Origin: Ostreococcus lucimarinus
Taxonomy: Eukaryota
NCBI GenBank assembly: GCA_000092065.1
Contig: CP000598.1
Length of the DNA stretch: 64,000 bases
Direction: 5' to 3' (one strand)
The translations under genes and the position numbers were made by a program. Of the stretch, positions 1 through 64,000 are shown in pieces (the first letter of the stretch is position 1; every line of letters begins with the position of its first letter). The notes under the pieces were generated by a model. The model was not told where the DNA came from. It did not search any database and saw nothing but the letters and a program-made list of their open reading frames with translations.

Positions 1-410
1 ATCGCAACATCGCTCGCCTTGAGTTCGGCGTTCGTGGCGTTGAGCGCGTCCAGTCTGCTCGTCATCACGGCACTCAACTCTACTTCCGTGGCGTTCAGAG
101 CGTTCACGCGCGATTCTAAAGCCGCATGCGTCGACTCCACGGTATCAACTCGACTCGAAATGCCCACGCTCGAAGACGCGCCGCAGTACACGTCGCCGTC
201 GACGCGCACCTTTTGTGTCTTCAAGACGATTTCGGCGTCCGTCCCAACGCTCTCCACGTACACGTCGCCGTCGTCGTTGGCGACCGTGACGCGCTTCAGC
301 GTTGAATCGTGCGCCACGGGCTGCGCGGGGCGTCGAAAAGCAAAGAACGCGGTCAGTCGACTCGGGTCGGGCGGTCGGGGCGGGGAGCGAGAGATCGTTC
401 GTTCGTTTGA
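1..410 (-). CDS. Partial CDS, continues beyond the left window edge. Open minus-strand frame reads ...NERTISRSPPRPPDPSRLTAFFAFRRPAQPVAHDSTLKRVTVANDDGDVYVESVGTDAEIVLKTQKVRVDGDVYCGASSSVGISSRVDTVESTHAALESRVNALNATEVELSAVMTSRLDALNATNAELKASDVA. Hypothetical protein with a coiled-coil-like C-terminal part.
   Basis: Hand translation of the reverse strand gives a stop-free frame from at least 410 down to coordinate 1. The ORF track omits it because it lacks a long Met-initiated stretch. The heptad-like Leu/Ala/Asn tail resembles the tails of the 19277..19504 ORF and the fragment at 16205-16290. Confidence 0.3.
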
Positions 411-796
411 CGACGGTCGGTGGCGCCACGCACCCAGCGTTGTGCGCGCACGACGATCATCGCCGCGGCGAAAACGCTCGCGAACGCGCGGATCGATCGC
501 GCCGCGCGCGGCGTTCGACGCGAGGGGCGTCGACGGCGTCGTCGGGCATCGTTCGCGGGGGGACGAAAGACGCTGTGAGGGTTTCGCCGCGCGATCCACG
601 TCGACGCGAAAGAAGCGCGCCGTGCGCGATCGCGCGGCGTCGAACGCATAGCGGACGTACGACGCGCGCTTCGGCGGCGCGCGCGATGATCAGAGACGTC
701 GCGCGCTTCGGCGACGCGCGTGCGGGCGCGGTGGCAGGAGCGGAGAAGAACGGCGCCACCGTCCGTCAGATTCGCAAAGACTGCGTACCGTGAACG

Positions 797-880
797 CACG
801 TCGCGATTTCCCGCGCCGCGCGTCGCGCGTCGTCGGGTGCTGTGGACCGACCCCGCGGTTTTGTGCGAAATGAAACGCGA
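797..880. repeat. About 85-bp GC-rich dispersed repeat, copy 1 (core 'ttcccgcgccgcgcgtcgcgcgtcgtcgggtgctg..accgaccccgcggttttgtgcgaaatgaaa'). Second copy at 28345-28425.
   Basis: Direct comparison of the two stretches shows over 90% identity, same orientation. Confidence 0.7.
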
Positions 881-1240
881 ATGAAATCGGCGCGGACGTG
901 ATTCGGATGCGGTGGCGTTACGTTCTGTTCCGATCCGCGTGCGCACGCACTTTTGTCACGTACTCACGCACATTTGTGTGGCATGTGATTACTCATGTGT
1001 GAAAAAAACGTTCCGAACCGTTCCGCACGGTTGTTCGAGGGTCGTCATCGGCGGAGAACGACGACAAAATTAAGGGGTATAAAGATTAGCGAATATGTAA
1101 ATGTAAGGAGTAACCATGGGCTCCAACGTTAATCGCCTCGAAATGCTTTCCGTTATCGATGACTTGCATGAAAAGTATCAACATTTACACCATAAATCGA
1201 AGCTCTAAACCCTAAACATAGTTTTCGTTTTTTTTGCTCA

Positions 1241-1365
1241 GGTTTCGCCAGGCACGTGTCAAAAATTGGCAAATTCTGAAACTCGTTTTTTGCTAGGGTT
1301 TAGCTTTAACGTCTCCGAACGCTCCGACGGGGAGGCGATGACGCCGCCGCCACTCGTCGACGCCT
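1241..1365 (+). promoter_or_regulatory. Conserved upstream module, copy 1 of 4 ('..gtgtcaaaaa..ctgaaactcg.ttttgctagggtttagc..ccactcgtcgacg'). Contains a telo-box-like AAACCCTA/TAGGGTTT core. Lies about 470 bp 5' of the DUF285 giant gene ATG.
   Basis: Aligned by eye to 14921-15062, 18008-18176 and 19758-19930, all on the plus strand and all immediately 5' of a plus-strand gene. An inverted 'aaaccctaaac' sits at 1207-1217. Confidence 0.6.
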
Positions 1366-1838
1366 CCGTCCGCGGTCGTTCGCGTCGACATAGTTCAAGT
1401 GGTACCCTTGGACGACGGGCCCACCCGTGCGCACCCACGGGTGGGTGAAGTGCGTTTCCGTGGCGCGCCGTCGCCGTTCGGTCCTTCGCGGGCGACCGTA
1501 GCGCAACCGGGCGATCTCCGTGCGGGCGGCGCGACGCGACGCCGGTGCACGCATCGCAAGGGGCACACGCCGGGGGCACGGCGCCATTCGCGGCGAACGG
1601 TACGCCACCACACACGTTCGCAGCGGCGGACGGCATGCGTGGGCGGGTTGGAGGCAACGTTGTATTGAAAATTGCGTACAGCACTGTTGGGCAGACCGGC
1701 TCGTTGAAGCAGCATACGGATCTACGAGCGAAAGCATTTTCTCCGTCGAATATCATAGGGAAACAGCATGATAGATCAGTTGCACGGTCGAATCACAGTG
1801 CTCGAGCATCCTTCAGTTATCATACGTTGAAGGTGAAA

Positions 1839-4800
1839 ATGATTTTAACACTCGTATCCATCGCTATATCCATGGGAAATACACTTGCGAGTGGTAGCAT
1901 AGCGCTCACCGACGCAACGTTTTCTACTGCGATCGCTAGTTGCCTCGAGGAGGCAGCGTCGGATGGCCTGTGTACTTCTTACGGCTTTGCAAGTGGGTTC
2001 GGAGCGATGCCTGATTGGGACACGGGCAATGTCACGAACATGGGTAGTGCATTTTCGTCTAAATACTACTTCAATGCATCCATCGGGAACTGGAACACGT
2101 CGCGAGTGACGTATATGGGTTCCATGTTTCAGTCTGCGTATTCGTTTAATCAGGACATCGGGAACTGGAACACGTCGCAGGTGACGAACATGTATTCCAT
2201 GTTTCAGTCTGCGAATTCGTTTAATCAGGACATCGGGAACTGGAACACGGCGCGAGTGACGTATATGGGTTCCATGTTTCAGTATGCATCTTCGTTTGAT
2301 CAGGACATCGGGGGCTGGAACACGTCGCAGGTGACGAACATGTATTCCATGTTTCAGTATGCGTCTTCGTTTGATCAGGATATCGGGAACTGGAACACGT
2401 CGCGAGTGACGTATATGTATTCCATGTTTCAGGGCGCATCTGCGTTTGATCAGGACATCGGGGGCTGGAACACGTCGCGAGTGACCAATATGGGTTCCAT
2501 GTTTCAGTATGCATCTTCGTTTGATCAGGACATCACAAACTGGAACACGTCGCGAGTGACCAATATGGGTTCCATGTTTCAGTATGCATCTTCGTTTGAT
2601 CAGGACATCACAAACTGGAACACGGCGCGAGTAACGTACATGACCAACATTTTCCAAAACGCGACGGCGTTTCAGGCGAAATATACATGTTCGACCGTTC
2701 AATCTGGACCCATCGCATCGTGTTCGCAGTGCGTTGCAAACTGTGCCGCTTGTAGTAACACTGCGTCGGGTGTTTGTAGTGTTTGCATGACTGGGTACAC
2801 ATTAGACGGAGGAATGTGTGCGGCACCCGCTGCGGCGCTCACCGACGCAACGTTTTCTACTGCGATCGCTAGTTGCCTCGAGGAGGCAGCGTCGGATGGC
2901 CTGTGTACTTCTTACGGCTTTGCAAGTGGGTTCGGAGCGATGCCTGATTGGGACACGGGCAATGTCACGAACATGGGTAGTGCATTTTCGTCTAAATACT
3001 ACTTCAATGCATCCATCGGGAACTGGAACACGTCGCGAGTGACGTATATGGGTTCCATGTTTCAGTCTGCGTATTCGTTTAATCAGGACATCGGGAACTG
3101 GAACACGTCGCAGGTGACGAACATGTATTCCATGTTTCAGTCTGCGAATTCGTTTAATCAGGACATCGGGAACTGGAACACGGCGCGAGTGACGTATATG
3201 GGTTCCATGTTTCAGTATGCATCTTCGTTTGATCAGGACATCGGGGGCTGGAACACGTCGCAGGTGACGAACATGTATTCCATGTTTCAGTATGCGTCTT
3301 CGTTTGATCAGGATATCGGGAACTGGAACACGTCGCGAGTGACGTATATGTATTCCATGTTTCAGGGCGCATCTGCGTTTGATCAGGACATCGGGGGCTG
3401 GAACACGTCGCGAGTGACCAATATGGGTTCCATGTTTCAGTATGCATCTTCGTTTGATCAGGACATCACAAACTGGAACACGTCGCGAGTGACCAATATG
3501 GGTTCCATGTTTCAGTATGCATCTTCGTTTGATCAGGACATCACAAACTGGAACACGGCGCGAGTAACGTACATGACCAACATTTTCCAAAACGCGACGG
3601 CGTTTCAGGCGAAATATACATGTTCGACCGTTCAATCTGGACCCATCGCATCGTGTCGATCGGGGTCACCATTTCAGAATTCGACCGAGTTGAAGCTTGC
3701 GGTCGACAGCTGTTTACTCGCGGATCCAACAGGAAATTGTGATTGCAGAAGTTCTCTGGTCGACTGCCGGGCGGCGAGCGGCGATTCAATATCGAAATGG
3801 GATACACGCTTCGTAACGAATATGAGCTCCTTGTTTGCAGGATCAGATCAATTTAACGCAGATTTAGGTGCTTGGAACACAAGTGCCGTTACTTCGATGT
3901 CGCACATGTTTCATGGAGCCGCTGCGTTCAACAAAGACATTAGTGGTACGTATAATGCGAATATCTTCGCGTGGGACGTGAGCGGCGTGACGGACATGAC
4001 TCGAATGTTCGAAGGCGCTAATAGTTTCGCTCAGGACATCAGCTCGTGGAACGTGGTGAACGTCGCGAGCATGGACAGTATGTTTTCGGGCGCAAACGCG
4101 TTCAACGCGCCCATCGGCAGTTGGAACACAGACGGCGTGACAAACATGTTTCAGATGTTCCACTCAGCACATGTGTTCGATCAACCAATCGGAAGCTGGA
4201 ACACGGAACGGGTGACGAGCATGCAGTGCATGTTCATGTATGCGCGTGAATTCAATCAGGATATCAGCTCCTGGAACACGGTCAACGTGGTAAATATGTG
4301 GGATATGTTTAATAGTGCGGATGCGTTCAACCAGAACATTGGGTTATGGAACACAGAGGAGGTGACGGATATGAGATACATGTTCTATAACGCGGGTGCG
4401 TTCAACCAGCCCATAGGGTCGTGGAACACCGCCAATGTCACGACCATGCGATCTATGTTTCAGGGCGCATCTGCGTTTAATCAGGACATCGGAAACTGGA
4501 ACACGACTTCTGTCACGGACATGTACAGCATGTTTGGTAGCGCGACGGCGTTCAATCAGAACATCACGGGATGGCACACGCCGAATACTGGTATTACTTG
4601 CGATTCATCGCAAACGGCGTGTGGTGATACAGGGTGTTTTGACATCGGTAATTGTGCTGCTGCGATGTTTTCCGGTGCGACAGCTTGGTTAGCGAGGTAT
4701 GCTCGCATGGATGGGAATGCGTCGAGCACCGATGGACCTCCGTCTCAGTGGGTCGGCCCGACACCATTTTTGAGTCGAGACGCTTTAGTCGCGGCGGTTG

Positions 4801-7800
4801 ATAATTGCTTGACCGAGGACGAGACGGGAAGTTGCGATTGCTCTGATTACGACGTCGATTGTGGCGCCGCCGTAAAGCTGCCGATCACGGAATGGGACGT
4901 GAGCCTCATCGTGGATATGAACGAGCTATTTAAGGCTCGAGCAGCTTTCAATCAACCGGTTGGTGTTTGGAACACTAGTAGCGTGACGGATATGAGCGGC
5001 ATGTTTGAGAGCGCATCCGCGTTTAACCAGCCCGTTGGTAACTGGAACACGGGTAGTGTGACGGACATGAGCGGCATGTTTGAGAGCGCATCCGCGTTTA
5101 ACCAGCCCATTGGTAACTGGGCCACGGGCAGTGTGGCGGATATGAGCGGGATGTTTGAGAGCGCATCTGAATTCAATCAGAATATTAGTAGCTGGTCAGT
5201 CGCTTCTGTGGTGAACATGCAATCCATGTTTTCCTCTGCTTCATCCTTCGAGCAAGACATCACTGGATGGATTTCAACTAGTGTCACGACGGACATGGCG
5301 ACGGACATGTTTCTCTCTGCGACAGCTTGGCTGCGAACATTCGCACGCACAGATGGCGAAGACACCCCCCATGGTCCACCATCCGATTGGGGCGAACCGT
5401 GTGGCAATGGGTGGTACGATGAGAAAGTTCAGGGGGAGAAGGAGGATGACTTTTGTGAGCCAAAAGTGAACGGGATTGAAGTGAAAGGATGTGCAGATGA
5501 CTGCAAAGTAAAAACGAACTGGAAGTGCGACAATGTCGACTTGCTACGCCCCGGTGATGACTTCGACAGCTACAATTGTACGTGCGACAACCCGGTGGGC
5601 ACGTATGCATCACCTAATCTTGATAATGATTGTGCTCGCACAGATTGCGTTTATGTCGAACGGTGTCTCGCTAACGGCCTAGGCTGTGCGCCCGGTGCCG
5701 GTGGAATGTGGGACGTGGGACGTGGAACGTGGGACGCGGTGAACGCATGCGGCAAGTGCTTGAGGGCCGCTGATATTGCCGAGCTCCCACTCAACGAACG
5801 AAGTAGGCACAACAAGGCTGGCTATTACAAGACTGGGCAGACGTGCACGGCTTGTCCTGCGACATCAGCCGCGGGACTTTTCGCTGCGGCTGCGGTTGTC
5901 GTCGTCCTCGCTTTTTGTGGTTTCAAAGCCTCTCAATTGATGGGCGCTCAAGCGACGAACAATTTGAAGAAAATTGTCGAGTCGCTGCAGTTCTTCTCTC
6001 TTTCGCTCAGTATGAGTATCAAGTGGCCTGGGCCCGTACTCAATCTCGGTAAATATTTGGAAGCTTTCACGTTCAGCATTGAGTTTCTACGACCCCAATG
6101 CGTCGCTGCGGGGCTGGATTGGCTCAATATATTTTTGTCCTCGGTGTTTGTCGTTCCCGCTCTCATCTTCATAATCATCGTCGTGAACAATAGACGGGCG
6201 AGGCACCGTTACAAAACAACGGTGCGCGCGATCGACAGTGAACGACACGAGGATGGCGAAACGGTCTACTGGATCGAGAAACCAGGGTTCCTGTGGGGTA
6301 CGCGGAGAGCTTACGAGTCCAAGGGCGGAGATAAGATTGTTCGTGAGTTGCAGCGCCAGTATCGGTTTCGAGCCGCGCTTCGATCTTTCGGCGTACTGTC
6401 ACTGACCATCCTGTACCTTCCCATCGTGCGTATGTGCCTTCAGTCATACGATTGCATAAAGATAGACGGCGTGGATGGGCTTCGATTGGAGCATGACATA
6501 GATATCCTCTGTGAAAGCGAAGGGCACGTGATCATCCAGGCCGCCGCCGCGGTGATGTTGGCCATTGTCGGTATCGGCATGCCAATTTACGTCGTTATGC
6601 AAGTTCGTAAGATCCGTTTGAGTGGTAAACTGGATGATCCGCAGACTATCGACTCGTATGGTCCGTTCTACGACGTCTACCGGCGCGAGGAGCTCACACA
6701 TGATCACAAATTGGAGATTGCGAGGATTCGACAAACCGCGGTCGAGTCGTCCTCATTTCGACGAGGCGAAGGCACGAGCGACGAACGTCCTTTCGATGCA
6801 GCAACTGATGATATTGCAGAAGAAATCGCAAATGAAGTCAGGGTCGACACGGAAGAAGATTCAAGCGACGTCGATCGTGTTGACGTCGAGGACGATAGTG
6901 GCACTCCACCACCTCAGAAAGTTTCATCCGGTCTCGGTAAGCTCGCTCGGGCGTTAACGATGACGAAGTCTGCTTTAGGCCGGACGACGTCAGCGAAAGC
7001 GCGCGAACGGGCACATCGAATGCACTGGAAGGACAGGTTCGCGCTTCACTACCTGGCCGTTGAACTAGTGCAGAAGAGTTGCGTCATTTTGACGACGTCT
7101 CCGATAGTGGCCGAAACCGCGGTGAGCGGTTGGGCTCTGGTTGTCGTACACTGGTTTACCGGCGCCTTCGTCTACGTGTGTCAGCCTTGGCGCATCATGA
7201 CGCTCGGCTTCGGCAAATACAAGGTGCGAAATTGCTTGAACAAAGTCGAGTCCTTGGCTGGATTTTTGCAGGGCGTGGGACCGTTCTTGGCAATGATCTT
7301 CCCTGTTCAGAGAAACGAGTTCGGTGAGGTGAAGCAAACTGTGACACTCTCAGCCATAACTGTCCTGCTGACCATCATAATCACCGGGCTGCTTTCTATT
7401 CGTATCATTGTTTTCGTCGGCGAACGCGTCGCCGTCAAACGAAAGAAGATGGATATCGACAAGGATCCCGAGAAATGCATGCAAAATGTTCACAAACAAC
7501 TGGTCAAGCTCGCAACCAACAGAGCGATTGTGAGCATGTTTGCTTTCAAGGCAGATTTCGACATTAAGCGCCGTAAAGCACGCGCGAGGCTGGAAGATAC
7601 TCGCCAAGCGATGTTATCGCGCATCGATATCTTGAAGTCACAACAGACCGACGAGGACCATTCCGATAAAATTACCGCGTTGTACGAAGTGGCGAATGAA
7701 ATGGCACACATCGTGAATACGATCGTACCCCAAGCACCGCCAACAGGTCCAAACGCAGAAGGGTGTATCGAATTGCTGGATGAACAACTGGCATCAATTC

Positions 7801-9368
7801 TCAAGGACGTCGACGTCCGAGCGCAGGCGAACGCGTTAGACGCTCCGAATTCTGCGGCGGTACATATCGTGATGAAGGTCCACGCGTTCGATACAATCAT
7901 ATGTCGACTTGACGAACATTTGCTCGAATTCGCGGCGGCAGAACGTGTGAGTGAGCTCGCCGAGCTGGGTCGAAGACACGCTGAATTACGACATACGCGA
8001 CGTTGTGTCGCGATAGGTTTCGGCGACGCAGAGCTTCGAGCTACTTTCGATGCGCTAAGATCGTGCATCGAGGCACTCCGCCATGCCGTTGAGAACGACG
8101 ACTTCGAAGCTGTATTCACAACTTTCAATGGTGGGAAGGAGATCATTGATTCTCACTTACGATGGTGTCGGGATCAATGTGAATTGTTCAAGAGCGCCGA
8201 GGACGAGCACCCCGATTTCCTCGAGGACGAGCCTCCACTGACGACCGAGTTTTTCAAGGCGACAGTCAAGGTGATACAATCCCATGAAAAGCAACTGTCT
8301 AAATTTAAATCGGAATGTATTCGTAACTGGCCCCCGCTTTTCAAGAACTTTGGCCGCGTCAAGTACATACAAGGCTTTGCTGAGCAACTTCAGAATCAAC
8401 TCCATCTCGATCTCAATGAAAGCACGCCGGAGGAGGCCAAGGCTGTTTTCGATCAGGTGTTGGCCTTCACAGATGGCTTCGCGCTTTGGTGCGGCGATTT
8501 AGTGGCACAGGTCGAAGGCTCAGATGTCTTCATCTTGTTTGAGCCAATCGCCCGCGCGATGGTGGAAAGCTTGAAAGCCATCAGAGCAGACGCTGAGTCG
8601 CAAAGTGCACTCGCGAGGCAAGCATTGAGTACGATAGATTATGTGGTGACGCAACGGGCGTTGGCCGCAACGACGCGGTCGGGCTTGCAGACAGCACTCG
8701 CGGATGGTACGTCTGCGCTTGAAGACCAGCTCGCCGCAGAAATTGCAGACATGGACGCTGCGAAGATTTCTCGAGAGACTACTTTCGAGACCGAAAAGAT
8801 GCGCACCGAGGAAGCTTTGAATACATTAGAGCAAGAGTTGGACGGTAGGCGAGCGGTTTTAGAGGACGACATTCGATCGCAACAGGACACTATCGCGCGG
8901 CTACAAAACTTGAAACGGGAAGAGGCCGCGGCATCGAGCTCTATAAACCCGTTGAAATGGGAGCGTTTCAGTCGAAGCACTGAGCTCGCCGAAGCTGTAA
9001 GTGCACTCCGTATGAGCAAACAAAACTTGAAGAATGAAGAGCTTGCAAATGAGAAGGCCCGCGGGGATGCGCGTAAGGCGGTTCATTCGTTGGAACGGGG
9101 CCTGAAAAAGGACCTGGTCGAATGTGACGTCCGAGCAAAGAAAATCCGAGACGATGTGGCAAAGGAGCTGAAGAAACAAACTATGGATGCTCAGAGGAAG
9201 ACACCCGAAGATGCTAAAGCCCATAAGGCTAGTCTGGCTTCCAGGCGCGCGGTGTTCCAGCAACAACGCGCCGCCGCTAAACTCATCGCGAGCGAAAGTA
9301 GAGAAGCTACGCGAATTCAAGCACAGCTTGCATACTACATGCGAAATTTAAAGGCGCGCGAATCGTGA
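1839..9368 (+). CDS. Giant DUF285-repeat membrane protein. Signal peptide [13 protein letters not shown], then over 30 copies of the '[23 protein letters not shown]' unit (DUF285/PF03382-like), Cys-rich EGF-like linkers, several predicted TM helices (about aa 1430-1950 of the ORF), and a long alpha-helical/coiled-coil C-terminal domain.
   Basis: 7.8-kb uninterrupted ORF. The ORF-track start at 1545 is GC-rich, in-frame upstream sequence; the first ATG followed by a hydrophobic signal peptide is at 1839. The repeated N[WT]NTS.VT.M..MF motif is read directly. The C-terminal domain ([14 protein letters not shown]...[13 protein letters not shown]) is paralogous to ORF 20822..21832. Confidence 0.8.
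1902..3656 (+). repeat. Perfect intragenic tandem duplication. 822-bp unit at 1902-2723 is repeated at 2835-3656 (offset 933 bp = 311 codons), separated by a 111-bp Cys-rich linker.
   Basis: Minus-strand shadow ORFs 1845..2702 and 2802..3635 have identical 270-aa translations. The plus protein repeats '[22 protein letters not shown]...[14 protein letters not shown]' twice. Confidence 0.85.
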
Positions 9369-9685
9369 TATAACGGTCGACTACGAGGAATACACGCATA
9401 GTCGAAACATGAGCACCCTGTCGCAGAAGGAGCTGAGTTTCCGCTTCGTTACGGATGAGATTGTGCGAGAAGACATGCCACATTCAAATTCGGGGCGATG
9501 GCTCACAAATCAGGCAAGAGAAGACAGGTGCACGTGCAAACTCTCAGCGGAACGAGTTGGTCGTCTCGAAGATCTCGGTGTTTGGTGAGACCAAGCCGAC
9601 GCACAGGAGGAGCACTTCGATGCCTGGAGGTACAGAAGATGTAACTCATCTTAAGCGTACGACTATTCAGACCTTGGGGGTTCCG

Positions 9686-10018
9686 CTTAAGATTTCTTCG
9701 GAATGGAATCTCTGAACGCAAGGCGTGGATGTACATTAAACCATGAACGAGGCGGGCCACGGTTCGATTTTTTGGATTACAAGTGTAGGTCTACTTTTAC
9801 GTTTCGTGGACTCTGCTTGAGTCGGCCGATGTCACCATGTCAGTCAGGTGCTTCGAGTGCACTAGAGACGTGACCGCCCATACACAGGACGTCGAGCTCG
9901 GCGTGCCTGATTTCACGACTCGGCGACCATGGTTTGAAACCGAAATGACCATCGGCTTCAGGCCCAGGCGCGGCCGCAATGCTACTTTAAACTTAATATT
10001 TTTTTTTTGAAAAAAGAG
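9686..10018 (+). repeat. Dispersed repeat R1, copy a (about 335 bp). Begins 'cttaagatttcttcggaatggaatctctgaacgcaaggcgtggatgtacattaaaccatgaacg' and ends in a T10 tract plus 'gaaaaaagagta'.
   Basis: Near-identical copy at 16378-16712. The shared shadow ORF peptide MRPRLGLKPMVISVSNHGRRVVKSGTPSST appears in both. Confidence 0.75.
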
Positions 10019-10227
10019 TAGTAAGAGTAATAAAAATAAACTTTTTTTTGTTTGAGTTGGGGCACCCCAACATGATAAAACCGCACATCGCGGCGAGCCG
10101 CGCGACGACGATCACTTCGGTCACATTTCCAGTCAGTGATTCTCGTCGTGTGATTCATCGTGTTTGACGTCGACGTTGATGTACCACATGTAAGATCTCT
10201 TCAGAACCAATCGTGTGAGTGAAGTGT

Positions 10228-10725
10228 TCAGGCCAAGTCGCGTAACTCATCTAGCGTAAATTGATACTTGTCGAGACTGCGCTTTGAAGGCAGCGTGCCA
10301 CGCGCTCGAGCATTCTTGAGGCACGTCTTACGCAGTATTCTTTTCGCGTGCTGCTTGTAATAATTGAGTTGTCTGTAGTTACCATCGCCGCCGTCACGCT
10401 TCGGCGTATATTGGGCTCTGCTGTAGGCTTGACTCTCGTCCACGTTCTCGTGACACGCGTGTTTCTGGCTGCGTCCAGCAGCTCGGGAGTTGAATAAGCC
10501 GTCGCGCTTCTCTCTCATGTATGCACTTTTACGTTGATGGAGCTCTCCAGCTGGAATGTCCTTTTCGAGAACTCTCACGTCCGCGTCGCCAAACGTGAAG
10601 ATTGGATGTCGTGCGTATTTATGCGAGGCAAGGCGCGCTCTGAGCGAACCTGTCGTCGATCCGATGTACGTTTTGTCACATTTCGCATTATCGCTAAACA
10701 TTTCGTACACGCACCCCGTAGGCAT
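10228..10725 (-). CDS. GIY-YIG family endonuclease (165 aa).
   Basis: N-terminal 'GCVYEMF...(11 aa)...TYIGSTTGSLRARLASH' fits the GIY-(10-11)-YIG spacing with the conserved Arg. A downstream acidic/Asn region follows. Identical copy at 22162..22659. Confidence 0.7.
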   Translation of the reverse strand: MPTGCVYEMFSDNAKCDKTYIGSTTGSLRARLASHKYARHPIFTFGDADVRVLEKDIPAGELHQRKSAYMREKRDGLFNSRAAGRSQKHACHENVDESQAYSRAQYTPKRDGGDGNYRQLNYYKQHAKRILRKTCLKNARARGTLPSKRSLDKYQFTLDELRDLA

Positions 10726-11150
10726 TTGTCCTGGTTACCTATCCATCCCTAAGAAAATATTGTTGCCTCCTCCTGCGGTTTGCAGTCACATTCGAGAGAC
10801 CATAGGTACTCGTGTCGCTGCGTGGGGTGCAAGGTCCGGGGTGTAGATATCGAACCGCCTGATTTCACACCTGGACGTTCGTGATCCGACGAGACCTGAC
10901 GAAATGACGAACTTGTTTTGTCGTCCCCAAATTCGTCAGCCCGTCGTTCGGTCACACTTTGTGTGTACCAATGATGAAAATGACGAAATGTTAAAATATT
11001 TTAATGTTTATTTTTATTTTAGATCTATGACAAGCAACAGTGTAGACCTTTATGAAAACAGTTCGTCATTCGTCATTTCGTCAGGATCCAAACCATGGTC
11101 TTTTCGGTGTCTTGTTGAGTCTTCATATTGCAAATGTACGAATCACAAAA

Positions 11151-11726
11151 TTAGTATGAACACCAGACGACCGCCGGCGCGAGCTCCGTCTCCCCCGTGT
11201 ACCCATTGTTCTTCAGCCACTCGAAGCACCCGTCGCGGTCAATTTCCCAATAGACGCCCTTCTCGTCCCTACCTTGCCTCAGGTGGTCCTCTTCCATTGG
11301 GATCCTGTGGCCCTTTTCCTTCTTGAAGAAGTCCTTGAGCTTATTGCCGACCTTCGTCGCGCTATCTTGTCCACGCGCAGCCGCTGGCAACCACGTCTGG
11401 TATTCGATGAAGATGTCACTGTTGCGGATTTTATTTCCAACCCACTTCTCAGGGAATTCAACAGTGACGCAATGCTCAAACCATCGAGTGAACTTGGGCA
11501 TGCAGCCACGCTTCATTTCCGAATACGCGTCGGTCGTAGGTCTCGTGCGCTCCACATGATAACCGGTACGGAGAAGTTTATATTTATTAATTAAAGACTC
11601 GCGCGTGTTGGCGCTAAATGATTTTATTGCTGCCGAGAGACTCAAGTTTGGCCGTCGTTTGAGTCGCATCGATGGGTCGCGCCCGCCGATATAACGCCGG
11701 CGTTTCGGACACGATCTTGAAAACAA
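11151..11726 (-). CDS. Hypothetical protein (191 aa), part of the duplicated block.
   Basis: Compositionally normal ORF, identical (1 substitution) at 23093..23668. No family recognised. Confidence 0.45.
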   Translation of the reverse strand: MFSRSCPKRRRYIGGRDPSMRLKRRPNLSLSAAIKSFSANTRESLINKYKLLRTGYHVERTRPTTDAYSEMKRGCMPKFTRWFEHCVTVEFPEKWVGNKIRNSDIFIEYQTWLPAAARGQDSATKVGNKLKDFFKKEKGHRIPMEEDHLRQGRDEKGVYWEIDRDGCFEWLKNNGYTGETELAPAVVWCSY

Positions 11727-11746
11727 GCACTGGTTGACTTGATTGA

Positions 11747-14272
11747 TTAGGAAACCTTATCCGTGCCTTTTACGCTGAGCCCGGTCATGGACGGCTTCGT
11801 CGGCATGGTGAACGCGGTGTAGTCCGCCGCCGTGGGCACCGTGATGCTCGTGTCGTACGACATCCCGGAGCACGCCGACGCATCGGCGGGAGCAAGCATT
11901 TCGACACCACTTTCGAGTTTCAAGACGTACCGGTCGCCAGTCGATGGTTGTTTGAACGTGGTGCCATCGGGGATCAGGACATCCGGACGGCGATGGTAAC
12001 CATTGTTGTCGTCGCACTCCTCGTTGCCATACTGGTCGACCTCGGGCGCCGCGCGCGAACCAGTCATCGGATTGAAGCAAATGAACGGCGCGTCGCCCAA
12101 CCAACCGCCTTCGTAACGCACGTTGAGATTCACCCCGGAGTAGTCGGTACCGGATGGAGAGCGCAGCAACACGGCGTCCGTGGGTATCTTGCCTTGAAGC
12201 TGGAGAGGCGCATCCATGAACTTCTTTGACGCGGAGTCCGAAGGATCTTCGAGCCACGCCATGCCCTCCCAATTGCTTGAGCTCCACTCGTAGTGCACAT
12301 CCAATTTGTTGGGTTCCTCGCAAACGTCGGTAGTGGCGGTGCAACTCAAAGTGTCGAGGTTCGCAGGTGTAGCTTCGAAGAGAACCATATGAACTTCTCC
12401 CGAGTCAAAGAATGAGTTGGTTGGGTCCATTACGACTTCAGCGCCGAGGGTGCCGGAAACGTCTTCCTTCAACGAGCCGGTATCTTTGTCGAAGACGTAC
12501 TTTTTATAAGTGCTTCGAGCGTCGTTGTATCCGTTCGGCGAGCCGTAGAACTGGCTGTCGTGACTGCTCGCACTCGATAGCTTCGTCTGGTCGATACACC
12601 GCTCGCCGCACGTGAGTGCGAGGTGGCTGCTGAGCGACCCAGGGGGGACGGTTTGCGCGTCAGACACTTTGAAGTGCGTCAGGTTAAGCAAACTCGCAGA
12701 GCCTCGGCCGAAGATGCTTCCCCAGCAGCGTATGATTTGGTTGTCAATGTCAGCCATCGTGAGCGCACGCGGAGTCGTGATTGAGTTCGTGTTCAGCGAT
12801 CCACCGTTCCAAGTTCGCTTCGACGACAACACGAGTGCGTTCGCGTCGGAGTCATACCTGAACTTGACCTCAACTTCTGCAGCGTTAGTGTCATCCCAGA
12901 ACCAGCCTGTGATCGTCGCCCCTTGGTAGTCGCTTGCGCTTCGCACCGTCGCCGTGAACTTGTACAACACCCCGCGTGAGACTTTGAGCCTCTTGTTCAC
13001 GTTCAGTATCGGATCATCCCAATCGACAATTTCCTCTACTACGTTCCCGTCGGTGAACGCGGTTTGAGCGATAGTCTTCTCGGCGGTACTGAGCGCGGTG
13101 TCGGAAATGTAGTCGTAATCGGAAATGTAGAGATTGCCCGGATAGTGCAGATCAGCATTATACGTCTTGCCGTCGCTGCCTGTAGCCTGAAGATGCACGT
13201 AGCTTTGAAGGTTCACCTTCGCCCCGTTGCTGTCGTACGCGCCGTAGCGCTCACCGAAGAACGATCTGTTCTCGAGTTCATCGCAGAATGACTGCCCGTA
13301 CGCCTTCGTCTTGACGAGCGTAGCGGTAGTCACCAATTGACCCGCTTGTGTCGAACCATTATCAAAGTCGATGGTCTGGAAAGAGGCCTTCGTGATGTCG
13401 TTTTCTGCGCGCGATTTAGCACCCGCGGTGAATGAATTGCTGCCTCGTGTCACCTCTTCCCACCACGTGACCCCGGTCGCCGTGCAATCCGAATCCGCGT
13501 CGGTGGTTTCGCACTCGCGACGAACCACACCTTTGATGCGTTGGGACGCGGTCGAGCCAGTCGGCGATTGGTACGTAAAGGTAAAGTTTTTCACCAAGAT
13601 TTTGTCAGACTTGATGGCGACGTCATCGCGCTTGACGATCATTTCCGTGTCGATGTTCGGCATTTCTGGGGTATCGCTGAGGGCTACCCAGACGTTCGTC
13701 TTGAAATCACGGGTATCGCTCGCGTCGTCGATGTCTGGGCCCGTGGCGTTGACGACCCAACGGTACGTAACCTTACCCTTGATTCGGTCGCCGTCGCTGT
13801 TGTCACAGTGGAAAGGATCGATCTCAGCGATGTATGGGCCAGTGTTCAGGTTCGCCGTCCAGTTCACCGAGGCGACGTAGCAAAGAACCATGTTTGGTAT
13901 CTGGAAAATTTCGGTACTTACAGCGTCGACGAACGTCTCCGCCGGCGGCGCCGTGGCGTAGTCGGACGTCGAAGAGAACGAAGACACTTCGAGAGGCGTC
14001 ACCTCGACGAGCGAACGACCATCGATTCGAGACGAACCAGAAGACGTCGTCGAAACACCCTCTGACGGGATCATGGTGACTTTACGCGGCGTCAACGCCG
14101 CCTTGAGCGCGTTCGTCTTCGCCGCGCCCGACAGCCCGCTGACGGTGGTCGGGGTCGGGGCCGGGGCCGGGGTCGCGTCGTCATCCCTGAGCCCGATGCC
14201 GAGGCCGGTGCCAAGGGCGACCACCACGGCGGCGACACCAACGATCGCGATCGCAACGCCACGTCTCACCAT
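11747..14272 (-). CDS. Secreted or membrane-anchored hypothetical protein (841 aa). N-terminal hydrophobic anchor MVRRGVAIAIVGVAAVVVALGTGLGIG, PAPAPTPT linker, large Thr/Ser/Asp-rich beta-type ectodomain with scattered Cys.
   Basis: Long uninterrupted ORF. Duplicated at 23689..26220 (843 aa; extra PA in the linker). Stop is 21 bp upstream of the start of the 191-aa ORF. Confidence 0.6.
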   Translation of the reverse strand: MVRRGVAIAIVGVAAVVVALGTGLGIGLRDDDATPAPAPTPTTVSGLSGAAKTNALKAALTPRKVTMIPSEGVSTTSSGSSRIDGRSLVEVTPLEVSSFSSTSDYATAPPAETFVDAVSTEIFQIPNMVLCYVASVNWTANLNTGPYIAEIDPFHCDNSDGDRIKGKVTYRWVVNATGPDIDDASDTRDFKTNVWVALSDTPEMPNIDTEMIVKRDDVAIKSDKILVKNFTFTYQSPTGSTASQRIKGVVRRECETTDADSDCTATGVTWWEEVTRGSNSFTAGAKSRAENDITKASFQTIDFDNGSTQAGQLVTTATLVKTKAYGQSFCDELENRSFFGERYGAYDSNGAKVNLQSYVHLQATGSDGKTYNADLHYPGNLYISDYDYISDTALSTAEKTIAQTAFTDGNVVEEIVDWDDPILNVNKRLKVSRGVLYKFTATVRSASDYQGATITGWFWDDTNAAEVEVKFRYDSDANALVLSSKRTWNGGSLNTNSITTPRALTMADIDNQIIRCWGSIFGRGSASLLNLTHFKVSDAQTVPPGSLSSHLALTCGERCIDQTKLSSASSHDSQFYGSPNGYNDARSTYKKYVFDKDTGSLKEDVSGTLGAEVVMDPTNSFFDSGEVHMVLFEATPANLDTLSCTATTDVCEEPNKLDVHYEWSSSNWEGMAWLEDPSDSASKKFMDAPLQLQGKIPTDAVLLRSPSGTDYSGVNLNVRYEGGWLGDAPFICFNPMTGSRAAPEVDQYGNEECDDNNGYHRRPDVLIPDGTTFKQPSTGDRYVLKLESGVEMLAPADASACSGMSYDTSITVPTAADYTAFTMPTKPSMTGLSVKGTDKVS

Positions 14273-14404
14273 CGTCGCGCGTTGAAATGCGGCGACGACA
14301 AGTGGCGACGGTGACGCGATCTGCCCGCACGCAATTCAATTCCTTCGGGTCACCTTATCTTTTGGAGCCCCCGGAAACGCGACTGTTTACCAATACGATG
14401 GTTC

Positions 14405-14665
14405 CCGGGTATTGATTACTGGGCCTGTTGGCGCCCCGCGGGTGTGTGTGTGCCAGCCCGTAGGGTTTAAGGTTTAGGATCCGAAATATGGAGCCTCGCT
14501 ATTAAGCCGGGGATCCTCCGCGGGCACGCGCCCCCGCGGGCGTGTGTGTTTTCGCGGTCGGTCGGACGGGAAGCCTGTTGGCGCCCCACGGGTTTGTGTG
14601 TCGGTCCTTAGCGTTTGGGGTTTAGTATCGGACATACGGAGCCTCACTATTTAGCGGTATGACCA
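14405..14665. repeat. Tandem about 150-bp repeats containing degenerate TTTAGGG-type telomere-like units ('ggtttaggatc', 'gggtttaaggtttagg') and 'gcctgttggcgccccgcgggt'. Related array at 17465-17640.
   Basis: Two successive units can be aligned by eye (14420-14530 vs 14570-14660). Shares 'ggcgccccgcgggtttgtgtg..agggtttagg..atcggacatatggagcctcac' with 17520-17640. Confidence 0.65.
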
Positions 14666-14685
14666 CATATATTAATTGATTTATA

Positions 14686-14759
14686 CCATTCATCCCGCGC
14701 ATAAAATCGGGTAGATTACTGTACAGTAATCTACCCGACTTTATGCGCGGGATGAATGG
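14686..14759. repeat. 74-bp near-perfect palindrome/hairpin (37-bp arms, 1 mismatch) with core ATTACTGTACAGTAAT flanked by cccgcgc/gcgcggg.
   Basis: The reverse complement of 14686-14722 equals 14723-14759 except one base. A related hairpin is at 17833-17890. Confidence 0.8.
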
Positions 14760-14920
14760 CATAAATCCCATAGTATATGGGGACCGGACCGGCGGGACGT
14801 GTGATTTTTTACCGTAGGGGTCATGATTGGTCGTTCGGGGGTACTCGTATGAAATAATGAAACACCATACTTTTATTTACATTTTGGTTTATTAAAAAAA
14901 CCCGTACGTGCATTTACTAC

Positions 14921-15062
14921 AGAATTGACCACTTTTCGCGCGGGTTTCACCAGAAAGCTTCAAAAATCGTGCCTTTTCTAAAACTCAATTTTCGCTAGGG
15001 TTTAGCGCCCCCGGTTTTCCGAGGATGCGGGCAGATCTCGCCGTCGGCGCCACTCGTCGACG
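14921..15062 (+). promoter_or_regulatory. Conserved upstream module, copy 2, ending 4 bp before the ATG of 15066..16181.
   Basis: Alignment with copies 1, 3 and 4. Core 'ctagggtttagcgcccccggttttccgaggatgcgggcagatctcgccgtcggcgccactcgtcgacg'. Confidence 0.6.
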
Positions 15063-15065
15063 ACC

Positions 15066-16181
15066 ATGGCCTCCCCGTCGCTCGATGCCGTGCGTTGGAG
15101 CGAATACCGGGCGCTCATGCAAGCGTGGGAAGCGTTTAACCCACACAGGGAGCTCCTGCGTCGGTTTTTACAGAAGCAATCGCACACGGAGCAGTGCCCA
15201 CCCGGCGTCCCGTACGTACCAGATCTGCCGGAGCCGGAGTACTTCGCCGTGAAGAGACGAATCGAGGCCGGGGAAACCGTTCCATGTCCTGGATTCTTAC
15301 GCGAACGCGACAACCGGCGCAATCAATGCCGCTGCGGGGCTCCACTCAGAGTTGATGACACTGGCAATATCTCCTGCACTTCCAAAATTCCCCGTCATGA
15401 GAACTATGGTCCTGTACCTCGTTGCTGTTGCTGGGCCGAAGAAGAGCACGCTCGTAACCAACGACATGACATGCCGCCGTATATTTTAAGGCCGCCACCC
15501 ATAGTGTCCCCCCCTCAAGTACCACCGTCGTCTCAAGTGCTCTTGAGCTTTTTGGAGGGGGTCAGGCCAAGCATGAACGCCAACTACCTGCGATGCGTTC
15601 AAGACATAGACGAAGAGCTCGCTCGTCTGAATGAGCAGCTTGCGGACAACAGCATTTCAACGACGAGGCGTGAAGCGATTCAACAGCATATAGTGAGCGA
15701 ACGCTCCAAACTTGAGGCCAAAGACACACAGTTACAAGATTTTTTTAACACGACGACCGCACTGGCAGAATCCGTGCACACGTTCGAGCACAGAGTGGCA
15801 GAGAAATACCAGAAAGCTGTGGATGCATACATTAAAGCGCAACTGGATGAAGTGGTCGTACCTCCGGATAGTAGAGGGAATCCAAAGTTTAAGGACTCAG
15901 TCGATGGCATCGACAGAGAGTTGGCCAAGTTAGAATCAGAAAATGGAGGCATCTCCAACGACAGCGCTCGCGCTCGCGTCGCCTCCAAACGTAAGAGCGT
16001 GGAAGAGTGTGAATCAGAGCACAAGCGCCTCAAAACCACTTCGGTTGAGTACAACTTGTCTATTTTGAAAGGGAGTTTGGAAAAAGACAAATCTATGTCT
16101 GCTGAAGACAAAAGACGCTGGGAATGCGTCATAAACGCCGTCGGGTTGTTACGAGCAAACGATGCACCAAGAACGCCGTAG
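15066..16181 (+). CDS. Coiled-coil protein (371 aa); paralog of 18177..19220.
   Basis: Shared segment 'LNEQLADNSISTTRREAIQQHIVSERSKLEAKDTQLQ' vs 'LEAQLQDENISETRRSVIPQHIEDTRAKLKEQDNSLN'. Heptad-rich, Glu/Lys/Arg-rich. Confidence 0.6.
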   Translation: MASPSLDAVRWSEYRALMQAWEAFNPHRELLRRFLQKQSHTEQCPPGVPYVPDLPEPEYFAVKRRIEAGETVPCPGFLRERDNRRNQCRCGAPLRVDDTGNISCTSKIPRHENYGPVPRCCCWAEEEHARNQRHDMPPYILRPPPIVSPPQVPPSSQVLLSFLEGVRPSMNANYLRCVQDIDEELARLNEQLADNSISTTRREAIQQHIVSERSKLEAKDTQLQDFFNTTTALAESVHTFEHRVAEKYQKAVDAYIKAQLDEVVVPPDSRGNPKFKDSVDGIDRELAKLESENGGISNDSARARVASKRKSVEECESEHKRLKTTSVEYNLSILKGSLEKDKSMSAEDKRRWECVINAVGLLRANDAPRTP

Positions 16182-16377
16182 CAACAGTATGGGCAAACAG
16201 TTAGGCGTTCTCCATGGCCTCCATTCGCGCGACCAGAGCGTTGACGCGCTCTTCGAGTTCGTCGATGCGGCGTTGTTTAGCGTCGTTCGCGCTCTCTACA
16301 TCGGCGCGACATAGAATAACGATAATCTATATCTGCTATATCTGCTTAATATTCTGCTTAAGATTTCGGCACCCTCG

Positions 16378-16712
16378 CTTAAGATCTCTTCAGAATGGAA
16401 TCTCTGAATGCAAGGCGTGGATGTACATTAAACCATGAACGGACCACGGTTCGATTTTTTTTATTACAAGTGTAGGTCTACTTTTACGTTTGGTGGACTC
16501 CGCTTGAGTCGGCCGATGTCACCGTGTCAGGTGTTCAGAGTGCACTAGAGACGTGACCGCCGATACACAGGGCGTCGAGCTCGGCGTGCCTGATTTCACG
16601 ACTCGGCGACCATGATTTGAAACCGAAATGACCATCGGCTTCAGGCCCAGGCGCGGCCGCAATGCTACTTTAAACTTAATATTTTTTTTTTGAAAAAAGA
16701 GTACTATAGTAC
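16378..16712 (+). repeat. Dispersed repeat R1, copy b. Preceded (16205-16375) by a fragment of a coiled-coil gene 3' end and the 'atagaataacgata' element also seen at 19255-19270.
   Basis: Direct alignment with 9686-10018. The minus-strand frame at 16205-16290 reads ...DAKQRRIDELEERVNALVARMEAMENA* . Confidence 0.7.
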
Positions 16713-16756
16713 TTTTGGTGTTTAAACGTGTTCGTGATATGATTGATAGTCCGTGA

Positions 16757-17407
16757 TTATACGTCGACTTTTGCGGGCGCCTGTTGGACGTAGATGACTT
16801 GCGGCTGCTGCGGCCGCGTCGCCACGGCGGTGGCGATGAGCTGGTCGCGTCGGTACGCGAAGCACCCGCACCGCCCACAGTAGCAGCACGAGACGATGAG
16901 CAACGTCAGGCCGACGACGGTACCAATGATGATGCCCGCGATCGCGCCACCGTCTGGTTTACAGCAGTCGTCACCGCAGCATACGTTTTGGCCGCCCGTG
17001 TACATACTGCACCATTTACCGCCTTTTTTGTGGAGTGGTGGGCACCCGTGGGCGCCGTCCCAGCATTTGGCTCCATTGGCAACTTCCGTGGCGATTTCTG
17101 TTCCACACGAGGTGTAACTGGAAATTGTGTCCGTACACTTGGACGGGCACGATTGGTCGATCGAGTTGCCATACGGTGGCGGTCCCGCGCTGCACCCGAA
17201 ACAGTCTGAGCACACACCGACCGTCACGCCGTTGTAGGTCCCGGTGTTGTAACAGAACTCTTCGCTCGATGCCCAGGGGTTCGCGCTCGCGTAGCCGCTC
17301 GAAACAACGCAGTCGGTGTGGGTTGAACACGTGTCGCCCGCGTCCGCGCGCGCGGTGTGCGCGACGGCGAGGCCGAAAACGAACGGTACGAGGAGGTTCT
17401 TAAACAT
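16757..17407 (-). CDS. Cys-rich type I membrane protein (about 216 aa). Signal peptide MFKNLLVPFVFGLAVAHTARA, Cys/Gly-rich ectodomain, TM helix AIAGIIIGTVVGLTLLIVSCCYC, short Gln/Pro-rich tail.
   Basis: ORF read on the minus strand. Start moved from the track's 17464 to the ATG at 17407, which precedes the hydrophobic signal. Confidence 0.55.
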   Translation of the reverse strand: MFKNLLVPFVFGLAVAHTARADAGDTCSTHTDCVVSSGYASANPWASSEEFCYNTGTYNGVTVGVCSDCFGCSAGPPPYGNSIDQSCPSKCTDTISSYTSCGTEIATEVANGAKCWDGAHGCPPLHKKGGKWCSMYTGGQNVCCGDDCCKPDGGAIAGIIIGTVVGLTLLIVSCCYCGRCGCFAYRRDQLIATAVATRPQQPQVIYVQQAPAKVDV

Positions 17408-17464
17408 CTTTGGCGTGGGTTTATCTCGCAAAAGGATTTCAGCGAGGCTTGAGGTGCGCCGCAA

Positions 17465-17640
17465 AGTGAGGCCCGGAGATCCGGGGATCCTCCGCAGCCC
17501 CGCGGGCGTGTGCCTGGCGTGTGCCCTTCGCGGTCGGTCGGACGAGGGGCCCGTTGGCGCCCCGCGGGTTTGTGTGCCAGCCCCAGGGTTTAGGGGTTAG
17601 GATCGGACATATGGAACCTCACTAATTAGCCGCATGACCT
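17465..17640. repeat. Telomere-like repeat unit related to 14405-14665.
   Basis: Shared blocks 'gatcctccgc..ccccgcgggcgtgtg', 'tcgcggtcggtcggacg', 'gttggcgccccgcgggtttgtgtgccagcc', 'agggtttaggggttaggatcggacatatgga'. Confidence 0.65.
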
Positions 17641-17832
17641 CATACATTAAGTTATTTATATCTAGTCATCGCGCGAAATGGCGTGGGTAAATTACCGTAC
17701 TAGGGTTTCCGTAAATAAAATACGTACCGAAAATAATGAATTAATTTACACGGGCGTGCCACGACGTCGTCGCACGCGCTCGTGAAAATTTGGTTGACGG
17801 CTTGGATTCGAGATTTTGGGGAGGTAAAATTC

Positions 17833-17890
17833 GGCCAAATCCCGCGCATATATTACTGTACAGTAATCAAAGCGCGGGATGTGGCCAAAG
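17833..17890. repeat. Imperfect hairpin with the same ATTACTGTACAGTAAT core.
   Basis: 'ggccaaatcccgcgcatatattactgtacagtaatcaaagcgcgggatgtggcc' folds back on itself. Confidence 0.6.
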
Positions 17891-18007
17891 TCTTTGGGTC
17901 ACAGCCCCTCACTTTGGGGGCTGCAGTGACGGGATGTGGGAATTTTACCGTATGGGTCGTGACTCGTCGTTGGGGGTACTACTATGAAATCCCATAATTC
18001 TATTGTA

Positions 18008-18176
18008 CATAGGGTTTAGAAATTAGGGTTTAGACGTCAAAAATCGCTCGGGTTCCATCAGAAACGTGTCAAAAACGGGCCTTTTCTGAAACTCGATTTT
18101 TGCTAGGGTTTAGCGCCCCCGGTTTTCCGAGGATGCGGGCAGAGCTCGCCGTCGGAGCCACTCGTCGCCGCACACG
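18008..18176 (+). promoter_or_regulatory. Conserved upstream module, copy 3 (extended form with 'tagggtttagaaattagggtttagac' head), ending at the ATG of 18177..19220.
   Basis: Alignment with copies 1, 2 and 4. Confidence 0.6.
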
Positions 18177-19220
18177 ATGACCGATTCAGTCGCGCACGCC
18201 TCACCGACATGGAGAACGTACTCATTAAACCCGTCGCTGCAACCGGACTGGATGAACGGCACGGCGGAGGTAGAGGCGGTCAAAACAGCGGAGGATGATC
18301 TCGAGCGCTCGTACAAGAACAAGCCGTTCTTCAAGGACGCAAGCTACGAGGCATTCGCCAGACAACGAGACGAGTATGACAAACCGACGCCCGACGGCCT
18401 CGAGGAGTTCAAGCGCATCTTACGGTCGAATTATCTTCGCACCGTAGAGCGCATCGATAAAAATATCCAAGTTCTGGAAGCCCAGCTACAAGACGAGAAT
18501 ATCTCTGAAACGCGACGGTCGGTTATCCCGCAGCACATCGAGGACACTCGTGCGAAATTAAAAGAGCAAGACAATTCATTGAACGCGCTGTGCGCCGATG
18601 TGGATGCGGTTATCGCAGATTTGAAAGGCTTGCCCGATAAAATTGCCGACATTAAAGAGCGCGCCTCTGAACAACTTCAGCGACACAAAAGAAAAAGGAC
18701 TAATGCATCTTTGGAACGCAACCTCGAGGAGTTGAGCGATGCGTTGCGCAGCTACGAGGCGAAAAAAGAACAGGAGAGGCTCACCCTTTGTGAACACCAA
18801 ATTCGCCAACAGAATCTGCCATTGTCCCAGTATGTTCGCTACTCAGGGGGAGGAGTTATCGACGTTGTTCATCCTGTGGGTGTCATCGGCTGCGATGGTA
18901 GTAACCTCAGCGTTGATGGTCGTGGTGGTCGTGGTGGTCGTGGTGGTCGTGGTGGTCGTGGTGATCGTGTTCTTTCGGTTAATCGTCAACGTTACTTTGA
19001 AGTGCCACAATGGCGGCCTGAATGGGGACCTGAGAAGCAATTTTGTGCGTGCAAGAGCTTCCAAGAATGGTACAAAGTCGACGCCGGAGACCTTCTTTAC
19101 AGCGCGCTTCGTGGCGTAGAGGGCGCGCTAAAGGCGCTCAGTGGTTCGGGAGATGACACCTCTTCGCTTCGACGGCGCTTGGGCGATGCCAATTTGGACG
19201 AGGCAAGCACAGGGAGTTAA
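18177..19220 (+). CDS. Coiled-coil protein (347 aa), paralog of 15066..16181, with an internal (GRGG)n tract encoded by a (ggtcgtggt)n microsatellite at about 18918-18965.
   Basis: Paralogy as above. The microsatellite is read directly. Confidence 0.6.
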   Translation: MTDSVAHASPTWRTYSLNPSLQPDWMNGTAEVEAVKTAEDDLERSYKNKPFFKDASYEAFARQRDEYDKPTPDGLEEFKRILRSNYLRTVERIDKNIQVLEAQLQDENISETRRSVIPQHIEDTRAKLKEQDNSLNALCADVDAVIADLKGLPDKIADIKERASEQLQRHKRKRTNASLERNLEELSDALRSYEAKKEQERLTLCEHQIRQQNLPLSQYVRYSGGGVIDVVHPVGVIGCDGSNLSVDGRGGRGGRGGRGGRGDRVLSVNRQRYFEVPQWRPEWGPEKQFCACKSFQEWYKVDAGDLLYSALRGVEGALKALSGSGDDTSSLRRRLGDANLDEASTGS

Positions 19221-19276
19221 TATATGTGGACGTATATTTTGTTGTCCACGAATGGCGCGATATAGAATAACGATAT

Positions 19277-19504
19277 CTAGCCGCTCTCCACCGCCTCCAG
19301 TCTCGACACAATGTCACTGAGCTCACTGCGGAGTTCGTCGATTTGCTGATCTCTCGATGCAACGGCGGCCTCTAAATCGGCGATTTGAGCGTCGTGCTGT
19401 TGCTGTATGCGGTCAACTTCCTGTAATGCTGCGGTTGAGAGCGTTGAAATTGCCGATTCTTGGAGGTGCTTGAAATCGGTAACAACCTCACCGTAGACGA
19501 ACAA
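19277..19504 (-). CDS. Possible terminal coding segment of a convergently transcribed coiled-coil gene (75 aa shown; ...DELRSELSDIVSRLEAVESG*).
   Basis: Heptad pattern. The stop is followed by the 'atatcgttattctat' element that also occurs at 16300. Upstream exons not identified. Confidence 0.3.
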   Translation of the reverse strand: MFVYGEVVTDFKHLQESAISTLSTAALQEVDRIQQQHDAQIADLEAAVASRDQQIDELRSELSDIVSRLEAVESG

Positions 19505-19757
19505 TCCGCGCCGCGCGCGCGCCAGTCCGGTGCGGGGTCGACCGAACTAGCCGTTGGTCGTAGTTTCCGACCGTTTGAATTTGAATTCGCTGCGCGCGCG
19601 GCGCTTGAAGACGACCGTTGGGGCCCAACGAGCATGTAAATCTTTGAGGCAGTTTTCGCCGCGCATGACGCGACGTGGTGTGCGTCGGAGTACGTCTCCG
19701 GCCGTCTCGACGGCGCGGAAAGGTTGCAAGAAGTCTCCTCGACGCATTACATTAAAT

Positions 19758-19930
19758 CTAGGGTTTAGAAATTAGGGTTTAGACATCAAAAATCGCCGAG
19801 GTTCCATCAGAAAGTTGTCAAAAACGTGGCTTTTCTAAAACTCGATTTTTACTAGGGTTTAGCGACCTCCGGTTTTTCGGCGGAGGAATTGCGTGCGGGC
19901 AGATCTCGTCGTTGTCGCCACTCGTCGACG
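19758..19930 (+). promoter_or_regulatory. Conserved upstream module, copy 4, ending about 17 bp before the ATG (19947) of the ARM-repeat gene.
   Basis: Alignment with copies 1-3. Confidence 0.6.
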
Positions 19931-19946
19931 CGGCGATGCTCTCAAC

Positions 19947-21832
19947 ATGGCAAAGGTGAAGATAATGCTAATATTGTCGATGGTGTTGATACTGCGCATG
20001 CCGAGCGCACTCGCAGGCGCACTCACACACGCACTCCTCCGTGTGGGTGGTCCACGTGTAAGGCAAGCTGTCGAAAAAGGGATGAAACAAGGCATTATGG
20101 ATTCGTTTCCAGGAGGCGTCCAGGACCTCCTCGCATACTTGCACCGCCACAGAGAGGACGAAATCAAACAGGAGTTTGGGTGCATGGCGCTCATGATCAT
20201 GTGCCGGGAAAACACTGAGAACAGACGCATCGCCGGAGAGCAGGGCGCGATCCAGGCCGTCGTGAACGCCTTGAACCGCCACAGAGAGAACAAGGAAGTG
20301 CAGAGGGACGGACACATGGCGCTCGTGATCATGTGCGAGGACAACACCGAGAACAGACGCATCGCCGGAGAGCAGGGCGCGATCCAGGCCGTCGTGGACG
20401 CCTTGAACCGCCACAGAGGGAACAGGGAAGTGCAGAGGGACGGACAACTGGCGCTCGCGATCATGTGCAAGGACAACACTGAGAACAGACGCATCGCCGG
20501 AGAGCAGGGCGCGATCCAGACCGTCGTGGACGCCTTGAACCGCCACAGAGGGAACAGGGAAGTGCAGAGGGACGGACAACTGGCGCTCGCGATCATGTGC
20601 AAGGACAACACTGAGAACAGACGCATCGCCGGAGAGCAGGGCGCGATCCAGACCGTCGTGGACGCCTTGAACCGCCACAGAGGGAACAAGGAAGTCCAGG
20701 CGAACGGGCACATGGCGCTCGCGAGCATGTGCATTAACAACACTGAGAACAGACGCATCGTAGACGCGTATGGGCAAACAGTTAGTTATTCTCCACAGCC
20801 TCCATTCGCGCGACCAGAGCGTTGAAGGACAGCGGGCGCAGTGATGATGCGCAAATAAACGCACTGTACGCGATTGCAAACGAGATGGCGCACGCTGTGA
20901 ACATGATCTCGATTCAAGGTGTCGCTGAAGGCCCGGGCGTTGAAGAACGAGTAAAACACACACAAGATTTCCTACAGCAACTTTTGTCGGACGTCGACAT
21001 CAAACTTGAGATCGAAGAAAAGCAAAACGCCGAGGCTCTGCGTGTGGTATTGCGAGTGCACGCGTATGGTCGTGCCATGAAAATTATCGAGGATCACATG
21101 CTAGAATATGCGCGCGCTGAACAAGTGGAGGAGCTGGCCGTGCTCGGACAAGAATCTGCGGCACTGTTAGAAGAACAAAACCTCCTTTCCATGGGTTTTG
21201 GCGTCAAGGAGCTGAATATGTCGATACTGGCAATCGACGCGGAGCATTTCACTGTGCACCTAGAGAAAGCTACTTCCCTGGACGAAGTCGGCAGTGCTGT
21301 GGCCATTCTCAACGCCGTCAATTCCATTGCAGTCCGTCATCTCGAGTGGAGAGATGCGAGCGTTGCAACTTTTAGCCACCTTGAAACCGAAGAGTCCATT
21401 GGTATTGAAGTCAAAATCAACAGGGACGTACTATATTCTGCTGCGATGCTTCTGAAAGATCACGAATCCCAGCTGAACCAAGAACTGGCGAGGCGCGCGC
21501 GCGAATGGAAGCTTCTGTTTAAGAATTTTGGAAAAGTGAAATTCAACCAGACGCTTGAAGAAATGGTTCAGGTGGAGCTCACCTCGCCTGAAGGCGCGGA
21601 CGCTGATTTAACACGCCGTGCTAAAAAATTTGTGGATTGGTGCGTGGAATCTTCACAGCAGCTGAGCCGAGGGGAGTTTAACCAGCGTCTTCCTGGGATT
21701 ACGGAAACGGCATATATCAGCCTAAAATCCCTCGCACAGAAGTCTGCCAGTTCGCTCGTTAAGATCGCACAAAAAACAGCTGCATCGAGGCGTAGCAAAA
21801 CAAAGACGTCAATATTCGGGTTTGCGCGCTAA
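19947..21832 (+). CDS. Armadillo-type repeat protein. Five or more tandem 40-aa units 'NRRIAGEQGAIQAVVDALNRHRGNREVQRDGQLALAIMCKDNTE', then a C-terminal domain paralogous to the C-terminus of the DUF285 giant. The reading frame breaks near 20770-20825, at a junction with a dispersed repeat; possibly a pseudogene or unresolved splice.
   Basis: Track ORFs 19893..20825 and 20822..21832 are in frames +1 apart. No GT..AG interval of plausible size restores the frame (checked candidates are 39, 31 and 26 nt). The junction sequence 'tatgggcaaacagttag..tctcca..gcctccattcgcgcgaccagagcgttga' recurs at 16185-16250. Confidence 0.45.
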
Positions 21833-22161
21833 ATCCGCCAACCGAACGCCAGAATTGTTATGTTACGCTCGATGATAACATGGTTGGGTTGGGGCAAATG
21901 CCCACAAATCAGCGTCAGGCGAAGGAAGACAGGTGCGTCTGCAAATTCCAAATTCTCGGCAGAACAAGTTCGTCGACTGGAAGAGCTCGGCCGGTTTGGA
22001 GACAAACCCGCCATATTGGAAGAGCACTTCGCTGCCTGAGGGTACAGAAGATGTAGCTAATCAGAAGCGTGCGACCGTTAAGACCTTGGGGATTCGACTC
22101 GCTTAAGATTTCGGCACCCTCGCTTAAGATTTCTCCAGAACGAATCGTGTGAGTGAAGTGG

Positions 22162-22659
22162 TCAAGCCAAGCCACGCAACTCATCTACCGTAAATTGATA
22201 CTTGTCGAGACTGCGCTTCGAAGGCAGCGTGCCGCGCGCTCGAGCATTCTTGAGGCACGTCTTACGCAGTATTCTTTTCGCTTGCTGCTTGTAATAACTG
22301 AGTTGTCTGTAGTTACCATCGCCGCCGACCCGCTTCGGCGTATATTGAGCTCTGCTGTAGGCCGGACTCCCGTCCACGTTCTCGTGGCACGCGTGTTTCT
22401 GGCTGCGTCCAGCAACTCGGGAGTTGAATAAGCCGTCGCGCTTCTCTCTCATGTAGGCACTTTTACGTTGATGGAGCTCTCCAGCTGGAATGTCCTTTTC
22501 GAGAACTCTCACGTCCGCGTCGCCAAACTTGAAGATTGGATGTCGTGCGTATTTATGCGAGGCAAGGCGCGCTCTGAGCGAACCTGTCGTCGATCCGATG
22601 TACGTCTTGTTACATTTCGCATTATCGCTAAACATTTCGTACACGCATCCCGACGGCAT
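22162..22659 (-). CDS. GIY-YIG family endonuclease, second copy.
   Basis: Near-identical to 10228..10725, with a few substitutions (for example D/N, T/K). Confidence 0.7.
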   Translation of the reverse strand: MPSGCVYEMFSDNAKCNKTYIGSTTGSLRARLASHKYARHPIFKFGDADVRVLEKDIPAGELHQRKSAYMREKRDGLFNSRVAGRSQKHACHENVDGSPAYSRAQYTPKRVGGDGNYRQLSYYKQQAKRILRKTCLKNARARGTLPSKRSLDKYQFTVDELRGLA

Positions 22660-23092
22660 TTGTCCTGATTACCTATCCATCCCTAAGAAAATATTGTTGC
22701 CAAAAGTGCTCCTCCTGTGGTTTGCAGTCACATTCGAGAGACCATAGGTACTCGTGTCGCTGCGTGGGGTGCAAGGTCCGGGGTGTAGATATCGAACCGC
22801 CTGATTTCACACCTGGACGTTCGTGATCCGACGAGACCTGACGAAATGACGAACTTGTTTTGTCGTCCCCAAATTCGTCAGCCCGTCGTTCGGTCACACT
22901 TTGTGTGTACCAATGATGAAAATGACGAAATGTTAAAATATTTTAATGTTTATTTTTATTTTAGATCTATGACAAGCAACAGTGTAGACCTTTATGAAAA
23001 CAGTTCGTCATTCGTCATTTCGTCAGGATCCAAACCATGGTCTTTTCGGTGTCTTGTTGAGTCTTCATATTGCAAATGTACGAATCACAAAA

Positions 23093-23668
23093 TTAGTATG
23101 AACACCAGACGACCGCCGGCGCGAGCTCCGTCTCCCCCGTGTACCCATTGTTCTTCAGCCACTCGAAGCACCCGTCGCGGTCAATTTCCCAATAGACGCC
23201 CTTCTCGTCCCTACCTTGCCTCAGGTGGTCCTCTTCCATTGGGATCCTGTGGCCCTTTTCCTTCTTGAAGAAGTCCTTGAGCTTATTGCCGACCTTCGTC
23301 GCGCTATCTTGGCCACGCGCAGCCGCTGGCAACCACGCCTGGTATTCGATGAAGATGTCACTGTTGCGGATTTTATTTCCAACCCACTTCTCAGGGAATT
23401 CAACAGTGACGCAATGCTCAAACCATCGAGTGAACTTGGGCATGCATCCACGCTTCATTTCCGAATACGCGTCGGTCGTAGGTCTCGTGCGCTCCACATG
23501 ATAACCGGTACGGAGAAGTTTATATTTATTAATTAAAGACTCGCGCGTGTTGGCGCTAAATGATTTTATTGCTGCCGAGAGACTCAAGTTTGGCCGTCGT
23601 TTGAGTCGCATCGATGGGTCGCGCCCGCCGATATAACGCCGGCGTTTCGGACACGATCTTGAAAACAA
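23093..23668 (-). CDS. Hypothetical protein (191 aa), second copy.
   Basis: Identical to 11151..11726 except T/A at one residue. Confidence 0.45.
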   Translation of the reverse strand: MFSRSCPKRRRYIGGRDPSMRLKRRPNLSLSAAIKSFSANTRESLINKYKLLRTGYHVERTRPTTDAYSEMKRGCMPKFTRWFEHCVTVEFPEKWVGNKIRNSDIFIEYQAWLPAAARGQDSATKVGNKLKDFFKKEKGHRIPMEEDHLRQGRDEKGVYWEIDRDGCFEWLKNNGYTGETELAPAVVWCSY

Positions 23669-23688
23669 GCACTGGTTGACTTGATTGA

Positions 23689-26220
23689 TTAGGAAACCTT
23701 ATCCGTGCCTTTTACGCTGAGCCCGGTCATGGACGGCTTCGTCGGCATGGTGAACGCGGTGTAGTCCGCCGCCGTGGGCACCGTGATGCTCGTGTCGTAC
23801 GACATCCCGGAGCACGCCGACGCATCGGCGGGAGCAAGCATTTCGACACCACTTTCGAGTTTCAAGACGTACCGGTCGCCAGTCGATGGTTGTTTGAACG
23901 TGGTGCCATCGGGGATCAGGACATCCGGACGGCGATGGTAACCATTGTTGTCGTCGCACTCCTCGTTGCCATACTGGTCGACCTCGGGCGCCGCGCGCGA
24001 ACCAGTCATCGGATTGAAGCAAATGAACGGCGCGTCGCCCAACCAACCGCCTTCGTAACGCACGTTGAGATTCACCCCGGAGTAGTCGGTACCGGATGGA
24101 GAGCGCAGCAACACGGCGTCCGTGGGTATCTTGCCTTGAAGCTGGAGAGGCGCATCCATGAACTTCTTTGACGCGGAGTCCGAAGGATCTTCGAGCCACG
24201 CCATGCCCTCCCAATTGCTTGAGCTCCACTCGTAGTGCACATCCAATTTGTTGGGTTCCTCGCAAACGTCGGTAGTGGCGGTGCAACTCAAAGTGTCGAG
24301 GTTCGCAGGTGTAGCTTCGAAGAGAACCATATGAACTTCTCCCGAGTCAAAGAATGAGTTGGTTGGGTCCATTACGACTTCAGCGCCGAGGGTGCCGGAA
24401 ACGTCTTCCTTCAACGAGCCGGTATCTTTGTCGAAGACGTACTTTTTATAAGTGCTTCGAGCGTCGTTGTATCCGTTCGGCGAGCCGTAGAACTGGCTGT
24501 CGTGACTGCTCGCACTCGATAGCTTCGTCTGGTCGATACACCGCTCGCCGCACGTGAGTGCGAGGTGGCTGCTGAGCGACCCAGGGGGGACGGTTTGCGC
24601 GTCAGACACTTTGAAGTGCGTCAGGTTAAGCAAACTCGCAGAGCCTCGGCCGAAGATGCTTCCCCAGCAGCGTATGATTTGGTTGTCAATGTCAGCCATC
24701 GTGAGCGCACGCGGAGTCGTGATTGAGTTCGTGTTCAGCGATCCACCGTTCCAAGTTCGCTTCGACGACAACACGAGTGCGTTCGCGTCGGAGTCATACC
24801 TGAACTTGACCTCAACTTCTGCAGCGTTAGTGTCATCCCAGAACCAGCCTGTGATCGTCGCCCCTTGGTAGTCGCTTGCGCTTCGCACCGTCGCCGTGAA
24901 CTTGTACAACACCCCGCGTGAGACTTTGAGCCTCTTGTTCACGTTCAGTATCGGATCATCCCAATCGACAATTTCCTCTACTACGTTCCCGTCGGTGAAC
25001 GCGGTTTGAGCGATAGTCTTCTCGGCGGTACTGAGCGCGGTGTCGGAAATGTAGTCGTAATCGGAAATGTAGAGATTGCCCGGATAGTGCAGATCAGCAT
25101 TATACGTCTTGCCGTCGCTGCCTGTAGCCTGAAGATGCACGTAGCTTTGAAGGTTCACCTTCGCCCCGTTGCTGTCGTACGCGCCGTAGCGCTCACCGAA
25201 GAACGATCTGTTCTCGAGTTCATCGCAGAATGACTGCCCGTACGCCTTCGTCTTGACGAGCGTAGCGGTAGTCACCAATTGACCCGCTTGTGTCGAACCA
25301 TTATCAAAGTCGATGGTCTGGAAAGAGGCCTTCGTGATGTCGTTTTCTGCGCGCGATTTAGCACCCGCGGTGAATGAATTGCTGCCTCGTGTCACCTCTT
25401 CCCACCACGTGACCCCGGTCGCCGTGCAATCCGAATCCGCGTCGGTGGTTTCGCACTCGCGACGAACCACACCTTTGATGCGTTGGGACGCGGTCGAGCC
25501 AGTCGGCGATTGGTACGTAAAGGTAAAGTTTTTCACCAAGATTTTGTCAGACTTGATGGCGACGTCATCGCGCTTGACGATCATTTCCGTGTCGATGTTC
25601 GGCATTTCTGGGGTATCGCTGAGGGCTACCCAGACGTTCGTCTTGAAATCACGGGTATCGCTCGCGTCGTCGATGTCTGGGCCCGTGGCGTTGACGACCC
25701 AACGGTACGTAACCTTACCCTTGATTCGGTCGCCGTCGCTGTTGTCACAGTGGAAAGGATCGATCTCAGCGATGTATGGGCCAGTGTTCAGGTTCGCCGT
25801 CCAGTTCACCGAGGCGACGTAGCAAAGAACCATGTTTGGTATCTGGAAAATTTCGGTACTTACAGCGTCGACGAACGTCTCCGCCGGCGGCGCCGTGGCG
25901 TAGTCGGACGTCGAAGAGAACGAAGACACTTCGAGAGGCGTCACCTCGACGAGCGAACGACCATCGATTCGAGACGAACCAGAAGACGTCGTCGAAACAC
26001 CCTCTGACGGGATCATGGTGACTTTACGCGGCGTCAACGCCGCCTTGAGCGCGTTCGTCTTCGCCGCGCCCGACAGCCCGCTGACGGTGGTCGGGGTCGG
26101 GGCCGGGGCCGGGGCCGGGGTCGCGTCGTCATCCCTGAGCCCGATGCCGAGGCCGGTGCCAAGGGCGACCACCACGGCGGCGACACCAACGATCGCGATC
26201 GCAACGCCACGTCTCACCAT
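23689..26220 (-). CDS. Secreted or membrane-anchored hypothetical protein (843 aa), second copy.
   Basis: Identical to 11747..14272 except PAPAPAPTPT vs PAPAPTPT. Confidence 0.6.
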   Translation of the reverse strand: MVRRGVAIAIVGVAAVVVALGTGLGIGLRDDDATPAPAPAPTPTTVSGLSGAAKTNALKAALTPRKVTMIPSEGVSTTSSGSSRIDGRSLVEVTPLEVSSFSSTSDYATAPPAETFVDAVSTEIFQIPNMVLCYVASVNWTANLNTGPYIAEIDPFHCDNSDGDRIKGKVTYRWVVNATGPDIDDASDTRDFKTNVWVALSDTPEMPNIDTEMIVKRDDVAIKSDKILVKNFTFTYQSPTGSTASQRIKGVVRRECETTDADSDCTATGVTWWEEVTRGSNSFTAGAKSRAENDITKASFQTIDFDNGSTQAGQLVTTATLVKTKAYGQSFCDELENRSFFGERYGAYDSNGAKVNLQSYVHLQATGSDGKTYNADLHYPGNLYISDYDYISDTALSTAEKTIAQTAFTDGNVVEEIVDWDDPILNVNKRLKVSRGVLYKFTATVRSASDYQGATITGWFWDDTNAAEVEVKFRYDSDANALVLSSKRTWNGGSLNTNSITTPRALTMADIDNQIIRCWGSIFGRGSASLLNLTHFKVSDAQTVPPGSLSSHLALTCGERCIDQTKLSSASSHDSQFYGSPNGYNDARSTYKKYVFDKDTGSLKEDVSGTLGAEVVMDPTNSFFDSGEVHMVLFEATPANLDTLSCTATTDVCEEPNKLDVHYEWSSSNWEGMAWLEDPSDSASKKFMDAPLQLQGKIPTDAVLLRSPSGTDYSGVNLNVRYEGGWLGDAPFICFNPMTGSRAAPEVDQYGNEECDDNNGYHRRPDVLIPDGTTFKQPSTGDRYVLKLESGVEMLAPADASACSGMSYDTSITVPTAADYTAFTMPTKPSMTGLSVKGTDKVS

Positions 26221-27354
26221 CGTCGCGCGTTGAAATGCGGCGACGACAAGTGGCGACGGTGACGCGATCTGCCCGCACGCAATTCAATTCCTTCGGGTCA
26301 CCTTATCTTTTGGAGCCCCGGAGATGCGACTGTTTACCAATACGATGGTTCCCTTTTTTCGGTCGCGAAAGCGCGCGGTCGCCGGGTCAACCAACACCTT
26401 CATCTCCGGGGGGGATCGGAGATTGTTTTTTACGGTCGCGCGCGCGGTCGCCGCGGACGCCCCCGCCCTCGTCGACGCCGCGCTGACTGTCGCGCGCTGA
26501 CTGACACGCGCTGACCGACGCGCGCGCGATCGAACGCCGCGAGTGGGGAAAGGCGAACGCGCGACGTCGTCGCGCGCGCCCCCGCGCGTCCCGGACCGAA
26601 CCGCGCGTCGTCGTCGTCGCCGTCGCCGTCGCGCGCGTACGCTTCGGACCGCGAAAATCGTTTTTCGTCGCGGGGGGACTGCGGTGCGGGTCGTCTCACA
26701 CTTCGGGACGCCGACGATGGTGTCGTCCGGCGACGCCGACGTCGACGACGCGGTCGAACGACGCCATCGGCGCGGTCGCGGTCGCGCCGTTCGCGATCTT
26801 CTGCCGTCGTCCTCGGCGGCGCGCGCGAACACCGTCCCGCCGTTTGAAGCAACCGGTCGAGGCGCGCTCCCGAGGTGGTTTTGCAAGAGCTGTCGGAAAG
26901 CGCTCGACGTGTTTCGTGATTTCGACGGGGAGCTGAAGACGTGTCGACTGTGTTTGCGCGCGCGCAAGAAAGACGCGAAACGCAAACGCGCGCTACGGCG
27001 GGCGGACGCGAAAAGGTCGGGCGACGGCGACGGTAAAAAAGGCGCGGCTTCGTAGAGAAGCCGAACGCAGGGAACGACGACGAGTCGCGGATGCGCGCGA
27101 AACGATCGATCTTTGATTCGACACGCCTTCGGTATAGTAGTGTGTTTTGCTCTGTAGCCTCGCGTGTTGTAACTACCGTTGTACATTTACATCAATGCGT
27201 CGTCGCGTTCGCGGCGATTTTACGTCGTCGTTCGTTCGCGACGCTTCGTTGGACATGGCGCTTCGACACAGAAGAATCCGACGCGCGCACAGTCCGTGGT
27301 GTCGCGCGCACGTCATCGCACACGTCTCATTTCTTATTTCTCCGCTCCAACTCG

Positions 27355-27990
27355 CTATCCTTCTGTCATAAAGCACACCCGGTCCGCGTCCGGGACGACG
27401 TCCTTCTCGTACTCGACGTTCGCGCAGTACATGTGTATTCGAAACAGCGCGCACCCCGTGCCGCACATGCCCGCGTGCACGTGATCGCCTCGAAAAAATA
27501 CGACGGCGCCGTTCGGCACGGGCACGAAGTCCGTTGCCTTGGTCGCGTTCATGGGTATCGGCTTCGACACGATCATCGAGATCTGCTTATGGTCGGAACA
27601 CTTTCGACCGTCGAGATCCGTGTGCCAGTCTTGGCGCTTCGTCTTGCTCTCGCCCTTCGGGGAGTGGCAATAGATGACGCTCGCGCCGCGTCGGTCGCCG
27701 CTCTCCTTCAACCCGCTCAAGAGCCACCCCTTGCGCGACGCCCGCGCGCTTCAGCGCGGCGCCGCAGTACGGATGGAACCGACGCGAGGTCTCGGGCGCT
27801 TCCCCGCGCGCGTTCACGACGTGCGTCCAGCGACTCTTCGTCCACGCCCCGCCCTTCGCTTCGCGCGCGTCGGTCGAGGGTTGGCGTCGATGATTTCTCG
27901 ACGGATCGTCTTCATCCGTGCGTCCGTGAGGCACCGCTCGAACACGGCGTAGCGCTCTTTGGACGGATCGAACATGGCCGCGCCGTGTGA
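27355..27990 (-). CDS. 2OG-Fe(II) oxygenase, phytanoyl-CoA dioxygenase (PhyH)-like, apparently split over two or more frames (introns or frameshift). The C-terminal exon at 27355..27720 is clear.
   Basis: 'WHTDLD' (HxD) ... 'VPVPNGAVVFFRGDHVHAG' (distal His) in ORF 27355..27720. A PhyH-like N-terminal stretch 'MFDPSKERYAVFERCLTDARMKTIRREIIDANP' lies in another frame at about 27890-27990. Confidence 0.4.
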
Positions 27991-28344
27991 GGTGCACTGT
28001 TTCCCCTTGATCTCCGCCGCGCTCGCTCCCGCCGCGCGCGCGTGTCCAGACCCACGGCGTACGCGAGACGGCGCGTCGTCGCCGCGCTCGTCGGCTTCCA
28101 CGCGTTCGGGAACCTGACGTGTTTGGGTAACCCACGAACGGCGCGCGCGGCGAGCGCCTCCAGGCGCGCGCGCCGCGCGGGAACTCTTCACCGTGCGCGC
28201 GTTTCCACTCGGCGAACACGCCGAGGGCGAGCGCGACTACGCGTCGACGGTGCGTTCCGCGAGTTCGCACCCGCGCCGGCGACGCCTGATCGTCTCGGCG
28301 CGCGATCGTCGCGGCATGGGACGCGTTGGAGGGCGGGGGTCGGG

Positions 28345-28425
28345 ACGCGTCGCGGTTTCCCGCGCCGCGCGTCGCGCGTCGTCGGGTGCTGCGGGGACCG
28401 ACCCCGCGGTTTTGTGCGAAATGAA
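28345..28425. repeat. About 85-bp GC-rich dispersed repeat, copy 2 (see 797-880).
   Basis: Direct alignment. Confidence 0.7.
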
Positions 28426-28914
28426 ATCGTTCGTCTAACCGTACTGCTGCGAGTAGTCTCGGTCGTTCAAGTAAAGGTGGCGCGCCCAGTGCTGGTCGGC
28501 CGGAAACACCACGCGCGAGGGGAGGGGCGGCTGAAAATTCGGTTTCTGAGGTATTCTCGAGCGCGTGGTTGTCCCTCCCGAGCGCGCGTTTCGCCGTGGA
28601 ATCGTCCTTCGTCGAGTGCTCGTCGAAGCGTGACTCACCGTCGTCCGCTGACGTGGCGTCACGAGTCGATACGCGATTTCGCGGGTCACTCTCCCCGATT
28701 CGTGAACCGCCAAACGTAAATTAATATCTTTGCGCGCGAAAAAAGATCTTTTGACAGCTGTCAAAAAGCCGTTCGAATGCGCGAACGCTCGAATGGCGCC
28801 GCGCCAGCAGTTCGCCGCGCGCGCGACGAGGCGACGAGTCGATCGACCCGATTCATTGATTTCCAAACATCTTTGATTCGCGATAAAACGCTCGCTCGCT
28901 CGCTCGCTCGCGCC

Positions 28915-31488
28915 ATGAGTGAACCTACGGAAACGAAAACGGCGGACCCGTTGAATTGGAAGAATGAGGAAAACGTCAAGCGCTTCGTTCGACCGAGTCG
29001 CTGGTTGTCTCTCGATATCGCGGGCTACCCGGTGCGTGACACATTTCTGTCGATCGAATTTCGCTCGCGCGTCCTGCGCGAAGCGCGCGCGTAGGACGCG
29101 TTTGGGTCGAATGCACCGCGGCCCGATTTTCGAAATTATTTCGCGCGCGATGACACCTTCGTCACGAGTATCGTCGCTTCTGGCGACGTGCGCGCGCAAA
29201 GACAACGAACTGGCAAATACAAAATCCATCATCGACTGACTCGCGAATCCCGCGCGACGTAGATGTTGCGCATCAACTGGGTCTCCGCCGCGCTCGCGTC
29301 CTCCCTGCTCTGGGGCTTCATCATCTGGGTGCTCGTCGACGAGACGGGATCGTCAAGCGAAGTGACGCGTTGGACGAAGTGGATCACGAGTAACTTTACG
29401 TGGCTGTACGTCGTCACGCAGGATGTCTGGTTTATCTTCATCTTGTATCTTTTGGGTACAAAGTACAAAGACGTGAAACTCGGTCGCGACGACGAAGAAC
29501 CCGCCTTTGACTATTACGAATGGTTTTCCATGATGTTTGCGTGCGGTATCGGCGTTGGTCTGTACACTTTCAGCGTCATGGAACCCATCAGCTACTACCG
29601 CGGCGTCGTGTCAAAGCTTCCGATCGTCAACGACGATCAGCGCGCGCAGCAGGCGATCACGCTCACGCTCTTCCACTGGGGCCTTCACGGTTGGATTCCG
29701 TACGTCCTCGTCGCGATGACTTTGGGCGTCGTGTGCTACCGTCACGGACGTCCGATGACTATCCGCTCCGCGTTTTATCCGCTCTTCGGCGAAAATATCA
29801 ACGGTCTCTTCGGCGACGCGATCGACGCGTTGTCCATCGCGACGACGACGTTCGGCGTGTGCACGTCCCTCGGGCTCGGCGTCACGACGATCGCGTCTAC
29901 GATGAACCGCTTGAACAGCGATGTGGATCCAAACGATGACGCCACCAAGATCCTAATCATCTGGTTGATCACTGCCGTCGCATGTACGTCGGTCATTTTG
30001 GGTTTGAAGAACGGCATCAGAAGGCTTTCCAAGATTACGTTCTCCATCGGTCTCATCTTGCTCTTTGGAATCATCGTCGCGGACAACCCTTGGTTCTTAC
30101 TCAACTCTTTCGTGCAATCGATGGGTCATTACGTGCAATGGGTCACGCAGCTCGGCTGGGACACGGACACGTGGCCCGCGTCCGAAGCCATCATGCGCGA
30201 CACGGGCGCTTGGCACTACCTCGCTTGGGGCGCCAAGGGTGAGAGCGATGCGATCGCGCGGACGCTTTCGACGCGTGGCGCCACCGCCCTGACCGACACT
30301 GAGCTTAACACCATGTGGGGCGTGCGAACCGACGACGGTTTCATGAACACGTGGACCCTCTTCTATTGGGGGTGGTGGATTTCGTGGGCCCCGTTCGTCG
30401 GCATGTTCATCGCCAGGATCTCGCGTGGTAGAACCGTCGGTGAAGTCATCAAGGGTGCATTCATCGCGCCTATTTTGTTTGGTTTCTTTTACCTCACCGT
30501 TTTGGGCTCCCTCGGAATCAAAATGGAGCGCATCGCCGAGCTCGCGTTGACGACGGCGCCGGCGGACGTCGACTGGCGAAGCGGCGACGTCAAGTGCACC
30601 ACCCTCGGGTACGCCGCTGACGGGACGCCGACCACCGCCGGATCGATTCAGCTCGCGAAAGAGGGCTACTACGCTCTGTCGTGCCGTCCGACATCGTCGC
30701 ACATCCTTGACATCGTTGAGCCTTACGGCAAATTATCGACGCTCTTTCAAGCGATGATTCTCATCGCCATCATCCTGTACTTTATCACGTCGTCGGATTC
30801 TGGATCGTACGTCGACGACTTGATCTCCGCCATGGGCTACGAAAATCCGCCAGTGTTGCAAAAGGTTTACTGGGCGTGCACCGAAGGCGCGCTCGCGCAA
30901 GCTTTGGTGACTTCCGGCGGCTTGAAAGTGGTGCAAGGCGTCTCCATCGTCTGCGGTTTGCCGTTTACGTTTGCTCTCAACTTTATGGTCGTCTCTCTCT
31001 GGCGCGCGCTGAAGGATGAATTCAACGACGAGGCGCAACAAAAAACTCGCAAGGGGTTCAATACGTGCATGCTGGACGTCCTCGAAGGGTACGAGCCGGA
31101 AACCGCAGGCGCGAACGCGCCGGATCGCAAAACGCGCGTCGTCGCCGCATTGAAAAATTTCATCTACCCGTTCGACGCGATTCGCAAGGCGAAGATCGCC
31201 GTGGGGACGGATGAAAAATTTGCCTCCATCAACGCCGCCGTGGTCACTGGCGTGCTGTGGACTGCGATCGGTCTCCTCGCGTCCACGAAAGCCGGCGCGG
31301 GCGCGCACTCCGTGGCGTGGCTCTTCTACCTCATCTTGATTTTCTGCATCGCGAACATTCGCCGAGAAGTTCGCGCGTCCAGAAACATTCTCGGTAACAT
31401 CATGGAGGATTACACCGCCGCTGCTTTGTATCCGCTCGCGCTCGCGCAGATGGAACACGAGGCTGAATCCGACCCGAAGCTGGCGTAG
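28915..31488 (+). CDS. BCCT-family (betaine/carnitine/choline) transporter, about 780 aa. Exon 1 is 28915..29031 (MSEPTETKTADPLNWKNEENVKRFVRPSRWLSLDIAGYP), intron 29032..29262 (GTGCGT...AG), exon 2 is 29263..31488.
   Basis: Exon 2 carries the BCCT signature region 'WFSMMFACGIGVGLYTFSVMEPISYY' and 12 hydrophobic segments. Exon 1 ends in phase 0 at a GTGCGT donor, and the AG acceptor immediately precedes the in-frame exon 2. A (CTCG)n microsatellite (28891-28913) sits just 5' of the ATG. Confidence 0.65.
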
Positions 31489-31844
31489 TAACGTCGACGC
31501 CGTCCAAGACTTCTTTTTTCCAAACCGTCCTTTTATTAATCGAGCTCGATGACGACGAGTCGCAGACTTTTCGTTCATCAAGAGCAATCAAATCACGTTG
31601 GGTGAGCGATCACCGTTCACGGGCCCGCGAGGCCGGTGAGCTTTTACCATCGGTTGACCTGCGTCGTCGTCACCCGTACGCGTTGGAACAAATCATACGT
31701 GTTGTGCGTGTTGTCCACCGTCGCCGCTCGAACTGCATCCAGCGTCGACGGTGCTCGTTGTTGTGTTTGACTTTATTACATTTCTCTCATCGGTCCTACG
31801 TAATACTTTGGCTGACATGAATTAATTTAATAACCACAAGAAAT

Positions 31845-32471
31845 TTACTTTACGAAACCGTCGTCGTCCGCGCGCCGCGTCCGCGCGTTCGCGTCGTTCA
31901 TCTTGAAAACACCCGCGAGATACCGATAGATGAATCCAGAGTACGGTACCACCGCTCGCCGGTCTCTCGCTCGCGACGCGTCGCCGACGGCGGTGGACGT
32001 CGTGCGACGTTCTGCGTCGGGAACGCGCATGGCCTCCGACGCGCCCGGGACGTAGTTTTCGTCGCGCGTCGTCTTCGTGTCACCGCCACGTCCGACCGAT
32101 TTCTTTGACGCCTTCACCGACTTGAGGAAATGCTTTTGCGCGTGCGATCTGATTTGCGCCGCCGTCCTCGTCCCGACGTGTGTTTCGATCCGTTTCCAGT
32201 CGCGATCGTACAACTCGAGCGCGCGTAAAAACTTGTCGTGTTCGATCCTCGTCCACGGCGCGCGCGTCTTCGTTCGCACGTACGGTTTTCGCGGTTTCTT
32301 TGAACGCATCAGCGGCGCGCGCGCCGTGGTGGCTCTCGCCCGCGCGGCTTCGTTCTCGCTCGCGATTTTTCGTACGGCGGCGTCGACGAGCGCCCGCACC
32401 GAGAGCGACGACGACGACGACGGCGACGTCGTCGCGTGTTTTTCGCTGTTTGGGCGGTCGTCGTTCGTCAT
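31845..32471 (-). CDS. Single-repeat Myb (SHAQKYF/REVEILLE-CCA1-type) DNA-binding protein (208 aa).
   Basis: '[48 protein letters not shown]' matches the Myb/SANT SHAQK[YH]F class. Confidence 0.7.
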
Positions 32472-33773
32472 CGGCGACGGCGCGTCGGCGTCTGCCGCGT
32501 GACGAACTACAAACGCCCGATGAGACTCCGAGAAGACGACGACGCGCGCGGACGCGCGTCCAATCTCCAGGGCGCGTCGTCATACAACCACTTTATATAG
32601 AATAATTCGAATTATTATACTGCCTCAAAATCAATATAATGACGACACGCATACCAGTTTACCGTAGAAATGGTAATAGCCCTTTCGCCAATCGAAGCTC
32701 GCGGGTAAGGTCGGTCGATACACACACGTCACGTTTCCTCAGGCTGAGAGCGCCACGCCTTTTGACGCGAGCGATACTGCCTTGAGCCTTTCTTCACGAG
32801 TTTCACCGTAGCGCATCGCACAAGAAAACACAAAAACTCAGCCCTGCGTAGACAGACGAGGGTGGCGCCGGAGTATGACGGCGAAACGCGCCGCACGAGT
32901 TCAACGGGTTTCTCTCCAGAGCACTGGAACGGCGCGTTTTTTGTCGCGAATCCACGCAGCCCTTCTCTACCGCCGTAAAAGGTAAGTGCTTGTTGAAAAG
33001 CCGTGATTGCTTGCTGCTGCGTTGTCGCGTCAGCCGCTTCGCGCACGTATAAGCCCGCCGCGAGCCGTGAAAGTAAACGGGTACTCCGTGATGAGCGCTG
33101 TTTTTGGAAATCGGGATCCTCGTGGCTCCCAACGTTGTTAGCGAAAGGATGGAACGTGCATTCAGACCGTCGCCGTGTTCGGCTCCCGTATATTTGCCAC
33201 GCACTCGTCGTGCGTATACTTCACCTTGTAGTAGGGGTCGTTTTGCTTGCGCTGGTTCGCAACGAAACCCCGGCCGCGACCACGTCGAGCACACGATCGT
33301 TGCCGTGATAACCTGCGATGGTTGCGCGTAAAATGCGAGCAGCGCACCGCAGCGAAGGCAGCACCGCTCAACGCGTACCGGAGAAAGGTATACGAAGCGA
33401 TCGCCGCGGGCGTCGCGAGATACGTTTGGTATCCTAGTTTGAGCGGTCTATCGGCGTCGTAGAAAACTTCCGGGGCGGGGAGTATGGAGTTCATTCAGCC
33501 AATGCTTACTCGCCGTAGTCGGTTCATCTGTCGACATGCGTGCTGTGACTCAGGATGCGCGGCAGTGGCGCGTATCGTTAGACTTGCGACGGTGTGTCTC
33601 GCCAGAAATCAAAAGCACACATTTATTGAGTCGGGATGGCGTGGTGTTGTAAGTATTTACGTGGATTTAGCTCATGGCTATTAAATGCACGCCGAGGAAG
33701 TATGCCACACATACGACGCATCGTGAGTGCGACAAATCTAACATTGCTACCGCGAGAACGTTCGAGTGTGTCT

Positions 33774-34730
33774 TCAAATCAGCGCGACGCCAGGAGACCA
33801 CGGAAAGCGTCCCGCGAATCGTCGCCGAGGACACGCGTCTAAATACGTCCAAAACGATTTGAGTGATTTCACCGTTGAGCTATATGACGCGCGTTCGTTG
33901 AACGGATCCAGTGCTTGCCCCGTCGACCCGACGTCGTTTCGACACCCGTACGGATCGCGCGCGAACGCATCGCACGCTTTCGCTTCGCGCGTCGCCAGTT
34001 CGTTTTCGTTCACCGCCGCGGTACCGATGTAGGTCATATTGCTCCAGGAATACCCCATCGCGTCGAGATGAAGCTTTTCGAACCGCGCGCGCTCGACGTG
34101 AAACCCGACGACGGTGATCTTTGAAGGAAACTTTCGAGCGAGTTGAAAGAACCGACACACGCTGAATAACGCGTGCTCGAACCCGTCGTTCGCGTGTTCT
34201 TCCGTGAACGTCCTAGACTCGACCTTCGCGTCGACGCCGAACCAATCGTTCGCCCTGGCGACTTGCCAATACGAGCTCGCCCGAGTCATCACCGCGCCGG
34301 CGTCGATTGATTTTCCTCCACTGAAAACGAGCACTGCGTGTGGGTTCCTCGCTGCCTCGCGAACACCGATCTCGATGTGTTCGACCAGCGACCGTACGTA
34401 TCCTTCCGACGACGTTTGATCGCGCTCTAAAGCCCAGTCGCCCGGGTCTTCCGCGGCTTTCGCGAAATCGCTACCCAAGTAAACCGCGCGCGCGGGAACG
34501 ACGACGAGCTCGTCCACGTCCGTCACCGCGGGCACTATCTTCTTCTCCTGTGCGCTCAGTCGCATCACCGTGTGCGTGATCGCTGCTCGCGGCGCATGAT
34601 TCGTCCTCCTGAGCGCTTCTATCGTGACGCAACACACGCACAGAAGAAACCAGAGCGAACGTTCGAGGTTAAGAATCCTCGTCGCGCGCTTCGCCCACAT
34701 CCGAGCGTATCGAGTGAACGCATACGTCAC
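33774..34730 (-). CDS. DUF218 (YdcF/SanA/ElyC-like) domain membrane protein (318 aa).
   Basis: N-terminal TM (SLWFLLCVCCV). 'HAVLVFSGGKS' and surrounding pattern resemble the DUF218 core. Assignment by eye only. Confidence 0.4.
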   Translation of the reverse strand: MTYAFTRYARMWAKRATRILNLERSLWFLLCVCCVTIEALRRTNHAPRAAITHTVMRLSAQEKKIVPAVTDVDELVVVPARAVYLGSDFAKAAEDPGDWALERDQTSSEGYVRSLVEHIEIGVREAARNPHAVLVFSGGKSIDAGAVMTRASSYWQVARANDWFGVDAKVESRTFTEEHANDGFEHALFSVCRFFQLARKFPSKITVVGFHVERARFEKLHLDAMGYSWSNMTYIGTAAVNENELATREAKACDAFARDPYGCRNDVGSTGQALDPFNERASYSSTVKSLKSFWTYLDACPRRRFAGRFPWSPGVALI

Positions 34731-34928
34731 GCGATCGCGGACTCGCGATGCGTACGTCGACGCGTTCGGCGCCGCGACGTCGTCGACTCGTCGGCGGACG
34801 CGCGCGCGTGTCCTTCGTCGCGCGCTGTGCAGGGCCGGAGTTTTTCACGCCCTCGGCTGCGTCAAACAAAAACCCGTCCTCCGAAACACACCGGCGTCCT
34901 CACACCGCCGCGCTCGCGGCGTCGCCTC

Positions 34929-37266
34929 GATGCGTCTGCGCGTCGCGTCGCTCTTCTCCGGCATCGGCGGTCTCGATCTCGGGCTCGAGCGCGCCGGACA
35001 CGACGTGGTGTTGCGCGTCGAGCGCGACGCGCACTGTCGCGAGTTGCTTCGACGGCAATACCCCGACGGCGCGCTCATGGACGACGTCGCCGCCGTCATG
35101 CCGCGCGATCTCGACGGCGTCGATCTGCTCGCCGCCGGGTTCCCGTGCAACGATTGCTCGTTCGAAAACGCGGCGCGACCGGGTTTGGAACACGGCCGCG
35201 ACACGCGTCTCGTGCGACACGTCTTTCGCCTGCTTCGCGAGAGACGCGTGGAGTGGGTGCTCCTGGAGAACGTCGTCGGGCTTTTGCGTTGGCACAGGCG
35301 GCGTCGTCGGAACGAGCGCCAGGGAGAGAACACGTCGCGGTCGCGCGATGCGCGTGCGCGGCCGCCGGCGATCGATCACATCGTCACCGAATTCGAAAAA
35401 CTCGGCTACCGCTGGGCGTATCGCGTGGTCGATTTGCTCGCCTTTGGCGTGCCGCACAAGCGCCGACGCGTCTTCATCGTCGCGAGCGCGCACGGCGACC
35501 CGCGAGACGTGCTTCTGAGTCAAGACTCGCAGTGTCAAGGCCGGTGCGAGACTTTCGCGGCGCACGCGCGCGTCCACCGCCGTCGGTGTTACGACTGCTT
35601 CAACGCGCCGCCGCGCGACGCCGCGACGGTCGAAGCCGTGTCCATCGACGTCGGCGAGAACAGACGACCGCCTCTGCGCGACATTTGCCAGTGCTTGACG
35701 ACGTCGAACGGGCGGCGGACGTGCGTGGTGACGCGCGCGGCGAACGACGCGCGCGAGACGTCGACGACGCGCGCGCTCGCCGTCGAGGACGCCGAACGCC
35801 TGATGGGATTCGAGCCGGGGTACACCGCGTCGTGCTACCCGATCGCCGACGCCAACGGGCGCGCGCCGATGAGTTTCAACGTCGACGCGCAAACGCGCAA
35901 ACGGTTCGCGTTGTTGGGGCTCGCGTGCGCGGTGCCTCAGAGTGCGTGGCTCGGCGAGCGCCTGCGAAACCCGTACGCCGTCAAGTTTCCGTACGCCGCG
36001 CTGTGCGCGCCGTTCCGCCGCGCGTGTCCGGGCGGGGACGACGACGACCAGGAAGGCGCGTGGCCGCTCGCAGCGTACAACGTATTCGAGCTCGACGACG
36101 CGGACGAGCCGAGATGGAAAAGCCGCCGACGCGCGCCGAAGACGCTCTCGGAATCCCCCGTCGTGCGCGCGTTCGTGCCGCTGGGTGAGTTTTTGAAGTT
36201 TCAACGTCGCGCGCGGGACGTCGATCCCGAAACTTTGCGCACGTACGCGCGGCGACTCCGCGCGAGCGGCCACGACGACGTCGACGAGCTCGTGCGTCTC
36301 GCGTTGCTCGGCGACGAGCGACGCGATGGCAAGCGTCGGCGGATCGCGGCGCCGCACGTCGGTACTACCGTTCGTCGCGCCGAATCCGTCTGGTCGTCGA
36401 GCGACGACGAACGCGATGATTCCCGAGACGACGATGCGATGCCGACGTTCGGCGCGCGCGCGTGGGTGCGGTGGCGAGGCAAACGCGGCGACGTGGCGAC
36501 GCGTTGGCCGTGTCTCGTGCTCGACGCGGGCGAAGATGGGGTGCGAGGCGTGACGACGCATCGCCACGTGGTATTTTTCGACGCCGCGCGTTCGCACGCG
36601 CGCGTCAGATCGACGGATATCGTCGGCCGATTTGGTGGAGACGACGACGACGGCGACAATATATCAGAACGCGCGGACATCGTCGGCGCGATCGAGCGCG
36701 CGAGGGTGTGGAAACGCGACGATCGAAATCACGAGTACGACCCGATCGCGTGGTCGTTTCGCGAACCGACGGCGTGTCTCGAGTGCGCAACGTGTCGCGA
36801 AGACGCGCCGCCCGCGGTGTCGACGCCCGATCGCAGTCGCGGCGGCAACGACGGTGTGTTGTCGCGAAGTCTTCGATCGAGCTTTGCGTCGGATTCAAAA
36901 ACATCATCATCATCGAAGTGTCCGCAAGCGACGGAAATAATTCCTCGCGCGCGCCTCGGGCACGTCGGCGCGACGCTCGCGTTGCGCCGCGGCGACGCCG
37001 TCGGACGAAGACTGCGCGTGTTTTGGCCCATCGAAAACGCGTTTTTCGCGGGCACGATCGCGGCGTTCGACAAACAAACGTACACGTTTCGCGTCGATTA
37101 CGACGACGGCGACGTCGAGGTGGCGTTCAAGCCGTGGATGGAGTCGGTGTGGCCGCTGAGGGGTGAAGATGAGTTCGCGACGTGTGGGGTGAAAACCCCT
37201 CGTGCGATCACACCATTCAATCAAAACACGCCAGAAATCTGCGAAGCACCAAAGACTCACTTTTAA
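34929..37266 (+). CDS. DNA (cytosine-5) methyltransferase (about 779 aa) with C-terminal PWWP-like ('WVRWRGKRGDVATRWPCLV') and Tudor/Agenet-like ('FWPIENAFFAGTIAAFDKQTYTFRVDYDDGDVEV') modules.
   Basis: Motif I 'LFSGIGGLDLG', motif IV 'GFPCNDCSFENAARPG', 'ENVVGLL' (motif VI), later 'QLGNAV'-position block. Start set at the ATG (34929) immediately preceding motif I; the track ORF extends upstream through GC-rich in-frame sequence. The whole gene sits in a CpG-dense island. Confidence 0.7.
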
Positions 37267-37382
37267 ACGCTTTGGTTGTGGCGTATAACCAACGATGGAG
37301 GAAACTTCAACAACACGTCAACTCTGCTCGCGCGTTGTTTTCTCAAAGCGCTTTGACGAAGACTATCTCAATGCGAAACTTG

Positions 37383-38300
37383 TCAGCAGTTGACAAAAAA
37401 TAGTTTACAAAGATTTCGCGCGCGCTCGATGACTTCCATTTCGTCGTGCGTAGCGGCGAACTCCAATTCAGGCCACGTCACTAGAGGCGCGCGCTTTCCC
37501 GCGTGCGCGTTATGATTCTTTCGTCGTTCGATGGCGCCTTTGAAATCCAAGTCTTCACACCCGATGAAATGAGAACGCGCGCATAACATTTCGAACAGTT
37601 TTGAATCGTTCGCGTCCTCAATTTTGAACCAACATTCCGCCGCTTCGTATCCAAGATTTGTGTATGTCGTCCACCACTCTAAACATTGCACGTCGTGTCG
37701 CAAAGAGTTGAAAACGCTTATGTTGACCTCAAAATCGCGACGAATGTCCTTACCAGCCATTTCAGAGTTGAAATTTGTATCAAATTGCCACTTCGTTCCT
37801 CTGCAGCTGCGTATCACTTGGAGCGGATGTCGAACGATGAGGAAAGTATTCGTGAATACTTCGATTGATCTAATGGGAAATTGTGGTGAACTCGCCAGCC
37901 AGTTTGAGCTTCCGTTCACTCCGAATGTCTCGTGACCTATGTCTACGCCAACATCGCGAAATACTTGAGATACAAAGCCGGTTCCTGAATAGCCGGCTCC
38001 GGTTATGAGAGCTGCGGACGCGATTGCGGATTTGTCGCCCACCCGTACCGGTTTTGAACGACGTCGGAACGACGTCTCGCTGAGAGCATCTTCTGAGAGA
38101 CATTGGTCTAGGCATGCGGCACAAACCGTTTCTGATGCAGTAACAAAGAACGAATCGTTCAAATTAACGTACCCCGTTAGCAATAAGGCGAGAATAGTCG
38201 ACAGAAATCCACCGACCCTGGTAAAGCGCTCTCTGACTTTGACGAGCGAATACTCGTCACGAGTGACTCGAACTTCACACGCCAGCGGCGATTCGATCAT
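37383..38300 (-). CDS. Type II membrane protein, sulfotransferase-like (305 aa).
   Basis: N-terminal anchor GGFLSTILALLLTGYV. 'ITGAGYSGTGFV' resembles the 5'-PSB loop and 'IVRHPLQVIRS' resembles the 3'-PB 'RDPxxRxxS' motif. Weak, motif-level only. Confidence 0.35.
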   Translation of the reverse strand: MIESPLACEVRVTRDEYSLVKVRERFTRVGGFLSTILALLLTGYVNLNDSFFVTASETVCAACLDQCLSEDALSETSFRRRSKPVRVGDKSAIASAALITGAGYSGTGFVSQVFRDVGVDIGHETFGVNGSSNWLASSPQFPIRSIEVFTNTFLIVRHPLQVIRSCRGTKWQFDTNFNSEMAGKDIRRDFEVNISVFNSLRHDVQCLEWWTTYTNLGYEAAECWFKIEDANDSKLFEMLCARSHFIGCEDLDFKGAIERRKNHNAHAGKRAPLVTWPELEFAATHDEMEVIERARNLCKLFFVNC

Positions 38301-38818
38301 TTGAGATCACCACACATTGCCATAGCCATAAAATCGTCAGTGAATGACGCACACGAACGGTTCTGTGTGACTTGCACGGCTGCACGGCCCAACAGGGGCG
38401 ACGGTTCGATTGTTTTTACAGCTTCATTTATTACATACGAAAAGAGGCAGCTTTGCGTTGAGGCGACTTGAACCTAAGCTTTTCATCTCCACTAGGCCAC
38501 ACCAATGTTCGCGTCGCAGTAGACGTGCAGGACAGACATTCGAATCGGTGCAACGTCGCGCTGTGAGTGGAAAGAACGACGCGGAGTGGTACGCCTCGAT
38601 GAATCGTCACACTCTGTCTTATGATGCGCGGATTCACGCGCTGTCGGCGTTCATCGCACGAGTTCTGCTCGCACGCAAATGCGAAGGCGTACCAAAAGCT
38701 ATTTCGTGTAGCCCTTTGACAACGACTGGAGGATGGCTGTGCGACCGTTTGGCGCTCGACGCGATTTCCAATTCTGTGTCGATCACCCTAAGTAAATCGT
38801 AATCTTCTTGTGGGAACG

Positions 38819-39928
38819 TCAGGAATACGTGCTGCACAATTCTGTGACTTGTGCTTTTGCAGACGCGTCGTGAAGTGGATTCACCTTTAACCAATGCTTG
38901 CAGCGAGTACAGTAAATGTCGGTTTGGTTGTCGGTTGTTTTGGCGTTCCAATCTCGTTCCAATCTCGCGCCGATGTCCAGTTCTTCTGTATCTGAAATCG
39001 ATTCAACGAAATCTAAGAGTAAATAACATTTGTACCCTTGAAGTCGGATGATTTCCTCCATTAACTCAATCGCTCTGTGAAGACTAAAGCTCGTGCGCTC
39101 GCGATACCACACCGCGGTGTACTCAAAAAACACATTTTTCACCGTTTTCGTTCTGAAGATGCGCATGCCGGACGACAAGACGCTCAGTTCATTACCTTCC
39201 GTATCTATGGCCAATATTTCAACGTCGTCATCATTCAAAGGGATGTCATCGAGCGCGATTGACGACACGATTTTGTGTCCAGCGCCGACGCCTTCGGCGT
39301 GTGTGTGAAACGTGCCAGAGCAAGTGTTGATCGGGGTGTCGATCGCGATCGGCACATCGCTGACGTAGTTGTTATACAACGAAACCCGTCTGACGAACTG
39401 CCGTGGGTACAAGGAAAACGTTTCCTGAATGCCAGAAACACAGAGAGGCAGAGGTTCTACGGCGTACACTCGGTACCCGCTGAGCATGAAAATCACGCAG
39501 AAAAAGCATTCATGCGCTCCGATGTTTATTGTTGCACCTCTACCACGGGACACACTAGAAATCGCATTAGATTTGTATTCGACTGGCGTCGAAGCCAATA
39601 GATTGCGCAGAATTTGTTGAATTTTCAATTCGCCTCCGTTCACTGGTAACCACTCAAACGTGTCTTCCCTCTTCAGCACGATAGGGAGATTTACGTAACC
39701 GTACACTTCAGTTTTTACGTCCGCCTTGTCTTTGACGAGGGTATGCGTGTCTTCGACGCCGTTTAAGGTGATTTCGCTGATGTTGGTGTGGCGAGGCGTG
39801 AAAACGACCTCTTGTTCGGGGCTCGCTGACACGCTGTAGTTGACACCACGTCGGAGCAGCGTAGGAATAATAAAGAGCGAAAGGAGAAGCGTATGTTTCG
39901 CACGCACTGAAACTTGCAGACTCTGCAT
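38819..39928 (-). CDS. FkbM-family methyltransferase domain protein with N-terminal membrane anchor (369 aa).
   Basis: 'GATINIGAHECFF' and 'VEILAIDTEGNELSVLSSG' match the two FkbM signature blocks. Anchor HTLLLSLFIIPTLL. Confidence 0.6.
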   Translation of the reverse strand: MQSLQVSVRAKHTLLLSLFIIPTLLRRGVNYSVSASPEQEVVFTPRHTNISEITLNGVEDTHTLVKDKADVKTEVYGYVNLPIVLKREDTFEWLPVNGGELKIQQILRNLLASTPVEYKSNAISSVSRGRGATINIGAHECFFCVIFMLSGYRVYAVEPLPLCVSGIQETFSLYPRQFVRRVSLYNNYVSDVPIAIDTPINTCSGTFHTHAEGVGAGHKIVSSIALDDIPLNDDDVEILAIDTEGNELSVLSSGMRIFRTKTVKNVFFEYTAVWYRERTSFSLHRAIELMEEIIRLQGYKCYLLLDFVESISDTEELDIGARLERDWNAKTTDNQTDIYCTRCKHWLKVNPLHDASAKAQVTELCSTYS

Positions 39929-40225
39929 GACCCAAGCGTCGTTCCGGTGAGTGACGTTCGCTGTATGTCGAGCTGTTCTATGTTAAGTCAAACTGATATG
40001 AAGCTCATCAGTTATCGCGTCCTTGAAGAAAAATCTAATAATACGTCGAATAAACCAGTCACGGCTCGTTGCGTATCGGTACTTGAAAGTGCGCGCATAT
40101 ACAAGTGTACTTTACACTTCAAAATGTTTTCAACGCCTGGAGTGATATTGCTACAAAATTCACCTACTAGATCAGCCACTCGCCTCGTTTGCGAAGCGAG
40201 AGCTTTCGCCGGTGTCTGCGAGCAT

Positions 40226-41548
40226 CTAACGCTCTCCTGGTAGTATCGTTGCGCGTTGATCTATCGCTTGCCCTGTTGGATCCCAGGAAGGGTATCTCGT
40301 CATATTCGATAAGCGCAACGCCAAGGGCGTGTAAAATTGCTCGGCGTTCTCACCGGCTTTGACGAGCTCGTCGACCCTTCTCATGCGCGCGCCATACGCG
40401 CGTACTGGATCGTTCAAACAAAACAATCGCAATTCTTGCATCGTTTGTTCACAAGTCTTATTTGTACCGCTCTTAATGTTTCCTATGAAGTCATCGAATC
40501 CACCGTATTCCGTCGCCGTCATCATTTTTAGGATATACTGAGGCGGGAAACAATAATTCGTCGCGTGGAATCCTCGACCGAGAACGTGTTCCATGCGCCC
40601 TCGAGGAAGGAGCATTTGGTCGAGGCGATTCGCTACGGTCACACCGGGATCACCGAGCGTCCACGGCATGTTACGCGCCGGAAAGTCGGATCGAAATGCG
40701 AAATTTAGGTTTCCGTACGGAAACCAAATGCCGAAATTACCCGGCAACGCCGTTTCGCAGCGCGCTGCTTTCCAAACGTCTTCCCTCGCCGGTATCTCGT
40801 CCACGTGACCAAAAATAACGAGCGTTTTCTCGTCGTAGCGTTTGGCGAGTTCCCGCGCTATGGCGCTCTCTTTCTCTGCTTCGAATTGGAAATTGACCCC
40901 GTTCGGCGCCGCGGCGCCGGCTTGCGCGTGTTTGAAAATTTCCACCTTGTCGCGAATCGATTCAAACCTCGCCGTCTGTAATAATGATTCAAGCGCGTCA
41001 AAAGTGGCTTCGCCTTTGTGCGTGACGTTCGACGTCACGGCGATAAACTTATCGACGACAGGGTGTAATTCGTACAGACGAATCTCCAACGTATCGACTT
41101 CGCCGCCGCCGAAGAGGAAAACATCCACAATATTCCTAGGTTCGTCTAAAGTTTTGCCAGCGTCGCACTCGAATTGAACGCTTGATGCGGGTTGTAATGC
41201 TATGGAGGAATCGTCATAATCTGTGGGACTCAGAGCCGACGGAAACTGCGCGCGCGTGAGCAGTTCGATCACCCGACGGTGATCGCTCGATATGCGAACC
41301 AACTCTTCACACAGATCACTCGATGGCGCTAACGGTTCATTGAACGCACGAGGCGTGTTCTCATCTGCCGTTTCGCTCACGCTCGCGTCGATCGATTCAC
41401 TCTGGTCACCTACTGTGCCGTTCACCGTGACTCCTGTGATGCGAACCAACTCTCGTGGAAAGTCGAAATCGACGTAGAGGTGCACGTACGCGTAAGTCAG
41501 CGTGACGACGACGAAAGCGACGATCTGAAACGCGCGCAGCTGTCTCAT
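40226..41548 (-). CDS. Glycosyltransferase family 17 (GnT-III-like) type II membrane protein (440 aa).
   Basis: 'IVDVFLFGGGEVDTLEIRLYELHPVVDKFIAVTSNVTHKGEA' matches the GT17 'F.F..E.D.LE.RL.EL...VD.FV..ES..T..G' block. N-terminal anchor FQIVAFVVVTLTYAYV. Confidence 0.55.
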   Translation of the reverse strand: MRQLRAFQIVAFVVVTLTYAYVHLYVDFDFPRELVRITGVTVNGTVGDQSESIDASVSETADENTPRAFNEPLAPSSDLCEELVRISSDHRRVIELLTRAQFPSALSPTDYDDSSIALQPASSVQFECDAGKTLDEPRNIVDVFLFGGGEVDTLEIRLYELHPVVDKFIAVTSNVTHKGEATFDALESLLQTARFESIRDKVEIFKHAQAGAAAPNGVNFQFEAEKESAIARELAKRYDEKTLVIFGHVDEIPAREDVWKAARCETALPGNFGIWFPYGNLNFAFRSDFPARNMPWTLGDPGVTVANRLDQMLLPRGRMEHVLGRGFHATNYCFPPQYILKMMTATEYGGFDDFIGNIKSGTNKTCEQTMQELRLFCLNDPVRAYGARMRRVDELVKAGENAEQFYTPLALRLSNMTRYPSWDPTGQAIDQRATILPGER

Positions 41549-41764
41549 GGTGCATGTATGTGACTTGAACCACTTAAATCGAGGACGTTACCTTCGTCGA
41601 CGGTGCGTCCTCGATCGAGCCCCCGAGTGCGGCAACGCGACCGCAGGTCCGCCACTTCGCGGCGTCAACTTGACGCGCGAGAGTCGAAGAATAAGCGCTT
41701 CACGCGTATCGATCGTTGTGTGAGGTAGTGGCTTAAACAGAAGACCAGGTGCGCTGGCAACTGA

Positions 41765-42787
41765 ATGGCTGAACTATCCACGGGGAAAGTCGAAACCGGC
41801 TTGGTGAGCCCAACGATGGGCGTTCGAACCGCCTCGCTGGCGTCGCGAAAGCATCAAGCGCTGGCGCTTTTCATCTTGACGATCCAAAACACCGCCTTGG
41901 TGCTCGTGACGAAGTTTTCGTATAGAAAATCTGCGACGCCTTACGTCGTGTCCACAGTCATCGCGAGCGCCGAGCTCGTCAAACTCGCTTTGAGCTATAT
42001 TTTGTTGGTCGCGTCCGACGGACAAAGCGCCGCCCGGGACGCGCTCCGCGAGGTGCCGTCCAACGCGACGCGGCTCGCGGTCCCATCCGTGCTGTACGTA
42101 ATACAAAACAACCTCCTTTTCGAGGGCGTGCGGTTGCTGAGCCCGACCGCATACATGGTGTGTTCGCAGAGCAAAATTCTCACGAGCACGATTTGTAGCG
42201 TCTTGCTCCTAGGAACGCGAATCACGCGTAAACAATATGTAGCGTTGTTGGTCCTCGCGTGTGGGATGATCATGGTACAGAACGAAGAAGGACGTGGACG
42301 CGATTTGCCGTCGGATAGAGCGCAGGTGAGACAAACTGTGCGAGGTATGGTCGTCGTGCTCACCGCCGCGTTTACGTCTGGCTTCGCGGGGGCGTATTTA
42401 GAGAAAATGTACAAAGAAGTGGGCGCTCAAAAGCGATCGGTATGGTTCCGCAACGCACAACTGGCGTGCTTTTCACTTCCAGTGGCGTTGATCGGATCAG
42501 TGTGGCGCGATGGAGAGCGCTTGCGCGCGAACGAAAGCGTGTTTCAAGGATACGACGGCGTCGTGTTGCTCGTCATCGCGCTACAAGCCGCCGGTGGTTT
42601 AGTCGTCGCGGCGGTGTTGCGATACGCGGGAAACGTGCTCAAGTGCTTCGCCGTGTCTATTTCTATATGTAATTGCGCCCTCGCGACGACGGTGTTTGCC
42701 AACGACGGACACAACCTGAGCGTTACGGCATCTCTCGGCATAGCGCTCGTCATCGGGTCGACGTTTCTTTATTCAAACGTAGTGTAG
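41765..42787 (+). CDS. Nucleotide-sugar transporter (SLC35A / UDP-Gal-CMP-Sia transporter family), 340 aa.
   Basis: 'LYVIQNNLLFEGVRLLSPTAYMVCSQSKILTSTICSVLLLG' matches the NST signature. About 10 hydrophobic helices. Confidence 0.7.
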   Translation: MAELSTGKVETGLVSPTMGVRTASLASRKHQALALFILTIQNTALVLVTKFSYRKSATPYVVSTVIASAELVKLALSYILLVASDGQSAARDALREVPSNATRLAVPSVLYVIQNNLLFEGVRLLSPTAYMVCSQSKILTSTICSVLLLGTRITRKQYVALLVLACGMIMVQNEEGRGRDLPSDRAQVRQTVRGMVVVLTAAFTSGFAGAYLEKMYKEVGAQKRSVWFRNAQLACFSLPVALIGSVWRDGERLRANESVFQGYDGVVLLVIALQAAGGLVVAAVLRYAGNVLKCFAVSISICNCALATTVFANDGHNLSVTASLGIALVIGSTFLYSNVV

Positions 42788-42924
42788 TGATTATATCATT
42801 CTGTGCGTTTAAACAAGAAAGATCAGGTATTTTCAAACGAGTGTAGCGGCGCGTTTTTATGCCTTCTATCTTCAAACGCGGAGCTAGAAATACCAAATCT
42901 CATCGACGCTACTAGAGTTCCTCA

Positions 42925-43761
42925 TCAGACTGATCGATATTCATCCGTAAATTCGATTTGACTACCGACTAAACTCGATGCTAGAGACCGCCGTGCTACA
43001 TCGCACGGTTCCGTTTGGCAGTAATCGCGTCGAATTGACAAACACGCCGAGTCTTCACATCGAAATATGGTACCTCGATAAACTTCGCCCGCTGCAGTGC
43101 TCAGTTTACCGACTTGGTAACTCGCAGACGCCATCTGTATTCTACACTCCGACCACGACCAACGATCGCCGCATGTATTCTCGCTCGGTGGGTGGGTACT
43201 GATACAATTTTCGTATGCATTTGCCATCGTAGCGAAACTATCCAAGGCTTCTCTCGGTATGATGGTGAACGTGTCCGTCATAAAAGAAACTTCTCGACCT
43301 GATCCAACACTATTCCCGTCCACTTCGTCGCGATAGATCACCATTCCATTGAGAACAAGATTTCTTTTAAGCCCATACCACGTCTCTCCAGGCGGCAGTC
43401 TAGCGTAATATTCTATGTCTGTCCTCGTCAGGATGAAGTGATCGAACTCAACGTCACTTCGATTTCCGTACGCTTGTACGTCTCGCAAACACTCGCGCTG
43501 TCGATAAACTTGGGGATACCCTGCAGAAACGCACCCTACCTCGCCTACGCGCCCGTGTGGTTCCACGTCGTAGACGCGCAGAGATTCTAGCGAGAACCAA
43601 GAACGTAGCTCGGTTTCGACGTCGACGTTCACGCCCTTCTTATCAAGATGTAGAAATACGTGGACTTTTCCGCCGATCAAAAGTGGAGCAAGTACGGCGT
43701 CGTATATATGATCTTGGATATCCTTGCGCACGAGAGTGCGCACCTGACCAACGATGCACAC
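42925..43761 (-). CDS. Hypothetical protein (278+ aa); the N-terminus may lie further upstream.
   Basis: ORF only. No family recognised. Confidence 0.3.
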   Translation of the reverse strand: MCIVGQVRTLVRKDIQDHIYDAVLAPLLIGGKVHVFLHLDKKGVNVDVETELRSWFSLESLRVYDVEPHGRVGEVGCVSAGYPQVYRQRECLRDVQAYGNRSDVEFDHFILTRTDIEYYARLPPGETWYGLKRNLVLNGMVIYRDEVDGNSVGSGREVSFMTDTFTIIPREALDSFATMANAYENCISTHPPSENTCGDRWSWSECRIQMASASYQVGKLSTAAGEVYRGTIFRCEDSACLSIRRDYCQTEPCDVARRSLASSLVGSQIEFTDEYRSV

Positions 43762-44137
43762 CGCGAAAGTCGGCGCGTGTGCTTTCGGCGCGTCGTCTGC
43801 TGTTCGATCGCCCGGTTGGTCAACGCGCAGGTGTGAAGAACCGCGACGTCCATGGTTTTTTCACCCGAGCGGCGAGCGTTAACGCTCAGCTTCCGATCAT
43901 GAGCATTAATCCGTCGTGCGCATGCGAATGCCGTCTCAAAGTGGAGGCGTGGTATCTACATTCCGACTGGTTAAACGTGCCGCCGACTCGTAATTCGAGT
44001 CACGTATCATCGGCCTTTTTTTCTTCTCTCAGCAAGGGCGTGCAAGGCACGTCAGTCGACGACGATCGTTTTAAAAAACCGCACACTGCGCACGCGTGCA
44101 TGCCACTAAATCTCTATCTTCGAAGCCGCGCGCGCGC

Positions 44138-45181
44138 ATGGGATCGCGTAAGCAACGCGTCGCCGTTGTCCTGGCGCTCGTTGCCCTCGTCGCTGGAGGT
44201 GGACTAGTGAAACAGCTGGACACGCGCGGGTGTTCGAAAGATACTTCAGCCGCGACGGTAAGTGGCGCTTCGTCATCAGCTCAACCACGCTCGACGGGAG
44301 CTGAATCGCGAGACAATAAACGCGAGACGCCACCTATCGATGCTGTCTCCGCGACGAAGATTGATGATCGAGCTGAAAAGTACGCTATAATCGTCCCTAT
44401 GCACGCCGTCACGCAGCTCGAAGTCATGAAAACCACGTGGAAAATATTTCCACCTTGCGCTGCCGATGCGCGAGCCGCACAAATAATTGATTTGATTTTC
44501 TTATCCGACGTAGACCTCTCGTCGCTCGACGTCACAGGGGGTCACTGCTTTCAGCGAGTGTATCGCCTGCGACCGTTCATCCCGAGCTGCTACAACGTAT
44601 ACGCACAAGCACCACCGTATTGCTTCTTCACGATGATACTTCATCTCGACTTAGACCGTACGTACGACGCCATACTTCAAGTAGAAGCTGATTCCGTGCC
44701 CGTGAAATCCAATTGGTTGGACGCCGCCGTGGAAAACATATTAAAGCCGACATCGGGCGAAGTGTGGATACACGCAGCGAAAAATGAACGCGGTGGAAAC
44801 AATTTCAACGGTAATGGCGCGTACAACTTGCAAAATGACGAATTTCGTCAATTCATAATAGGTTACAGGGAATGGTTTTACACAAAGGCGGTCAACTCTG
44901 GCGACACGGCGTTCGATACAAACATGATTACGTTTGCAAAAGAAGTGGGGTCTTTCGGAAATTTCTCCAACACGCATCTGCGTGCGTCGAAAAGTCTTCG
45001 GAACTGCGATCTCATGTCCCTGACAGCGTGTCGGTCGGCGGTGGATGCGTCCACGTGGGGCGGCGCGACGCCTGAAGCTCTTTTCGTTCACAGTCACGAT
45101 CTGAAAGATCCTTCGCGAGTGAGGAGTCAAATCTTGGTGGAAATGCTTGGTAGAGACGATGGTATACGGCAATTCAAATGA
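44138..45181 (+). CDS. Type II membrane protein, possible Golgi glycosyltransferase (about 347 aa).
   Basis: The first in-frame ATG (44138) gives MGSRKQRVAVVLALVALVAGGGL anchor followed by a large lumenal domain. No confident family. Confidence 0.4.
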   Translation: MGSRKQRVAVVLALVALVAGGGLVKQLDTRGCSKDTSAATVSGASSSAQPRSTGAESRDNKRETPPIDAVSATKIDDRAEKYAIIVPMHAVTQLEVMKTTWKIFPPCAADARAAQIIDLIFLSDVDLSSLDVTGGHCFQRVYRLRPFIPSCYNVYAQAPPYCFFTMILHLDLDRTYDAILQVEADSVPVKSNWLDAAVENILKPTSGEVWIHAAKNERGGNNFNGNGAYNLQNDEFRQFIIGYREWFYTKAVNSGDTAFDTNMITFAKEVGSFGNFSNTHLRASKSLRNCDLMSLTACRSAVDASTWGGATPEALFVHSHDLKDPSRVRSQILVEMLGRDDGIRQFK

Positions 45182-45193
45182 GTATGCTTGCGA

Positions 45194-45508
45194 CTATTGA
45201 GTTTTCGACATGCTGATGATTTCTTCGTACAGGGCGTCCCACGCCGCCGGAAGCGCTCGCCCGCACTTATCGAGAAGAGTGTACGGACAGCGGACACCCA
45301 TGGCAACATTATTCACGCGTATCGGACGCAGATCTGCATCAAACAAATCTTTATTCAACGCATAACGATTTACTTGCCGCTGCTGCATGGTCACTTCTAA
45401 TTGACCGATGCGTAGGACCTCCTTGAAGTTTGGAGTCTCTGTATGCAAGAACATCGTGTCGCCGCAGTCGCCCAAAACGCCAACTTCCACATAACTCTGC
45501 GCTCTCAA
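45194..45508 (-). CDS. Hypothetical ORF (104+ aa), frame open further upstream; possible terminal exon.
   Basis: ORF only. Convergent with 44138..45181. Confidence 0.2.
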   Translation of the reverse strand: MRAQSYVEVGVLGDCGDTMFLHTETPNFKEVLRIGQLEVTMQQRQVNRYALNKDLFDADLRPIRVNNVAMGVRCPYTLLDKCGRALPAAWDALYEEIISMSKTQ

Positions 45509-45699
45509 AATCGAGCGGACGTCCTCCTTCGGTCGCGCGATGGTGAAAATGTGAACCTATAAAACCGCGCGTGTGCGTCGTACGACGCCGAAGTGCTAGT
45601 AAATGTTGCCCACTCCGACTGCACCGGTCGTTCTCACGCGTCCATCGACGCCGATACGCGCCGCGTCGCGGTATGCGTTTATCGAAAAAGTCTGAATGA

Positions 45700-45990
45700 C
45701 CCCCTGAAATTTCAGGGGGTCTATGAGTCACTAGACCCCCTGAAATGTCAGATACTTTCTAGACCGTCTAGAAAGTGTCTGCGAGCTATACCTTATAAAT
45801 TGTGATCAATCGGGCCTAGTGCGTCGATAAGTGATGATGATTACAAGGAGCTATCATTGATTAGTTCATTAATGAGTGTTAACTCGTCAATTAGTCATCC
45901 TAGGTTAACTAGGGGAAGCTATACTTCATATTTTACTCTTCAGATTTCTAACAGTGTCTGACATTTCCAGGGGGTCGAATCAGTAAGATC
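45700..45990. repeat. Cluster of palindromes and inverted repeats: perfect 20-bp palindrome 'ccccctgaaatttcaggggg' (about 45706-45725); 'ctttctagaccgtctagaaag'; inverted pair 'gaccccctgaaatgtcagata' (45735) / 'gtctgacatttccagggggtc' (45960). Includes the 85-bp arm 45781-45865 whose inverted partner is at 61842-61925.
   Basis: Reverse-complement comparison by eye. 85-bp arm 'gcgagctataccttataaattgtgatcaatcgggcctagtgcgtcgataagtgatgatgattacaaggagctatcattgattagt' vs revcomp of 61842-61925, about 90% identical. Confidence 0.7.
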
Positions 45991-46127
45991 CGTGTTCATG
46001 CCTAGAGATTTGAGCGCTCGGTGACAGCGGCAGCTTCCTGAAACGCTCCTCCAGACCCGGACGAGAGCGAGCCGTGAAGCCGTGCGCAAAAGTTCGGCGG
46101 TCGTCGATAGGTCTGGCAACGTCGGTC

Positions 46128-47060
46128 ATGCGTTGGTTGAGGGGACGTGGTGTCAAGGCGATAATGTGCGTCGCCCTTGTCGCAGGTTTCGCCAAGGTAC
46201 CAGATCTGCACGTCAATAAGTATACTATGACACAGACACTGCAAGGCGACGGCTTTGGTTCACAGTTTCAAAATATCACATCTACCGCGGCTGCTCTGCA
46301 CGTCAATAAGTGTACTATGACACAGACACTGCAAGGCGACGGCTTTGGTTCACAGTTTCAAAATATCATATCTACCGCGGTTTTCGCTCAAACCTTGAAC
46401 AAACACTTTTGCGTGACCCCTATCGAAAGCATGGAGCACAACTACGACAATCGCTCAACGTTCCTTCGAGAAGTCAGCGAACTGATTAATTTACCAGTAC
46501 TTTCAAGTCAAGAGGACATGGACATTGAAAAGTGCGAGGTTAAAAAAGGCTGGCTGGATAGCTACATAGTTCAGGAAGCAAATCAGTTGGACGTTCGTAC
46601 AAAATTGGGTAACATTCGAAAGCAGTTCTTGGGTAACAAGCGCTCGTTGTCGGAACTTCGTAAACACGCTGCCGTGCACATCAGGAGGCAGAATTCTTTT
46701 GATAATCGAAACACTGTTTCTCATGATGAAGTCGTGTGCTTTGTGATGAGGGAAATTCTCACTCAAAACAGCAATATTCAGTTTCATGTATTTAGCCAGG
46801 GCGATATTTCGGAGTTTTGGCGCTACCAGAACGATTCAAGAATCGTCCTACGTCTCGACGAACCCATCAACGTGACGTTCACTGAAATGGTTGTCGCCAA
46901 AATTTTGGTCACAGCCACGTCGTCATTTAGCTATGCAGCAGCACTTCTCTCAGAGGGTGAGATATGGGCCCCAAGACCGTTCTGGCACAACTACCCTTCC
47001 TTCTGGAAGACATATCAGCTTTCTCGTACATTGTCTAACTTTGAGACATGCCTACCATGA
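46128..47060 (+). CDS. Membrane-anchored hypothetical protein (about 310 aa) containing a 90-bp perfect tandem duplication (about 46210-46299 and 46300-46389, peptide HVNK[YC]TMTQTLQGDGFGSQFQNI).
   Basis: Track ORF starts at GTG 46074; first ATG is 46128 (MRWLRGRGVKAIMCVALVAGFA). The tandem repeat is read directly. Confidence 0.4.
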   Translation: MRWLRGRGVKAIMCVALVAGFAKVPDLHVNKYTMTQTLQGDGFGSQFQNITSTAAALHVNKCTMTQTLQGDGFGSQFQNIISTAVFAQTLNKHFCVTPIESMEHNYDNRSTFLREVSELINLPVLSSQEDMDIEKCEVKKGWLDSYIVQEANQLDVRTKLGNIRKQFLGNKRSLSELRKHAAVHIRRQNSFDNRNTVSHDEVVCFVMREILTQNSNIQFHVFSQGDISEFWRYQNDSRIVLRLDEPINVTFTEMVVAKILVTATSSFSYAAALLSEGEIWAPRPFWHNYPSFWKTYQLSRTLSNFETCLP

Positions 47061-48372
47061 TACCAGTTTTAATTGTGGGGTGTTAATGCTATCGTTTGTG
47101 AGACACACTCGAGCGCCCTGTAGACTACTCGACTCTATCGCAGTACAAGTTCAGACAACACCAGGCAGAGGGCGTAGGCTAAGCCCCTTTTGCCCGTTCC
47201 CTCTGCCGCACTCTAAGAGCCTACTGCTGTCACAATGGTGCACGCGCTAGTAAGTATATTTTTCCTTCGGGGGTAACCTAGGCGAGTTTTTCTTATTCTA
47301 AAGCTAGTTAGTCAGAGTACTTTTTTATTTTGTGATGGTGACCGAATACAGCGAACACGGTGAAGTCGTCACGTGTGCAAGTCAGTGGCAGTGGCGGGTT
47401 AATGACTTTTCTAGATGAATTCTTTAGTTTGTACAATTCATTGGACATCGATGACCATGTTGATTGGCAGATGTTTAGCACTGCATTACACGAGTACGTG
47501 TTGCTGCTTTGAAAACAATCGGTGGTGACGATTTGTGAGACGAAACAAGGAGCGTATATCTGTGACGTCAGAATACGACGATGCACGGCATAACATCTTG
47601 GAAATTGAGCGCACGTGAACTCTCTGACATAGCACTGCATCGCAAGAATCTCTTAGTCGTCGTTGAGCGTTGTAAAACACCACACGCGCGTCAGCGTACA
47701 TTGTCTGTACAAACTGTCAAATTGTGATTGCGTGAGTACTTTGACGCTCAAGTGAAATCGAAGAAAAAATCCAGGTCCAACATGTTATTCAAAACAACTT
47801 ATTCATGCGTGTAAGTGCATGCAATGGCCGAAAGAGTCAGCGTTGCGGAATCCAGTCAAAGCAAGTTCAGGCTTCCTCAAAACGTTTAACATAATTTTTT
47901 GAATTCTATTCCCGGGTCCATTGGGCGTGAGGGTCGGCGCCACGTTTGCGAAACAGTCAAAATCACGCATGTCGACGAATCATGACTCATCACGCAGTCC
48001 CTCCGCCCCAGCATGATGTTCTGAAATCTGTGACGATCTTTGACGACCGAGTGCGCCGTCGACACGTGCTGCACACCGCTGGAAATCGGTGAACGATGTT
48101 AAAACGAGTGTTGAACGCGTGATCGTCGTTTCACAAGCGCGTGCACGGGTCGTGTGCGATCGCTCGCTCATCAGATGACGCATTTCTGAAAATGGGCGAA
48201 ATAATGTGCGTGTATGTAACCAGTCACTAAAGTGCCTACCTAGGTTACGATTTTGTCAGTTTCGGATCAAAACCGATTGCTGATGGTGATCTTGATTATG
48301 AGCGCGCACAGAGCTGATTCTACCATCATAACGAATCATCCTGACACTTTCTTCACCACGAACTGTCTGTCT

Positions 48373-49344
48373 CTACAACCCCTGGCAGAGCACTTGAGCA
48401 ACATGCCGCATGTGGCGAAATCGCATGTTCAAGAATAAATCGTCGGCGCAATCATGATTCAAACCTCTTGGGAGGTATTCAAAGCCCAACGAGGTGATAA
48501 AGTCGCGAAGTTCATGCTCGCCATGCTGATCAGCGTAGCCGGTAACCACTAGCTCCGGTTGAATCCAGACAACTCGTTTCGATAGCCAATGCCGAGCCCC
48601 TTTGATAATCTCTAAGTCATGGCCCTGTGCGTCAATCTTCAACATGTCGATATATTGGACGCGGCCACCTTGAACACCTAGAGACTCTGACTTTGGAACT
48701 GACACGGACCAAGGCAGAAGGGTAAAGAAATCATGAAGATTCCAAACAGGGACCTGAATTTCATTCTGCACGTCAAACTTGACCGGTTTGTGTAAGCTTG
48801 ATGTCCCTGGATCACCAGCGGTCGCGTAAAATGTCTGCAAGTGTAGAGGAGAAGAGCCCATCGCCACACAAGATAAAAAGTAGCGTTTGCCAACTAAGTC
48901 CAACGGCACACAGAGGTCTCCTGTGGAGCAAGCACAACCCTTCAGTATGTTCTTGCAACTTGTCGGATTAGGCTCAAACGCAAAAACTGTCAGCTGATCC
49001 GGATCGGAAGTGCTGCTGAACCATAAGGCGGAGTTTGGAGCGTTGTAAGACTCACCAATAGATATTTTCACACGCCGCGTATGCCTCGGCAGTGCAATTT
49101 TTCCACGCCGCAGGTGCACTGGAAGTAAGGCACGCGTGGCGTGACGAGTGCGCGAGATATCTTTGATACGTTCGGCCCCTACGAGTGGATCACTTTTTGG
49201 TTCTTCACAGCTACTCCCAAGTGAGTCGCTGTACGATTCAGTCACAGGAAGTCCGCGTGCTGACGCAAACGCAAGGAGTACGAGCGAACCCAGCGAACCG
49301 AGCAAACAGCCCGCAACCAACCTAAATTTCATACTGAATTTCAT
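48373..49344 (-). CDS. FkbM-family methyltransferase domain protein with N-terminal signal/anchor (about 324 aa).
   Basis: 'MLKIDAQGHDLEIIKGARHWL' matches the FkbM C-terminal block. Start placed at ATG 49344 preceding MKFSMKFRLVAGCLLGSLGSLVLLAFASA; an upstream in-frame ATG at about 49398 is an alternative. Confidence 0.55.
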   Translation of the reverse strand: MKFSMKFRLVAGCLLGSLGSLVLLAFASARGLPVTESYSDSLGSSCEEPKSDPLVGAERIKDISRTRHATRALLPVHLRRGKIALPRHTRRVKISIGESYNAPNSALWFSSTSDPDQLTVFAFEPNPTSCKNILKGCACSTGDLCVPLDLVGKRYFLSCVAMGSSPLHLQTFYATAGDPGTSSLHKPVKFDVQNEIQVPVWNLHDFFTLLPWSVSVPKSESLGVQGGRVQYIDMLKIDAQGHDLEIIKGARHWLSKRVVWIQPELVVTGYADQHGEHELRDFITSLGFEYLPRGLNHDCADDLFLNMRFRHMRHVAQVLCQGL

Positions 49345-50080
49345 TCTGACAGGGACTCGCACGTTCTCGTGTCGCTTAAAGCCCGTATTTTGCTCCATCT
49401 CTTCGCGGTCTAAATACTGTATAAAGTGGGTGTGTAGTACGCTCTTTTCCGTTCTTCGGCCTGGGTGTTCAGTATGCTGTTTCCGGTCTTCAGTTTCTTC
49501 ATCTCGACGGCTTCGGGGCGACCACTTTGGCCGGCGACGAGTTTGCCCTGTACCATAGGACATCGTGGCCGCACACAGCATTTCGAGGCCTATATATTAT
49601 AATATCTCTTGTTTTTGTCAGAGGCCTATTTCTCAGAAACATCGTGTCCTTATGCGAAAATGAGGTGGATTAAGAGATGCGAAATTCGAAAATAGAATCG
49701 GCGATTTATTCCGATAAGGGCCGTTTTTTCCCACATCGGAATGAATCGGGCCTTTGTATTCCGAAAAGATACTTGTCAAAATAGCGCGACTCGTCACGTG
49801 ACGAGTTAATTTTAGGGGGTCCTATTCCGACAACGCTATTCCGGCTATCTCTTTTGAAAAACTAGCGACGCGAAATGAAGACGCGCAGTCGCCCCACTAG
49901 TGCGCGTCACTTGTTGAACTCGTTCTTCACCGAACGGGGTTTTAAAGACGTACATGTGTCCTCAGGGAACCGCATGCGGATTGTCGTCGATCTCCTTTGA
50001 CCTCGGACGCTGAGGCCTCGGACCTTAAAGTCCCCGCTTCCGACGTAAAAAGTTCTGTCAGTGCGAGTTTTAGCCACGCT

Positions 50081-52366
50081 ATGAACTGGAGACTGAGTAT
50101 GTCGGAGTCGAAGTCGTTGTTGATTCTTCTCGTTGCATATGCATTTTGCAGCTCGACTCTCTTGATTCTCAATAAAGTTGCGTTGCAGACCATAAACTCG
50201 GGTACATTTTTGCTCCTACTACAGTGCGTGTTCACTTGTATGGCTCTTGGGACTCTCGACCATTTTGGATTTACTTCGGCTATTTCGCCTCTGGAGGCAG
50301 CCGAGCGCGAGCGATTTACTGTGGTGGTTGCCCTGTTCGTGACAACTCTATTTGCCAACATGAAATGTCTACAACTCGCAAACGTCGATACCGTTATCTG
50401 TATCCGCATGACGTGTCCTTTGTTAGTGAGTTTGCTCGATTATCTCTTTCTTGGAAGGGAGCTGCCCACTCGCACTTCAACCCTAGCATTGGTTGCAACT
50501 TGTGTGAGCTTTGCCTCATTTTTACTCGTTGAACAGAACTCTTCATGGATCACAATATTTTGGCTATCATTTTGGTACTGTGCTATGGTATTTGAGACCG
50601 TATTCGTCAAGTTTGTTGTCAGTGACTCGTCGCTTTCAACAGCGGCACAGTCCTTCTATCAAAATTTACTTGCGATCCCGGTGTTGACAGTGATATGGTT
50701 TTCCACAGAGATCCCAACTAGTGTTTTTGAACAAATTTCTTTGTCTACTTCGGAATTCTCCTTGGTTCTGTCCACTTGTATTCTCGGGTTAGGGATGAGC
50801 TACTTGTCGTTTGCTGTGCGTGAACGGGTATCGGCGACGAGCTTTTCAATGCTTGGTAATACGTGCAAGTTGATAACAATTCTAACGAATTATTTACTAT
50901 GGGAAAAACATGCTACAGGTGTTGGAACTTTTGCAGTCCTTTTCTGTCTTGCATCCAGTACCTTTTATCGCCAGGCGCCGTTGCGACATCCTATTAATCA
51001 TAAGGCGCAGTCATGGTTTCCCGCCCCTTGTACCATCAAGGCTACTGAAGAAGTCAATATGAGGATCATTGCAGCTGGGTTACTCGGTATCCTGGCGCTT
51101 GGCTTGCACTTTACTTCATATTTTCGTAGTTCTGTGAACTGGAACCTTGAAGAACAAACAGGTGTTTCTGGCGTTTCAGGAAAATTATTTACTGGTGCAC
51201 AAGTGCGGCAGTATTTTCCTTCGCATGACGATCGTCCTTCCAAGAAAAATCGTTCGACCTCTTCTCCCTTCTTTTCTGATCATATGTCTTGCGAAAATTG
51301 GGCCGTTTGTACCACCATCTTCGTCGAGTCAGACGCAGTGCGTGACGTTTGTAAAATACTACCGTCGTACTGCCTACTTGTCGTCGCAGATAAGAAAGGT
51401 CCACTAGAATACTTCATCGACGGGAACTGCACGTTCGCATACTTATCTGTAGAGCAACAAGAAGACATGTTAACAGACTCAGACTTCATCACAGAAACGC
51501 CGTGGAATCACTTTGGGCGGAAAAATCTAGGGTACTTGTTTGCAATAGCGAATGGTGCGAAGATGATATGGGATTTTGATGATGACAATCAAATAATCAG
51601 TTCAAAATTTTTTCTCGATCAGGCAGGAGAGCACCAACTAGTTACAGTCGAACCAATTACTTCGATGCTGAATCCTTACCCCTTACTTGGTGCCGAAAAG
51701 TTTTCCTGGCCTCGTGGTTTTCCACTCGACGGTATAAAAAACGAGGCATCACAACCAAGCGTTGACGATCTACGAGTTTCTGTCGTCGACTTCGAACGTG
51801 TCGGAGTACTGCAATCACTGGCGAATAATGATCCAGATGTTGATGCTATTTACAGGCTTCAGAGAGACCTGCCTTTCAGCTTCAAAGGCTGGTCGAGTCC
51901 TGCAAGTGTTTTCGTTTTGCCAGGCGCTTCTTTTGCTCCCTGGAATGCTCAAGCCACCCTTTTCAGGATGCGGGATGCACTCTGGGTTTCGTATTTACCT
52001 ATCTCTATTCATGGTAGGGTATCTGATATATGGAGATCATACATAGCGCAGCGACTTTTGCGGAACGTGTGTATTCACATCGCCTTCGCTGTGGAGCCAC
52101 TTGTTGTGCAACATCGAAATCAGCATTCCTACCTTGCCGATTTCGATGCGGAGCAAGATTTGTATTACAAATCAGGTAAACTGATCGAGCTTCTTGGAGA
52201 GTGGACCGCAAAATCTTCCTTTCCTCAAGAGCAGATTGTGGAGCTCTTCAGGATTCTGTATGAACATGATTATGTTGGAATCAAAGATGTTCGAATGATC
52301 GAACTCTGGATTTCAGAGCTCAACCGAGCGGGATACATCTTTCCAAAGAGCTGCAGTGTCCGCTAG
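50081..52366 (+). CDS. Single ORF fusing an N-terminal TPT/EamA-type (nucleotide-sugar/triose-phosphate transporter-like) 10-TM domain to a C-terminal STELLO-like (DUF288) putative glycosyltransferase domain (about 761 aa).
   Basis: N-terminal 320 aa is hydrophobic helices with the 'LQLANVDTVICIRMTCPLLVSLLDY' TPT pattern. An internal hydrophobic segment MRIIAAGLLGILALGLHF follows. The C-terminal 'CLLVVADKKGPLEYF...NHFGRKNLGYLFAIANGAKMIWDFDDDN' matches the DUF288/STELLO core (KN.GYL.AI.HGAK.I.D.DDD). No stop codon between the two parts. Confidence 0.55.
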   Translation: MNWRLSMSESKSLLILLVAYAFCSSTLLILNKVALQTINSGTFLLLLQCVFTCMALGTLDHFGFTSAISPLEAAERERFTVVVALFVTTLFANMKCLQLANVDTVICIRMTCPLLVSLLDYLFLGRELPTRTSTLALVATCVSFASFLLVEQNSSWITIFWLSFWYCAMVFETVFVKFVVSDSSLSTAAQSFYQNLLAIPVLTVIWFSTEIPTSVFEQISLSTSEFSLVLSTCILGLGMSYLSFAVRERVSATSFSMLGNTCKLITILTNYLLWEKHATGVGTFAVLFCLASSTFYRQAPLRHPINHKAQSWFPAPCTIKATEEVNMRIIAAGLLGILALGLHFTSYFRSSVNWNLEEQTGVSGVSGKLFTGAQVRQYFPSHDDRPSKKNRSTSSPFFSDHMSCENWAVCTTIFVESDAVRDVCKILPSYCLLVVADKKGPLEYFIDGNCTFAYLSVEQQEDMLTDSDFITETPWNHFGRKNLGYLFAIANGAKMIWDFDDDNQIISSKFFLDQAGEHQLVTVEPITSMLNPYPLLGAEKFSWPRGFPLDGIKNEASQPSVDDLRVSVVDFERVGVLQSLANNDPDVDAIYRLQRDLPFSFKGWSSPASVFVLPGASFAPWNAQATLFRMRDALWVSYLPISIHGRVSDIWRSYIAQRLLRNVCIHIAFAVEPLVVQHRNQHSYLADFDAEQDLYYKSGKLIELLGEWTAKSSFPQEQIVELFRILYEHDYVGIKDVRMIELWISELNRAGYIFPKSCSVR

Positions 52367-52743
52367 CAAGGTTTAGGATCGGTAAAAATAAAATTACACG
52401 CGTGTCGGTATTCGTTTCGTCGCTTCCGTCGGTTGCGCGCCACCGCTGGGCATTTGAAGTTAGCACTTCTCGATCGCCACGCGCGCGTTGTGGCGTCGTC
52501 GCGACTTATTAGCACTTCCGACGGCGCGCACGTATTAGGGACGTGGAGTGGAATACATACGTAGTTTTCTAATAACGAAAGAAGGAATTCGACTCACAAA
52601 TAAAACAAGTCATGAACACAAACACTTGGACGCGATGCGATGAACCGCAACGACCGTGGACGCCGTGTGGCTCACGCGTCGTATATAGCACTTCGCTTCT
52701 CTCAACGACGACAATGAGAACCGCGGGAGCATCTACTTGTTTT

Positions 52744-53988
52744 TCACTCTGGAAACAAGGTACGCGTTTTTCTTCTCCAGTGCTTCAAGATATCGGCAAT
52801 TGTGTTTGTGATGTTTGGGTCAGGAATCCACCCCGTCAGCTCTCGTATTTTCCTATTATCTGACAAAAGTATCTTCTCATCGTAAAGCCGCTCACGTGCA
52901 CCATCAAACAGCGTCGTGATGTCTGGTCTTGTTGACAGTGAAATCGCTGTGTCTAGGATGTCCTTCATTGAAAGTGCGATGCCACTACCGATGTTGTACG
53001 ACTCTCCAGGCTCTCCAAGGTCTACAAGTTTCGTTACCACTCGTGCAGAATCGCGGAGGTCAGTTATGTCCCTTTTTGTGGTAATGCGCCCATGTCTCAC
53101 CACTGGGCTTTGCAATCCGAGCTCGATCATTGCTATCTGCCGACAAAACTCTTGAGGTGCGAGACTCTCAGTCCCACCCGCTGAAACTTGGATAAAAAAT
53201 CGAGCGGTGACGACGTGCATGCCGTGGCTGTGCACATATTGCTGAGCAAGTAGGTCTGCTGCAACCTTGCTTACTCCATAAGGAGACACGGGCGCCAATG
53301 GTGCTTCTTCAGGTATGGCCCCTTCCCACGTATCAGCAGTTTTTCCATATTCTGTGCTTGAACCAGCCAGCAGAAAGCGCGTTTTGTTGGAGAGTCCTGC
53401 AAATCGCACTGCTTCTAGCATGTTGAAGGTGCCTTTGATGTTGGTATCTAAAGTCAGCTCAGCGGAGTCATATGAAACCCCGTTGATTGCTTGTGCAGCA
53501 AAATGGAAAATAACTGTTGGGCAGATTTCTGCGACCACCTGTTTGACACGAGTTCCGTCCAGAATGTCTCCACGAACGAGCTGTATGTTGTTCAATTCGC
53601 CTGCCAAATTTGACAGGTCAGATCGGTATCGCACAAGACCGTGAACCTCATACTTTCCTTCCTGTATCAACTGTTTCACAACGTAGCTGCCTATCATTCC
53701 AGACACACCTGTCACGAGAGCTCTTGGTCTTGCAGATAGAGCACTCAAGCAAGGCGTGTAATCTTTACTCTTTGCATTAAGATTTGTAGCAAAAGAGGAT
53801 TCCTCACGGTACATATGAGTTTTTGAAGGTTGAACATTGTATCGTGAAGTAACCGGGCTTGAAAGTCCTGATTTGAATTGCACAGCCTGATATGACGGAT
53901 GTAACACAACAGCTGCTAAAACAAACGATGAAACAGCCAATATTCGTGCAGTCTTTCCCAGCGTGTGCTTGAAGCGACTGTCGCGCAT
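52744..53988 (-). CDS. GDP-mannose 4,6-dehydratase-like short-chain dehydrogenase (GMD/Rmd family) with an N-terminal membrane anchor (414 aa).
   Basis: 'ALVTGVSGMIGSYVVKQLIQEGKYEVHGLVRYRS' (Rossmann plus GMD-type N-terminus), 'AGSSTEYGK' (catalytic S/T..Y...K region). Anchor ILAVSSFVLAAVVL about 60 aa before the Rossmann fold. Confidence 0.6.
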   Translation of the reverse strand: MRDSRFKHTLGKTARILAVSSFVLAAVVLHPSYQAVQFKSGLSSPVTSRYNVQPSKTHMYREESSFATNLNAKSKDYTPCLSALSARPRALVTGVSGMIGSYVVKQLIQEGKYEVHGLVRYRSDLSNLAGELNNIQLVRGDILDGTRVKQVVAEICPTVIFHFAAQAINGVSYDSAELTLDTNIKGTFNMLEAVRFAGLSNKTRFLLAGSSTEYGKTADTWEGAIPEEAPLAPVSPYGVSKVAADLLAQQYVHSHGMHVVTARFFIQVSAGGTESLAPQEFCRQIAMIELGLQSPVVRHGRITTKRDITDLRDSARVVTKLVDLGEPGESYNIGSGIALSMKDILDTAISLSTRPDITTLFDGARERLYDEKILLSDNRKIRELTGWIPDPNITNTIADILKHWRRKTRTLFPE

Positions 53989-54469
53989 AGATAGCTGTCC
54001 TTAGCAAGTGATGACTATGTTATACTTCGAAGGTGTGCGGGACAAAATTCGCGACTGCCCTTGAGCGGCACGGAATGAGTTCAACAAGTGAGGCGCGCTG
54101 GCAGGGCGACGGCGCGCGTATACGTGTCGCGTCTCTTCATTTGCCATCATTTTTTATGTACAGTACAAGGGGGCTAGTAGTACTTTAGTAAAGTAATTGT
54201 ACTAATTGTAGTCATGATTGGTCGTTGTGCAGCATTGAGTCATGATTCGTCGTTTTACCCCTCCCAAACGTTGGCGGTATTTAGCCAGATCCGAATGTAC
54301 ACAGTCAGACGGTCGCTCTTGGGTCATGACTTGTCAAATGGGCTCAAAAACTCGCCCCGGCCGTGATCACCACAATGCCCTGACGCTCACTTTTTCGCTC
54401 AAAACGCTATCCTATGCCAAACGATGCCCGCACAACGGAGGACGCAGTCAAACGACTACAAACACTAGC

Positions 54470-55663
54470 ATGGCGTCCGTAGCGTCCGTTATCGCCGCCA
54501 AGCGCGCTGGCTTCATCGGTATGGGTCGTCTGGGATTGTGTACCGCCCTCAAGTTTGAGCAAGCGGGTTGGGATGTCTGTGGGTCTGACGTCTTTCCGTC
54601 GTACGTTGAAAGTATCAACGACAAGAGTCTTCGAAGCAAAGAGCCCGGAGTCGAAGAGGCTTTGCGAAAGAGCACGCGTTTGCGAGCGACTCTGAATCTC
54701 CTTGATGTCCTAGAGCATGCCGATATCGTTTTCATTCTCGTCGCGACTCCAACCAGCGCGGGCGAAGAGGCCTACGACACGACAACTCTGAGCAGGGTCT
54801 TGAGTGATATCGCTAAATTAAGGCCGACAAACAAACACATCGTGATTTGCTGCACAGTGTTGCCTGGTTACATCTCGAACATCGGTAGTTACCTTATCGA
54901 AAGTTGCACTGGATGTAGTTTGAGTTACAATCCAGAGTTCATCGCCCAGGGTGAGATCATGAAGGGCCTCAGTGAACCCGACGTGGTGCTCATAGGGGAA
55001 GGAAGCGAAGAAGCCGGTGATATTCTACAGTTTTTATACGAGACCGCGACGTCCAATGAGCCTCGGATCTGTCGCATGTCTCCGCAAAGCGCTGAGATAA
55101 TGAAACTAAGCGTAAACTGCTTTGTTACCACGAAGATCAGCTTCGCCAATATGATTGGTGACATTGCTGACGCGACGCCTGGTGCAGACAAATTCGACAT
55201 CCTTAGAGCCGTTGGTCAGGATACACGTGTCGGCCACCGGTGCATCCTTCCAGGTTACGGCTTCGGAGGTCCTTGCTTTCCACGTGATAATAGAGCACTC
55301 GGAATGTACGCACGCAAGGTTGGAATCACTCCTTCAATTTGCGACGCGACGGATGAATACAACCGACTTCACGCGGACGCCATGGTAAAGGCTCTTTTGG
55401 AACAAAAACTAGAGCATTATACCATCAGTGATGTTGCTTACAAGCCACAGTGTCCGGTGGATATTATTGAAGAGTCGCAACCACTCGAAGTGGCCAAGAG
55501 ACTTGTTCAAGCAGGCAAGCGAGTCGTTATACGCGATCGACCCGCCATCATCGAGCTCGTACGCCGCGCTTACGGGCGTATGTTTACCTACGGAGCATAC
55601 AAAGTACCTAACGAAGAACCAAATACTTCTGCTGGCAACCCGTTATCAAGCTACGCGAGGTAA
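54470..55663 (+). CDS. UDP-glucose/GDP-mannose 6-dehydrogenase family (UgdH/WecC-like nucleotide-sugar dehydrogenase), about 397 aa.
   Basis: 'GFIGMGRLGLCTALKF' NAD-binding start, 'NPEFIAQGEIMKG', 'GFGGPCFPRDN' catalytic Cys block. Start moved to ATG 54470 (MASVASVIAAKRAGFIGMG) by analogy with the paralogous fragment at 58817. Confidence 0.7.
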   Translation: MASVASVIAAKRAGFIGMGRLGLCTALKFEQAGWDVCGSDVFPSYVESINDKSLRSKEPGVEEALRKSTRLRATLNLLDVLEHADIVFILVATPTSAGEEAYDTTTLSRVLSDIAKLRPTNKHIVICCTVLPGYISNIGSYLIESCTGCSLSYNPEFIAQGEIMKGLSEPDVVLIGEGSEEAGDILQFLYETATSNEPRICRMSPQSAEIMKLSVNCFVTTKISFANMIGDIADATPGADKFDILRAVGQDTRVGHRCILPGYGFGGPCFPRDNRALGMYARKVGITPSICDATDEYNRLHADAMVKALLEQKLEHYTISDVAYKPQCPVDIIEESQPLEVAKRLVQAGKRVVIRDRPAIIELVRRAYGRMFTYGAYKVPNEEPNTSAGNPLSSYAR

Positions 55664-56407
55664 GCTCAACCATGTTCACGTTTCAACGCTGTCACCAACT
55701 CACCGCGTGTCTGATGCGCTGGTGGCCAGATCTTTTGATTTAATATCTATCCATGATATAATCACAGATCTTTCACATCTTAGCCACCGTGCTCGTCGTT
55801 TCCTCGGATCTCGCACGAAGTTGAGATAAATTTCATGTATAAATTACTCACCCTAATATCATACTGCATACACTTTAAGTGCGTCGATAAAGAGCTTTGA
55901 GGTCGTGACAACGGCTGGAATCTACGAACCTGTTTCACGCATCAAAGTCCACCATGCTTTGAACCCTGCGGTTTGTGGCGCGTGATGAGCAAGTAGCAAG
56001 TGCCACCCAAACCTGCGTTCTATGGTGCGCACGAGAGCATCCGGCATAGCCGCGAACCACGGCTCTTTTTTGTATGTGTACGATGTATATGATTTGTATG
56101 TGTATGATTTGTTCGGGCGTTTTTTCCTTCGACTAATTTTGTCATCATCATCGAAACGGAACGTTTAATTCGAGCTCTCCACATTTTAGGGCTAATTTTG
56201 GGAAAAGTGTGACTGTCCATGTATAGACACAACACCAAACTCGATTAAAAAGCTCCTCAAAAAATGTGCGGGAATTGTCTCGAGTGTGTGGCGCTTGCGA
56301 TTGTGGCACGCGTTGAAGCGACTCGCGGTACGGCACGTACGTAGTCTTGAACACGAATATATGTGAATACGATTCACGTTCGAACGCTCTTGGAGTTGCG
56401 CTTCGAC

Positions 56408-57961
56408 ATGCTACTGAAAGTAGCTTGCGATTCCGGTACTATGGCTCGCCGAACGGTCATTCTGTTTGCGGTTGTGGCCGTGTTGCTTTGGAGACTGTTC
56501 TTGTTCGATATTGGTGACAGCAGATTTAAAAGTATCACACCACATCCATCACCGGAGCAAAGACGACAACAAAATCACCGAGCAAGATTTTTAGAGCTCA
56601 CACATAACGAAACCTACAAAACCGCAAATGTCGAAGAGAGGAACGATGAACATTTCAAGATGGAACGATATGAAGAATCACCTGCAAGATTACAAGCGTC
56701 AGCTAATTTGGATACACAGAGCACCCGCGTCTTGGTTTTAAGTTGGCATGGTGGTACCGCGAAAGACACAGCGATGCAACTTCATAACGCTGGAGTTCGT
56801 CGCGAAAATATCGTGTGTGGAGGCATTATTTGGTACGAGAAAGTCCTCGATTCTGCTCCTTGCGTAAGAGATCATGCATTATCTGAGGCTTTGAATCGAT
56901 TGACACAGCGTGTAAGAGGTTTTCCCATGGCTATCGATCCAGCAGACGAGAAATGGTTGGATGATTTCGCAGCTGAGGCTAGCGAGATGCTATCTACGTT
57001 CCATGTGCTCTGGGCGGACTTTCCTACCGCCCTTTGTCTTCTATTAAACAAGATTGCCCCACATAAATTGATAGTACGCACAACGCATCGTTTTGATCAC
57101 CAGGTGGCTCATTCGAAGATAAATCACACGTCATTTGTACGTAAAAGCCTCATGCGCGTTCTACGCGAGGCGCCAATACTTCTTGCTGGGAGCGAGTACG
57201 ATCGGGCATACATGAAGTTCTACACATGTCGTGAACCTGAACGTCTATTCATAACATGGCCAACACAGTATTTGGAGAGTTTGGGCGCATCGCGTACACT
57301 TACGAACGAGTCATGCTTCATCTTGTGGGGGGGGTCGAACAACGAAGGTAGTTCAAGCATATCGATTACATTTGATAGAATACGAGTCCTCGGGCGCACT
57401 ATGGAGTCACAAGTTCCCATGAAAAGTCGCCCAACGAGTTTTGCTCACGCTTCGGAATTTGCAACAGAGCAAGCCGTAGTATATTTCCCATACAGTATGC
57501 CGAGTTCCGCATTTCATGAACTTTACGCGAGTGGTGTCCCCCTTTTCGTGCCATCGTTGACTTTCATGCTCGATGAGTTTTCAAAAAACCGTGGCTATCC
57601 TCACAAAGTAGCTGGTAATGTCCCTTGTGCTTCACCATCTTTTTACGAAAACGCTGAGGCAGTGGAGTTCTGCTGTCTTGACGATACTGGGGTATGTCAT
57701 GATCCAAATTCATGCGATCCTGAAGCGCTGAAACAATGGGTATCATTAGGTGACCTTTACACCACCCCGCATGTGACGTATTTCGACAGTGCCGAGCATG
57801 CTGTGGAACTCATGAGCAACTGGATGAAGCATCCAGACCAACGGGATCGAACGATCGAGGACATGGAGTCACACAACGTTGCTAACCTTCGATGGAATGC
57901 TCGTGTCGTTCAAGCCGCAATTCGTCATGTCAAACAAAGCAGCGCGCTTGAACTGGATTGA
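56408..57961 (+). CDS. Type II membrane protein, possible glycosyltransferase (about 517 aa).
   Basis: Anchor RRTVILFAVVAVLLWRLFLF. Long ORF. Its last 46 codons are duplicated at 61462-61599. Confidence 0.4.
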   Translation: MLLKVACDSGTMARRTVILFAVVAVLLWRLFLFDIGDSRFKSITPHPSPEQRRQQNHRARFLELTHNETYKTANVEERNDEHFKMERYEESPARLQASANLDTQSTRVLVLSWHGGTAKDTAMQLHNAGVRRENIVCGGIIWYEKVLDSAPCVRDHALSEALNRLTQRVRGFPMAIDPADEKWLDDFAAEASEMLSTFHVLWADFPTALCLLLNKIAPHKLIVRTTHRFDHQVAHSKINHTSFVRKSLMRVLREAPILLAGSEYDRAYMKFYTCREPERLFITWPTQYLESLGASRTLTNESCFILWGGSNNEGSSSISITFDRIRVLGRTMESQVPMKSRPTSFAHASEFATEQAVVYFPYSMPSSAFHELYASGVPLFVPSLTFMLDEFSKNRGYPHKVAGNVPCASPSFYENAEAVEFCCLDDTGVCHDPNSCDPEALKQWVSLGDLYTTPHVTYFDSAEHAVELMSNWMKHPDQRDRTIEDMESHNVANLRWNARVVQAAIRHVKQSSALELD

Positions 57962-58094
57962 AAATGCTGGTCGATACAAAGAAGCTGTGGGGGCGATACT
58001 TTGGACATCGTATTCAATATCTTACTTGGCGTACCTCGCCATGTAGAGTCTCACGCCTAGCGTATGTACGCGAAGTGAAAATAGATTTGAGTTT

Positions 58095-58817
58095 TCATTT
58101 AGTGTAACTCGATAGCGGGTTTTCCATGGTGGTGTTCGGGATGGGCGCTACTCCCCCTGCCGTAGTATCGCATATTTCGTAATCGAACAACTGCCCGTAC
58201 GTTCCTCGCACTAAGTGAACAATCGCCACCCGGTCGAAAACTGTCACTTTCTTCCCCCGTCGCACGAGTCGTTTCGCGATTTCGAGCAGCTGGGACTCTT
58301 CGATGATATCCACAGGACAATTCGATTCATATGCGACGTAGGATACCTTACACCTATCGAGATCTAGCCAGGTAACACCGTGCCTCAAATCATCAAGTGT
58401 TTGTTCTCGGGGTTCAAGTCGCTAATATCACTCAAAAAACCGACTGAGCGCGCTTGTGTCGTACGCTTGATCTCCAGAGTCAGTGGGCGTGGCGACGAGG
58501 ATGAAGACCATATCGACGCGATCGATCACTTCACGCAGCTTTAAAGTTGCGCGCAGATGTTTGCTCGATCGAAGCGCTTCCTCGACTCTTGGCTCAGTCA
58601 AACGAAGCGTGATTTCGTTGATGCTGTCCACGTGCGCCGGAAAGACATCCGAACCAACGATATCCCAATCAGCTTGTTCACACTTGAGAGCCGTACATAG
58701 TCCGAGTCGGCCCAGACCGACGAATCTGGCGCGCGTTGTTTGCAAGATCGATCGAGTGGTAGCCATCTTCGCTCTGCGACGTTGCAACGTCAGAGACGGC
58801 GACTGGCCCAAGATCAC
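58095..58817 (-). pseudogene. Internally deleted paralog of the nucleotide-sugar dehydrogenase. N-terminal about 110 aa (58428..58817) and C-terminal about 80 aa (58095..58388) are recognisable; the central catalytic region is missing.
   Basis: 'MATTRSILQTTRARFVGLGRLGLCTALKCEQADWDIVGSDVFPAHVDSIN' and '...CPVDIIEESQLLEIAKRLVRRGKKVTVFDR...ENPLSSYTK*' align to the ends of 54470..55663. Confidence 0.6.
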
Positions 58818-59560
58818 TCCACTCTCTTAAAGCATGTCTCTTTCTGGACTTTATTATCCCTGGTACTTTGTTAGGTATATGTCGTAGGAACGCAACCGCG
58901 GACCACAGCCTCGGTGTTGACTCACCACTGCTTTCCTCTGCGTCGAAACTACCGCAACAACGCTCTTGACACGCGCACTAACATTAAGTACACCGGTCGT
59001 GAGCGACGCCATGCGCGAGTCGAATGAGTTCGTGAAAACGTTTTACGATGATCGCCCTTGTAACATTCGGCTCGAAGGAATACTTTGAAGAAGTGACGCG
59101 GCGTAAATATTTCGTCGAGAACCACACTTTGGCATTCGCAAGTCTCGACGCGTACGAAAACAATCTGTTCTCGAGGTTGGTTGCGGTATAGGGACCGCGA
59201 CACAAAGTTTTACTGAAGCTGGCGCGGTTTACACAGGCATCGACGTTTCCTTGCGAAGTGTAGAACTCGCTGAGAAGCGACTCAAACTGTTCAAACTCAA
59301 TGGTGAGGTGCGCGTTGCAGATATACAGACCGATGAATTCATGCACGACCATTTTGATCCTCTTTTTAGTTTCGGAGTTCTGCATCACATCGCCGATGTA
59401 CAACCCGCCGTGAAGGATATTTCATGACTCTCAAACCGGGAGGCGAGTGCAAGCTGATGATGTACGCAAATAATTCTTGGAAAAAAACTTGGAAAAAGAC
59501 TTTCGTCGACTCGGGATTGGACCAATTTGAACCACAATCTGGAGTTCCAATCACTCACAC

Positions 59561-60750
59561 TTACAAAGCCAGTGTCGTGCAATCATCAAGCTCGTTTGTG
59601 AAATCAAACTCGAGCGATCGTCGTCGACCGTCCGCGCTCGCCGAAGGGTGCGGGCGCAACGCAGGTGAGAATTCGCCCCAGTAGGCGCTCAAGTCGTTAT
59701 TCGAGTACCAACGCACGGTTTCCGCGAGACCGACGTCCCAGGACTTTTCTTGTCGCCATCCGAGCGCTAAAAGCTTTGAGCAATCGATGAAATATCTTCG
59801 GTCGTTGAAGGCTCGATCGCTCACGTGCTCGATGGTCGTTTCCGGGTCGCGATCGAGGAGCTTACAGACATCCCGAGCGACGGACAAGATCGTCCGCTCT
59901 TCGCGCGAGCCGATGTTATAAATCTGCGCCGTCGTCCCGCGGTGGAGAATGACATCGAACGCCGAAGACGCATCGTCAACGTGCATGTACGAACGCGTCG
60001 CGTCGCCGTCGCCGTGTATCGAAATCTTTTCCCCGCGTTTCGCGAGGATTGAAAACTTTGGAATCGCCTTCTCTGGATACTGATTCGGCCCATACACGTT
60101 GTTTCCGCGAGTGATGATGTACGGTAGTCCGTACGAGCGTCCATACGCCATGACGAGCATCTCCGCGCCCGCCTTGGTCGCGGCGTACGGGTTGGTGGGC
60201 GTCAGGAGCGACGCGTGCTCGGTGTTTGAATCCATGAGATTTTCCCCGTATACCTCATCCGTGGACACGTGCAGGAATCGTCGAATTTCGGTCTTCTGCG
60301 CTCGCACGCACGCCTCGAGTAACGCGTGCGTGCCCTCGATGTTATTCTTCGTGAACTCGTACGAGTTCCCGAAAGAGTTGTCCACGTGACTCTGCGCGGC
60401 GAAGTGCATGACGGTGTCGATGCGCTCGCTTTGCAAGACGTAACTCAATAAATCGAACGAACGCACATCGCCCTTGACGAACCGCACGTTCGCGCATTCT
60501 TTCGCGCGCTCGAGATTTTTCAAGCTCGAGCAATAGTCGAGCTTGTCCAGGATGACAATCTGTCGAGCGCGACGAGTCGTTCGCGGTCAGTCGTTCGCGC
60601 GAGAGATGGGTGCAAAGTCCGTGCGTTGTTCGACGCACGCGCACGGGGTCGAAATCGTGCGCGCACCGTGTACTCGGGATGCCTCGACGCGAGGCGCTCG
60701 GCGACGTGCGAGCCGATGAAGCCGGCGCCACCGGTGAGAAGGATGCGCAT
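59561..60750 (-). CDS. dTDP-glucose 4,6-dehydratase (RmlB) / UDP-glucose 4,6-dehydratase family, two exons. Exon 1 is 60667..60750 (MRILLTGGAGFIGSHVAERLASRHPEYT), intron 60560..60666 (GTGCGC...ACAG, 107 nt), exon 2 is 59561..60559 (IVILDKLDYCSSLKNL...).
   Basis: Exon 1 contains the GGAGFIGS Rossmann motif. Exon 2 has 'HFAAQSHVDNSF' and 'YAATKAGAEMLVMAY' (catalytic YxxxK). Joining the exons restores the expected 'Y.V..LDKLDY' continuity in frame. Confidence 0.7.
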
Positions 60751-61239
60751 GCGGGCGGACGGGCGTCTCGGTCGAGCGCGTCTAGATTTTCGCAGATTAT
60801 CTCGACGACATGCTCGCGAATACCGCGCGCGCCTCGAGGGCGTTCGCGAGTGCTGCGCGCGATGTCCACGCGACGCCGCGCCTTTTGACGCCACTCGCAC
60901 CGGCGCGCAGAAAACGAACGGCGGTTCGGCGGGGCGCGAAAGTGATTACTCCTTCGGGGGTAACCTAGGCGAGCTTCCCGTATTCATGTACAAATTACTC
61001 ACCCATATATCATACCTGGTATTGATCCGACACGCGTCAGAGATAACGGGGAGAATAAAACCACAGAAATTCATGTACACGCGGCACTTCGACAAAGTCT
61101 TTCGATCGTTAAAGCACTGGTGACCCCTCTACCCTCCACGTTCTGTCAGAGGCTAGTTCTGTGAGTCTCTCAGTCTGTATTCTTTTACACCGAAGGTCGC
61201 TCCGAGGACGAAACTATCTTGTGTTTATTTTTGGATCTG

Positions 61240-61830
61240 GTCTACTGCATACACTTTAAGTGCGCCGATAAAGAGCTTTGACTTCGTGACAACGGCTGTC
61301 ATCTACGAACCTGTTTCACGCATCAAAGTCCACCATGCTTTGAATCCTGTGGCTTGTGGCACGTGATGAGCAAGTGCCACCCGAACCTGCGTTCTATGGT
61401 GCGCACGAGAGCGTCCGCACGAGAGCATCCGGCATGGCCGCGAACCACGGCTCTTTTCTGGATGAAGCATCCAGACCAACGGGATCGAACGATCGAGGAC
61501 ATGGAGTCACACAACGTCGCTAACCTTCGATGGAATGTTCGTGTCGTTCAAGCCGCAATTCGTCACGTCAAACAAAGCAGCGCGCTTGAACTGGATTGAA
61601 AATGCTGGTCGATACAAAGAAGCTGTGGGGACGATACTTTGGACATCGTATTCAATATCTTACTTAGCGTACCTCGCCGTGTAGAGTCTCACGCCTAGCG
61701 TACGTACGCGAAGTGAAAATAGATTTGAGTTTTCATTTAGTGTAACTCGATAGCGGGTTTCCCATGGTGGTGTTCGGGATGGGCGCTACTCCCCCTGCCG
61801 TAGCATCGCATATTTCGTAATCGAAAAGTT
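61240..61830 (+). repeat. Composite duplicate: 61240-61460 copies 55860-56070, and 61462-61830 copies 57822-58190. Carries a truncated 3' fragment (61462..61599) of the 56408..57961 gene, a pseudogene remnant.
   Basis: Direct alignment. ORF 61354..61599 ends with the same 'WMKHPDQRDRTIEDMESHNVANLRWN.RVVQAAIRHVKQSSALELD*' as 56408..57961. Confidence 0.75.
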
Positions 61831-61841
61831 AACGTGCCCAT

Positions 61842-61925
61842 CGAGTACTAATCAATGATAGCTACTTGTAATCATCATCACTTATTGACGCAGGCCCGAT
61901 TGATCGCATAGTATTAGGTATAGCT
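61842..61925. repeat. Inverted partner of the 85-bp element at 45781-45865.
   Basis: The reverse complement aligns at about 90% identity. Confidence 0.65.
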
Positions 61926-62812
61926 CGCATTTCGAAAATAATGTATGAGGGTAAAATAATGAATTTAATTAACGTCGACGTTTGTCGCGCCGTCGCGCGC
62001 CACTTCGCGCCGCGCGCGCGTCCGGGCGGCGCGGAGTCAACCGATGTTTCCGCGTATCGTGATATCCGACCGTTTAAGTTTGAATTCTGTGCGTGGGTGT
62101 TGACGGAACACGACCGTTGGAGCTCGATGGGCACGTTAACTTTTGGGCCAGATTCTGTCGCGTATGACGCACCCTCGCGCGCGCCGAAGCGCGTCTCCGA
62201 CCGTGTCGACGGCACGGAAAGGTTGTAAGAAGGCTTCTCAGCGATCTTCAGCCTCGCTGGGAGGAGCAGAGGCAACGACGGCTCCCGCTTGCGACGACGA
62301 AGACTGGCGCGCTCAAGTGGCCAAAGATGCTCGTGAGGTTGCCGTTTCTTTGCTCGCGAACAAACGTCGCCGGGAGGTTTCTGTTTCTGATACTATACTA
62401 TACTTAGGGCTAGCTCATTCAGGCGATGTGAAACGTCCGTGACGACGCGCTCATACGTAAATTCTTGCATGAATGCGCGAGCATTTGCTGTGATTTCACG
62501 CAACCTCGTTAGCGATTCGCCATCGGTGTTCGCCACAATCTTCGTTTTCTCAGCCAAATCGTGCAAATCTTCGGATATTCCGATGAAGTGTATCACATCT
62601 ACTAGCTTGTCGCTGTAAGTGATCGATTTCTAAAAAAGTTGCACGAGGTAAAAACACCCCGGCGGAGTCCTCACCCTTTACCCATACTCTTGAGTCATGA
62701 ACGGCCAAAACCGAGCTAAATTTAGCGAAGCCCGGGCGAACCACGATTCATTCCTCCGTGAAGGACGTCCGCGTGCCCGAAGATTCCGACGCCAGCATAC
62801 ATCGCGGAGTTG

Positions 62813-64000
62813 ATGGGACGGTTAAAAAGTATCCTCGTCCTCGATCGCCGAAGAGCGAGAACTCTGATCTCGTTAGTCTCGTTAGTCTCGCTAGTCTCGT
62901 TGTGTTTCGCCGCCCTGCTATCGGTGAACAAACATGCCGGTTGGCCGCGAAAAGGCGATCCTCCCACGCCCTCGTTGGACTCGATGAAAGATATCGAGTC
63001 AGAACGTTTCGACAGAACGGCCTATTCTGCTGAAATCAAAATCGCGATTGTCTTCGGTACGCGACCAGAGGCTGTGAAAATGGCTCCGGTGATTCAAGCG
63101 GTGGCCAGATCGTCGACTCTGAGTGCGATACTGATCTCCACGGGTCAACACAAACAGATGCTTGAGCAAGTTCTGCGCCAGTTCAGCTTGCAAGATAAAA
63201 TTCAACACGAGCTAGCGCTGATGAAGCCAAATCAACAGCTCGCAGAGCTCACATCGAGCGCGGTGCGCGCGGTAGACGGCGTGCTACGTTCGTCAAAACC
63301 AGACGCGGTGCTCGTGCAGGGCGATACAACGACAGCGTTTATCACGTCTTTGGCGGCGTTTTACTTGAAAATACCAGTTGGACACATCGAAGCGGGTCTT
63401 CGTACGCGTGATATCTACTCACCCTTTCCCGAAGAAGTCAATAGACAGTGTATCTCAGTTATGGCGACGTATCACTTCGCACCCACCGAACACGCGGCAA
63501 AAAATCTGTACGACGAGGGTAGACGCACGAATGTGTTTACAACCGGTAACACTGTTGTCGATGCCCTATATGCAATTTTAAAGACTGAACCGAGTGATCG
63601 AGTGATTGAGCTATCCAAAGTCGTGAAGACTGTATCCACTCTGCGCGACGTGAGGCTGTTACTTCTCACCGCTCATCGACGTGAAAACCTTGGCGAACCC
63701 ATACTCAACATCTTCACAAGCATAGAGAAGCTTCTGCAAGAATACCCTGACGTCGTCGTGATTTATCCCATTCACTTGAACCCTATGGTGAAGCACTTAG
63801 CAGAACAGCACTTCGGCGTTGATACATTCCACAGCCTTGTACAGTCGGACCACGCGCCGCCAACGACTACGCACTTACGGCGATTGCTGATAGTACCACC
63901 TCTAGACCATGCAGATTTATTATTCATGATGAAAGAGAGTTTTTTCGTCATGACAGATTCGGGAGGTATCCAAGAGGAAGCGGTCACTCTAGGAAAACCG
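62813..64000 (+). CDS. UDP-N-acetylglucosamine 2-epimerase (WecB/MnaA type, non-hydrolysing), partial (runs off the right edge), with an N-terminal membrane anchor encoded partly by a 9-bp x3 tandem repeat (SLVSLVSLVSL).
   Basis: Hand translation from ATG 62813: MGRLKSILVLDRRRARTLISLVSLVSLVSLCFAALLSV...KIAIVFGTRPEAVKMAPVIQ...GQHKQM...PDAVLVQGDTTTAF...HIEAGLRT...PFPEEVNRQ...HFAPTE...TGNTVVDAL...LTAHRREN...VMTDSGGIQEEAVTLGKP. The ORF track omits it because no stop occurs before the window end. Confidence 0.75.
   Translation, partial: MGRLKSILVLDRRRARTLISLVSLVSLVSLCFAALLSVNKHAGWPRKGDPPTPSLDSMKDIESERFDRTAYSAEIKIAIVFGTRPEAVKMAPVIQAVARSSTLSAILISTGQHKQMLEQVLRQFSLQDKIQHELALMKPNQQLAELTSSAVRAVDGVLRSSKPDAVLVQGDTTTAFITSLAAFYLKIPVGHIEAGLRTRDIYSPFPEEVNRQCISVMATYHFAPTEHAAKNLYDEGRRTNVFTTGNTVVDALYAILKTEPSDRVIELSKVVKTVSTLRDVRLLLLTAHRRENLGEPILNIFTSIEKLLQEYPDVVVIYPIHLNPMVKHLAEQHFGVDTFHSLVQSDHAPPTTTHLRRLLIVPPLDHADLLFMMKESFFVMTDSGGIQEEAVTLGKP

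Follow-up and report, generated by a model that had tools for sequence, protein, structure and literature searches.

A chlorophyte C5 DNA methyltransferase with C-terminal chromatin-reader modules on the small outlier chromosome of Ostreococcus lucimarinus

Introduction

ChloroDNMT has been described as a C5 DNA methyltransferase class restricted to chlorophytes and charophytes, whose members often carry a PWWP domain gained independently of animal DNMT3, and a single ChloroDNMT was counted in Ostreococcus tauri (PMC12344493, 2025). According to the same work, companion domains are typical of DNMTs with DNA or chromatin as substrate and are missing from those with RNA as substrate. A chlorophyte clade had previously been named 'DNMT6-like' in a survey (PMC10538959, 2023) whose supplement lists DNMT5 for O. 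lucimarinus, without DNMT1 or DNMT3 and with 5mC present, and in which DNMT5 is the enzyme responsible for maintenance of methylation in C. neoformans. PWWP is the only one of the features considered below that is mentioned in the papers on ChloroDNMT and DNMT6-like proteins, where a mono-CXXC module, an RDM15-type Tudor, a four-Cys insert and a Dcm/Vsr-type ancestry are undiscussed.

Other described systems resemble single parts of the protein analyzed here. Animal DNMT3A and DNMT3B combine an enzyme of the de novo type with a PWWP histone reader. The Tudor domains of Arabidopsis RDM15/PDS5C (PDB 7DE9) and plant MSH6, which belong to the subtype PF21743, are fused to a cohesin regulator or a mismatch-repair protein, and bacterial Dcm-like type II methyltransferases are paired with or fused to the Vsr mismatch endonuclease. 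The gene studied here lies within a stretch of 64,000 nucleotides of the O. lucimarinus genome (contig CP000598.1, assembly GCA_000092065.1), hereafter the window, and is almost certainly the O. lucimarinus orthologue in a DNA methyltransferase family that spans the chlorophytes and joins a methylase to reader modules.

Gene model and family

The open reading frame is unbroken from its ATG to the end of its stop codon (Table 1). Its start had been placed one base early, at 34929, in a sequence-only reading of the window; no in-frame ATG precedes the one at 34930, which is also where homologues start. An intron is unnecessary because the protein is collinear with its homologues along the full length, and overlapping ORFs in other frames or on the other strand (e.g., 34900-36597, minus, 565 aa) were taken as by-products of the 66% GC content. 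Transcripts of relatives' homologues are present in MMETSP data, and the ORF is unbroken in several environmental strains. Comparison with a 98%-identical environmental allele gave 27 differences and an omega of about 0.45, which is uninformative because the divergence is too small (dS 0.02). Past codon 741, complete sequence divergence from the 98%-identical environmental strain was observed, the C-terminal tail of the reference protein being a read-through into the adjoining low-GC segment.

Table 1. Features of the methyltransferase gene (positions in the window; aa, residues of the protein)
Feature	Position	Strand	Evidence or remark
Complete CDS, 778 aa + stop	34930..37266	+	XP_001422300.1 / ABP00617.1 / UniProt A4SA90 ('predicted protein'), O. 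lucimarinus, 100% identical
C5 DNA methyltransferase core, aa 1-345	34930..35964	+	Pfam PF00145 3e-32, TIGR00675, M.HhaI alignment, Foldseek
Arg-rich low-complexity insert, ~aa 120-145, between motifs VI and VIII	35287..35364	+	Alignment; pLDDT <50 at aa 127-138
Family-specific four-Cys insert after motif VIII, C202/C206/C220/C223	35527..35607	+	Cys conservation
Post-motif X extension, aa 346-465 (W378-P379, P410, L418, others)	35965..36324	+	Alignment; pLDDT 85-95
Degenerate PWWP-like domain, ~aa 506-597, five strands then helices	36445..36720	+	Family profile, AF2, Foldseek
Mono-CXXC zinc module, aa 612-670, C616-x2-C619-x2-C622 + distal C664	36763..36939	+	PF15626 2e-21
Tudor, RDM15/PDS5C/MSH6 (PTM/DIR17-like) type, aa 689-745	36994..37164	+	PF21743, phmmer, Foldseek
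Strain-specific C-terminal tail, aa 742-778	37153..37266	+	Disordered (pLDDT <50 at 746-778), GC 51%

The same domain order was detected in Ostreococcus, Bathycoccus, Cymbomonas, Dunaliella, Haematococcus, Chlorella, Trebouxia, Coccomyxa and others, and every close homologue with a named source comes from a chlorophyte. Between the O. lucimarinus protein and its O. tauri orthologue (XP_003084365, 'C-5 cytosine methyltransferase'), identity is 57-59%. This family matches the published ChloroDNMT by description and by the taxon counts that PMC12344493 gives, not by accession: both are C5 DNMTs confined to green algae in which PWWP is frequent (22 of 28 homologues here, with a degenerate copy in O. 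lucimarinus). It may also be the same as the clade called 'Chlorophyta DNMT6-like' in PMC10538959, from whose DNMT table XP_001422300 is absent. Since the architecture is common across Chlorophyta and fits the published ChloroDNMT, it is not new, and the sequence-only reading correctly found again a gene that was already annotated and whose family has a name. Its layout is distinct from that of other classes: neither the RFTS and BAH domains of DNMT1 nor the C-terminal SNF2 ATPase of DNMT5 was found in a Pfam scan at E <= 1, and the stand-alone layout of DNMT2 and DNMT6 does not fit a protein with three companion modules. A literature search found no enzymatic, binding or genetic study of any family member.

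Catalytic module and bacterial relatives

A bacterial-type C5 methyltransferase core that begins directly at motif I had been recognized from the sequence, and the analysis agrees. The named motifs were all located in an alignment with M.HhaI, namely FSGIGG (aa 9-14, with F9, G11 and G13 of motif I), GFPCNDCS (motif IV, P72 and the catalytic position Cys73) and ENV (motif VI, E113-N114-V115), so that neither the motif IV Cys nor ENV is lost. They are accompanied by E31 (motif II), H176-K-R178-R-R180 (motif VIII) and G330-L331 (motif X). All 61 family members have E113 and V115, and N114 is kept in 60; in the alignment with bacterial relatives, these three and P72-C73 do not vary. In motif VIII, R178 and R180 are invariant and His176 replaces the usual Gln; in motif X, G330 is kept and Leu331 replaces Asn, a position at which core chlorophytes keep GN and Mamiellales vary. 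The catalytic motif columns are otherwise invariant across the 61 family members and 7 bacterial relatives.

The profile searches point the same way. The Pfam DNA_methylase match (3e-32) spans profile positions 2-165 only, and the TIGR00675 dcm model was matched with 113 bits against a cut-off of 100.65. In the AF2 model, pLDDT is mostly above 90 over aa 1-465, and Foldseek aligned about 390 columns with chains of M.HaeIII, M.HhaI and DNMT3A at a target TM of 0.60-0.67; compared with the whole M.HaeIII and M.HhaI chains, the two-lobed C5 methyltransferase fold is complete in both halves. The layout of a core followed by C-terminal readers (about aa 506-745) holds, but the catalytic module is longer than had been described, reaching about aa 465. 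Since the bacterial Dcm-like relatives, of about 440 aa, also have the extension that follows motif X, it is part of the ancestral catalytic module. On the basis of motif conservation and the structural model, the protein is predicted to be an active DNA methyltransferase, which we regard as likely.

Two inserts interrupt the core. The Arg-rich insert is predicted to be disordered, is longest in O. lucimarinus and is short or missing in most homologues. The second one, overlooked together with the mono-CXXC module in a sequence-only reading of the protein that was otherwise largely right, contains four Cys residues kept in 57-61 of 61 family members and is presumed to form a zinc knuckle where the target-recognition region begins; bacterial relatives lack it and have a different segment there (GFYWTEG...PTLKGGSTIGIPSPPA).

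Outside green algae, the protein is closest to bacterial Dcm-like proteins, with 34-38% identity over about 440 aa, extension included, that is, over the whole module 1-465; two of them are fused to Vsr (e.g., the Mycolicibacterium Dcm-Vsr fusion, P0115). They have in common with the algal protein the GFPC.D.S, RWAYRVVD and GDPRDVLL motifs and the extension after motif X, and differ in the target-recognition segment and in being without the four-Cys insert and the PWWP, CXXC and Tudor modules. A PADLOC type II MTase model was matched at 2e-49. When solved structures were searched by sequence, M.HhaI was found at 5e-12 and DNMT3A at 9e-4, and no further solved eukaryotic DNMT (DNMT1, DNMT2 and DNMT5 included) was among the matches listed at E <= 0.01. 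Sequence comparison therefore suggests that the ancestor of the catalytic module was a bacterial C5 cytosine methyltransferase, Dcm-like, of type II and associated with Vsr. In the green-algal lineage, this ancestral module would have gained the four-Cys insert and a new target-recognition segment, and its C-terminal side a reader cassette made up of PWWP, a one-zinc CXXC and Tudor. A viral origin was rejected, the closest relatives on viral contigs being phage-like, with 30-33% identity, and no nearer than the bacterial ones.

The protein does not fit the DNMT3 class. The fold matches that of DNMT3A (target TM of about 0.66), whereas similarity in sequence is weak compared with that to M.HhaI, the readers are N-terminal in DNMT3 and C-terminal here, and no ADD, PHD or similar domain was matched in the Pfam scan of the algal protein. 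The stretch covering motifs IV-V, PCND.S..N..R.GL..G..RL....RLL, resembles DNMT3A, which we take as a lead only.

C-terminal reader modules

The presence of eukaryotic histone-reader modules C-terminal to the core, proposed from the sequence, is supported by Pfam, Foldseek, phmmer and a family profile. The call of a PWWP domain holds at the level of the family, in which 22 of 28 homologues match PF00855; the O. lucimarinus protein itself has a degenerate copy without any PF00855 match in the Pfam scan even at E <= 1. A family profile that includes the O. lucimarinus sequence matched PWWP domains of the PDB (DNMT3B 2e-11, NSD2 4e-11), and the AF2 strands at 509-567 (pLDDT 53-87) were aligned by Foldseek with the MSH6 PWWP at TM 0.63 and also with BRPF1, BRPF2, NSD3 and DNMT3B. 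The domain keeps W526-P527 and F549-F550, carries Arg in place of the W, Y or F found in the family at position 525, and has a shortened loop joining strands 2 and 3. W526 and F549 align with W239 and W263 of DNMT3B, which together with F236 we take to be the aromatic cage residues for methyl-lysine; the position of F236 is non-aromatic in Mamiellales. In the O. tauri orthologue, the PWWP is deleted. As the domain is degenerate in one species and deleted in the other, targeting in Ostreococcus cannot depend on it.

The mono-CXXC module scored 76 bits against a PF15626 cut-off of 20. Between its third and fourth Cys lies a disordered Ser/Arg-rich insert (aa 633-660, pLDDT <50), and C616, C619, C622 and C664 are kept in 54-55 of about 57 family members. 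The PF15626 model is narrow, as only 2 of 28 homologues matched it. The canonical two-cluster zf-CXXC (PF02008) had no match at E <= 1, a single CxxCxxC cluster and a distal Cys being present, and a literature search on mono-CXXC found none.

The Tudor domain that had been proposed is well supported, with agreement among Pfam, phmmer and Foldseek and with its recognition residues kept. The PF21743 score is marginal (28.3 bits against a cut-off of 27.2); phmmer matched 7de9_A at 1e-7, and Foldseek superposed the domain on the same chain with TM 0.90, rmsd 0.9 A and 32% identity. In RDM15, H3K4me1 is recognized by W616, Y623, Y641, D643 and D645, and H3R2 is contacted by E647 (PMC8184781). The algal protein has W699, F706, Y724, D726, D728 and E730 at the equivalent positions, so that none of the six recognition positions covered by the alignment is lost, with Phe in place of Y623; the equivalent of RDM15 Q654 falls outside the aligned part. 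Kept from RDM15 are the aromatic cage, both Asp residues coordinating the monomethylammonium and the Glu contacting H3R2, and the Tudor recognition residues, like the zinc ligands, are conserved across the family. The algal Tudor differs from the known ones in being fused to a DNA methyltransferase. By residue correspondence, modelled structure and analogy with RDM15, reading of the H3K4me1 type is a putative property to which we give an even chance.

CpG composition and chromosomal setting

The gene had been seen as embedded in an extreme CpG island, and saturation of the gene and its surroundings with CG is borne out numerically. The gene has 205 CpG per kb, a CpG o/e of 1.87 and 66% GC; o/e is 1.81 at 26.3-29.2 kb and 1.84 at 31.5-37.3 kb, compared with 1.30 (78 CpG per kb) at 45-62 kb, the segment with which a contrast had been noticed. 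The conserved CDS contains 472 CpG against 400 +/- 5 after synonymous codon shuffling (z of about 13). That this is special to the gene did not hold up, however: in ordinary Ostreococcus genes, among them BCCT and Myb of the window and, in a relative, ChlH and a PPR gene, CpG o/e is 1.5-1.9 and the CpG excess at codon boundaries is 1.2-1.7-fold, and the outliers are the low-GC sugar-metabolism genes of the outlier chromosome, which have no CpG excess. As ordinary genes share the excess and the sugar genes lack it, the region is a block of standard composition on a low-GC chromosome, and a CpG island as a gene-specific feature was rejected on the housekeeping-gene comparison. The accompanying question, which compartments of the genome are methylated, is already answered in print at the compartment level: a re-analysis of bisulfite data put CpG methylation in O. 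lucimarinus at 22.2% for standard regions, 19.2% for BOC1 and 16.2% for SOC1, the chromosome that bears the gene (bioRxiv 10.1101/2025.04.21.649811).

Chromosome 18 of O. lucimarinus, on which the CDS is located (149,386-bp record), is the small outlier chromosome of 149 kb and 53% GC (PMC3491373), and the O. tauri gene also resides on the small outlier chromosome (CAID01000019.2, chromosome 19). The ORFs immediately upstream of the two copies have no similarity. In an O. mediterraneus-like genome, orthologues were found amid housekeeping genes (ChlH, PPR, RbcX, MPC), and the Bathycoccus orthologue is on a 642-kb contig, not on the 146-kb small outlier chromosome; given these positions, the idea that an ancestor already had the gene on such a chromosome was rejected.

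Proposed function and alternatives

The protein as a whole is best explained as a chromatin-targeted ChloroDNMT that would act as a CG methylase, perhaps de novo, alongside the maintenance enzyme DNMT5 (probability of roughly 0.55). The Tudor would dock on methylated H3K4, most likely H3K4me1, by analogy with Arabidopsis RDM15/PDS5C, and the degenerate PWWP (lost in O. tauri) and the zinc module may add contacts with DNA or the nucleosome. The tethered enzyme would then methylate cytosines of nearby DNA, probably in the linker, ChloroDNMT establishing CG methylation that DNMT5 would propagate. Mamiellales are reported to have dense CG methylation without DNMT1 or DNMT3, and for Micromonas heavy methylation of the DNA of histone linkers has been described. 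ChloroDNMT is the best candidate for establishing CG methylation, because DNMT1 and DNMT3 were reported absent in one survey and DNMT5 is a maintenance enzyme in Cryptococcus; the de novo CG role taken by itself is put forward tentatively, at somewhat below even odds.

One alternative is that the protein is a defence-linked methylase with a role like that in restriction-modification (self-marking, or silencing of viral or foreign DNA), which would account for its location on a 'viral immunity' outlier chromosome. Both O. lucimarinus and O. tauri carry it on the small outlier chromosome, its core is of the type II RM type, and outlier chromosomes have been tied to virus resistance and 5mC to the silencing of viral insertions (PMC3491373, PMC12344493). 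However, the O. mediterraneus-like orthologues lie among housekeeping genes and the Bathycoccus copy is off the small outlier chromosome, the family is kept across Chlorophyta, mostly in organisms without such a chromosome, neither a restriction partner nor Vsr was found among the neighbours, and the closest viral relatives are phage-like with only about 30-33% identity, all of which makes a defence role unlikely.

An active DNA methylase with another job (maintenance, non-CG or sequence-specific methylation, not de novo CG methylation) is also improbable. The bacterial relatives are sequence-specific enzymes, and the target-recognition segment is family-specific, its specificity not being predictable from sequence, both of which would suit such an enzyme; but maintenance is already supplied by DNMT5 in the organisms tested, and the bisulfite re-analysis of O. 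lucimarinus is silent on non-CpG contexts because it was limited to CpG.

Action on RNA (tRNA), as in DNMT2 and probably DNMT6, would agree with the name 'DNMT6-like' given to the chlorophyte clade (PMC10538959) and with the DNMT2 structures among the Foldseek matches, but it is very unlikely: PWWP, CXXC and Tudor point to chromatin, RNA-acting DNMTs are consistently without companions (PMC12344493), and no DNMT2 chain is among the sequence matches listed at E <= 0.01. A catalytically dead regulatory subunit (DNMT3L-like), or a gene decaying on a fast-evolving chromosome, could be imagined from the degenerate PWWP, the low-complexity inserts and the strain-specific tail with its rearrangement breakpoint at codon 741, but scarcely agrees with catalytic motif residues that are intact and conserved family-wide, an ORF unbroken in several environmental strains, and conserved Tudor residues and zinc ligands.

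Significance

The details added here to the published family are specialist hypotheses, namely the H3K4me1-type Tudor residues, the Dcm/Vsr-type ancestry with its extension, the four-Cys insert and the outlier-chromosome residence in two species. For the biology of Mamiellales, DNMT5 accounts for the maintenance of CG methylation and not for its establishment, and a methyltransferase tethered to histone readers is an obvious candidate for establishment that is genetically testable in O. tauri. A more speculative and rather doubtful extension of the chromatin-targeted reading assigns to ChloroDNMT the missing role of de novo CG methyltransferase in Mamiellales and other green algae, with recruitment through an RDM15-type Tudor that reads H3K4me1 on nucleosomes and with seeding of the nucleosome-linker pattern for DNMT5 to copy; a further twist, equally conjectural, is that in the lineage of O. 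tauri and O. lucimarinus the gene may have moved to the hypervariable antiviral chromosome, with its PWWP being lost. If true, this would be a third independent coupling of histone H3 to DNA methylation, after animal DNMT3-PWWP/ADD and plant RdDM-RDM15, and such a coupling would have been built on a bacterial Dcm/Vsr-type enzyme.

The gene and its chromosomal setting

The C5 DNA methyltransferase studied here (hereafter the DNMT) is a 778-aa protein encoded by an uninterrupted plus-strand open reading frame (ORF), whose stop codon ends where the sequence-only reading had placed it (37266), but whose first in-frame ATG lies at 34930, one base after the start claimed there (34929). The protein is identical to O. 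lucimarinus CCE9901 XP_001422300.1 (ABP00617.1; UniProt A4SA90), which is publicly named 'predicted protein'. The gene is located on a 149,386-bp record, which by its size corresponds to chromosome 18. This is the small outlier chromosome (SOC), which has been described as a 149-kb chromosome with 53% GC and many sugar-metabolism and methylation enzymes (PMC3491373). The other genes detected in the window fit this assignment: FkbM methyltransferases, GT17 and STELLO glycosyltransferases, a nucleotide-sugar transporter, two GDP-mannose-dehydratase-like genes and one UDP-glucose dehydrogenase.

Several other features were observed in the window. A 4.2-kb direct segmental duplication has 98.8% identity between its copies, each of which holds a long ORF (841 or 843 aa) with no Pfam match. 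A 2,607-aa ORF at the window's low-GC end contains at least 13 repeats of DUF285 (Pfam E = 0), a family first described from Mycoplasma. In the second GC-rich stretch pointed out earlier, both strands hold ORFs that overlap one another and measure 265-300 aa; a Pfam scan of three of them gave no match.

Table. Positions of features, with observed/expected CpG at codon boundaries where calculated
Feature	Position	Boundary CpG obs/exp	Composition or basis
DNMT gene	window 34930-37266 (+)	1.45	
BCCT gene	window	1.35	standard composition
Myb gene	window	1.41	standard composition
ChlH gene	O. mediterraneus-like contig	1.31	standard composition
PPR gene	O. mediterraneus-like contig	1.20	standard composition
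O. tauri DNMT orthologue	CAID01000019.2 record, 153206-155083	1.50	standard composition
FkbM gene	window, 48 kb	0.89	low-GC SOC
GDP-mannose dehydratase gene	window, 53 kb	0.86	low-GC SOC
591-aa ORF	O. tauri SOC	0.97	low-GC
Segmental duplication	window 10191-14406 and 22125-26353		
841/843-aa ORFs	window 11747-14272 and 23689-26220 (-)		
DUF285-repeat ORF	window 1545-9368 (+)		
Overlapping 265-300-aa ORFs	window 26284-29232 (both strands)		
Strain breakpoint	window 37153 (codon 741/742)		
Motif I	F9-S-G-I-G-G		alignment to M.HhaI
Motif II	E31		alignment to M.HhaI
Motif IV	G-F-P72-C73-N-D-C-S		alignment to M.HhaI
Motif VI	E113-N-V		alignment to M.HhaI
Motif VIII	H176-K-R178-R-R180		alignment to M.HhaI
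DAERLMGF segment and motif X (G330-L-A-C-A-V-P)	C-terminal catalytic half		family alignment

An intact catalytic module of bacterial type

By computation, both the fold and the motifs of a C5 methyltransferase are intact in the DNMT. Both Pfam DNA_methylase (3e-32) and NCBIfam TIGR00675 (dcm; 113 bits, cut-off 100.65) matched it over the N-terminal half of the profile only. The C-terminal half is nevertheless there: two of its segments stand out in the family alignment (Table), and an AlphaFold model based on a 61-sequence alignment had a mean pLDDT of 79, mostly >90 over residues 1-465, and aligned over ~390 columns with whole chains of M.HaeIII, M.HhaI, DNMT2 and DNMT3A (target TM 0.60-0.67). 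Neither of the catalytic losses that the sequence-only reading had named as refuting it has occurred: the motif IV cysteine and the ENV of motif VI are invariant or nearly so among 61 members of the algal family and the bacterial relatives. The deviations detected, Gln to His in motif VIII and Asn to Leu in motif X, affect positions that are variable within the family.

The earlier description of the core as bacterial-looking was correct. The best matches outside green algae were ~440-aa proteins of bacterial type, with 34-38% identity over the full 1-465 module; two, among them a Mycolicibacterium protein, are fusions with the Vsr mismatch endonuclease. Since these relatives share a ~120-residue extension beyond motif X (W378-P379, P410, L418), this part belongs to the ancestral enzyme rather than being a eukaryotic addition. 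What distinguishes the algal family from them is a different target-recognition segment and a four-cysteine insert (C202, C206, C220, C223) downstream of motif VIII, kept in 57-61 of the 61 sequences. PADLOC type II methyltransferase models matched the DNMT with E-values down to 2e-49, and a sequence search of solved structures found M.HhaI (5e-12), M.HaeIII (8e-9) and DNMT3A (9e-4), with no other eukaryotic DNMT listed at E ≤ 0.01. The core can thus be described more precisely as a Dcm/Vsr-type enzyme. A viral source is unsupported, as relatives on viral contigs are phage-like and only ~30-33% identical.

The C-terminal reader cassette

The predicted Tudor domain was well supported. Although PF21743 was barely above its threshold (28.3 vs 27.2 bits), the Tudor of Arabidopsis RDM15 (PDS5C), solved in complex with H3K4me1 (PDB 7DE9; PMC8184781), was found by phmmer (1e-7) and was the top Foldseek match (TM 0.90, rmsd 0.9 Å, 32% identity). 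In RDM15, the aromatic cage is formed by W616, Y623 and Y641, the monomethylammonium is held by D643 and D645, and E647 contacts H3R2 (PMC8184781). The DNMT Tudor has W699, F706, Y724, D726, D728 and E730 at the aligned positions, and family counts at the recognition positions were also high (W in 49/49, Y or F in 49/51, Y in 45/50, D in 47/51).

Between the Tudor and PWWP regions lies a four-Cys zinc-type module, matched by the mono-CXXC family PF15626 at residues 612-670 (2e-21). Its motif consists of C616-x2-C619-x2-C622 and C664, the last two cysteines being separated by a disordered insert; all four are kept across the family, of which the PF15626 model itself matches only 2 of 28 homologues. 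CpG binding is not assumed for this module, because Pfam detected no canonical two-cluster CXXC domain in the DNMT.

The proposed PWWP domain held for the homologues (22/28 matched by Pfam) and for the fold, but not for a Pfam match in the DNMT itself. A profile of the region that included the DNMT sequence found the PWWP domains of DNMT3B (2e-11) and NSD2 (4e-11), as well as those of BRPF1, MSH6, NSD3 and DNMT3A. Five strands (509-567) followed by helices were modeled here (pLDDT 53-87), and a separate model of residues 500-750 matched the MSH6 PWWP (TM 0.63) and those of BRPF1, BRPF2, ZMYND11, NSD3 and DNMT3B. The fold is degenerate: W526-P527 and F549-F550 are kept, the family aromatic at 525 is Arg, and one loop is shorter. 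In O. tauri, the orthologue has lost the segment entirely, as has one other close relative.

The methyltransferase-PWWP-CXXC-Tudor order was found in Ostreococcus, Bathycoccus, Cymbomonas, Dunaliella, Haematococcus, Chlorella, Auxenochlorella, Trebouxia, Coccomyxa and others. When 1.8 billion representatives were searched with a profile, this Tudor type turned up in many kinds of chromatin protein, with bromodomain-GATA, SAND and FAR1 among its other partners, and ~1,000-1,150-aa environmental proteins (P0082, P0252, P0362) combine PWWP and CXXC-Tudor without a detectable methyltransferase domain. The cassette is therefore modular and reusable.

CpG composition and methylation compartments

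The numbers behind the 'extreme CpG island' proposed earlier were reproduced, with 66% GC, a CpG o/e of 1.87 and 205 CpG per kb in the DNMT gene versus 1.30 and 78 per kb at 45-62 kb, but the island framing did not hold, as ordinary genes share the codon-boundary excess. Synonymous-codon shuffling predicted 400 ± 5 CpG against 472 observed, so amino-acid composition and codon usage are insufficient to account for the excess, which is due to a 1.45-fold over-representation of NNC|GNN boundaries. By-gene examples were taken from the window (29263-31488, 31845-32471, 48373-49581, 52744-53988) and other Ostreococcus contigs; boundary excess over the codon-usage expectation was 1.2-1.7-fold in standard-composition genes, and low-GC sugar/FkbM genes had none (0.86-0.97). 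In addition, CpG o/e stays at about 1 or above in all but one 1-kb bin of the window. Because ordinary genes show the same excess and o/e is rarely below 1, the region of ~26.3-37.15 kb is a block with the composition standard for Ostreococcus, set within a low-GC chromosome. The compositional outliers are the low-GC genes, whose lack of a boundary excess points to a different origin or mutational history.

The question of which compartments are methylated has a published answer at compartment level: a bisulfite re-analysis reported CpG methylation in O. lucimarinus of 22.2% in standard regions, 19.2% in BOC1 and 16.2% in SOC1 (bioRxiv 10.1101/2025.04.21.649811).

Genomic context in related species

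The O. tauri orthologue (XP_003084365) is also located on the SOC of its species (chromosome 19, CAID01000019.2), with ~64% GC versus 45-51% in its downstream neighbours; the ORF next to the gene on its upstream side is dissimilar in the two species. An O. mediterraneus-like contig has the orthologue flanked by ChlH, PPR, RbcX and MPC genes, and that of Bathycoccus is on a 642-kb contig, so SOC residence is a trait of the O. tauri/O. lucimarinus lineage rather than of the family. An environmental allele, 98% identical, diverges completely past codon 741 and ends four codons later, with downstream DNA unrelated to the reference. The last 37 codons of the DNMT (51% GC, disordered) are read-through beyond a strain-specific rearrangement breakpoint. 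Conserved coding sequence stops, on its 3' side, exactly at this breakpoint.

Relation to known families and possible role

The DNMT is not a DNMT3, as its readers are C-terminal, ADD is absent and similarity is weak; the absence of RFTS, BAH and SNF2 separates it from DNMT1 and DNMT5, and DNMT2 and DNMT6 are, unlike it, stand-alone enzymes. By description and taxonomy, it probably belongs to ChloroDNMT, a lineage limited to chlorophytes and charophytes, with one copy in O. tauri and a frequent PWWP gained independently of animal DNMT3 (PMC12344493, 2025). Chlorophyte-specific 'DNMT6-like' enzymes have also been described (PMC10538959, 2023); in the DNMT table of that survey, the O. lucimarinus row contains DNMT5 (XP_001417393) and a further two proteins of the DNMT6-like kind, and XP_001422300 is absent from it. 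The number of DNMT-domain proteins encoded by O. lucimarinus may thus be four or more. In the literature searched, including two preprints on how this Tudor type evolved in MSH6 and PDS5, no account was found of an RDM15-type Tudor fused to a DNMT.

The protein-level interpretation in the sequence-only reading was essentially right and its observation is confirmed; the gene probably belongs to a family that the literature has already named, and its domains are already annotated in public databases. With regard to function, 5mC and DNMT5 are present in O. lucimarinus, DNMT1 and DNMT3 are not reported, and DNMT5 maintains methylation in C. neoformans (PMC10538959). Heavy methylation of histone linkers correlates with DNMT5 in Micromonas. 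DNMTs acting on DNA typically carry companion domains (PMC12344493). It is possible that the Tudor, aided by the PWWP and zinc module, reads methylated H3K4 and tethers the enzyme to such nucleosomes, where the catalytic module would methylate adjacent DNA. The DNMT would then be a candidate de novo methyltransferase, which may supply the establishment activity that DNMT5 lacks.

Follow-up and report, generated by a model that had tools for sequence, protein, structure and literature searches.

Results

The 64-kb stretch of DNA analysed here (the window) comes from chromosome 18 of the tiny marine green alga Ostreococcus lucimarinus CCE9901, its small outlier chromosome (SOC). The segment 37383-64000 is likely a fast-evolving glycan toolbox; judging from the SOCs of O. 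tauri (chromosome 19) and O. mediterraneus, it probably diversifies the glycome of the cell surface or secretory pathway and thereby influences how prasinovirus infections turn out. Protein matching showed 100% identity between 7 window ORFs and O. lucimarinus CCE9901 proteins encoded on a 149,386-bp contig, and for 4 further ORFs the reference model was only partial and fell in the same 90% cluster. SOCs are found in Mamiellales green algae, and chromosome 18 of O. lucimarinus has been described as 149 kb long with 53% GC, 16 sugar-metabolism genes and 5 methylation genes (Moreau 2012, Table 2), or as carrying 11 methyltransferases, 8 glycosyltransferases, 6 NAD epimerase/dehydratases and 4 sugar transporters (Yau 2016, Table 1, PMC5082852). 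The preliminary description of this DNA had called the cluster undescribed, which is wrong given this published gene content. Low GC, enrichment in these four gene classes and foreign-looking genes were already known for the SOC. The additions here are the anchor of a WecB-type epimerase and a transporter-glycosyltransferase (GT) fusion, both missed by the reference models, a clade of anchored WecB proteins, a sulfotransferase-like family without a Pfam model, and three decayed gene copies.

A dense set of glycan-related genes

Families were called using Pfam curated cut-offs, NCBIfam/TIGR cut-offs and profile searches against PDB structures. Between 37383 and 64000, 10 of the 14 intact ORFs had family- or fold-level support for glycan work, compared to 0 of the ~12 ORFs tested in 1-37 kb (hypergeometric p ~2e-4, simple arithmetic on the counts). 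The dense glycan-modification cluster and shared functional theme claimed earlier were borne out, the genes lie at the positions given, and most of the families listed scored above curated cut-offs, with the GMD call failing. GC of the segment was 0.50 as compared to 0.57-0.65 for the adjoining 26-37 kb. The features were as follows.

37383..38300, minus strand: sulfotransferase-fold type II protein, 305 aa, TM helix at residues 19-46
38819..39928, minus: FkbM methyltransferase 1 (ABP00660 / XP_001422343), short N-terminal hydrophobic segment
40226..41548, minus: GT17-family glycosyltransferase (ABP00661), anchor at residues 4-26
41765..42787, plus: SLC35A-type nucleotide-sugar transporter, Pfam Nuc_sug_transp 3.9e-71, 240 bits
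42925..43761, minus: possible truncated gene or pseudogene, 278-codon ORF, no ATG in the first 139 codons
44138..45181, plus: type II protein, 347 aa (ABP00619 / A4SA95), anchor at residues 10-24
46128..47060, plus: type II protein, 310 aa (ABP00620 / A4SA96), UniRef name 'Fucosyltransferase' (source name only)
48373..49581, minus: FkbM methyltransferase 2, Pfam Methyltransf_21 7.1e-9, 36.5 bits (cut-off 22.7)
50099..52366, plus: transporter-STELLO/GT75-like fusion, 755 aa, within ORF 49997-52366
52744..53988, minus: extended SDR, 414 aa, anchor at residues 10-31, stem of ~55 aa, Pfam GDP_Man_Dehyd and Epimerase
54242..55663, plus: prokaryotic-type nucleotide-sugar 6-dehydrogenase, Pfam matches to the N and central UDPG_MGDP_dh domains, no anchor
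56408..57961, plus: type II protein, family unassigned, 517 aa (ABP00633 / A4SA48), anchor at residues 17-31
58095..58817, minus: dehydrogenase-paralogue remnant (pseudogene), internally deleted, Pfam UDPG_MGDP_dh_N 8.5e-13
59107..59681, plus: class I SAM methyltransferase fragment, interrupted, probable pseudogene
59561..60750, minus: soluble NDP-glucose 4,6-dehydratase, 360 aa, exon 1 60750-60667, exon 2 60559-59561
61243..61825, plus: deleted copy of the 56408-57961 gene, upstream region fused to the last 46 codons and 3' flank
62813..64000, plus: non-hydrolysing UDP-GlcNAc 2-epimerase of WecB type, N-terminal anchor LISLVSLVSLVSLCFAALL, runs past the window end

Transferases and transporters

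The sulfotransferase-fold protein conserves GxGYSGTG and VRHPLxVxxS motifs and represents a family without a Pfam model. FkbM 1, an exact match to an O. lucimarinus protein, scored 8.5e-17 (62.2 bits) with Pfam Methyltransf_21 and 45.7 bits with TIGR01444 (cut-off 37.7). FkbM 2 has a reference model of only 162 aa; its probable start is M80 at 49344, which would yield an N-terminal anchor or signal. The GT17 protein matched Glyco_transf_17 at 8.8e-14 (51.8 bits, cut-off 26). The three type II proteins at 44138-45181, 46128-47060 and 56408-57961 had no Pfam match and any names are source-given only, as with the UniRef name of A4SA95, 'Nucleotide-diphospho-sugar transferase domain-containing'; the last of the three also had no match in PDB.

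The SLC35A-type transporter has an annotated start at M18 (41816) and the source name 'DMT: UDP-N-acetylglucosamine' (ABP00618). In the fusion, a multi-pass NST/TPT-type transporter is joined through one more TM segment to a STELLO/GT75-like domain, with a Pfam STELLO match at its C-terminal end (5.1e-20, 72 bits). Using homologue profiles against PDB, the N-terminal half matched the yeast GDP-mannose transporter 5oge (4.7e-11) and the C-terminal half matched GT75 NDP-pyranose mutase structures (7xpu, 9.9e-14). Homologues with the same architecture exist, and the reference annotation, a 293-aa partial 'GDP-mannose transporter', missed the fusion. Synteny with a relative carrying a 58% identical fusion was loose: a transporter was kept nearby and other neighbours differed, including a DDE transposase.

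Nucleotide-sugar enzymes

The earlier WecB call was confirmed, with a Pfam Epimerase_2 match at 4.6e-82 and 333 bits with the NCBIfam wecB equivalog (cut-off 210). Reference model P0109 starts 3' of the anchor and omits two internal stretches. The suggested bacterial affinity held in that the protein was 45-49% identical to hundreds of bacterial enzymes, with the anchored proteins apart from these as a small separate clade (NJ, bootstrap 98/100). No anchored WecB-type epimerase was found in the literature on Ostreococcus and we know of none in plants.

The extended SDR had been described as a GMD-like dehydratase. Its best solved relative was the bacterial GDP-6-deoxy-4-hexulose reductase Rmd (2pk3, 3e-54) as compared to about 1e-29 for true GMD structures, and its 132 bits with the gmd equivalog were well short of the 415 required, so that judged by these matches the protein is Rmd-like and not a true GMD. 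The 6-dehydrogenase, with a probable start at M77 (54470), scored 221 bits with TIGR03026 (cut-off 190) and matched 3vtf best in PDB (3e-43; human UGDH 2e-23). It was nearer UDP-glucose dehydrogenases than WecC, scoring 155.7 bits with AglM vs 56-88 bits with UDP-ManNAc dehydrogenases. The 4,6-dehydratase proved RmlB-like as proposed: once its single intron (60666-60560, 107 nt, GT..AG) was spliced out, the protein aligned end to end with Pfam models from model position 1 and matched the dehydratase structure 6vlo at 8e-87, and exon 2 alone scored 298.8 bits with TIGR01181.

Membrane anchors

Topology was assessed by simple hydropathy and charge counts and not by a trained predictor. Nine proteins carried a hydrophobic N-terminal segment with a more positive N-flank, fitting type II topology and upholding the anchors reported earlier; by the same counts, the nucleotide-sugar dehydrogenase and the 4,6-dehydratase had no N-terminal anchor. 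Most cluster products thus look like secretory-pathway type II proteins. The plant Golgi enzymes UXS, GAE and MUR4 are SDR-type nucleotide-sugar enzymes whose catalytic domain faces the Golgi lumen on an N-terminal tether, and provide a precedent for anchored enzymes of this type, although they belong to different SDR subfamilies. For an Rmd-type reductase to work in the Golgi lumen, NAD(P)H would have to be available in that compartment, which casts doubt on either the assigned activity or the orientation.

Origin of the genes

Horizontal acquisition followed by retargeting to the secretory pathway had been suggested for several enzymes of the cluster (FkbM, WecB, GMD). By their matches several enzymes are of bacterial type (WecB, Rmd-like SDR), which makes foreign origin and then retargeting plausible for these, in agreement with the published enrichment of SOC genes in horizontal transfers (Moreau 2012) and the foreign look of several SOC glycosyltransferases (Yau 2016, PMC5082852). 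The 4,6-dehydratase, with its intron and native-like GC3 of 0.72, and the SLC35-type transporter, with a GC3 of 0.68, look vertically inherited; GC3 is 0.44-0.59 in most cluster genes. No sign of recent transfer was seen, as bacterial relatives of the SDR were only 30-33% identical and scans of viral collections gave no close relatives.

The lower GC of the segment relative to its flanks would also fit an endogenous giant-virus (prasinovirus-like) insertion carrying viral glycosylation genes. Genes for GMD, dTDP-glucose dehydratase and GTs occur in prasinoviruses (Yau 2016, PMC5082852), giant-virus MAG contigs carried genes with 44-50% identity to the 4,6-dehydratase, and one IMG/VR contig (L012) carried distant STELLO-like, Rmd-like and dehydratase-like genes. 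However, such identity is generic for so conserved an enzyme, and the dehydratase gene is native-like in GC3 and contains an intron of spliceosomal type. Scans of viral collections gave no close relative of either WecB or FkbM and just one 24% match for the SDR, and no viral hallmark genes were present among the ORFs tested. Yau 2016 (PMC5082852) likewise found no host-virus similarity suggesting transfer, and we consider a viral insertion very improbable.

WecB, FkbM, an Rmd-like SDR and a prokaryote-type dehydrogenase are typical of bacterial O-antigen/capsule loci, as would be expected of bacterial DNA, whether a contaminant of the assembly or a surface-polysaccharide locus transferred in bulk very recently. 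This has next to no probability: the segment is contiguous with ORFs for a eukaryotic DNMT carrying CXXC and Tudor domains and a Myb protein and includes a eukaryote-type SLC35 transporter and GT17, an intron and eukaryote-style type II anchors are present, identity to bacterial proteins is only 30-49%, and the same gene arrangement recurs on many independent environmental contigs.

Proposed role

In the toolbox reading, two soluble enzymes, the 4,6-dehydratase and the nucleotide-sugar dehydrogenase, would make activated sugars in the cytosol, and the SLC35-type transporter and transporter-GT75 fusion would import nucleotide sugars into the Golgi or ER, where the type II enzymes (WecB epimerase, Rmd-like SDR, GT17, putative GT-A and fucosyltransferase-like proteins, two FkbM methyltransferases and the sulfotransferase-fold protein) may interconvert and transfer sugars and decorate cell-surface glycoconjugates.

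The link between SOC and prasinovirus resistance is published for O. tauri and O. mediterraneus. SOC GT genes are over-expressed in virus-resistant O. tauri lines (Yau 2016, PMC5082852), and in O. mediterraneus the SOC is reported to carry the majority of genes whose expression differs between resistant and susceptible lines, GTs, epimerases and sulfotransferases among them (2026 preprint). Virus adsorption did not differ between resistant and susceptible O. tauri cells, leaving the glycan-affected step of infection unsettled. Almost no orthology links the SOC genes of different species (Moreau 2012; 2026 preprint) and the O. tauri analogy is therefore functional only.

The segment was proposed to be one dedicated, co-regulated ~27-kb cluster building a single methylated, sulfated, deoxy-/amino-sugar wall, scale or mucilage polysaccharide. 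The steps from sugar activation and transport through epimerisation and transfer to methylation and sulfation do form a coherent set within 27 kb, WecB near a nucleotide-sugar dehydrogenase is reminiscent of bacterial UDP-ManNAcA modules, and 'putative gene clusters' of GTs and sugar-modifying enzymes were noted on the O. tauri SOC (Yau 2016, PMC5082852). Yet the dehydrogenase is not closest to WecC, gene orientations alternate across the segment with decayed paralogues in between, and the same gene classes are scattered over the whole SOC with no single bounded cluster. Ostreococcus is moreover a naked alga with neither wall nor scales, making such a polymer unlikely. Different blocks of the O. 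tauri SOC are expressed alternatively (Yau 2016, PMC5082852). A single-polymer cluster is thus improbable, and a set of tailoring modules is more likely than a linear pathway.

Comparison with known systems

The O. tauri 'viral immunity chromosome' (chromosome 19, PMC5082852) is also a small, low-GC SOC in which GTs, methyltransferases (FkbM and others), NAD epimerase/dehydratases and sugar transporters are over-represented. It, too, has foreign-looking genes and a transporter-GT fusion, and it shows duplications and rearrangements. Its genes are non-orthologous to the O. lucimarinus cluster, its fusion partner is GT92 instead of STELLO/GT75, and resistance-linked differential expression has been shown for O. 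tauri. Glycoconjugate metabolism and methyltransferases likewise dominate the SOCs of Bathycoccus prasinos (chromosome 19), Micromonas (chromosome 17 or 19) and O. mediterraneus, which share low GC, few orthologues and excess HGT candidates but have no synteny and almost no orthology. This likeness has been read as functional convergence, and a parallel drawn with the Prochlorococcus hypervariable islands (Moreau 2012). Those islands, which determine phage resistance, are likewise variable and rich in sugar-modifying enzymes, methyltransferases, membrane proteins and HGT genes, but they are prokaryotic, chromosomal and not a separate chromosome, and act directly on the cell envelope with no Golgi targeting. 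Bacterial O-antigen/ECA/capsule loci (wecB/wecC, rmlB, rmd, fkbM-type) use the same nucleotide-sugar interconversion and O-methylation families. Unlike these, the O. lucimarinus cluster is not an operon: its genes lie on both strands, one has an intron, N-terminal type II anchors occur, eukaryotic SLC35 transporters stand in for Wzx/Wzy or ABC export, and its enzymes are only 30-49% identical to the bacterial counterparts.

Decayed copies and turnover

Turnover in the segment is rapid, as seen from three decayed copies of genes and from a tandem duplication of 90 bp (46205-46380) inside the 46128..47060 gene. The dehydrogenase remnant comprised two ORF fragments 62% and 50% identical to dehydrogenase residues 77-185 and 390-473. 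The methyltransferase fragment matched Methyltransf_11, 12 and 25 at ~1e-14 over 59107-59424, continued its LKPGG motif in another reading frame, and overlapped the 3' end of the 4,6-dehydratase gene. The 42925..43761 ORF had no family match and no anchor. The deleted copy of the 56408-57961 gene was evident by blastn, with 55862-56076 matching 61243-61464 at 90-94% and 57820-58187 matching 61458-61825 at 97.6%, and was also supported by blastp.

Chromosomal location and composition of the glycan gene cluster

To place the cluster in the genome, window ORFs were compared with annotated proteins by exact-sequence look-up. Seven ORFs were 100% identical to annotated Ostreococcus lucimarinus CCE9901 proteins, including an FkbM methyltransferase (ABP00660 / XP_001422343), the GT17 protein (ABP00661), ABP00618, ABP00619, ABP00620 and ABP00633, and four further ORFs had just a partial reference model within the same 90% cluster. 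For some ORFs no exact protein match was found from the first in-frame start, and matches were obtained with downstream ATGs. The matched O. lucimarinus proteins were all on one 149,386-bp contig. The small outlier chromosome (SOC) of this alga, chromosome 18, has been described as 149 kb with 53% GC and 78 ORFs, 16 for sugar metabolism and 5 for methylation enzymes (Moreau et al. 2012, PMC3491373, Table 2). The window lies on this designated small low-GC chromosome. The same region was present in many independent assemblies, both environmental and from culture. The genes discussed below are:

37383-38300, minus strand, sulfotransferase-like (ST-like) protein, 305 aa
38819-39928, minus strand, FkbM methyltransferase (FkbM1)
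40226-41548, minus strand, GT17 protein
41765-42787, plus strand, nucleotide-sugar transporter, ABP00618
44138-45181, plus strand, ABP00619
46128-47060, plus strand, putative fucosyltransferase, ABP00620
48373-49581, minus strand, FkbM methyltransferase (FkbM2)
50099-52366, plus strand, transporter-glycosyltransferase fusion
52744-53988, minus strand, Rmd-like SDR
54242-55663, plus strand, nucleotide-sugar dehydrogenase
56408-57961, plus strand, 517-aa protein, ABP00633
59561-60750, minus strand, 4,6-dehydratase
62813-64000, plus strand, WecB-type epimerase, running off the window end

The cluster region had a GC content of 0.50, below the genome average of ~59-60% as is characteristic of the SOC. 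GC3 was 0.44-0.59 in most cluster genes as compared to 0.77-0.78 in the neighbouring BCCT and DNMT genes. The transporter (0.68) and the intron-bearing 4,6-dehydratase (0.72) were set apart from the other cluster genes by a native-looking GC3. Glycan-related genes made up 10 of the 14 intact ORFs in 37.4-64 kb versus 0 of the ~12 ORFs tested in 1-37 kb (hypergeometric p ~2e-4, our own arithmetic on these counts), an enrichment in glycoconjugate metabolism and methyltransferases typical of the SOC. An interrupted SAM-methyltransferase fragment comes on top of the ten. Searches of the 64-kb window for tRNA genes and Rfam families were negative.

Enzyme families

Most of the family assignments made in the preliminary description were confirmed by curated models above their thresholds. 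Both FkbM methyltransferases (PF05050) passed the gathering threshold of 22.7 bits, with 62.2 and 36.5 bits. The GT17 protein (PF04724) scored 51.8 bits against a cut-off of 26, aligning to model positions 67-197 of 348 only. The transporter matched Nuc_sug_transp with 240 bits, and extended-SDR domains were also confirmed by curated models. The dehydrogenase carried UDPG_MGDP_dh domains and scored 221 bits with a nucleotide-sugar dehydrogenase subfamily model (cut-off 190). The 4,6-dehydratase gene contained a single GT..AG intron of 107 nt (60666-60560); the spliced 360-aa product aligned to Pfam from model position 1 and matched a 4,6-dehydratase structure at 8e-87. Exon 2 alone scored 298.8 bits with TIGR01181 (dTDP/UDP-glucose 4,6-dehydratase), cut-off 365.1. 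PDB sequence searches gave no match for the GT17 protein or for the 517-aa protein.

Two assignments called for correction. The gene at 52744-53988 had been called GMD-like, and its product missed the gmd equivalog TIGR01472 (132 vs 415 bits). The best solved relative was the bacterial GDP-6-deoxy-4-hexulose reductase Rmd (2pk3, 3e-54), with GMDs at ~1e-29, and on these similarities we re-assign the protein as a predicted Rmd-like SDR.

The second was the sulfotransferase-like call: the fold with PAPS-binding loop motifs agrees with it, and no curated sequence family does. The protein had no Pfam or NCBIfam match, and its remote relatives matched Sulfotransfer_3 below cut-off only. Searching the PDB with a family profile returned insignificant matches only, two sulfotransferase domains among them at E = 0.09-0.6. 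The protein had only four close homologues; AlphaFold gave a pLDDT of 32 with 5 close sequences and was repeated with 43 remote homologues. The fold-level evidence indicates that this protein represents an unmodelled family with a predicted sulfotransferase fold.

Two minor features were seen among the remaining ORFs. A 90-bp tandem duplication (46205-46380, 97% identical) lies within the putative fucosyltransferase ORF (ABP00620) and doubles the motif QGDGFGSQFQN, which we take to resemble the GxGNQ motif of GT11-type fucosyltransferases. The 278-codon ORF at 42925-43761 (minus strand) lacks an ATG within codons 1-139 and matched no family, which could reflect truncation of the gene or a first exon that was missed.

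Transporter-glycosyltransferase fusion

The fusion protein contained a STELLO domain at 72 bits (cut-off 27.8). A profile of eight homologues matched its N-terminal half to the yeast GDP-mannose transporter 5oge (4.7e-11) and its C-terminal half to GT75 NDP-pyranose mutase structures (7xpu, 1e-13; PMC9937993). The window fusion protein itself did not reach the Pfam TPT model. By hydropathy, the N-terminal half is multi-pass, and one more hydrophobic segment comes after it. Judged by these profiles, a transporter and a STELLO/GT75-like domain are both detectable in a single ORF. The transporter is fused to GT92 in O. tauri, whereas in the window it is fused to STELLO/GT75, and in a Pseudoscourfieldia marina protein (P0238) a homologous transporter domain is fused to a xyloglucan-fucosyltransferase-like (GT37) domain. 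The GT37 and GT92 fusions together suggest that transporter-glycosyltransferase fusions recur in prasinophytes with different glycosyltransferase partners.

Genes resembling three members of the cluster (STELLO-like, 29%; Rmd-like, 34%; and 4,6-dehydratase-like) also adjoin at ~366-6968 of IMGVR_UViG_3300032954_000010 (L012), a 66-kb contig classed as viral. These three matches are distant, and the contig may carry a giant-virus glycan module or may be misclassified.

Membrane anchors and the origin of WecB

A hydropathy scan, a simple calculation rather than a trained predictor, located a single hydrophobic segment at the N-terminus of nine proteins, namely the ST-like protein, FkbM1 (weak), GT17, ABP00619, ABP00620, FkbM2 (from M80), the Rmd-like SDR, ABP00633 and WecB. 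In all nine the N-flank was more positively charged than the C-flank, matching the expectation for type II or signal-anchor proteins. By the same scan the segment was absent from the dehydrogenase and the 4,6-dehydratase.

The WecB ORF (62813 to beyond 64000) matched Epimerase_2 at 4.6e-82 and, despite truncation at the window end, passed the equivalog TIGR00236 for non-hydrolysing UDP-GlcNAc 2-epimerase (333.2 bits vs 210.15). Its best non-self matches were a handful of longer proteins, 52-66% identical, that come from catalogues of eukaryotic origin (Tara, MMETSP), followed by hundreds of bacterial enzymes with 45-49% identity. An N-terminal extension of 44-83 residues with a TM-like segment was present in 7 of the 12 best matches; bacterial-type proteins start 4-24 residues ahead of the GTRPE motif. 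Of 100 bootstraps of a neighbour-joining analysis, 98 separated the 11 extended sequences from the 60 of bacterial type. The test used unrooted bipartitions, as the anchored group was broken up artificially under midpoint rooting. The sequence data fit one old acquisition to which an anchor was added, not a recent transfer. Two members of the anchored clade, P0110 and P0118, have a C-terminal extension of ~200-300 aa with a common 'VWKR...' motif and no Pfam match, which may be an unmodelled glycosyltransferase domain joined to the epimerase.

Bacterial and viral relatives

A bacterial polysaccharide operon or bacterial contamination was considered as the source of the cluster and rejected, as the genes lie on mixed strands, one has an intron and identity to bacterial proteins is 30-49%. 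The Rmd-like SDR reached only 30-33% identity with its bacterial relatives. Scans of viral collections returned no close relatives of WecB or FkbM1 and one 24% match only for the Rmd-like SDR. The 4,6-dehydratase was 44-50% identical to genes of giant-virus MAGs, a generic similarity, and no viral hallmark domains were found among the ORFs tested. An endogenous giant-virus element was rejected as there were no hallmark domains among the ORFs tested and no close viral homologues of WecB, FkbM1 or the Rmd-like SDR.

Gene turnover and reference gene models

Three decayed copies were found among the intact genes:

58095-58817, dehydrogenase paralogue with an internal deletion
59107-59681, interrupted class I SAM methyltransferase fragment
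61243-61825, copy of the 517-aa gene without its body

These copies point to recent duplication and decay. A relative with a 58% identical fusion protein kept a transporter nearby and had otherwise different neighbours, including a DDE transposase. The ST-like protein had only four word-index homologues, and the related contig has the fusion and a transporter with other neighbours that differ.

Several GenBank models look wrong or partial. The reference WecB model begins past the anchor and misses two internal stretches, the fusion is represented by a 293-aa partial transporter, FkbM2 by 162 aa and the dehydrogenase by a 353-aa partial model.

Relation to known SOC biology

The cluster is an already known feature and its detection here a rediscovery, as all of it matches published SOC descriptions. 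The SOC has low GC, few orthologues and an excess of HGT candidates, its gene content is mainly one of glycoconjugate metabolism and methyltransferases, and 'alien origin' and surface-defence hypotheses were proposed for this chromosome (Moreau et al. 2012, PMC3491373). The O. lucimarinus SOC encodes 11 methyltransferases, 8 GTs, 6 NAD epimerase/dehydratases and 4 sugar transporters, and a transporter-GT fusion, FkbM genes and foreign-looking GTs were described on that of O. tauri (Yau et al. 2016, PMC5082852). The pathway had been called undescribed in the preliminary description, which does not hold since both papers tabulate the sugar and methylation gene content of this chromosome. SOC GT genes were over-expressed in virus-resistant lines (PMC5082852). 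Demonstrations of the link to prasinovirus resistance, by differential expression or rearrangement, are confined to O. tauri and O. mediterraneus. A 2026 preprint extends the SOC picture to O. mediterraneus and mentions SOC sulfotransferases. Virus adsorption was unchanged in O. tauri, which leaves the step at which glycans act unsettled.

Of the initial interpretation, the functional theme, secretory targeting and partly foreign ancestry stood. Ostreococcus is a naked alga, and the wall, scale or mucilage product suggested for the cluster is therefore unlikely.

A speculative reading, which we regard as improbable, is that a type II, bacterial-type WecB and the Rmd-like SDR carry out part of the nucleotide-sugar interconversion in the Golgi lumen to supply one strain-specific glycan serving as prasinovirus receptor or shield. 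The two enzymes would be tethered beside their own SLC35 transporter and would form UDP-ManNAc and a 6-deoxyhexose donor there. These donors would be used at once by the GT17, fucosyltransferase-like, FkbM and unmodelled sulfotransferase-family proteins, and the product would be a single methylated and sulfated surface glycan. If true, such lumenal interconversion would be unusual, and the anchored WecB clade (11 sequences) would be a eukaryotic innovation common to several marine protists. 

As a locus through which the most abundant marine picoeukaryotes may escape their giant viruses, the SOC is the best candidate. Our re-analysis leaves the SOC picture unchanged and adds gene-level curation for O. 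lucimarinus: corrected models (anchored WecB, full transporter-GT75 fusion, longer FkbM2), the Rmd-like re-assignment and fold evidence for the ST-like family. The corrected parts list leads to testable predictions on surface sugars, namely ManNAc, 6-deoxyhexose, and methyl and sulfate groups.

The neighbouring 1-37 kb region

Among the ORFs tested in 1-37 kb, one codes for a 2607-aa protein of DUF285 repeats and others for a BCCT transporter, a Myb protein and a DNA methyltransferase; the rest are unknowns. The 2607-aa ORF (1545-9368, plus strand) has at least 13 DUF285 (BspA-like) repeat units (1193 bits) and an exact 822-bp internal repeat (1902-2723 = 2835-3656), and is probably of the 'cell surface repeat' protein type found on the O. 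tauri SOC map. A 4.2-kb segmental duplication (10191-14406 and 22125-26353, 98.8% identity) carries in each copy an ORF of 841 or 843 aa with unassigned function (ABP00650) and no Pfam match. Smaller repeats pair 9684-10020 with 16376-16703 and 14936-15059 with 18044-18167. A high-GC island (0.57-0.65) at ~26000-37300 holds native-looking genes for the BCCT transporter (GC3 0.77), the Myb protein and the DNA methyltransferase (GC3 0.78), a C5 enzyme that contains both mono-CXXC and Tudor domains. Such an island within a low-GC chromosome is at odds with the published claim of low GC across the whole SOC.

Follow-up and report, generated by a model that had tools for sequence, protein, structure and literature searches.

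A 16-kb segment of the small outlier chromosome of Ostreococcus lucimarinus is probably a mosaic of shuffled sugar-metabolism cassettes

Results

The window analysed here, a stretch of 64,000 nucleotides, belongs to chromosome 18, the small outlier chromosome (SOC), of Ostreococcus lucimarinus CCE9901. Its open reading frames (ORFs) include exact matches to ABP00650, ABP00660 and ABP00661, which are encoded on the 149,386-bp chromosome 18 record; the size given for the SOC is 150 kb (Yau et al. 2016, PMC5082852). Ostreococcus SOCs are low in GC, carry many glycosylation genes and are structurally hypervariable (Yau et al. 2016, PMC5082852). The window has a GC content of 53.4%, falling to 48.8% in the segment of interest (45780-61929), and it holds FkbM, GT17, STELLO, NST, UGDH and SDR dehydratase genes. 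At least five alternative arrangements of this DNA between strains were found among metagenome and SRA contigs.

All 10 major ORFs inside or adjacent to the segment were searched against Pfam (Table 1). The interior contained nucleotide-sugar and glycosylation genes only, and no transposase, integrase, polymerase or capsid domain was found in these 10 ORFs. The first ORF of the segment has a 90-bp in-frame tandem duplication at 46205-46380. The N-terminal half of the STELLO-type protein, which has no Pfam support, looks like a sugar-nucleotide transporter from its hydrophobic sequence. UGDH1 is 73% identical, from M77 on, to the UGDH2 of contig L007, and the 532-aa orphan has only 11 homologues, all of them unnamed metagenome proteins. 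The first-pass annotation had described an internally deleted UGDH paralogue, and the comparison with the L007 orthologue bore this out. The dTDP-glucose 4,6-dehydratase-like gene has a probable intron at about 60506-60707, a stretch missing from L031. The composite duplication reported earlier was also real, and resolved into one copy (block X') of 55862-58187. Positions 55862-56076 recur at 61243-61464 (85% identity) and 57820-58187 at 61458-61825 (97.6%), with the intervening deletion closed at a TG(G/T)ATG microhomology. The truncated gene copy noted there is the 3' end of the 532-aa gene (61354-61599).

Table 1. Features in and around the segment.
Feature	Position	Strand	Remarks
FkbM-like methyltransferase, C-terminal remnant (pseudogene)	45194-45508	-	84% identical to residues 601-703 of intact 703-aa gene on L007
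Intergenic module, 118 bp	45552-45666	+	87-88% matches in L010, L018, L047, L053
Palindrome cluster, left part	45698-45779	.	perfect 24-nt palindrome (45698-45721) and left 46 nt of 63-nt palindrome split by el
Target-site duplication GTGTC, left copy, 5 bp	45775-45779	+	
el, full-length (TG...CA)	45780-45953	+	first 86 bp are the left arm; boundaries recur exactly in dozens of metagenome contigs
Target-site duplication GTGTC, right copy, 5 bp	45954-45958	+	
Interrupted 63-nt palindrome, right end	45959-45976	.	
ORF, function unassigned	46074-47060	+	likely start M31 at 46164, giving 298 aa; 298-aa gene called on L067
FkbM-family methyltransferase	48373-49581	-	PF05050, E = 7e-9
Multi-pass membrane protein, C-terminal STELLO-type glycosyltransferase domain	49997-52366	+	PF03385, E = 5e-20, sole Pfam match
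GDP-mannose 4,6-dehydratase/reductase-like SDR enzyme (GMD-like)	52744-53988	-	PF16363, E = 9e-63; JGI names of cluster members
GTAC-rich intergenic breakpoint zone	54166-54198	.	haplotype H2 exits at 54166 (L002, L067); block B starts at ~54193-54198 (L076-L081)
Block B, 6.7-kb cassette	54198-60931	+	UGDH1, 532-aa orphan, UGDH pseudogene, dTDP-glucose 4,6-dehydratase-like gene
UGDH1, UDP-glucose/GDP-mannose dehydrogenase family	54242-55663	+	PF03721 and PF00984; likely start M77
532-aa lineage-specific orphan, N-terminal membrane anchor	56363-57961	+	no Pfam match
UGDH2 pseudogene	58095-58817	-	530-bp internal deletion; intact 401-aa orthologue on L007
dTDP-glucose 4,6-dehydratase-like gene, two ORF pieces	59561-60900	-	PF16363 and PF01370; GC-richer part of segment
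Block X', degenerate direct copy of 55862-58187	61243-61825	+	1.74-kb internal deletion, microhomology join
Templated insertion, 22 nt	61824-61845	+	perfect reverse complement of 62123-62144 (right flank); junction of X' and truncated el
el, truncated: positions 1-85 only, 3-nt deletion	61847-61929	-	right arm
Right-flank module	61930-62383	+	common to haplotypes without right arm; 73% paralogue of window 19507-19740

The segment was first noticed for an 85-bp inverted repeat at its ends, and this is genuine, although its coordinates had been placed 1-5 bp off: 45780-45865 aligns with 61929-61847 at 88.4% identity over 86 columns with one 3-nt gap (blastn, E = 4.5e-24). The left arm is the first half of a dispersed 174-bp element, for which we use the working name el, and the same copy lies at the identical site in the independent assembly L067. 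As a complete element with its own 5-bp duplication, the left arm is therefore not the terminus of anything larger. A search for target-site duplications outside both arms found none that brackets the 16 kb: the outer flanks differ (GTGTC and TTTCG), and GTGTC is duplicated around the left 174-bp copy alone. Where the right arm meets the interior there is a short templated insertion, inverted and fold-back-like, with the source of the 22-nt patch on the opposite strand, 280 bp away.

The palindromes reported around the left arm also stood up: GACCCCCTGAAA occurs four times at 45698-45976, compared to 0.15 expected by chance. Excising 45780-45958 restores a 63-nt palindrome, GACCCCCTGAAATGTCAGATACTTTCTAGAC-c-GTCTAGAAAGTGTCTGACATTTCCAGGGGGTC, and the reconstructed 121-nt stretch with both hairpins has a folding energy of -73.7 kcal/mol. 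The left el is a clean insertion into a palindromic intergenic spacer. Neither el nor the palindromes are a known RNA gene, as a comparison of 44-64 kb with Rfam gave nothing at E <= 0.1 and the window contains no tRNA.

The core 21-mer of el was found in 58 marine metagenome contigs, with about 48 distinct left and 25 distinct right flanks, and the unit boundaries at 45780 and 45953 were reproducible across contigs. An exact 5-bp duplication at offset 0 was present in 5/23 unique full copies, including the left copy in the window; as a control, 63 shifted offset pairs gave a single match, and no copy had a 6-bp duplication. The duplications have no consensus (GTGTC, GATAG, AAAAA, TTTTC, TCTAA). 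That el spreads by transposition follows from the 5-bp duplications themselves. We read the lack of a duplication in the other 18 copies as post-insertion recombination, and some of these may be chimeric joins made by short-read assemblers at the 174-bp repeat. All copies are intergenic and lie among glycosylation cassettes, in DNA of ~48% GC. The neighbouring genes are almost all glycosylation genes (NST/TPT transporters, FkbM methyltransferases, GT10/11/25/29/90, UDP-GlcNAc 2-epimerase and similar), and el has no consistent orientation with respect to them. Truncation points within el range from 51 to 110, many metagenome contigs end within it, and three groups of contigs have an identical flank of 100-300 bp on one side of el and differing flanks on the other, a pattern that points to recombination at el.

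What kind of element is el? It is short and non-autonomous, and from its TG...CA ends and 5-bp duplication it looks most like a solo LTR. Its termini (TGCGAG...TCTAACA) are conserved across copies, its length is fixed, and its duplication falls within the 4-6 bp expected of a solo LTR. It also shares SOC residence, small size and dispersed solitary copies with solo LTRs and TRIMs such as the retrostreo2-derived TRIM of O. tauri chromosome 19 (PMC5082852), a likeness of features rather than of compared sequences, and has a weak 6-nt terminal inverted repeat (TGCGAG / TGTTAG). In contrast to such elements, the el-bearing contigs yielded neither paired LTRs nor a PBS, PPT or gag-pol between copies, and few LTRs are as short as 174 bp. 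Where el forms direct pairs, on L012 and L019, the copies have glycosylation genes between them or bear separate duplications, and no reverse transcriptase or integrase family was present among the 25 listed of 79 families in 108 el-flanking ORFs. el does not fit a MITE, as the ends agree at only 4/6 positions and the duplications lack a consensus.

On L054, el is interrupted by an autonomous 3,368-bp PIF/Harbinger element with Plant_tran (PF04827, E = 5e-23) and DDE_Tnp_4 (PF13359, E = 3e-15) transposase domains, a second ORF, GGCCGACTAAGAG terminal inverted repeats and a TTA duplication of the 3-bp TWA type. The environment of el is therefore TE-active. This element is absent from the window and has no relationship to the arms: unlike it, el has 5-bp, non-TWA duplications and lacks such terminal inverted repeats.

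The segment had been described as poorer in GC and CpG than the flanking 26-37 kb region. This holds against 25-37 kb (61.0% GC, CpG observed/expected 1.76, compared to 48.8% and 1.29 for the segment), whereas the immediate flanks are only ~3 points of GC above it (37.0-45.8 kb, 51.7% and 1.60; 61.9-64 kb, 51.7% and 1.50). The tract that is low in both measures runs from about 45.8 to 58.9 kb (47.7%, 1.19). Its right boundary does not match the right arm because 58.9-61.0 kb, within the segment, is GC-richer (55.5%, 1.71). SOC-type contigs bearing el have a mean GC content of 48.5%, the same as the segment, and therefore its AT-richness is no mark of a foreign insert.

Alternative haplotypes came from the 58 contigs with the arm core and 26 more from protein look-ups, of which those of the JACLAB assembly (GCA_014466335.1) may derive from several strains. 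L007 is colinear with the window over 33719-45552 and then diverges; it has a 2-kb intact FkbM-like gene in place of 45553-57988, and its UGDH2 is intact. In L002 and L067, two independent assemblies, 54166 is joined to 61929 through 13 bp, so that 46-54.2 kb and the left el are kept while 54167-61928 and the right arm are absent. L002, L044 and L067 match the window down to 61929, followed by CTAGGGA and unrelated DNA. Block B occurs at 99% identity in at least four left contexts and two right contexts (L076, L077, L078/L081, L079, L080, L054, L043). In L076, L054 and L043 an el copy lies 188 bp beyond the right end of the block; it is oriented opposite to the right arm of the window and is full-length in L076, cut by the contig end in L043 and Harbinger-split in L054. 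L074 and L075 have an in-frame chimera of the 532-aa and GMD-like genes, an inversion-type junction linking 56647 to 53771 with an AAGAG microhomology at the join. In L010 and L053, some 65 bp separate the 118-bp module from DNA that copies window 52475-52560. The first-pass view that this is not static core genome is thus upheld by the SOC location and by environmental haplotypes in which kilobases of DNA at or beside the segment are replaced. In these haplotypes the whole unit is not present or absent as a block, which was the check proposed for it; breaks fall at 45552, 54166, 54198, 60931 and 61929.

Discussion

We consider it probable that the 16 kb is a mosaic of sugar-metabolism cassettes, shuffled by ectopic recombination and error-prone break repair, as is typical of SOCs. 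The arms are two independently placed copies of el rather than the paired termini of one element. On this reading the interior consists of cassettes, each with one to four genes, that act in nucleotide-sugar synthesis, transport, transfer and methylation; their combination and context vary by natural haplotype. The left el inserted cleanly into the palindromic spacer. The right el suffered a break at position 85 and was then attached to a partial duplicate of the interior, with 22 nt of opposite-strand sequence from 280 bp away copied in during repair. Cassettes would be shuffled by ectopic recombination at dispersed repeats together with microhomology or template-switch-type repair. Junctions fall in intergenic DNA, at el, GTAC-rich spacers or microhomologies. 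Such shuffling would leave pseudogenes (the FkbM remnant, UGDH2, the 532-aa gene fragment) and, occasionally, in-frame chimeras. The literature suggests that pressure from prasinoviruses would favour diverse cell-surface glycans and thereby preserve the variants. el may be a bystander in the rearrangements, as the breakpoints at 54166, 54198, 60931 and 45552 are not at el.

Those four breakpoints also bear on an alternative in which el is a dedicated, integron-like recombination site bounding exchangeable cassettes, so that exchange would have evolved as a function of the SOC instead of arising incidentally from repeats. The intergenic position of all copies among glycosylation cassettes, the pairing of one flank with several partner flanks exactly at el, the many contigs that stop inside it and its recurrence 188 bp right of block B are all consistent with this. 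However, the target-site duplications show transposition, orientation and truncation points vary, no recombinase was identified, and part of the recombinant-flank signal could come from chimeras that assemblers make at repeats. We therefore regard an integron-like role as unlikely.

Two further alternatives are more doubtful still. In the first, the arms drive a reversible inversion of the 16 kb that switches expression of glycosylation genes, modelled on the large inverted-repeat region of the O. tauri SOC, which is tied to virus-resistance expression (PMC5082852). Recombination between 85-bp inverted repeats of 88% identity is possible in principle, and the population does contain an inversion-type junction, but this links 56647 to 53771 and does not involve the arms. 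The homology is short and diverged, and in none of the 58 + 26 contigs does the left flank run into the right-end interior in reverse complement, nor does the converse junction occur in them. L067, the sole independent assembly spanning the left arm, is oriented like the window and lacks the right arm, and we judge an inversion switch very improbable.

The second is that the right-hand structure (X', the 22-nt inverted patch and the truncated arm) is an error of the reference assembly. Repeats are a classic cause of misjoins. The junction at 61826-61929 is reproduced by no independent contig, its exact configuration being that of the reference, and ORF look-ups with 61862-62275 (arm/flank junction) and 61354-61599 (X') found nothing. 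On the other hand, the DNA on either side of the junction was confirmed at 98-100% in other samples, the duplicates are diverged rather than collapsed identical copies, and a templated insertion is typical of biological repair. The reference published by Palenik et al. in 2007 is also a finished Sanger assembly, which counts against an error, and we give this explanation very little weight.

The least likely explanation, which we regard as close to untenable, is a single large mobile element ending in the 85-bp repeats (a composite or TIR transposon, foldback, Polinton-like element or integrated virus): the inverted match is real, interior GC and CpG are below the surroundings and haplotypes break exactly at 61929, the outer edge of the right arm, but the left arm is half of a unit with its own duplication, the outer flanks are unequal, the right arm is truncated and meets the interior at a repair scar, the right arm is missing from L067 and L002 while both carry the left arm and 46-54 kb, and other haplotypes break within the unit. 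A TIR-bounded or composite transposon at 45780-61929 was thus rejected, there being no outer duplication, no transposase or integrase in the 10 ORFs searched and no whole-unit presence/absence among the haplotypes, and so was a virus-derived island or Polinton, given the lack of viral hallmark domains and 0 matches of the arm core in IMG/VR. In a viral search that detects close relatives only, the 532-aa protein had none and the GMD-like protein had one 24% partial match. Of the first-pass proposal of an inserted or rearranging element, the rearranging, hypervariable DNA stands and the single inserted 16-kb transposon, foldback insertion or virus-derived island does not.

A mosaic of shuffled cassettes has parallels elsewhere. 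Polymerase-theta-mediated end joining and replicative template switching (FoSTeS/MMBIR) leave templated-insertion junctions. The 22-nt opposite-strand patch between unrelated sequences, with microhomologies of 2-7 nt at neighbouring junctions, is of this kind, and the scar itself suggests repair of this type. Bacterial O-antigen and capsule loci are mosaic clusters of atypically low GC that are exchanged between strains, with edge breakpoints often near IS remnants. Their clusters of nucleotide-sugar dehydrogenases, dehydratases, transferases and methyltransferases may be analogous to those seen here, although here the genes are on a eukaryotic nuclear chromosome, each is monocistronic and has intergenic regions of its own, and an intron is present in at least one.

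The closest parallels are other Mamiellales SOCs (O. tauri chromosome 19, PMC5082852; O. mediterraneus, PMC13390643), which likewise have low GC, are enriched in glycosyltransferases, methyltransferases and sugar transporters, and undergo duplications, deletions, inverted repeats and translocations. Their junctions show short microhomology, ascribed to end joining (PMC5082852, PMC13390643). In contrast to those studies, chromosome 18 of O. lucimarinus was viewed here through natural metagenome haplotypes instead of laboratory lines, and the changes are kilobase-scale cassette replacements at base resolution, not deletions or fusions of >=100 kb. A recent preprint describes the outlier regions of O. 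lucimarinus as largely free of TEs, whereas here a short TE family, el, is present at several junctions.

The inverted arms are copies of a 174-bp dispersed element

The inverted repeat described in the first-pass annotation is real: positions 45780-45865 align with 61929-61847 at 88.4% identity over 86 columns, with one 3-nt gap. A chance match is ruled out by self-blastn of the window (E = 4.5e-24). We scanned public metagenome contigs with the 21-nt core common to both arms, which gave 58 contigs. Mapping these back showed that the repeat unit is 174 bp long (window 45780-45953), beginning with TGCGAG and ending with TCTAACA, and that its boundaries are base-exact in dozens of copies. Of the 23 non-redundant copies that are complete and flanked on both sides, 5 have an exact 5-bp direct repeat at their outer edges (GTGTC in the window; GATAG, AAAAA, TTTTC and TCTAA), while a control over 63 shifted offset pairs gave a single 5-mer match and none at 6 bp. 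Therefore, the unit has spread by transposition, with a target-site duplication of constant length (5 bp).

TG...CA ends together with a 5-bp duplication are the outcome of insertion by an LTR-retrotransposon type of integrase. Our best guess from these two features is that the element is a solo LTR or a TRIM remnant. We infer this origin rather than assert it, because in the 58 contigs examined no two copies were seen to enclose a PBS, PPT or gag-pol.

In these contigs, the element is joined to about 48 different sequences on its left and to 25 on its right. Full copies are all intergenic, which led us to drop an introner-like element (the target plus the element could mimic GT...AG), and they show no orientation preference with respect to neighbouring genes, which argues against a promoter module oriented to genes. 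A structured RNA or tRNA-derived SINE was rejected for both the element and the nearby palindromes, as neither gave Rfam or tRNA matches.

The 108 non-redundant ORFs flanking the element encode mostly sugar-nucleotide and triose-phosphate-type transporters and FkbM or other methyltransferases. Glycosyltransferases of families GT10, 11, 25, 29 and 90, UDP-GlcNAc 2-epimerase, cytidylyltransferase and SDR dehydratases belong to this dominant set as well. The contigs bearing the element have a mean GC of 48.5%, matching that of the segment between the arms. Thus, the AT-richness of the segment is normal for element-bearing DNA of the small outlier chromosome (SOC) type, and does not mark a foreign insert. 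Flank gene content and GC together suggest that the element is SOC-specific. According to a recent preprint, the outlier regions of O. lucimarinus are largely devoid of transposable elements; a short non-autonomous family such as this one would be easily overlooked. The element is a short family, not remarked before, that is concentrated in SOC-type DNA of a species called TE-poor.

The segment is not a single mobile unit

The left copy is a whole element. When it is taken out together with one GTGTC, an unbroken 63-nt palindrome (containing GTCTAGAAAGTGTCTGACATTTCC) is recovered, and the reconstructed 121-nt stretch with both hairpins has a folding energy of -73.7 kcal/mol. The left arm therefore appears to lie inside a palindrome cluster because the element inserted into the 63-nt palindrome. 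The cluster itself is genuine and local, with GACCCCCTGAAA present four times at 45698-45976 against 0.15 expected. It is not a genome-wide repeat, as the motif was found solely at this locus and in its orthologue on contig L067.

The right arm consists of element positions 1-85 only, inverted. Between its inner end and the end of the composite duplication described below lie 22 nt (61824-61845) whose reverse complement occurs without mismatch at 62123-62144 in the right flank. Such a scar would be expected of template switching, or of a break repaired with a templated insertion. The right-arm junction of the window was not recovered in any independent contig. Exact-protein look-ups for ORFs near the junctions returned nothing for 46074-, 46128- and 46164-47060, 61941-62228, 61862-62275 or 61354-61599.

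These observations bear on the proposal that the arms are the termini of one inserted or invertible 16-kb element, for which we found no support. The arms adjoin GTGTC on the one side and TTTCG on the other, which are no duplication of each other. They are not the termini of a common element. A large transposon, Polinton or virus-derived island is further contradicted by an interior (45780-61929) lacking any transposase, integrase or viral hallmark gene, and by haplotypes that carry only parts of it. A search of IMG/VR gave no matches to the arm core and no close relatives of two interior proteins. We conclude that an intact and a broken copy of the element bracket hypervariable glycosylation-gene DNA by positional coincidence.

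The internal rearrangements noted earlier stood up to inspection. The composite duplication copies 55862-56076 at 61243-61464 (85%) and 57820-58187 at 61458-61825 (97.6%); base by base, it is a single copy of 55862-58187 with 1.74 kb missing from its interior, the deletion lying at a TG(G/T)ATG microhomology. At 58095-58817 (-), the internally deleted UGDH dehydrogenase paralogue is short of 530 bp; its intact orthologue (401 aa), on a metagenome contig, still has them. The segment is also poorer in GC and CpG than the 25-37 kb region, as claimed, but only about 3 points below its immediate flanks in GC. By these values (see table), the compositional tract runs from about 45.8 to 58.9 kb, starting near the left arm and ending 3 kb short of the right arm.

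Positions and composition of features (window coordinates unless a contig is named)
Feature	Position	Details
Segment between the arms	45780-61929	GC 48.8%, CpG o/e 1.29
Left flank	37.0-45.8 kb	GC 51.7%, CpG o/e 1.60
Right flank	61.9-64 kb	GC 51.7%, CpG o/e 1.50
Part of segment	58.9-61.0 kb	GC 55.5%, CpG o/e 1.71
High-CpG block	25000-37000	GC 61.0%, CpG o/e 1.76; embedded in low-GC chromosome; BCCT betaine/choline transporter at 29263-31488
FkbM methyltransferase		segment gene
Multi-pass membrane protein with STELLO glycosyltransferase domain		segment gene
GDP-mannose-dehydratase-like SDR (GMD-like)	52744-53988 (-)	segment gene
UDP-glucose/GDP-mannose dehydrogenase		segment gene
dTDP-glucose-4,6-dehydratase-like SDR		segment gene
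Two proteins without assigned function		in segment; one of 532 aa
Chimeric gene	L074 162-1562; L075 72-1472	window 56261-56647 joined to 53771-52748
In-frame tandem duplication	46205-46380	90 bp, 98%; in ORF just downstream of left element; also in L067
Motifs CCTTCGGGGGTAACCTAGGCGAG and TTCATGTAYAAATTACTCACCC	47258-47298; 55832-55864; 60945-61015	short, conserved, repeated intergenically between cassettes
DUF285-repeat ORF	1545-9368 (+)	2,607 aa; 13 matched stretches, 1193 bits; 75-bp tandem units; perfect 822-bp internal duplication (1902-2723 = 2835-3656)
Direct duplication	10191-14406; 22125-26353	4.2 kb, 98.8%; 841/843-aa ORF
Near-perfect palindrome	14663-14782	120 nt
Tandem array	20053-20844	132-bp unit
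Dispersed intergenic repeat	1236-1304; 14938-15006; 18046-18114; 19795-19863	69 bp; telomere-like GCTAGGGTTTAGC at end

The window belongs to the small outlier chromosome

ORFs of the window are identical to GenBank ABP00650, ABP00660 and ABP00661 (CCE9901, 149,386-bp record); the window is chromosome 18, the SOC of O. lucimarinus. This chromosome is about 150 kb long, and its 97 ORFs are enriched for methyl- and glycosyltransferase genes (Yau et al. 2016, PMC5082852), a description with which the gene set of the segment agrees. The 532-aa protein belongs to an orphan family of just 11 members, all unnamed environmental proteins.

The dTDP-glucose-dehydratase-like gene is present as two ORFs. 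On contig L031, position 60708 is joined to 60505, so that about 200 bp (60506-60707) are absent, which fits either an intron, with L031 derived from a transcript, or an intron-less allele in L031. A 64-bp inverted match (78%) between 49864-49925 and 54073-54136 lies upstream of the STELLO-domain and GMD-like genes; homologues of these 5' regions adjoin transporter-type genes on L030, L051, L056 and L062. The match resembles a promoter or 5' module common to paralogous cassettes.

Alternative haplotypes break the segment into parts

The 16 kb was not present or absent as a unit in other haplotypes. In the first of these, H2 (L067, NCBI GCA_014466335.1), window 44357-54166 is preserved in order at 98% identity, palindromes and left element included. 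After 54166 it has 13 bp (TTGTACCTAGGGA) and continues with window 61929-62383, a junction that is identical in the ENA contig L002. H2 thus lacks 54167-61928 and the right arm, a difference that may have arisen by insertion in CCE9901 or by deletion in H2. A third contig, L044, has CTAGGGA joined to TTTCGAAAAT in common with these, with a different left side again. CTAGGGA is therefore part of the ancestral right flank, and was replaced in the window by the truncated element. H2 also carries an extra 201 bp at 52459/52460 (L067 3540-3740, L002 2016-2216), which partly match a flank of the element on L053 and have no clean target-site duplication around them.

A second haplotype, H3 (L007, JGI), is colinear with 33719-45552 and then has a 2-kb intact FkbM-like gene of 703 aa, of which the window keeps just the last 104 codons (45194-45508). 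Beyond this gene, H3 has an intact UGDH2 followed by unrelated genes. In its part equivalent to 25000-37000, L007 is annotated with a C5 DNA methylase and a CXXC/Tudor gene.

Block B (54198-60931) contains UGDH1, the 532-aa gene, the UGDH2 pseudogene and the dehydratase. It is found elsewhere at 99% identity, preceded by one of at least four left sequences, which diverge within a few bases of ...GTACTAATTGTAGTC. On its right side, L076, L054 and L043 have 188 bp and then the element, opposite in orientation to the right arm of the window. Of these three copies, the one in L076 has its full length, that in L043 runs off the end of the contig, and a Harbinger transposon interrupts the one in L054.

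Finally, an inversion-type junction at an AAGAG microhomology joins 56647 (+) to 53771 (-) in frame. The product (P0116, 428 aa) combines the N-terminal membrane anchor of the 532-aa protein with the GMD-like catalytic domain. Two ocean assemblies contain it independently, one from Tara and one from another ENA sample.

Possible routes of cassette exchange

In Mamiellales, the SOC is regarded as the basis of rapid resistance to giant viruses, and the reshuffling of its gene content is a current subject of study. The region reads as a probable mosaic of small glycosylation cassettes. Haplotype junctions are intergenic and lie at copies of the element, in GTAC-rich spacers or at 2-7-nt microhomologies. 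Three groups of contigs share an identical 100-300 bp on one side of the element and have different DNA on the other, as would be expected of ectopic recombination between copies. Copies of the element are truncated at different points (positions 51 to 110) or, in some cases, joined head-to-head, which indicates that breakage with non-homologous or template-switch repair is also at work. Short-read metagenome assemblers may join sequences chimerically at a 174-bp repeat, and the recombinant-flank signal is possibly inflated for this reason. The H2, H3, block B and chimera junctions are unaffected, because they lie away from repeats and are mostly found in at least two independent assemblies.

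The SOCs of O. tauri (PMC5082852) and O. mediterraneus (PMC13390643) show large deletions, translocations, inverted and tandem repeats and microhomology junctions, and the same papers tie the SOC to prasinovirus resistance. The present locus is alike in its kind of behaviour and, extrapolating from those papers, selection for glycan diversity would keep the variants. The locus is a case of SOC structural variation with a short non-autonomous transposable element, both of known kinds, to which base-level detail is added here.

A stronger reading, which we consider improbable, gives the element, or the intergenic spacers into which it inserts, an active role: cassettes on a virus-immunity chromosome would be exchanged preferentially there. 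Wild Ostreococcus would then continually recombine glycosylation modules of one to four genes, and even swap membrane anchors into chimeric enzymes, generating glycan diversity against prasinoviruses. If this is true, Ostreococcus would have a eukaryotic counterpart, in function, of O-antigen or integron cassette exchange in bacteria.

The locus provides base-level cases from natural O. lucimarinus-like populations: sharp cassette boundaries, repair scars (microhomology, templated insertion), a 6.7-kb four-gene block in at least four contexts and an in-frame chimeric enzyme. The copies of the element and the breakpoints are concrete targets for long-read population surveys. As a correction, what looked like a giant transposon, AT-rich and bracketed by inverted repeats, is two unrelated copies of a small element on a chromosome known to be hypervariable.

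Other transposons and repeats

An autonomous PIF/Harbinger transposon of 3,368 bp (L054 2869-6236) is nested in the element at its GTTAAC site. It encodes a 554-aa Plant_tran/DDE_Tnp_4 transposase and a second ORF of 443 aa, and has GGCCGACTAAGAG terminal inverted repeats. Being a nested insertion with its own TTA duplication, it does not make the 174-bp element a Harbinger MITE. On L013, sequence similar to the Harbinger inverted repeat adjoins the element. ORFs with a DDE_1 (pogo/Tc5-type) transposase domain lie directly beside the element on L053 (4784-7335), and the related contig L010 lacks this stretch of about 2.6 kb. At the end of the second copy of the 4.2-kb direct duplication, the context switches exactly at 26354 in L021, L028 and L050.

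Follow-up and report, generated by a model that had tools for sequence, protein, structure and literature searches.

A single gene of the minute marine green alga Ostreococcus lucimarinus encodes one continuous polypeptide in which a Vrg4-like nucleotide-sugar transporter is joined, through a linker and an additional hydrophobic helix, to a STELLO-like, GT75-related GT-A domain, and sequence comparisons support this fusion as real and conserved. We consider it likely that the product is a bifunctional endomembrane protein, combining a Vrg4-type importer with a lumenal glycosyltransferase (GT) that uses a sugar of the GDP-6-deoxyhexose type. The gene lies in a 64,000-nucleotide stretch of contig CP000598.1 (hereafter the window), and its features, together with those of its neighbour, are listed in Table 1.

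Table 1 Features of the transporter-GT fusion gene and of the convergent reductase gene.
Feature	Position	Strand	Details and evidence
Complete fusion-protein CDS	50081..52366	+	761 aa plus TAG; alternative start ATG 50099 gives 755 aa
Nucleotide-sugar transporter domain, aa 1-299	50081..50977	+	Ten TM helices; Vrg4-like, DMT/SLC35 superfamily; hydropathy, AlphaFold2, Pfam, profile, Foldseek, dN/dS
FYQN, aa 192-195	50654..50665	+	Aligned with Vrg4 FYNN on TM7; profile alignment
GNTCK, aa 259-263	50855..50869	+	Aligned with Vrg4 GALNK on TM9; profile alignment
Linker, aa 300-326	50978..51058	+	Basic, poorly conserved, predicted cytosolic; alignment A1, charge count
Eleventh TM helix, aa 327-350 (MRIIAAGLLGILALGLHFTSYF...)	51059..51130	+	Hydropathy peak 1.76; AlphaFold2 helix 323-351
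Stem region, aa 351-400	51131..51280	+	Disordered; conserved motif SGVSGxLFxGxxxR; AlphaFold2, alignment A1
GT-A fold, STELLO-like/GT75-related domain, aa 401-761	51281..52363	+	phmmer, Foldseek, AlphaFold2, dN/dS
DDD, aa 500-502	51578..51586	+	DxD metal and nucleotide-sugar motif, equivalent to MtdL D109-D111; phmmer alignment, invariant in A1
Arg545 in WPRGFP	51713..51715	+	Equivalent to MtdL Arg159; phmmer alignment, invariant in A1
Pfam STELLO PF03385 match, aa 646-756	52016..52348	+	Profile positions 1-111 of 387; Pfam scan
Convergent SDR neighbour	52744..53988	-	N-terminal membrane anchor; GDP-6-deoxy-D-lyxo-4-hexulose reductase (Rmd)-like; Pfam, PDB

The initial annotation had proposed that a transporter and a glycosyltransferase domain share one ORF, with an internal hydrophobic segment between them. 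The ORF scan, Pfam and AlphaFold2 bore this out: the frame runs uninterrupted from the ATG to the TAG at 52364-52366, with no stop between the halves, and the hydrophobic segment was recovered by both hydropathy and structure prediction. The frame is already open upstream of the ATG, from 49997, and the second ATG (MSESKS) is the start picked by gene callers on environmental contigs (P0001). Shuffling the nucleotides of the whole ORF 2000 times never gave a stop-free frame, the 101-codon stretch from linker to stem was open in 0.64% of shuffles, and GC3 is uniform along the ORF. An NCBIfam scan of the protein returned no match.

Eight environmental contigs (L001-L008) encode the 755-residue product with 100% identity, and inspection found no poly(A) tails and no adapters on them; these contigs were retrieved with the full-length protein and thus form a biased sample, of either DNA or RNA origin. 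Seven of the eight consist of the gene and 4-400 nt of flank only, a transcript-like look that is not proof. The contigs of two fused homologs (L059 and L060) are also without poly(A).

The reference gene model at this locus is truncated: the transporter alone is annotated, and the STELLO/GT75-like part is left out. XP_001422304.1 (O. lucimarinus CCE9901), named "GDP-mannose transporter, partial", comprises 293 residues that are 100% identical to residues 7-299 of the fusion protein, and no NCBI protein in the 90% cluster of P0001 covers the GT half. That the model is labelled partial and ends at the very point beyond which known transporters are no longer similar suggests that it was limited by homology.

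When orthologs were examined for the same fusion, the fused ORF recurred, at 32-59% identity, in no fewer than nine divergent clusters of proteins, none of which has a stop between the halves. A full-length transporter followed by a helix and the GT domain is present in P0003, P0004, P0005, P0006 and P0007/P0009 (47-59% identity), and in the more distant P0061-64 (36-39%) and P0017, P0018, P0073 and P0116 (32-34%). An exhaustive HMMER search returned P0003, P0010, P0016, P0061-64, P0073 and P0116 as fused representatives, in agreement with a domain census, and the contig DNA of P0003, P0004 and P0018 contains one continuous frame. Both domains are under strong purifying selection (dN/dS 0.10-0.18). 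A fusion in the reversed order was also detected (P0107), in which the GT domain precedes the transporter with exactly one helix between them. Stand-alone GT relatives (P0012, P0014 and P0015) are type II proteins with an N-terminal anchor; in a rough NJ tree, stand-alone GT forms are nested among the fused ones, which argues that fusion is not obligatory for function. A viral origin of the gene was considered and rejected, as the homologs in giant-virus MAGs (24-36% identity) consist of the GT alone, and the transporter is present in none of these MAGs.

The ORF might nevertheless give rise to two separate products: the transporter would be ended or processed around residue 300, and an internal promoter, or a start at Met327, would yield a type II GT. 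The fusion would then be incidental in O. lucimarinus. Met327 is encoded by an internal ATG (nt 51059-51061) directly before the hydrophobic helix, an arrangement typical of a textbook signal anchor; the reference annotation holds the 293-residue transporter alone; and stand-alone type II homologs exist on transcript-like contigs, several of which begin with attached Illumina adapter at a 5' end lying 50-90 nt before the ATG. However, Met327 is absent from all relatives in alignment A1 except one that is 80% identical, the halves are joined without a stop in every divergent fused cluster, and a 101-codon linker would be open by chance with a probability of 0.006 in each lineage. The incompleteness of the reference model and the uniform GC3 also speak against two products, which we regard as improbable, although a minor internal transcript in O. 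lucimarinus is conceivable. The two-gene alternative raised in the initial annotation thus found no support, and its reading as one polypeptide is favoured by the conserved fusion, the open linker, the non-conserved Met327, the purifying selection on both domains and the single helix between the domains of the reversed fusion.

Within this single polypeptide, residues 1-299 have the Vrg4 GDP-mannose transporters as their closest solved relatives. Hydropathy analysis gave ten TM helices, and the AlphaFold2 helices span residues 7-293. A profile of the transporter half and its relatives matched the PDB entries 9S35 (E 6.6e-15) and 5OGE (E 3.4e-12) over their full length, Foldseek gave TM-scores of 0.76-0.78 to Vrg4 and of 0.76-0.79 to Vrg4 and the triose-phosphate translocator, and dN/dS in this domain is 0.11-0.18. 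The earlier label of a TPT/EamA-type transporter held for EamA, which matched residues 14-141 above its cut-off (35.6 versus 28.2 bits) only with the N-terminal half scanned alone, but not for TPT, since PF03151 had no match in the transporter half, whereas transporter-only relatives do carry it. The GDP-sugar recognition motifs of Vrg4 are partly kept, with FYQN in place of FYNN, whose role in Vrg4 was reportedly set out together with its structure, and GNTCK in place of GALNK; Y193, Q194 and N195 of the former and G259, N260 and C262 of the latter are invariant in the transporter alignment A3. Residues 1-299 are predicted to work as a Vrg4-type (GDP-sugar) antiporter that exchanges nucleotide sugar for NMP.

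The segments that connect the two domains evolve under relaxed constraint, with dN/dS in the linker, eleventh helix and stem still below 1. The linker (dN/dS 0.45; pLDDT 55-65) has low sequence conservation and varying length in the relatives, yet its frame is open throughout, and a hydrophobic segment occurs at the matching place in all fused homologs (alignment A1). The stem has a pLDDT below 50 at residues 351-366 and a dN/dS of 0.27-0.88, and its conserved motif is kept in both fused and stand-alone homologs. Loops assigned as cytosolic contain ten K/R residues versus two in loops assigned as lumenal. From the count of 10 + 1 helices and this charge bias, the GT domain is predicted to be lumenal, behind the eleventh helix, which may act as a topological adaptor or signal anchor; the type II stand-alone relatives and the one-helix reversed fusion are consistent with this topology. 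Met327 stands exactly at the start of the eleventh helix here and in the 80%-identical relative, and an internal start there could physically yield a type II product, which counts against the mechanism proposed below.

If the hydrophobic segment did not span the membrane, a cytosolic GT75-like domain could hand a modified nucleotide sugar to the transporter that it is attached to, as plant UDP-arabinose mutase does upstream of UDP-arabinofuranose transporters. The domain is GT75-related, and the plant RGP/UAM enzymes are cytosolic. Against such an arrangement, however, a 29-residue helix is confidently predicted after the basic linker, relatives of the stand-alone and GT-SDR kinds have signal anchors at their N termini, a single helix also separates the domains of the reversed fusion, and Arabidopsis STELLO is experimentally lumenal (PMC4906169). 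We therefore view a cytosolic placement as highly improbable and retain the lumenal one.

For the C-terminal domain, "glycosyltransferase" is a family label, and its closest solved relative is the GT75 NDP-pyranose mutase MtdL (7XPU), detected by phmmer (E 1.6e-10) and by Foldseek (E 6.4e-14, over ~390 columns). Foldseek also matched rice UAM2 (8CID; E 5e-8) and showed that both the core and the C-terminal helical region of the GT75 fold are present in the domain, which is predicted with pLDDT mostly above 90 and has a dN/dS of 0.10-0.18. The previous STELLO/DUF288 assignment stands in part: PF03385 scores 72.2 bits against a gathering cut-off of 27.8, but full-length DUF288 is absent, since the match stops at profile position 111/387 (~29%), where the protein ends. 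This partial coverage is alike in all eight homologs tested. The catalytic residues kept relative to MtdL are D500-D502, R545, D586, Q624, R646, D649, R679 and H682; of these, D649 aligns with the catalytic Asp D260 and is invariant in A1, as is the DPDVD at 584-588. The roles of D109-D111 in MtdL are described in PMC9937993, as is Arg159, the self-glycosylated, nucleophilic arginine of GT75 enzymes. By sequence alignment alone, two MtdL residues are replaced, the Mn ligand H287 by Q677 and D87 by F478.

This raises the alternative that the C-terminal domain of the same fused protein works in the lumen as a GT75-type NDP-pyranose mutase or as a self-glycosylating enzyme, which would convert imported GDP-pyranose into the furanose form for other transferases, with no acceptor transfer of its own. 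Such an activity would fit the closeness to MtdL in both sequence and fold and the invariance of the nucleophilic R545, the proposed base D649, and D586, Q624 and R646; in addition, MtdL and Hyg20 act on GDP-6-deoxyhexose/GDP-hexose, which suits a Vrg4-like transporter and an Rmd-like neighbour. However, the Pfam RGP model had no match to the domain even at E 10, while STELLO is above threshold, and the two replacements fall on H287 and D87, which MtdL requires. Furthermore, in Arabidopsis STELLO the equivalent Arg is dispensable and the DxD motifs are required (PMC4906169), and the GT75 mutases described in the literature consulted are soluble bacterial or plant enzymes. The same literature yielded no demonstrated enzymatic activity for any STELLO-family protein. 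On balance, we consider a mutase unlikely and infer transferase rather than mutase activity for the GT domain.

Ostreococcus is not known to have a cellulose wall, and the link of STELLO to cellulose synthase would therefore not apply here. One half of the protein could still be non-catalytic, if the transporter served as no more than a polytopic anchor or if the STELLO-like domain had a scaffolding or regulatory role like that proposed for STELLO in cellulose-synthase assembly. The degenerate Vrg4 substrate motifs and the undefined biochemical activity of STELLO (PMC4906169) are compatible with this, but strong purifying selection acts on both halves, polar residues in the transporter helices are invariant (A3), and the GT half keeps the DxD motif along with the full set of nucleotide-sugar-binding residues. 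The recurrent fusion in both orders, and to a nucleotide-sugar reductase, further argues for metabolic coupling, and a non-catalytic half appears improbable.

That reductase link is also visible at the locus itself, where the convergent SDR neighbour matches PDB 2PK3 (E 3e-54) and shares 49% identity with a GDP-4-keto-6-deoxymannose-reductase-like SDR domain fused with a STELLO-like GT in P0040. Further GT-SDR fusions occur in P0144, P0098, P0096, P0123, P0148 and P0094, and N-terminal signal anchors are found on these relatives. Because of the adjoining Rmd-like gene and the GT/reductase fusions in other organisms, a GDP-6-deoxyhexose is suggested as the substrate, and the neighbour may be a pathway partner of the fusion protein. 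Among the fused loci examined, synteny with the reductase was seen in this genome only. P0040 was also considered as a reductase-transporter fusion, which was rejected since BLASTP shows a reductase-GT fusion instead. Likewise, a second SDR in the window (59561-60523), tried as a GDP-mannose dehydratase (GMD), is dTDP-glucose-4,6-dehydratase-like, so no GMD partner was identified within the window.

In the mechanism we propose for the bifunctional protein, which would probably reside in the Golgi, a ten-helix Vrg4-type antiporter would have both ends in the cytosol, and the eleventh helix would take the chain back across the membrane, so that the stem and GT-A domain would come to lie in the lumen, like a type II Golgi enzyme. 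The transporter could then supply activated sugar beside the catalytic domain, which would use a DxD-bound metal, most likely for sugar transfer to a lumenal glycan or protein acceptor; the candidate substrate is GDP-D-rhamnose or another GDP-6-deoxyhexose, or the precursor of such a sugar. Import and catalysis may be coupled in the fusion protein, which could conceivably also contribute to surface-glycan variation associated with virus resistance. A more far-reaching scheme, which we regard as speculative and distinctly unlikely, would place the protein at the centre of an autonomous lumenal route to an unusual sugar. This route would combine a GDP-sugar importer covalently coupled to the GT75-like enzyme with an Rmd-like reductase that is membrane-anchored and lumenal. 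The GT75-like domain would act either as an NDP-pyranose mutase, the first in the lumen, or as a D-rhamnosyl-/furanosyl-transferase, and the rare 6-deoxyhexose/furanose surface glycans that it makes would set prasinovirus susceptibility. If this were true, the order-independent fusions (transporter-GT, GT-transporter, GT-SDR and SDR-GT) would be natural evidence for direct Golgi substrate channelling to client enzymes.

The locus lies on the small outlier chromosome of O. lucimarinus (chr 18), as XP_001422304.1 is on a 149,386-bp record whose size and GC agree with those published for this chromosome (149 kb, 53% GC; PMC3491373). The window is rich in FkbM, GT, SDR and NST genes. In Mamiellales, the small outlier chromosomes are enriched in genes for sugar transporters, glycosyltransferases and epimerases, and these genes have been connected with resistance to prasinoviruses (PMC5082852). 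The fusion gene adds a concrete candidate to the glycan-remodelling genes of this resistance-linked chromosome, and its full-length ORF corrects the shortened model in the algal reference genome. For the poorly understood STELLO/GT75-related family, the Rmd-like reductase fusions provide GDP-6-deoxyhexoses as a candidate substrate class. Direct cargo hand-over from Golgi nucleotide-sugar transporters to given glycosyltransferases is debated, with evidence from indirect interaction assays in mammalian cells, and a natural conserved fusion that has a dedicated adaptor helix, unfused close relatives and at least one reversed version makes it simple to compare the fused state with the split one.

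Compared with known systems, a transporter-GT fusion is known in kind from O. tauri, where a GT92 containing a transporter domain has been reported (PMC5082852), and the STELLO/GT75-like version is a new variant; our literature search on natural transporter-GT fusions found nothing specific beyond that remark. Both cases place a TPT/NST-type transporter and a glycosyltransferase in one gene of a small outlier chromosome, surrounded by sugar-modifying genes and FkbM methyltransferases, but they differ in GT family (GT92 versus STELLO/GT75-like), and the comparison is made at the level of the published description. In the mammalian Golgi, SLC35A2/A3 form non-covalent complexes with MGATs, B4GALTs and UGT8 (PMC9368800, PMC6453868), so that there, too, a nucleotide-sugar transporter is physically associated with an enzyme that uses its cargo, whereas the association in the fusion protein is covalent and genetically encoded.

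At the level of the individual domains, the Vrg4-type transporters (5OGE, 9S35) share the ten-helix DMT fold with end-to-end alignment, as well as FYxN and GxxxK at the FYNN and GALNK positions; identity to them is, however, ~19%, the motifs are changed, and the fusion protein has a 460-residue C-terminal extension. Similarly, GT75 mutases (MtdL 7XPR-7XPU, rice UAM2 8CID; PMC9937993) share the fold over the whole domain (TM-score 0.75), and the DDD, Arg159, Asp195, Gln229, Arg257, Asp260, Arg289 and His292 of MtdL are all kept. Identity to MtdL is, however, 22%, with the RGP match missing and His287 and Asp87 changed to Gln and Phe, and MtdL is a soluble tetramer, whereas the GT domain here is predicted to be membrane-tethered and lumenal, with a putative activity. 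Arabidopsis STELLO1/2 (PF03385/DUF288; Zhang et al. 2016, PMC4906169) share the GT75-related GT-A region, in which DxD and DPDVD occur ahead of the first part of DUF288, and their catalytic domain is lumenal to a TM helix, as predicted for the fusion protein. In contrast to these, the fusion protein is without Pfam profile positions 112-387, and in place of a single N-terminal anchor it has a ten-helix transporter and one further helix.

The single open reading frame reported in the initial annotation was confirmed, running on the plus strand without an internal stop, and its frame is open already from 49997, upstream of the first ATG. Gene callers on environmental contigs take the second ATG (50099, MSESKS...) as the start, and the resulting 755-aa product is the representative of its 90%-identity protein cluster. 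All of 2000 nucleotide-shuffled versions of the ORF contained a stop, and the 101 codons between the transporter and glycosyltransferase (GT) domains stayed open in only 0.64% of shuffles; composition is similar along the ORF (GC 0.44–0.46, GC3 0.39–0.48), and no paralog was detectable elsewhere within the window. The same cluster contains XP_001422304.1 (293 aa), identical to ORF residues 7–299, whose model is marked as partial and breaks off precisely at the point where likeness to known transporters stops; no NCBI protein within the cluster spans the C-terminal 460 residues. Eight environmental contigs show 99.7–100% identity across the gene. The fusion ORF corrects the reference annotation of O. 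lucimarinus.

Features of the fusion locus and the surrounding window
Feature	Position	Strand	Remarks
Fusion ORF	50081-52366	+	ATG 50081, TAG 52364-52366; 761 codons
SDR	52744-53988	-	own N-terminal hydrophobic anchor; immediately downstream of fusion gene
FkbM-type methyltransferase	38819-39928		near fusion gene
GT17-like protein	40226-41548		near fusion gene
CMP-sialate-type nucleotide-sugar transporter	41765-42787		near fusion gene
FkbM-type methyltransferase	48373-49581		internal hydrophobic segment after extended N-terminus
Dehydratase-like ORF	59561-60523	-	320 aa; strongly like dTDP-glucose 4,6-dehydratases (6VLO, E 4.6e-76)
DUF285 ORF	1545-9368	+	2607 aa; 13 DUF285 repeats (1193 bits)
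Methylase ORF	34624-37266	+	880 aa; C-5 cytosine DNA methylase, mono-CXXC unit, Tudor-like domain
4.2-kb direct duplication	10191-14406 and 22125-26353		98.8% identity
Shorter repeats (example)	57820-58187 with 61458-61825		97.6%
Motif TTAGCACTTC	52460-52520		twice, 3' intergenic region

Judged from its sequence, the N-terminal half (residues 1–299) is a homolog of DMT-type nucleotide-sugar transporters, in line with the EamA-type assignment made initially, as Pfam EamA passes threshold when this half is scanned by itself. A profile combining this half with relatives that have only the transporter matches GDP-mannose transporters over the entire length (9S35, E 6.6e-15; 5OGE, E 3.4e-12), Foldseek returned TM-scores of 0.76–0.78 to Vrg4, and FYQN (192–195) and GNTCK (259–263) occupy the positions of the Vrg4 FYNN and GALNK motifs. 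Hydropathy and an AlphaFold2 model (mean pLDDT 86.5, pTM 0.70; 40-sequence alignment as input) agree on ten transmembrane helices. A basic, poorly conserved linker (residues 300–326) follows, then the hydrophobic segment already noticed between the domains, which is confidently predicted as an eleventh helix (323–351 in the model, hydrophobic core 329–348), and a disordered stem. Cytosol-assigned loops contain ten Lys/Arg residues versus two in lumen-assigned loops. Since ten helices would leave the two ends of the transporter on the cytosolic side, the eleventh would put the C-terminal domain in the lumen; the localisation of the protein is likewise presumed.

Alternatively, two genes with a hidden boundary could be present, the second starting at Met327, the internal ATG that opens the eleventh helix. 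A word-indexed search and an exhaustive HMMER scan over 1.84 billion representatives (4818 matches at E up to 0.001) both yielded proteins spanning the query from ~15 to ~757 in one stretch. These fused relatives comprise the cluster representatives P0003, P0004, P0005, P0006 and P0007/P0009 at 47–59% identity, P0061–P0064 at 36–39%, and P0017, P0018, P0073 and P0116 at 32–34%, together with truncated fused fragments (P0010, P0016, P0008); in a local domain census, 32 of the 203 retrieved proteins had the transporter–GT architecture. The contigs of P0003, P0004 and P0018 each carry the match in a single unbroken frame, and the linker differs among relatives in sequence and length, yet is never interrupted. 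Met327 is replaced in all relatives save the 80%-identical one. Against that relative, dN/dS is 0.18 for both the transporter and the GT domain (P0003 versus P0004: 0.11 and 0.10), with values of 0.27–0.88 for the linker, eleventh helix and stem. Taken together, the fused relatives, open linker, non-conserved Met327 and dN/dS values argue strongly that both halves are translated as a single polypeptide; O. lucimarinus may also make a further, internal transcript, though the data can be explained without one. On the contig (L056) of P0002, the 80%-identical relative, transporter residues 12–64 lie inverted (421–579, minus strand) ahead of the remainder of the gene (793–2427, plus strand), which starts at residue 217; the transporter half may truly be rearranged or truncated in this close relative, or the metagenome contig may be misassembled.

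The proposed DUF288/STELLO identity of the C-terminal half holds at Pfam's threshold, with a qualification: Pfam STELLO scores 72 bits against a threshold of 27.8, but the match is limited to residues 646–756, profile positions 1–111 of 387, so that about 70% of the model is missing; eight relatives show the same partial match. Upstream, residues 456–691 match MtdL, an NDP-pyranose mutase of family GT75 (phmmer, E 1.6e-10; 7XPU and related entries), and in Foldseek the match extended over the full length of MtdL (E 6e-14, TM-score 0.75) and also included rice UAM2 (8CID). Mapping the MtdL functional residues (PMC9937993) through the phmmer alignment showed conservation of D109–D111 (here D500–D502), R159 (R545), D195 (D586), Q229 (Q624), R257 (R646), D260 (D649), R289 (R679) and H292 (H682), each invariant across 13 relatives, whereas H287 (Q677), D87 (F478), S228 (A623) and R90 (K481) differ. 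Catalytic activity, as transferase or mutase, is presumed. The helix, GT75-related region and DUF288 start agree with the published STELLO layout of transmembrane helix, GT75-related region and DUF288, in which the STELLO domain is lumenal, the DxD motifs are needed and the RGP-type arginine is dispensable (PMC4906169). Since most of the STELLO model is absent, and since the GT75 fold and most of its catalytic residues are present without equivalents of His287 and Asp87 and without a Pfam RGP match, the most fitting description of this half is a short-form STELLO-like, GT75-related domain, not a true STELLO or RGP.

In the exhaustive search, 979 clusters matched at E < 1e-30. The GT domain mostly occurs in stand-alone relatives, among them P0012, P0014 and P0015, which carry an N-terminal signal anchor. 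P0012 contigs have Illumina adapter joined at several positions 50–90 nt upstream of the ATG, and these joints look like transcript 5' ends. A rough NJ tree places these stand-alone forms among the fused ones, which suggests that fusion and fission have recurred and that the GT domain can work unfused. In P0107 (727 aa, a JGI metagenome protein with incomplete N-terminus) the order is reversed: GT, one hydrophobic helix, transporter. P0039 (742 aa) and P0031 (710 aa) have the same transporter and hydrophobic segment followed by a different C-terminal domain (in P0039 ~400 residues with a weak Pfam XG_FTase/GT37 match), which suggests that transporter plus adaptor helix form a modular chassis. 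An Rmd-like SDR is joined to the GT domain in seven proteins, ahead of it in some and behind it in others (P0144, P0098, P0148, P0094, P0096, P0123, P0040), four with an N-terminal anchor (P0098, P0144, P0148, P0096). P0107, P0039/P0031 and the GT/SDR fusions all support functional coupling. P0017, P0018 and P0061–P0064 (1016–1181 aa) bear an extra C-terminal domain of ~300–400 residues without Pfam match, and in P0008 the STELLO-like domain is followed by GT2_4. Thirty-nine giant-virus contigs (IMG/VR) encode GT-only homologs (24–36% identity), none with a transporter; within 5 kb of the GT, an SDR occurs in 4/39 and a UDP-glucose/GDP-mannose dehydrogenase in 2/39. In one (L017), an FkbM-like match (5930–6625) begins directly where the GT match (5004–5930) ends, possibly another fusion.

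The top solved match of the neighbouring SDR is GDP-6-deoxy-D-lyxo-4-hexulose reductase (2PK3, E 3e-54), and the SDR of P0040 is 49% identical to the neighbouring SDR (E 2e-108). From this neighbour and the GT/SDR fusions we infer, with modest confidence, that transporter, GT domain and reductase share a GDP-sugar pool and compartment, the sugar plausibly being, at similarly modest confidence, GDP-D-rhamnose or a related 6-deoxyhexose. The window yielded no identifiable GDP-mannose 4,6-dehydratase, and the other fused loci that were examined showed no synteny with the reductase. The match of the dehydratase-like ORF begins at ~residue 50 of dTDP-glucose 4,6-dehydratases, so either an upstream exon encodes its N-terminus or the gene is truncated.

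In O. lucimarinus the small outlier chromosome is chromosome 18 (149 kb, 53% GC; PMC3491373). Such chromosomes are enriched in sugar- and glycan-type genes, and in O. tauri prasinovirus resistance was linked to them (PMC5082852). The window is in keeping with such a chromosome in GC (46–65%) and content, encoding FkbM methyltransferases, GT17, a CMP-sialate-type transporter, epimerase/dehydratases and a sugar-nucleotide dehydrogenase, as well as a giant protein of DUF285 repeats and a cytosine methylase; a link of the fusion gene to virus resistance is presumed, and a transporter–GT fusion in this setting is not wholly surprising. The DUF285 ORF, with near-identical internal DNA repeats (e.g. 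1902–2723 = 2835–3656), resembles the 'cell surface repeat lipoprotein' category of the O. tauri small outlier chromosome; the methylase ORF sits in a locally GC-rich stretch (0.65), and the 4.2-kb duplication contains an 841/843-aa ORF without Pfam match. Two environmental contigs (L003/L004, ~2383–2652) carry ~200 nt extra directly ahead of motif TTAGCACTTC, which points to strain-level indels directly 3' of the fusion gene.

A search of the open-access literature turned up no earlier account of a fusion between a transporter and a STELLO/GT75-like domain, nor of the adaptor-helix logic or the connection with Rmd-like reductases; this connection suggests what class of substrate the STELLO family may use. 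A GT92 that contains a transporter domain has, however, been noted in O. tauri (PMC5082852). The domain families (Vrg4-type transporters, STELLO, GT75) are themselves known, and non-covalent transporter–GT complexes have been described in mammals (PMC9368800); the covalent fusion provides a clean natural system for testing transporter–enzyme channelling.
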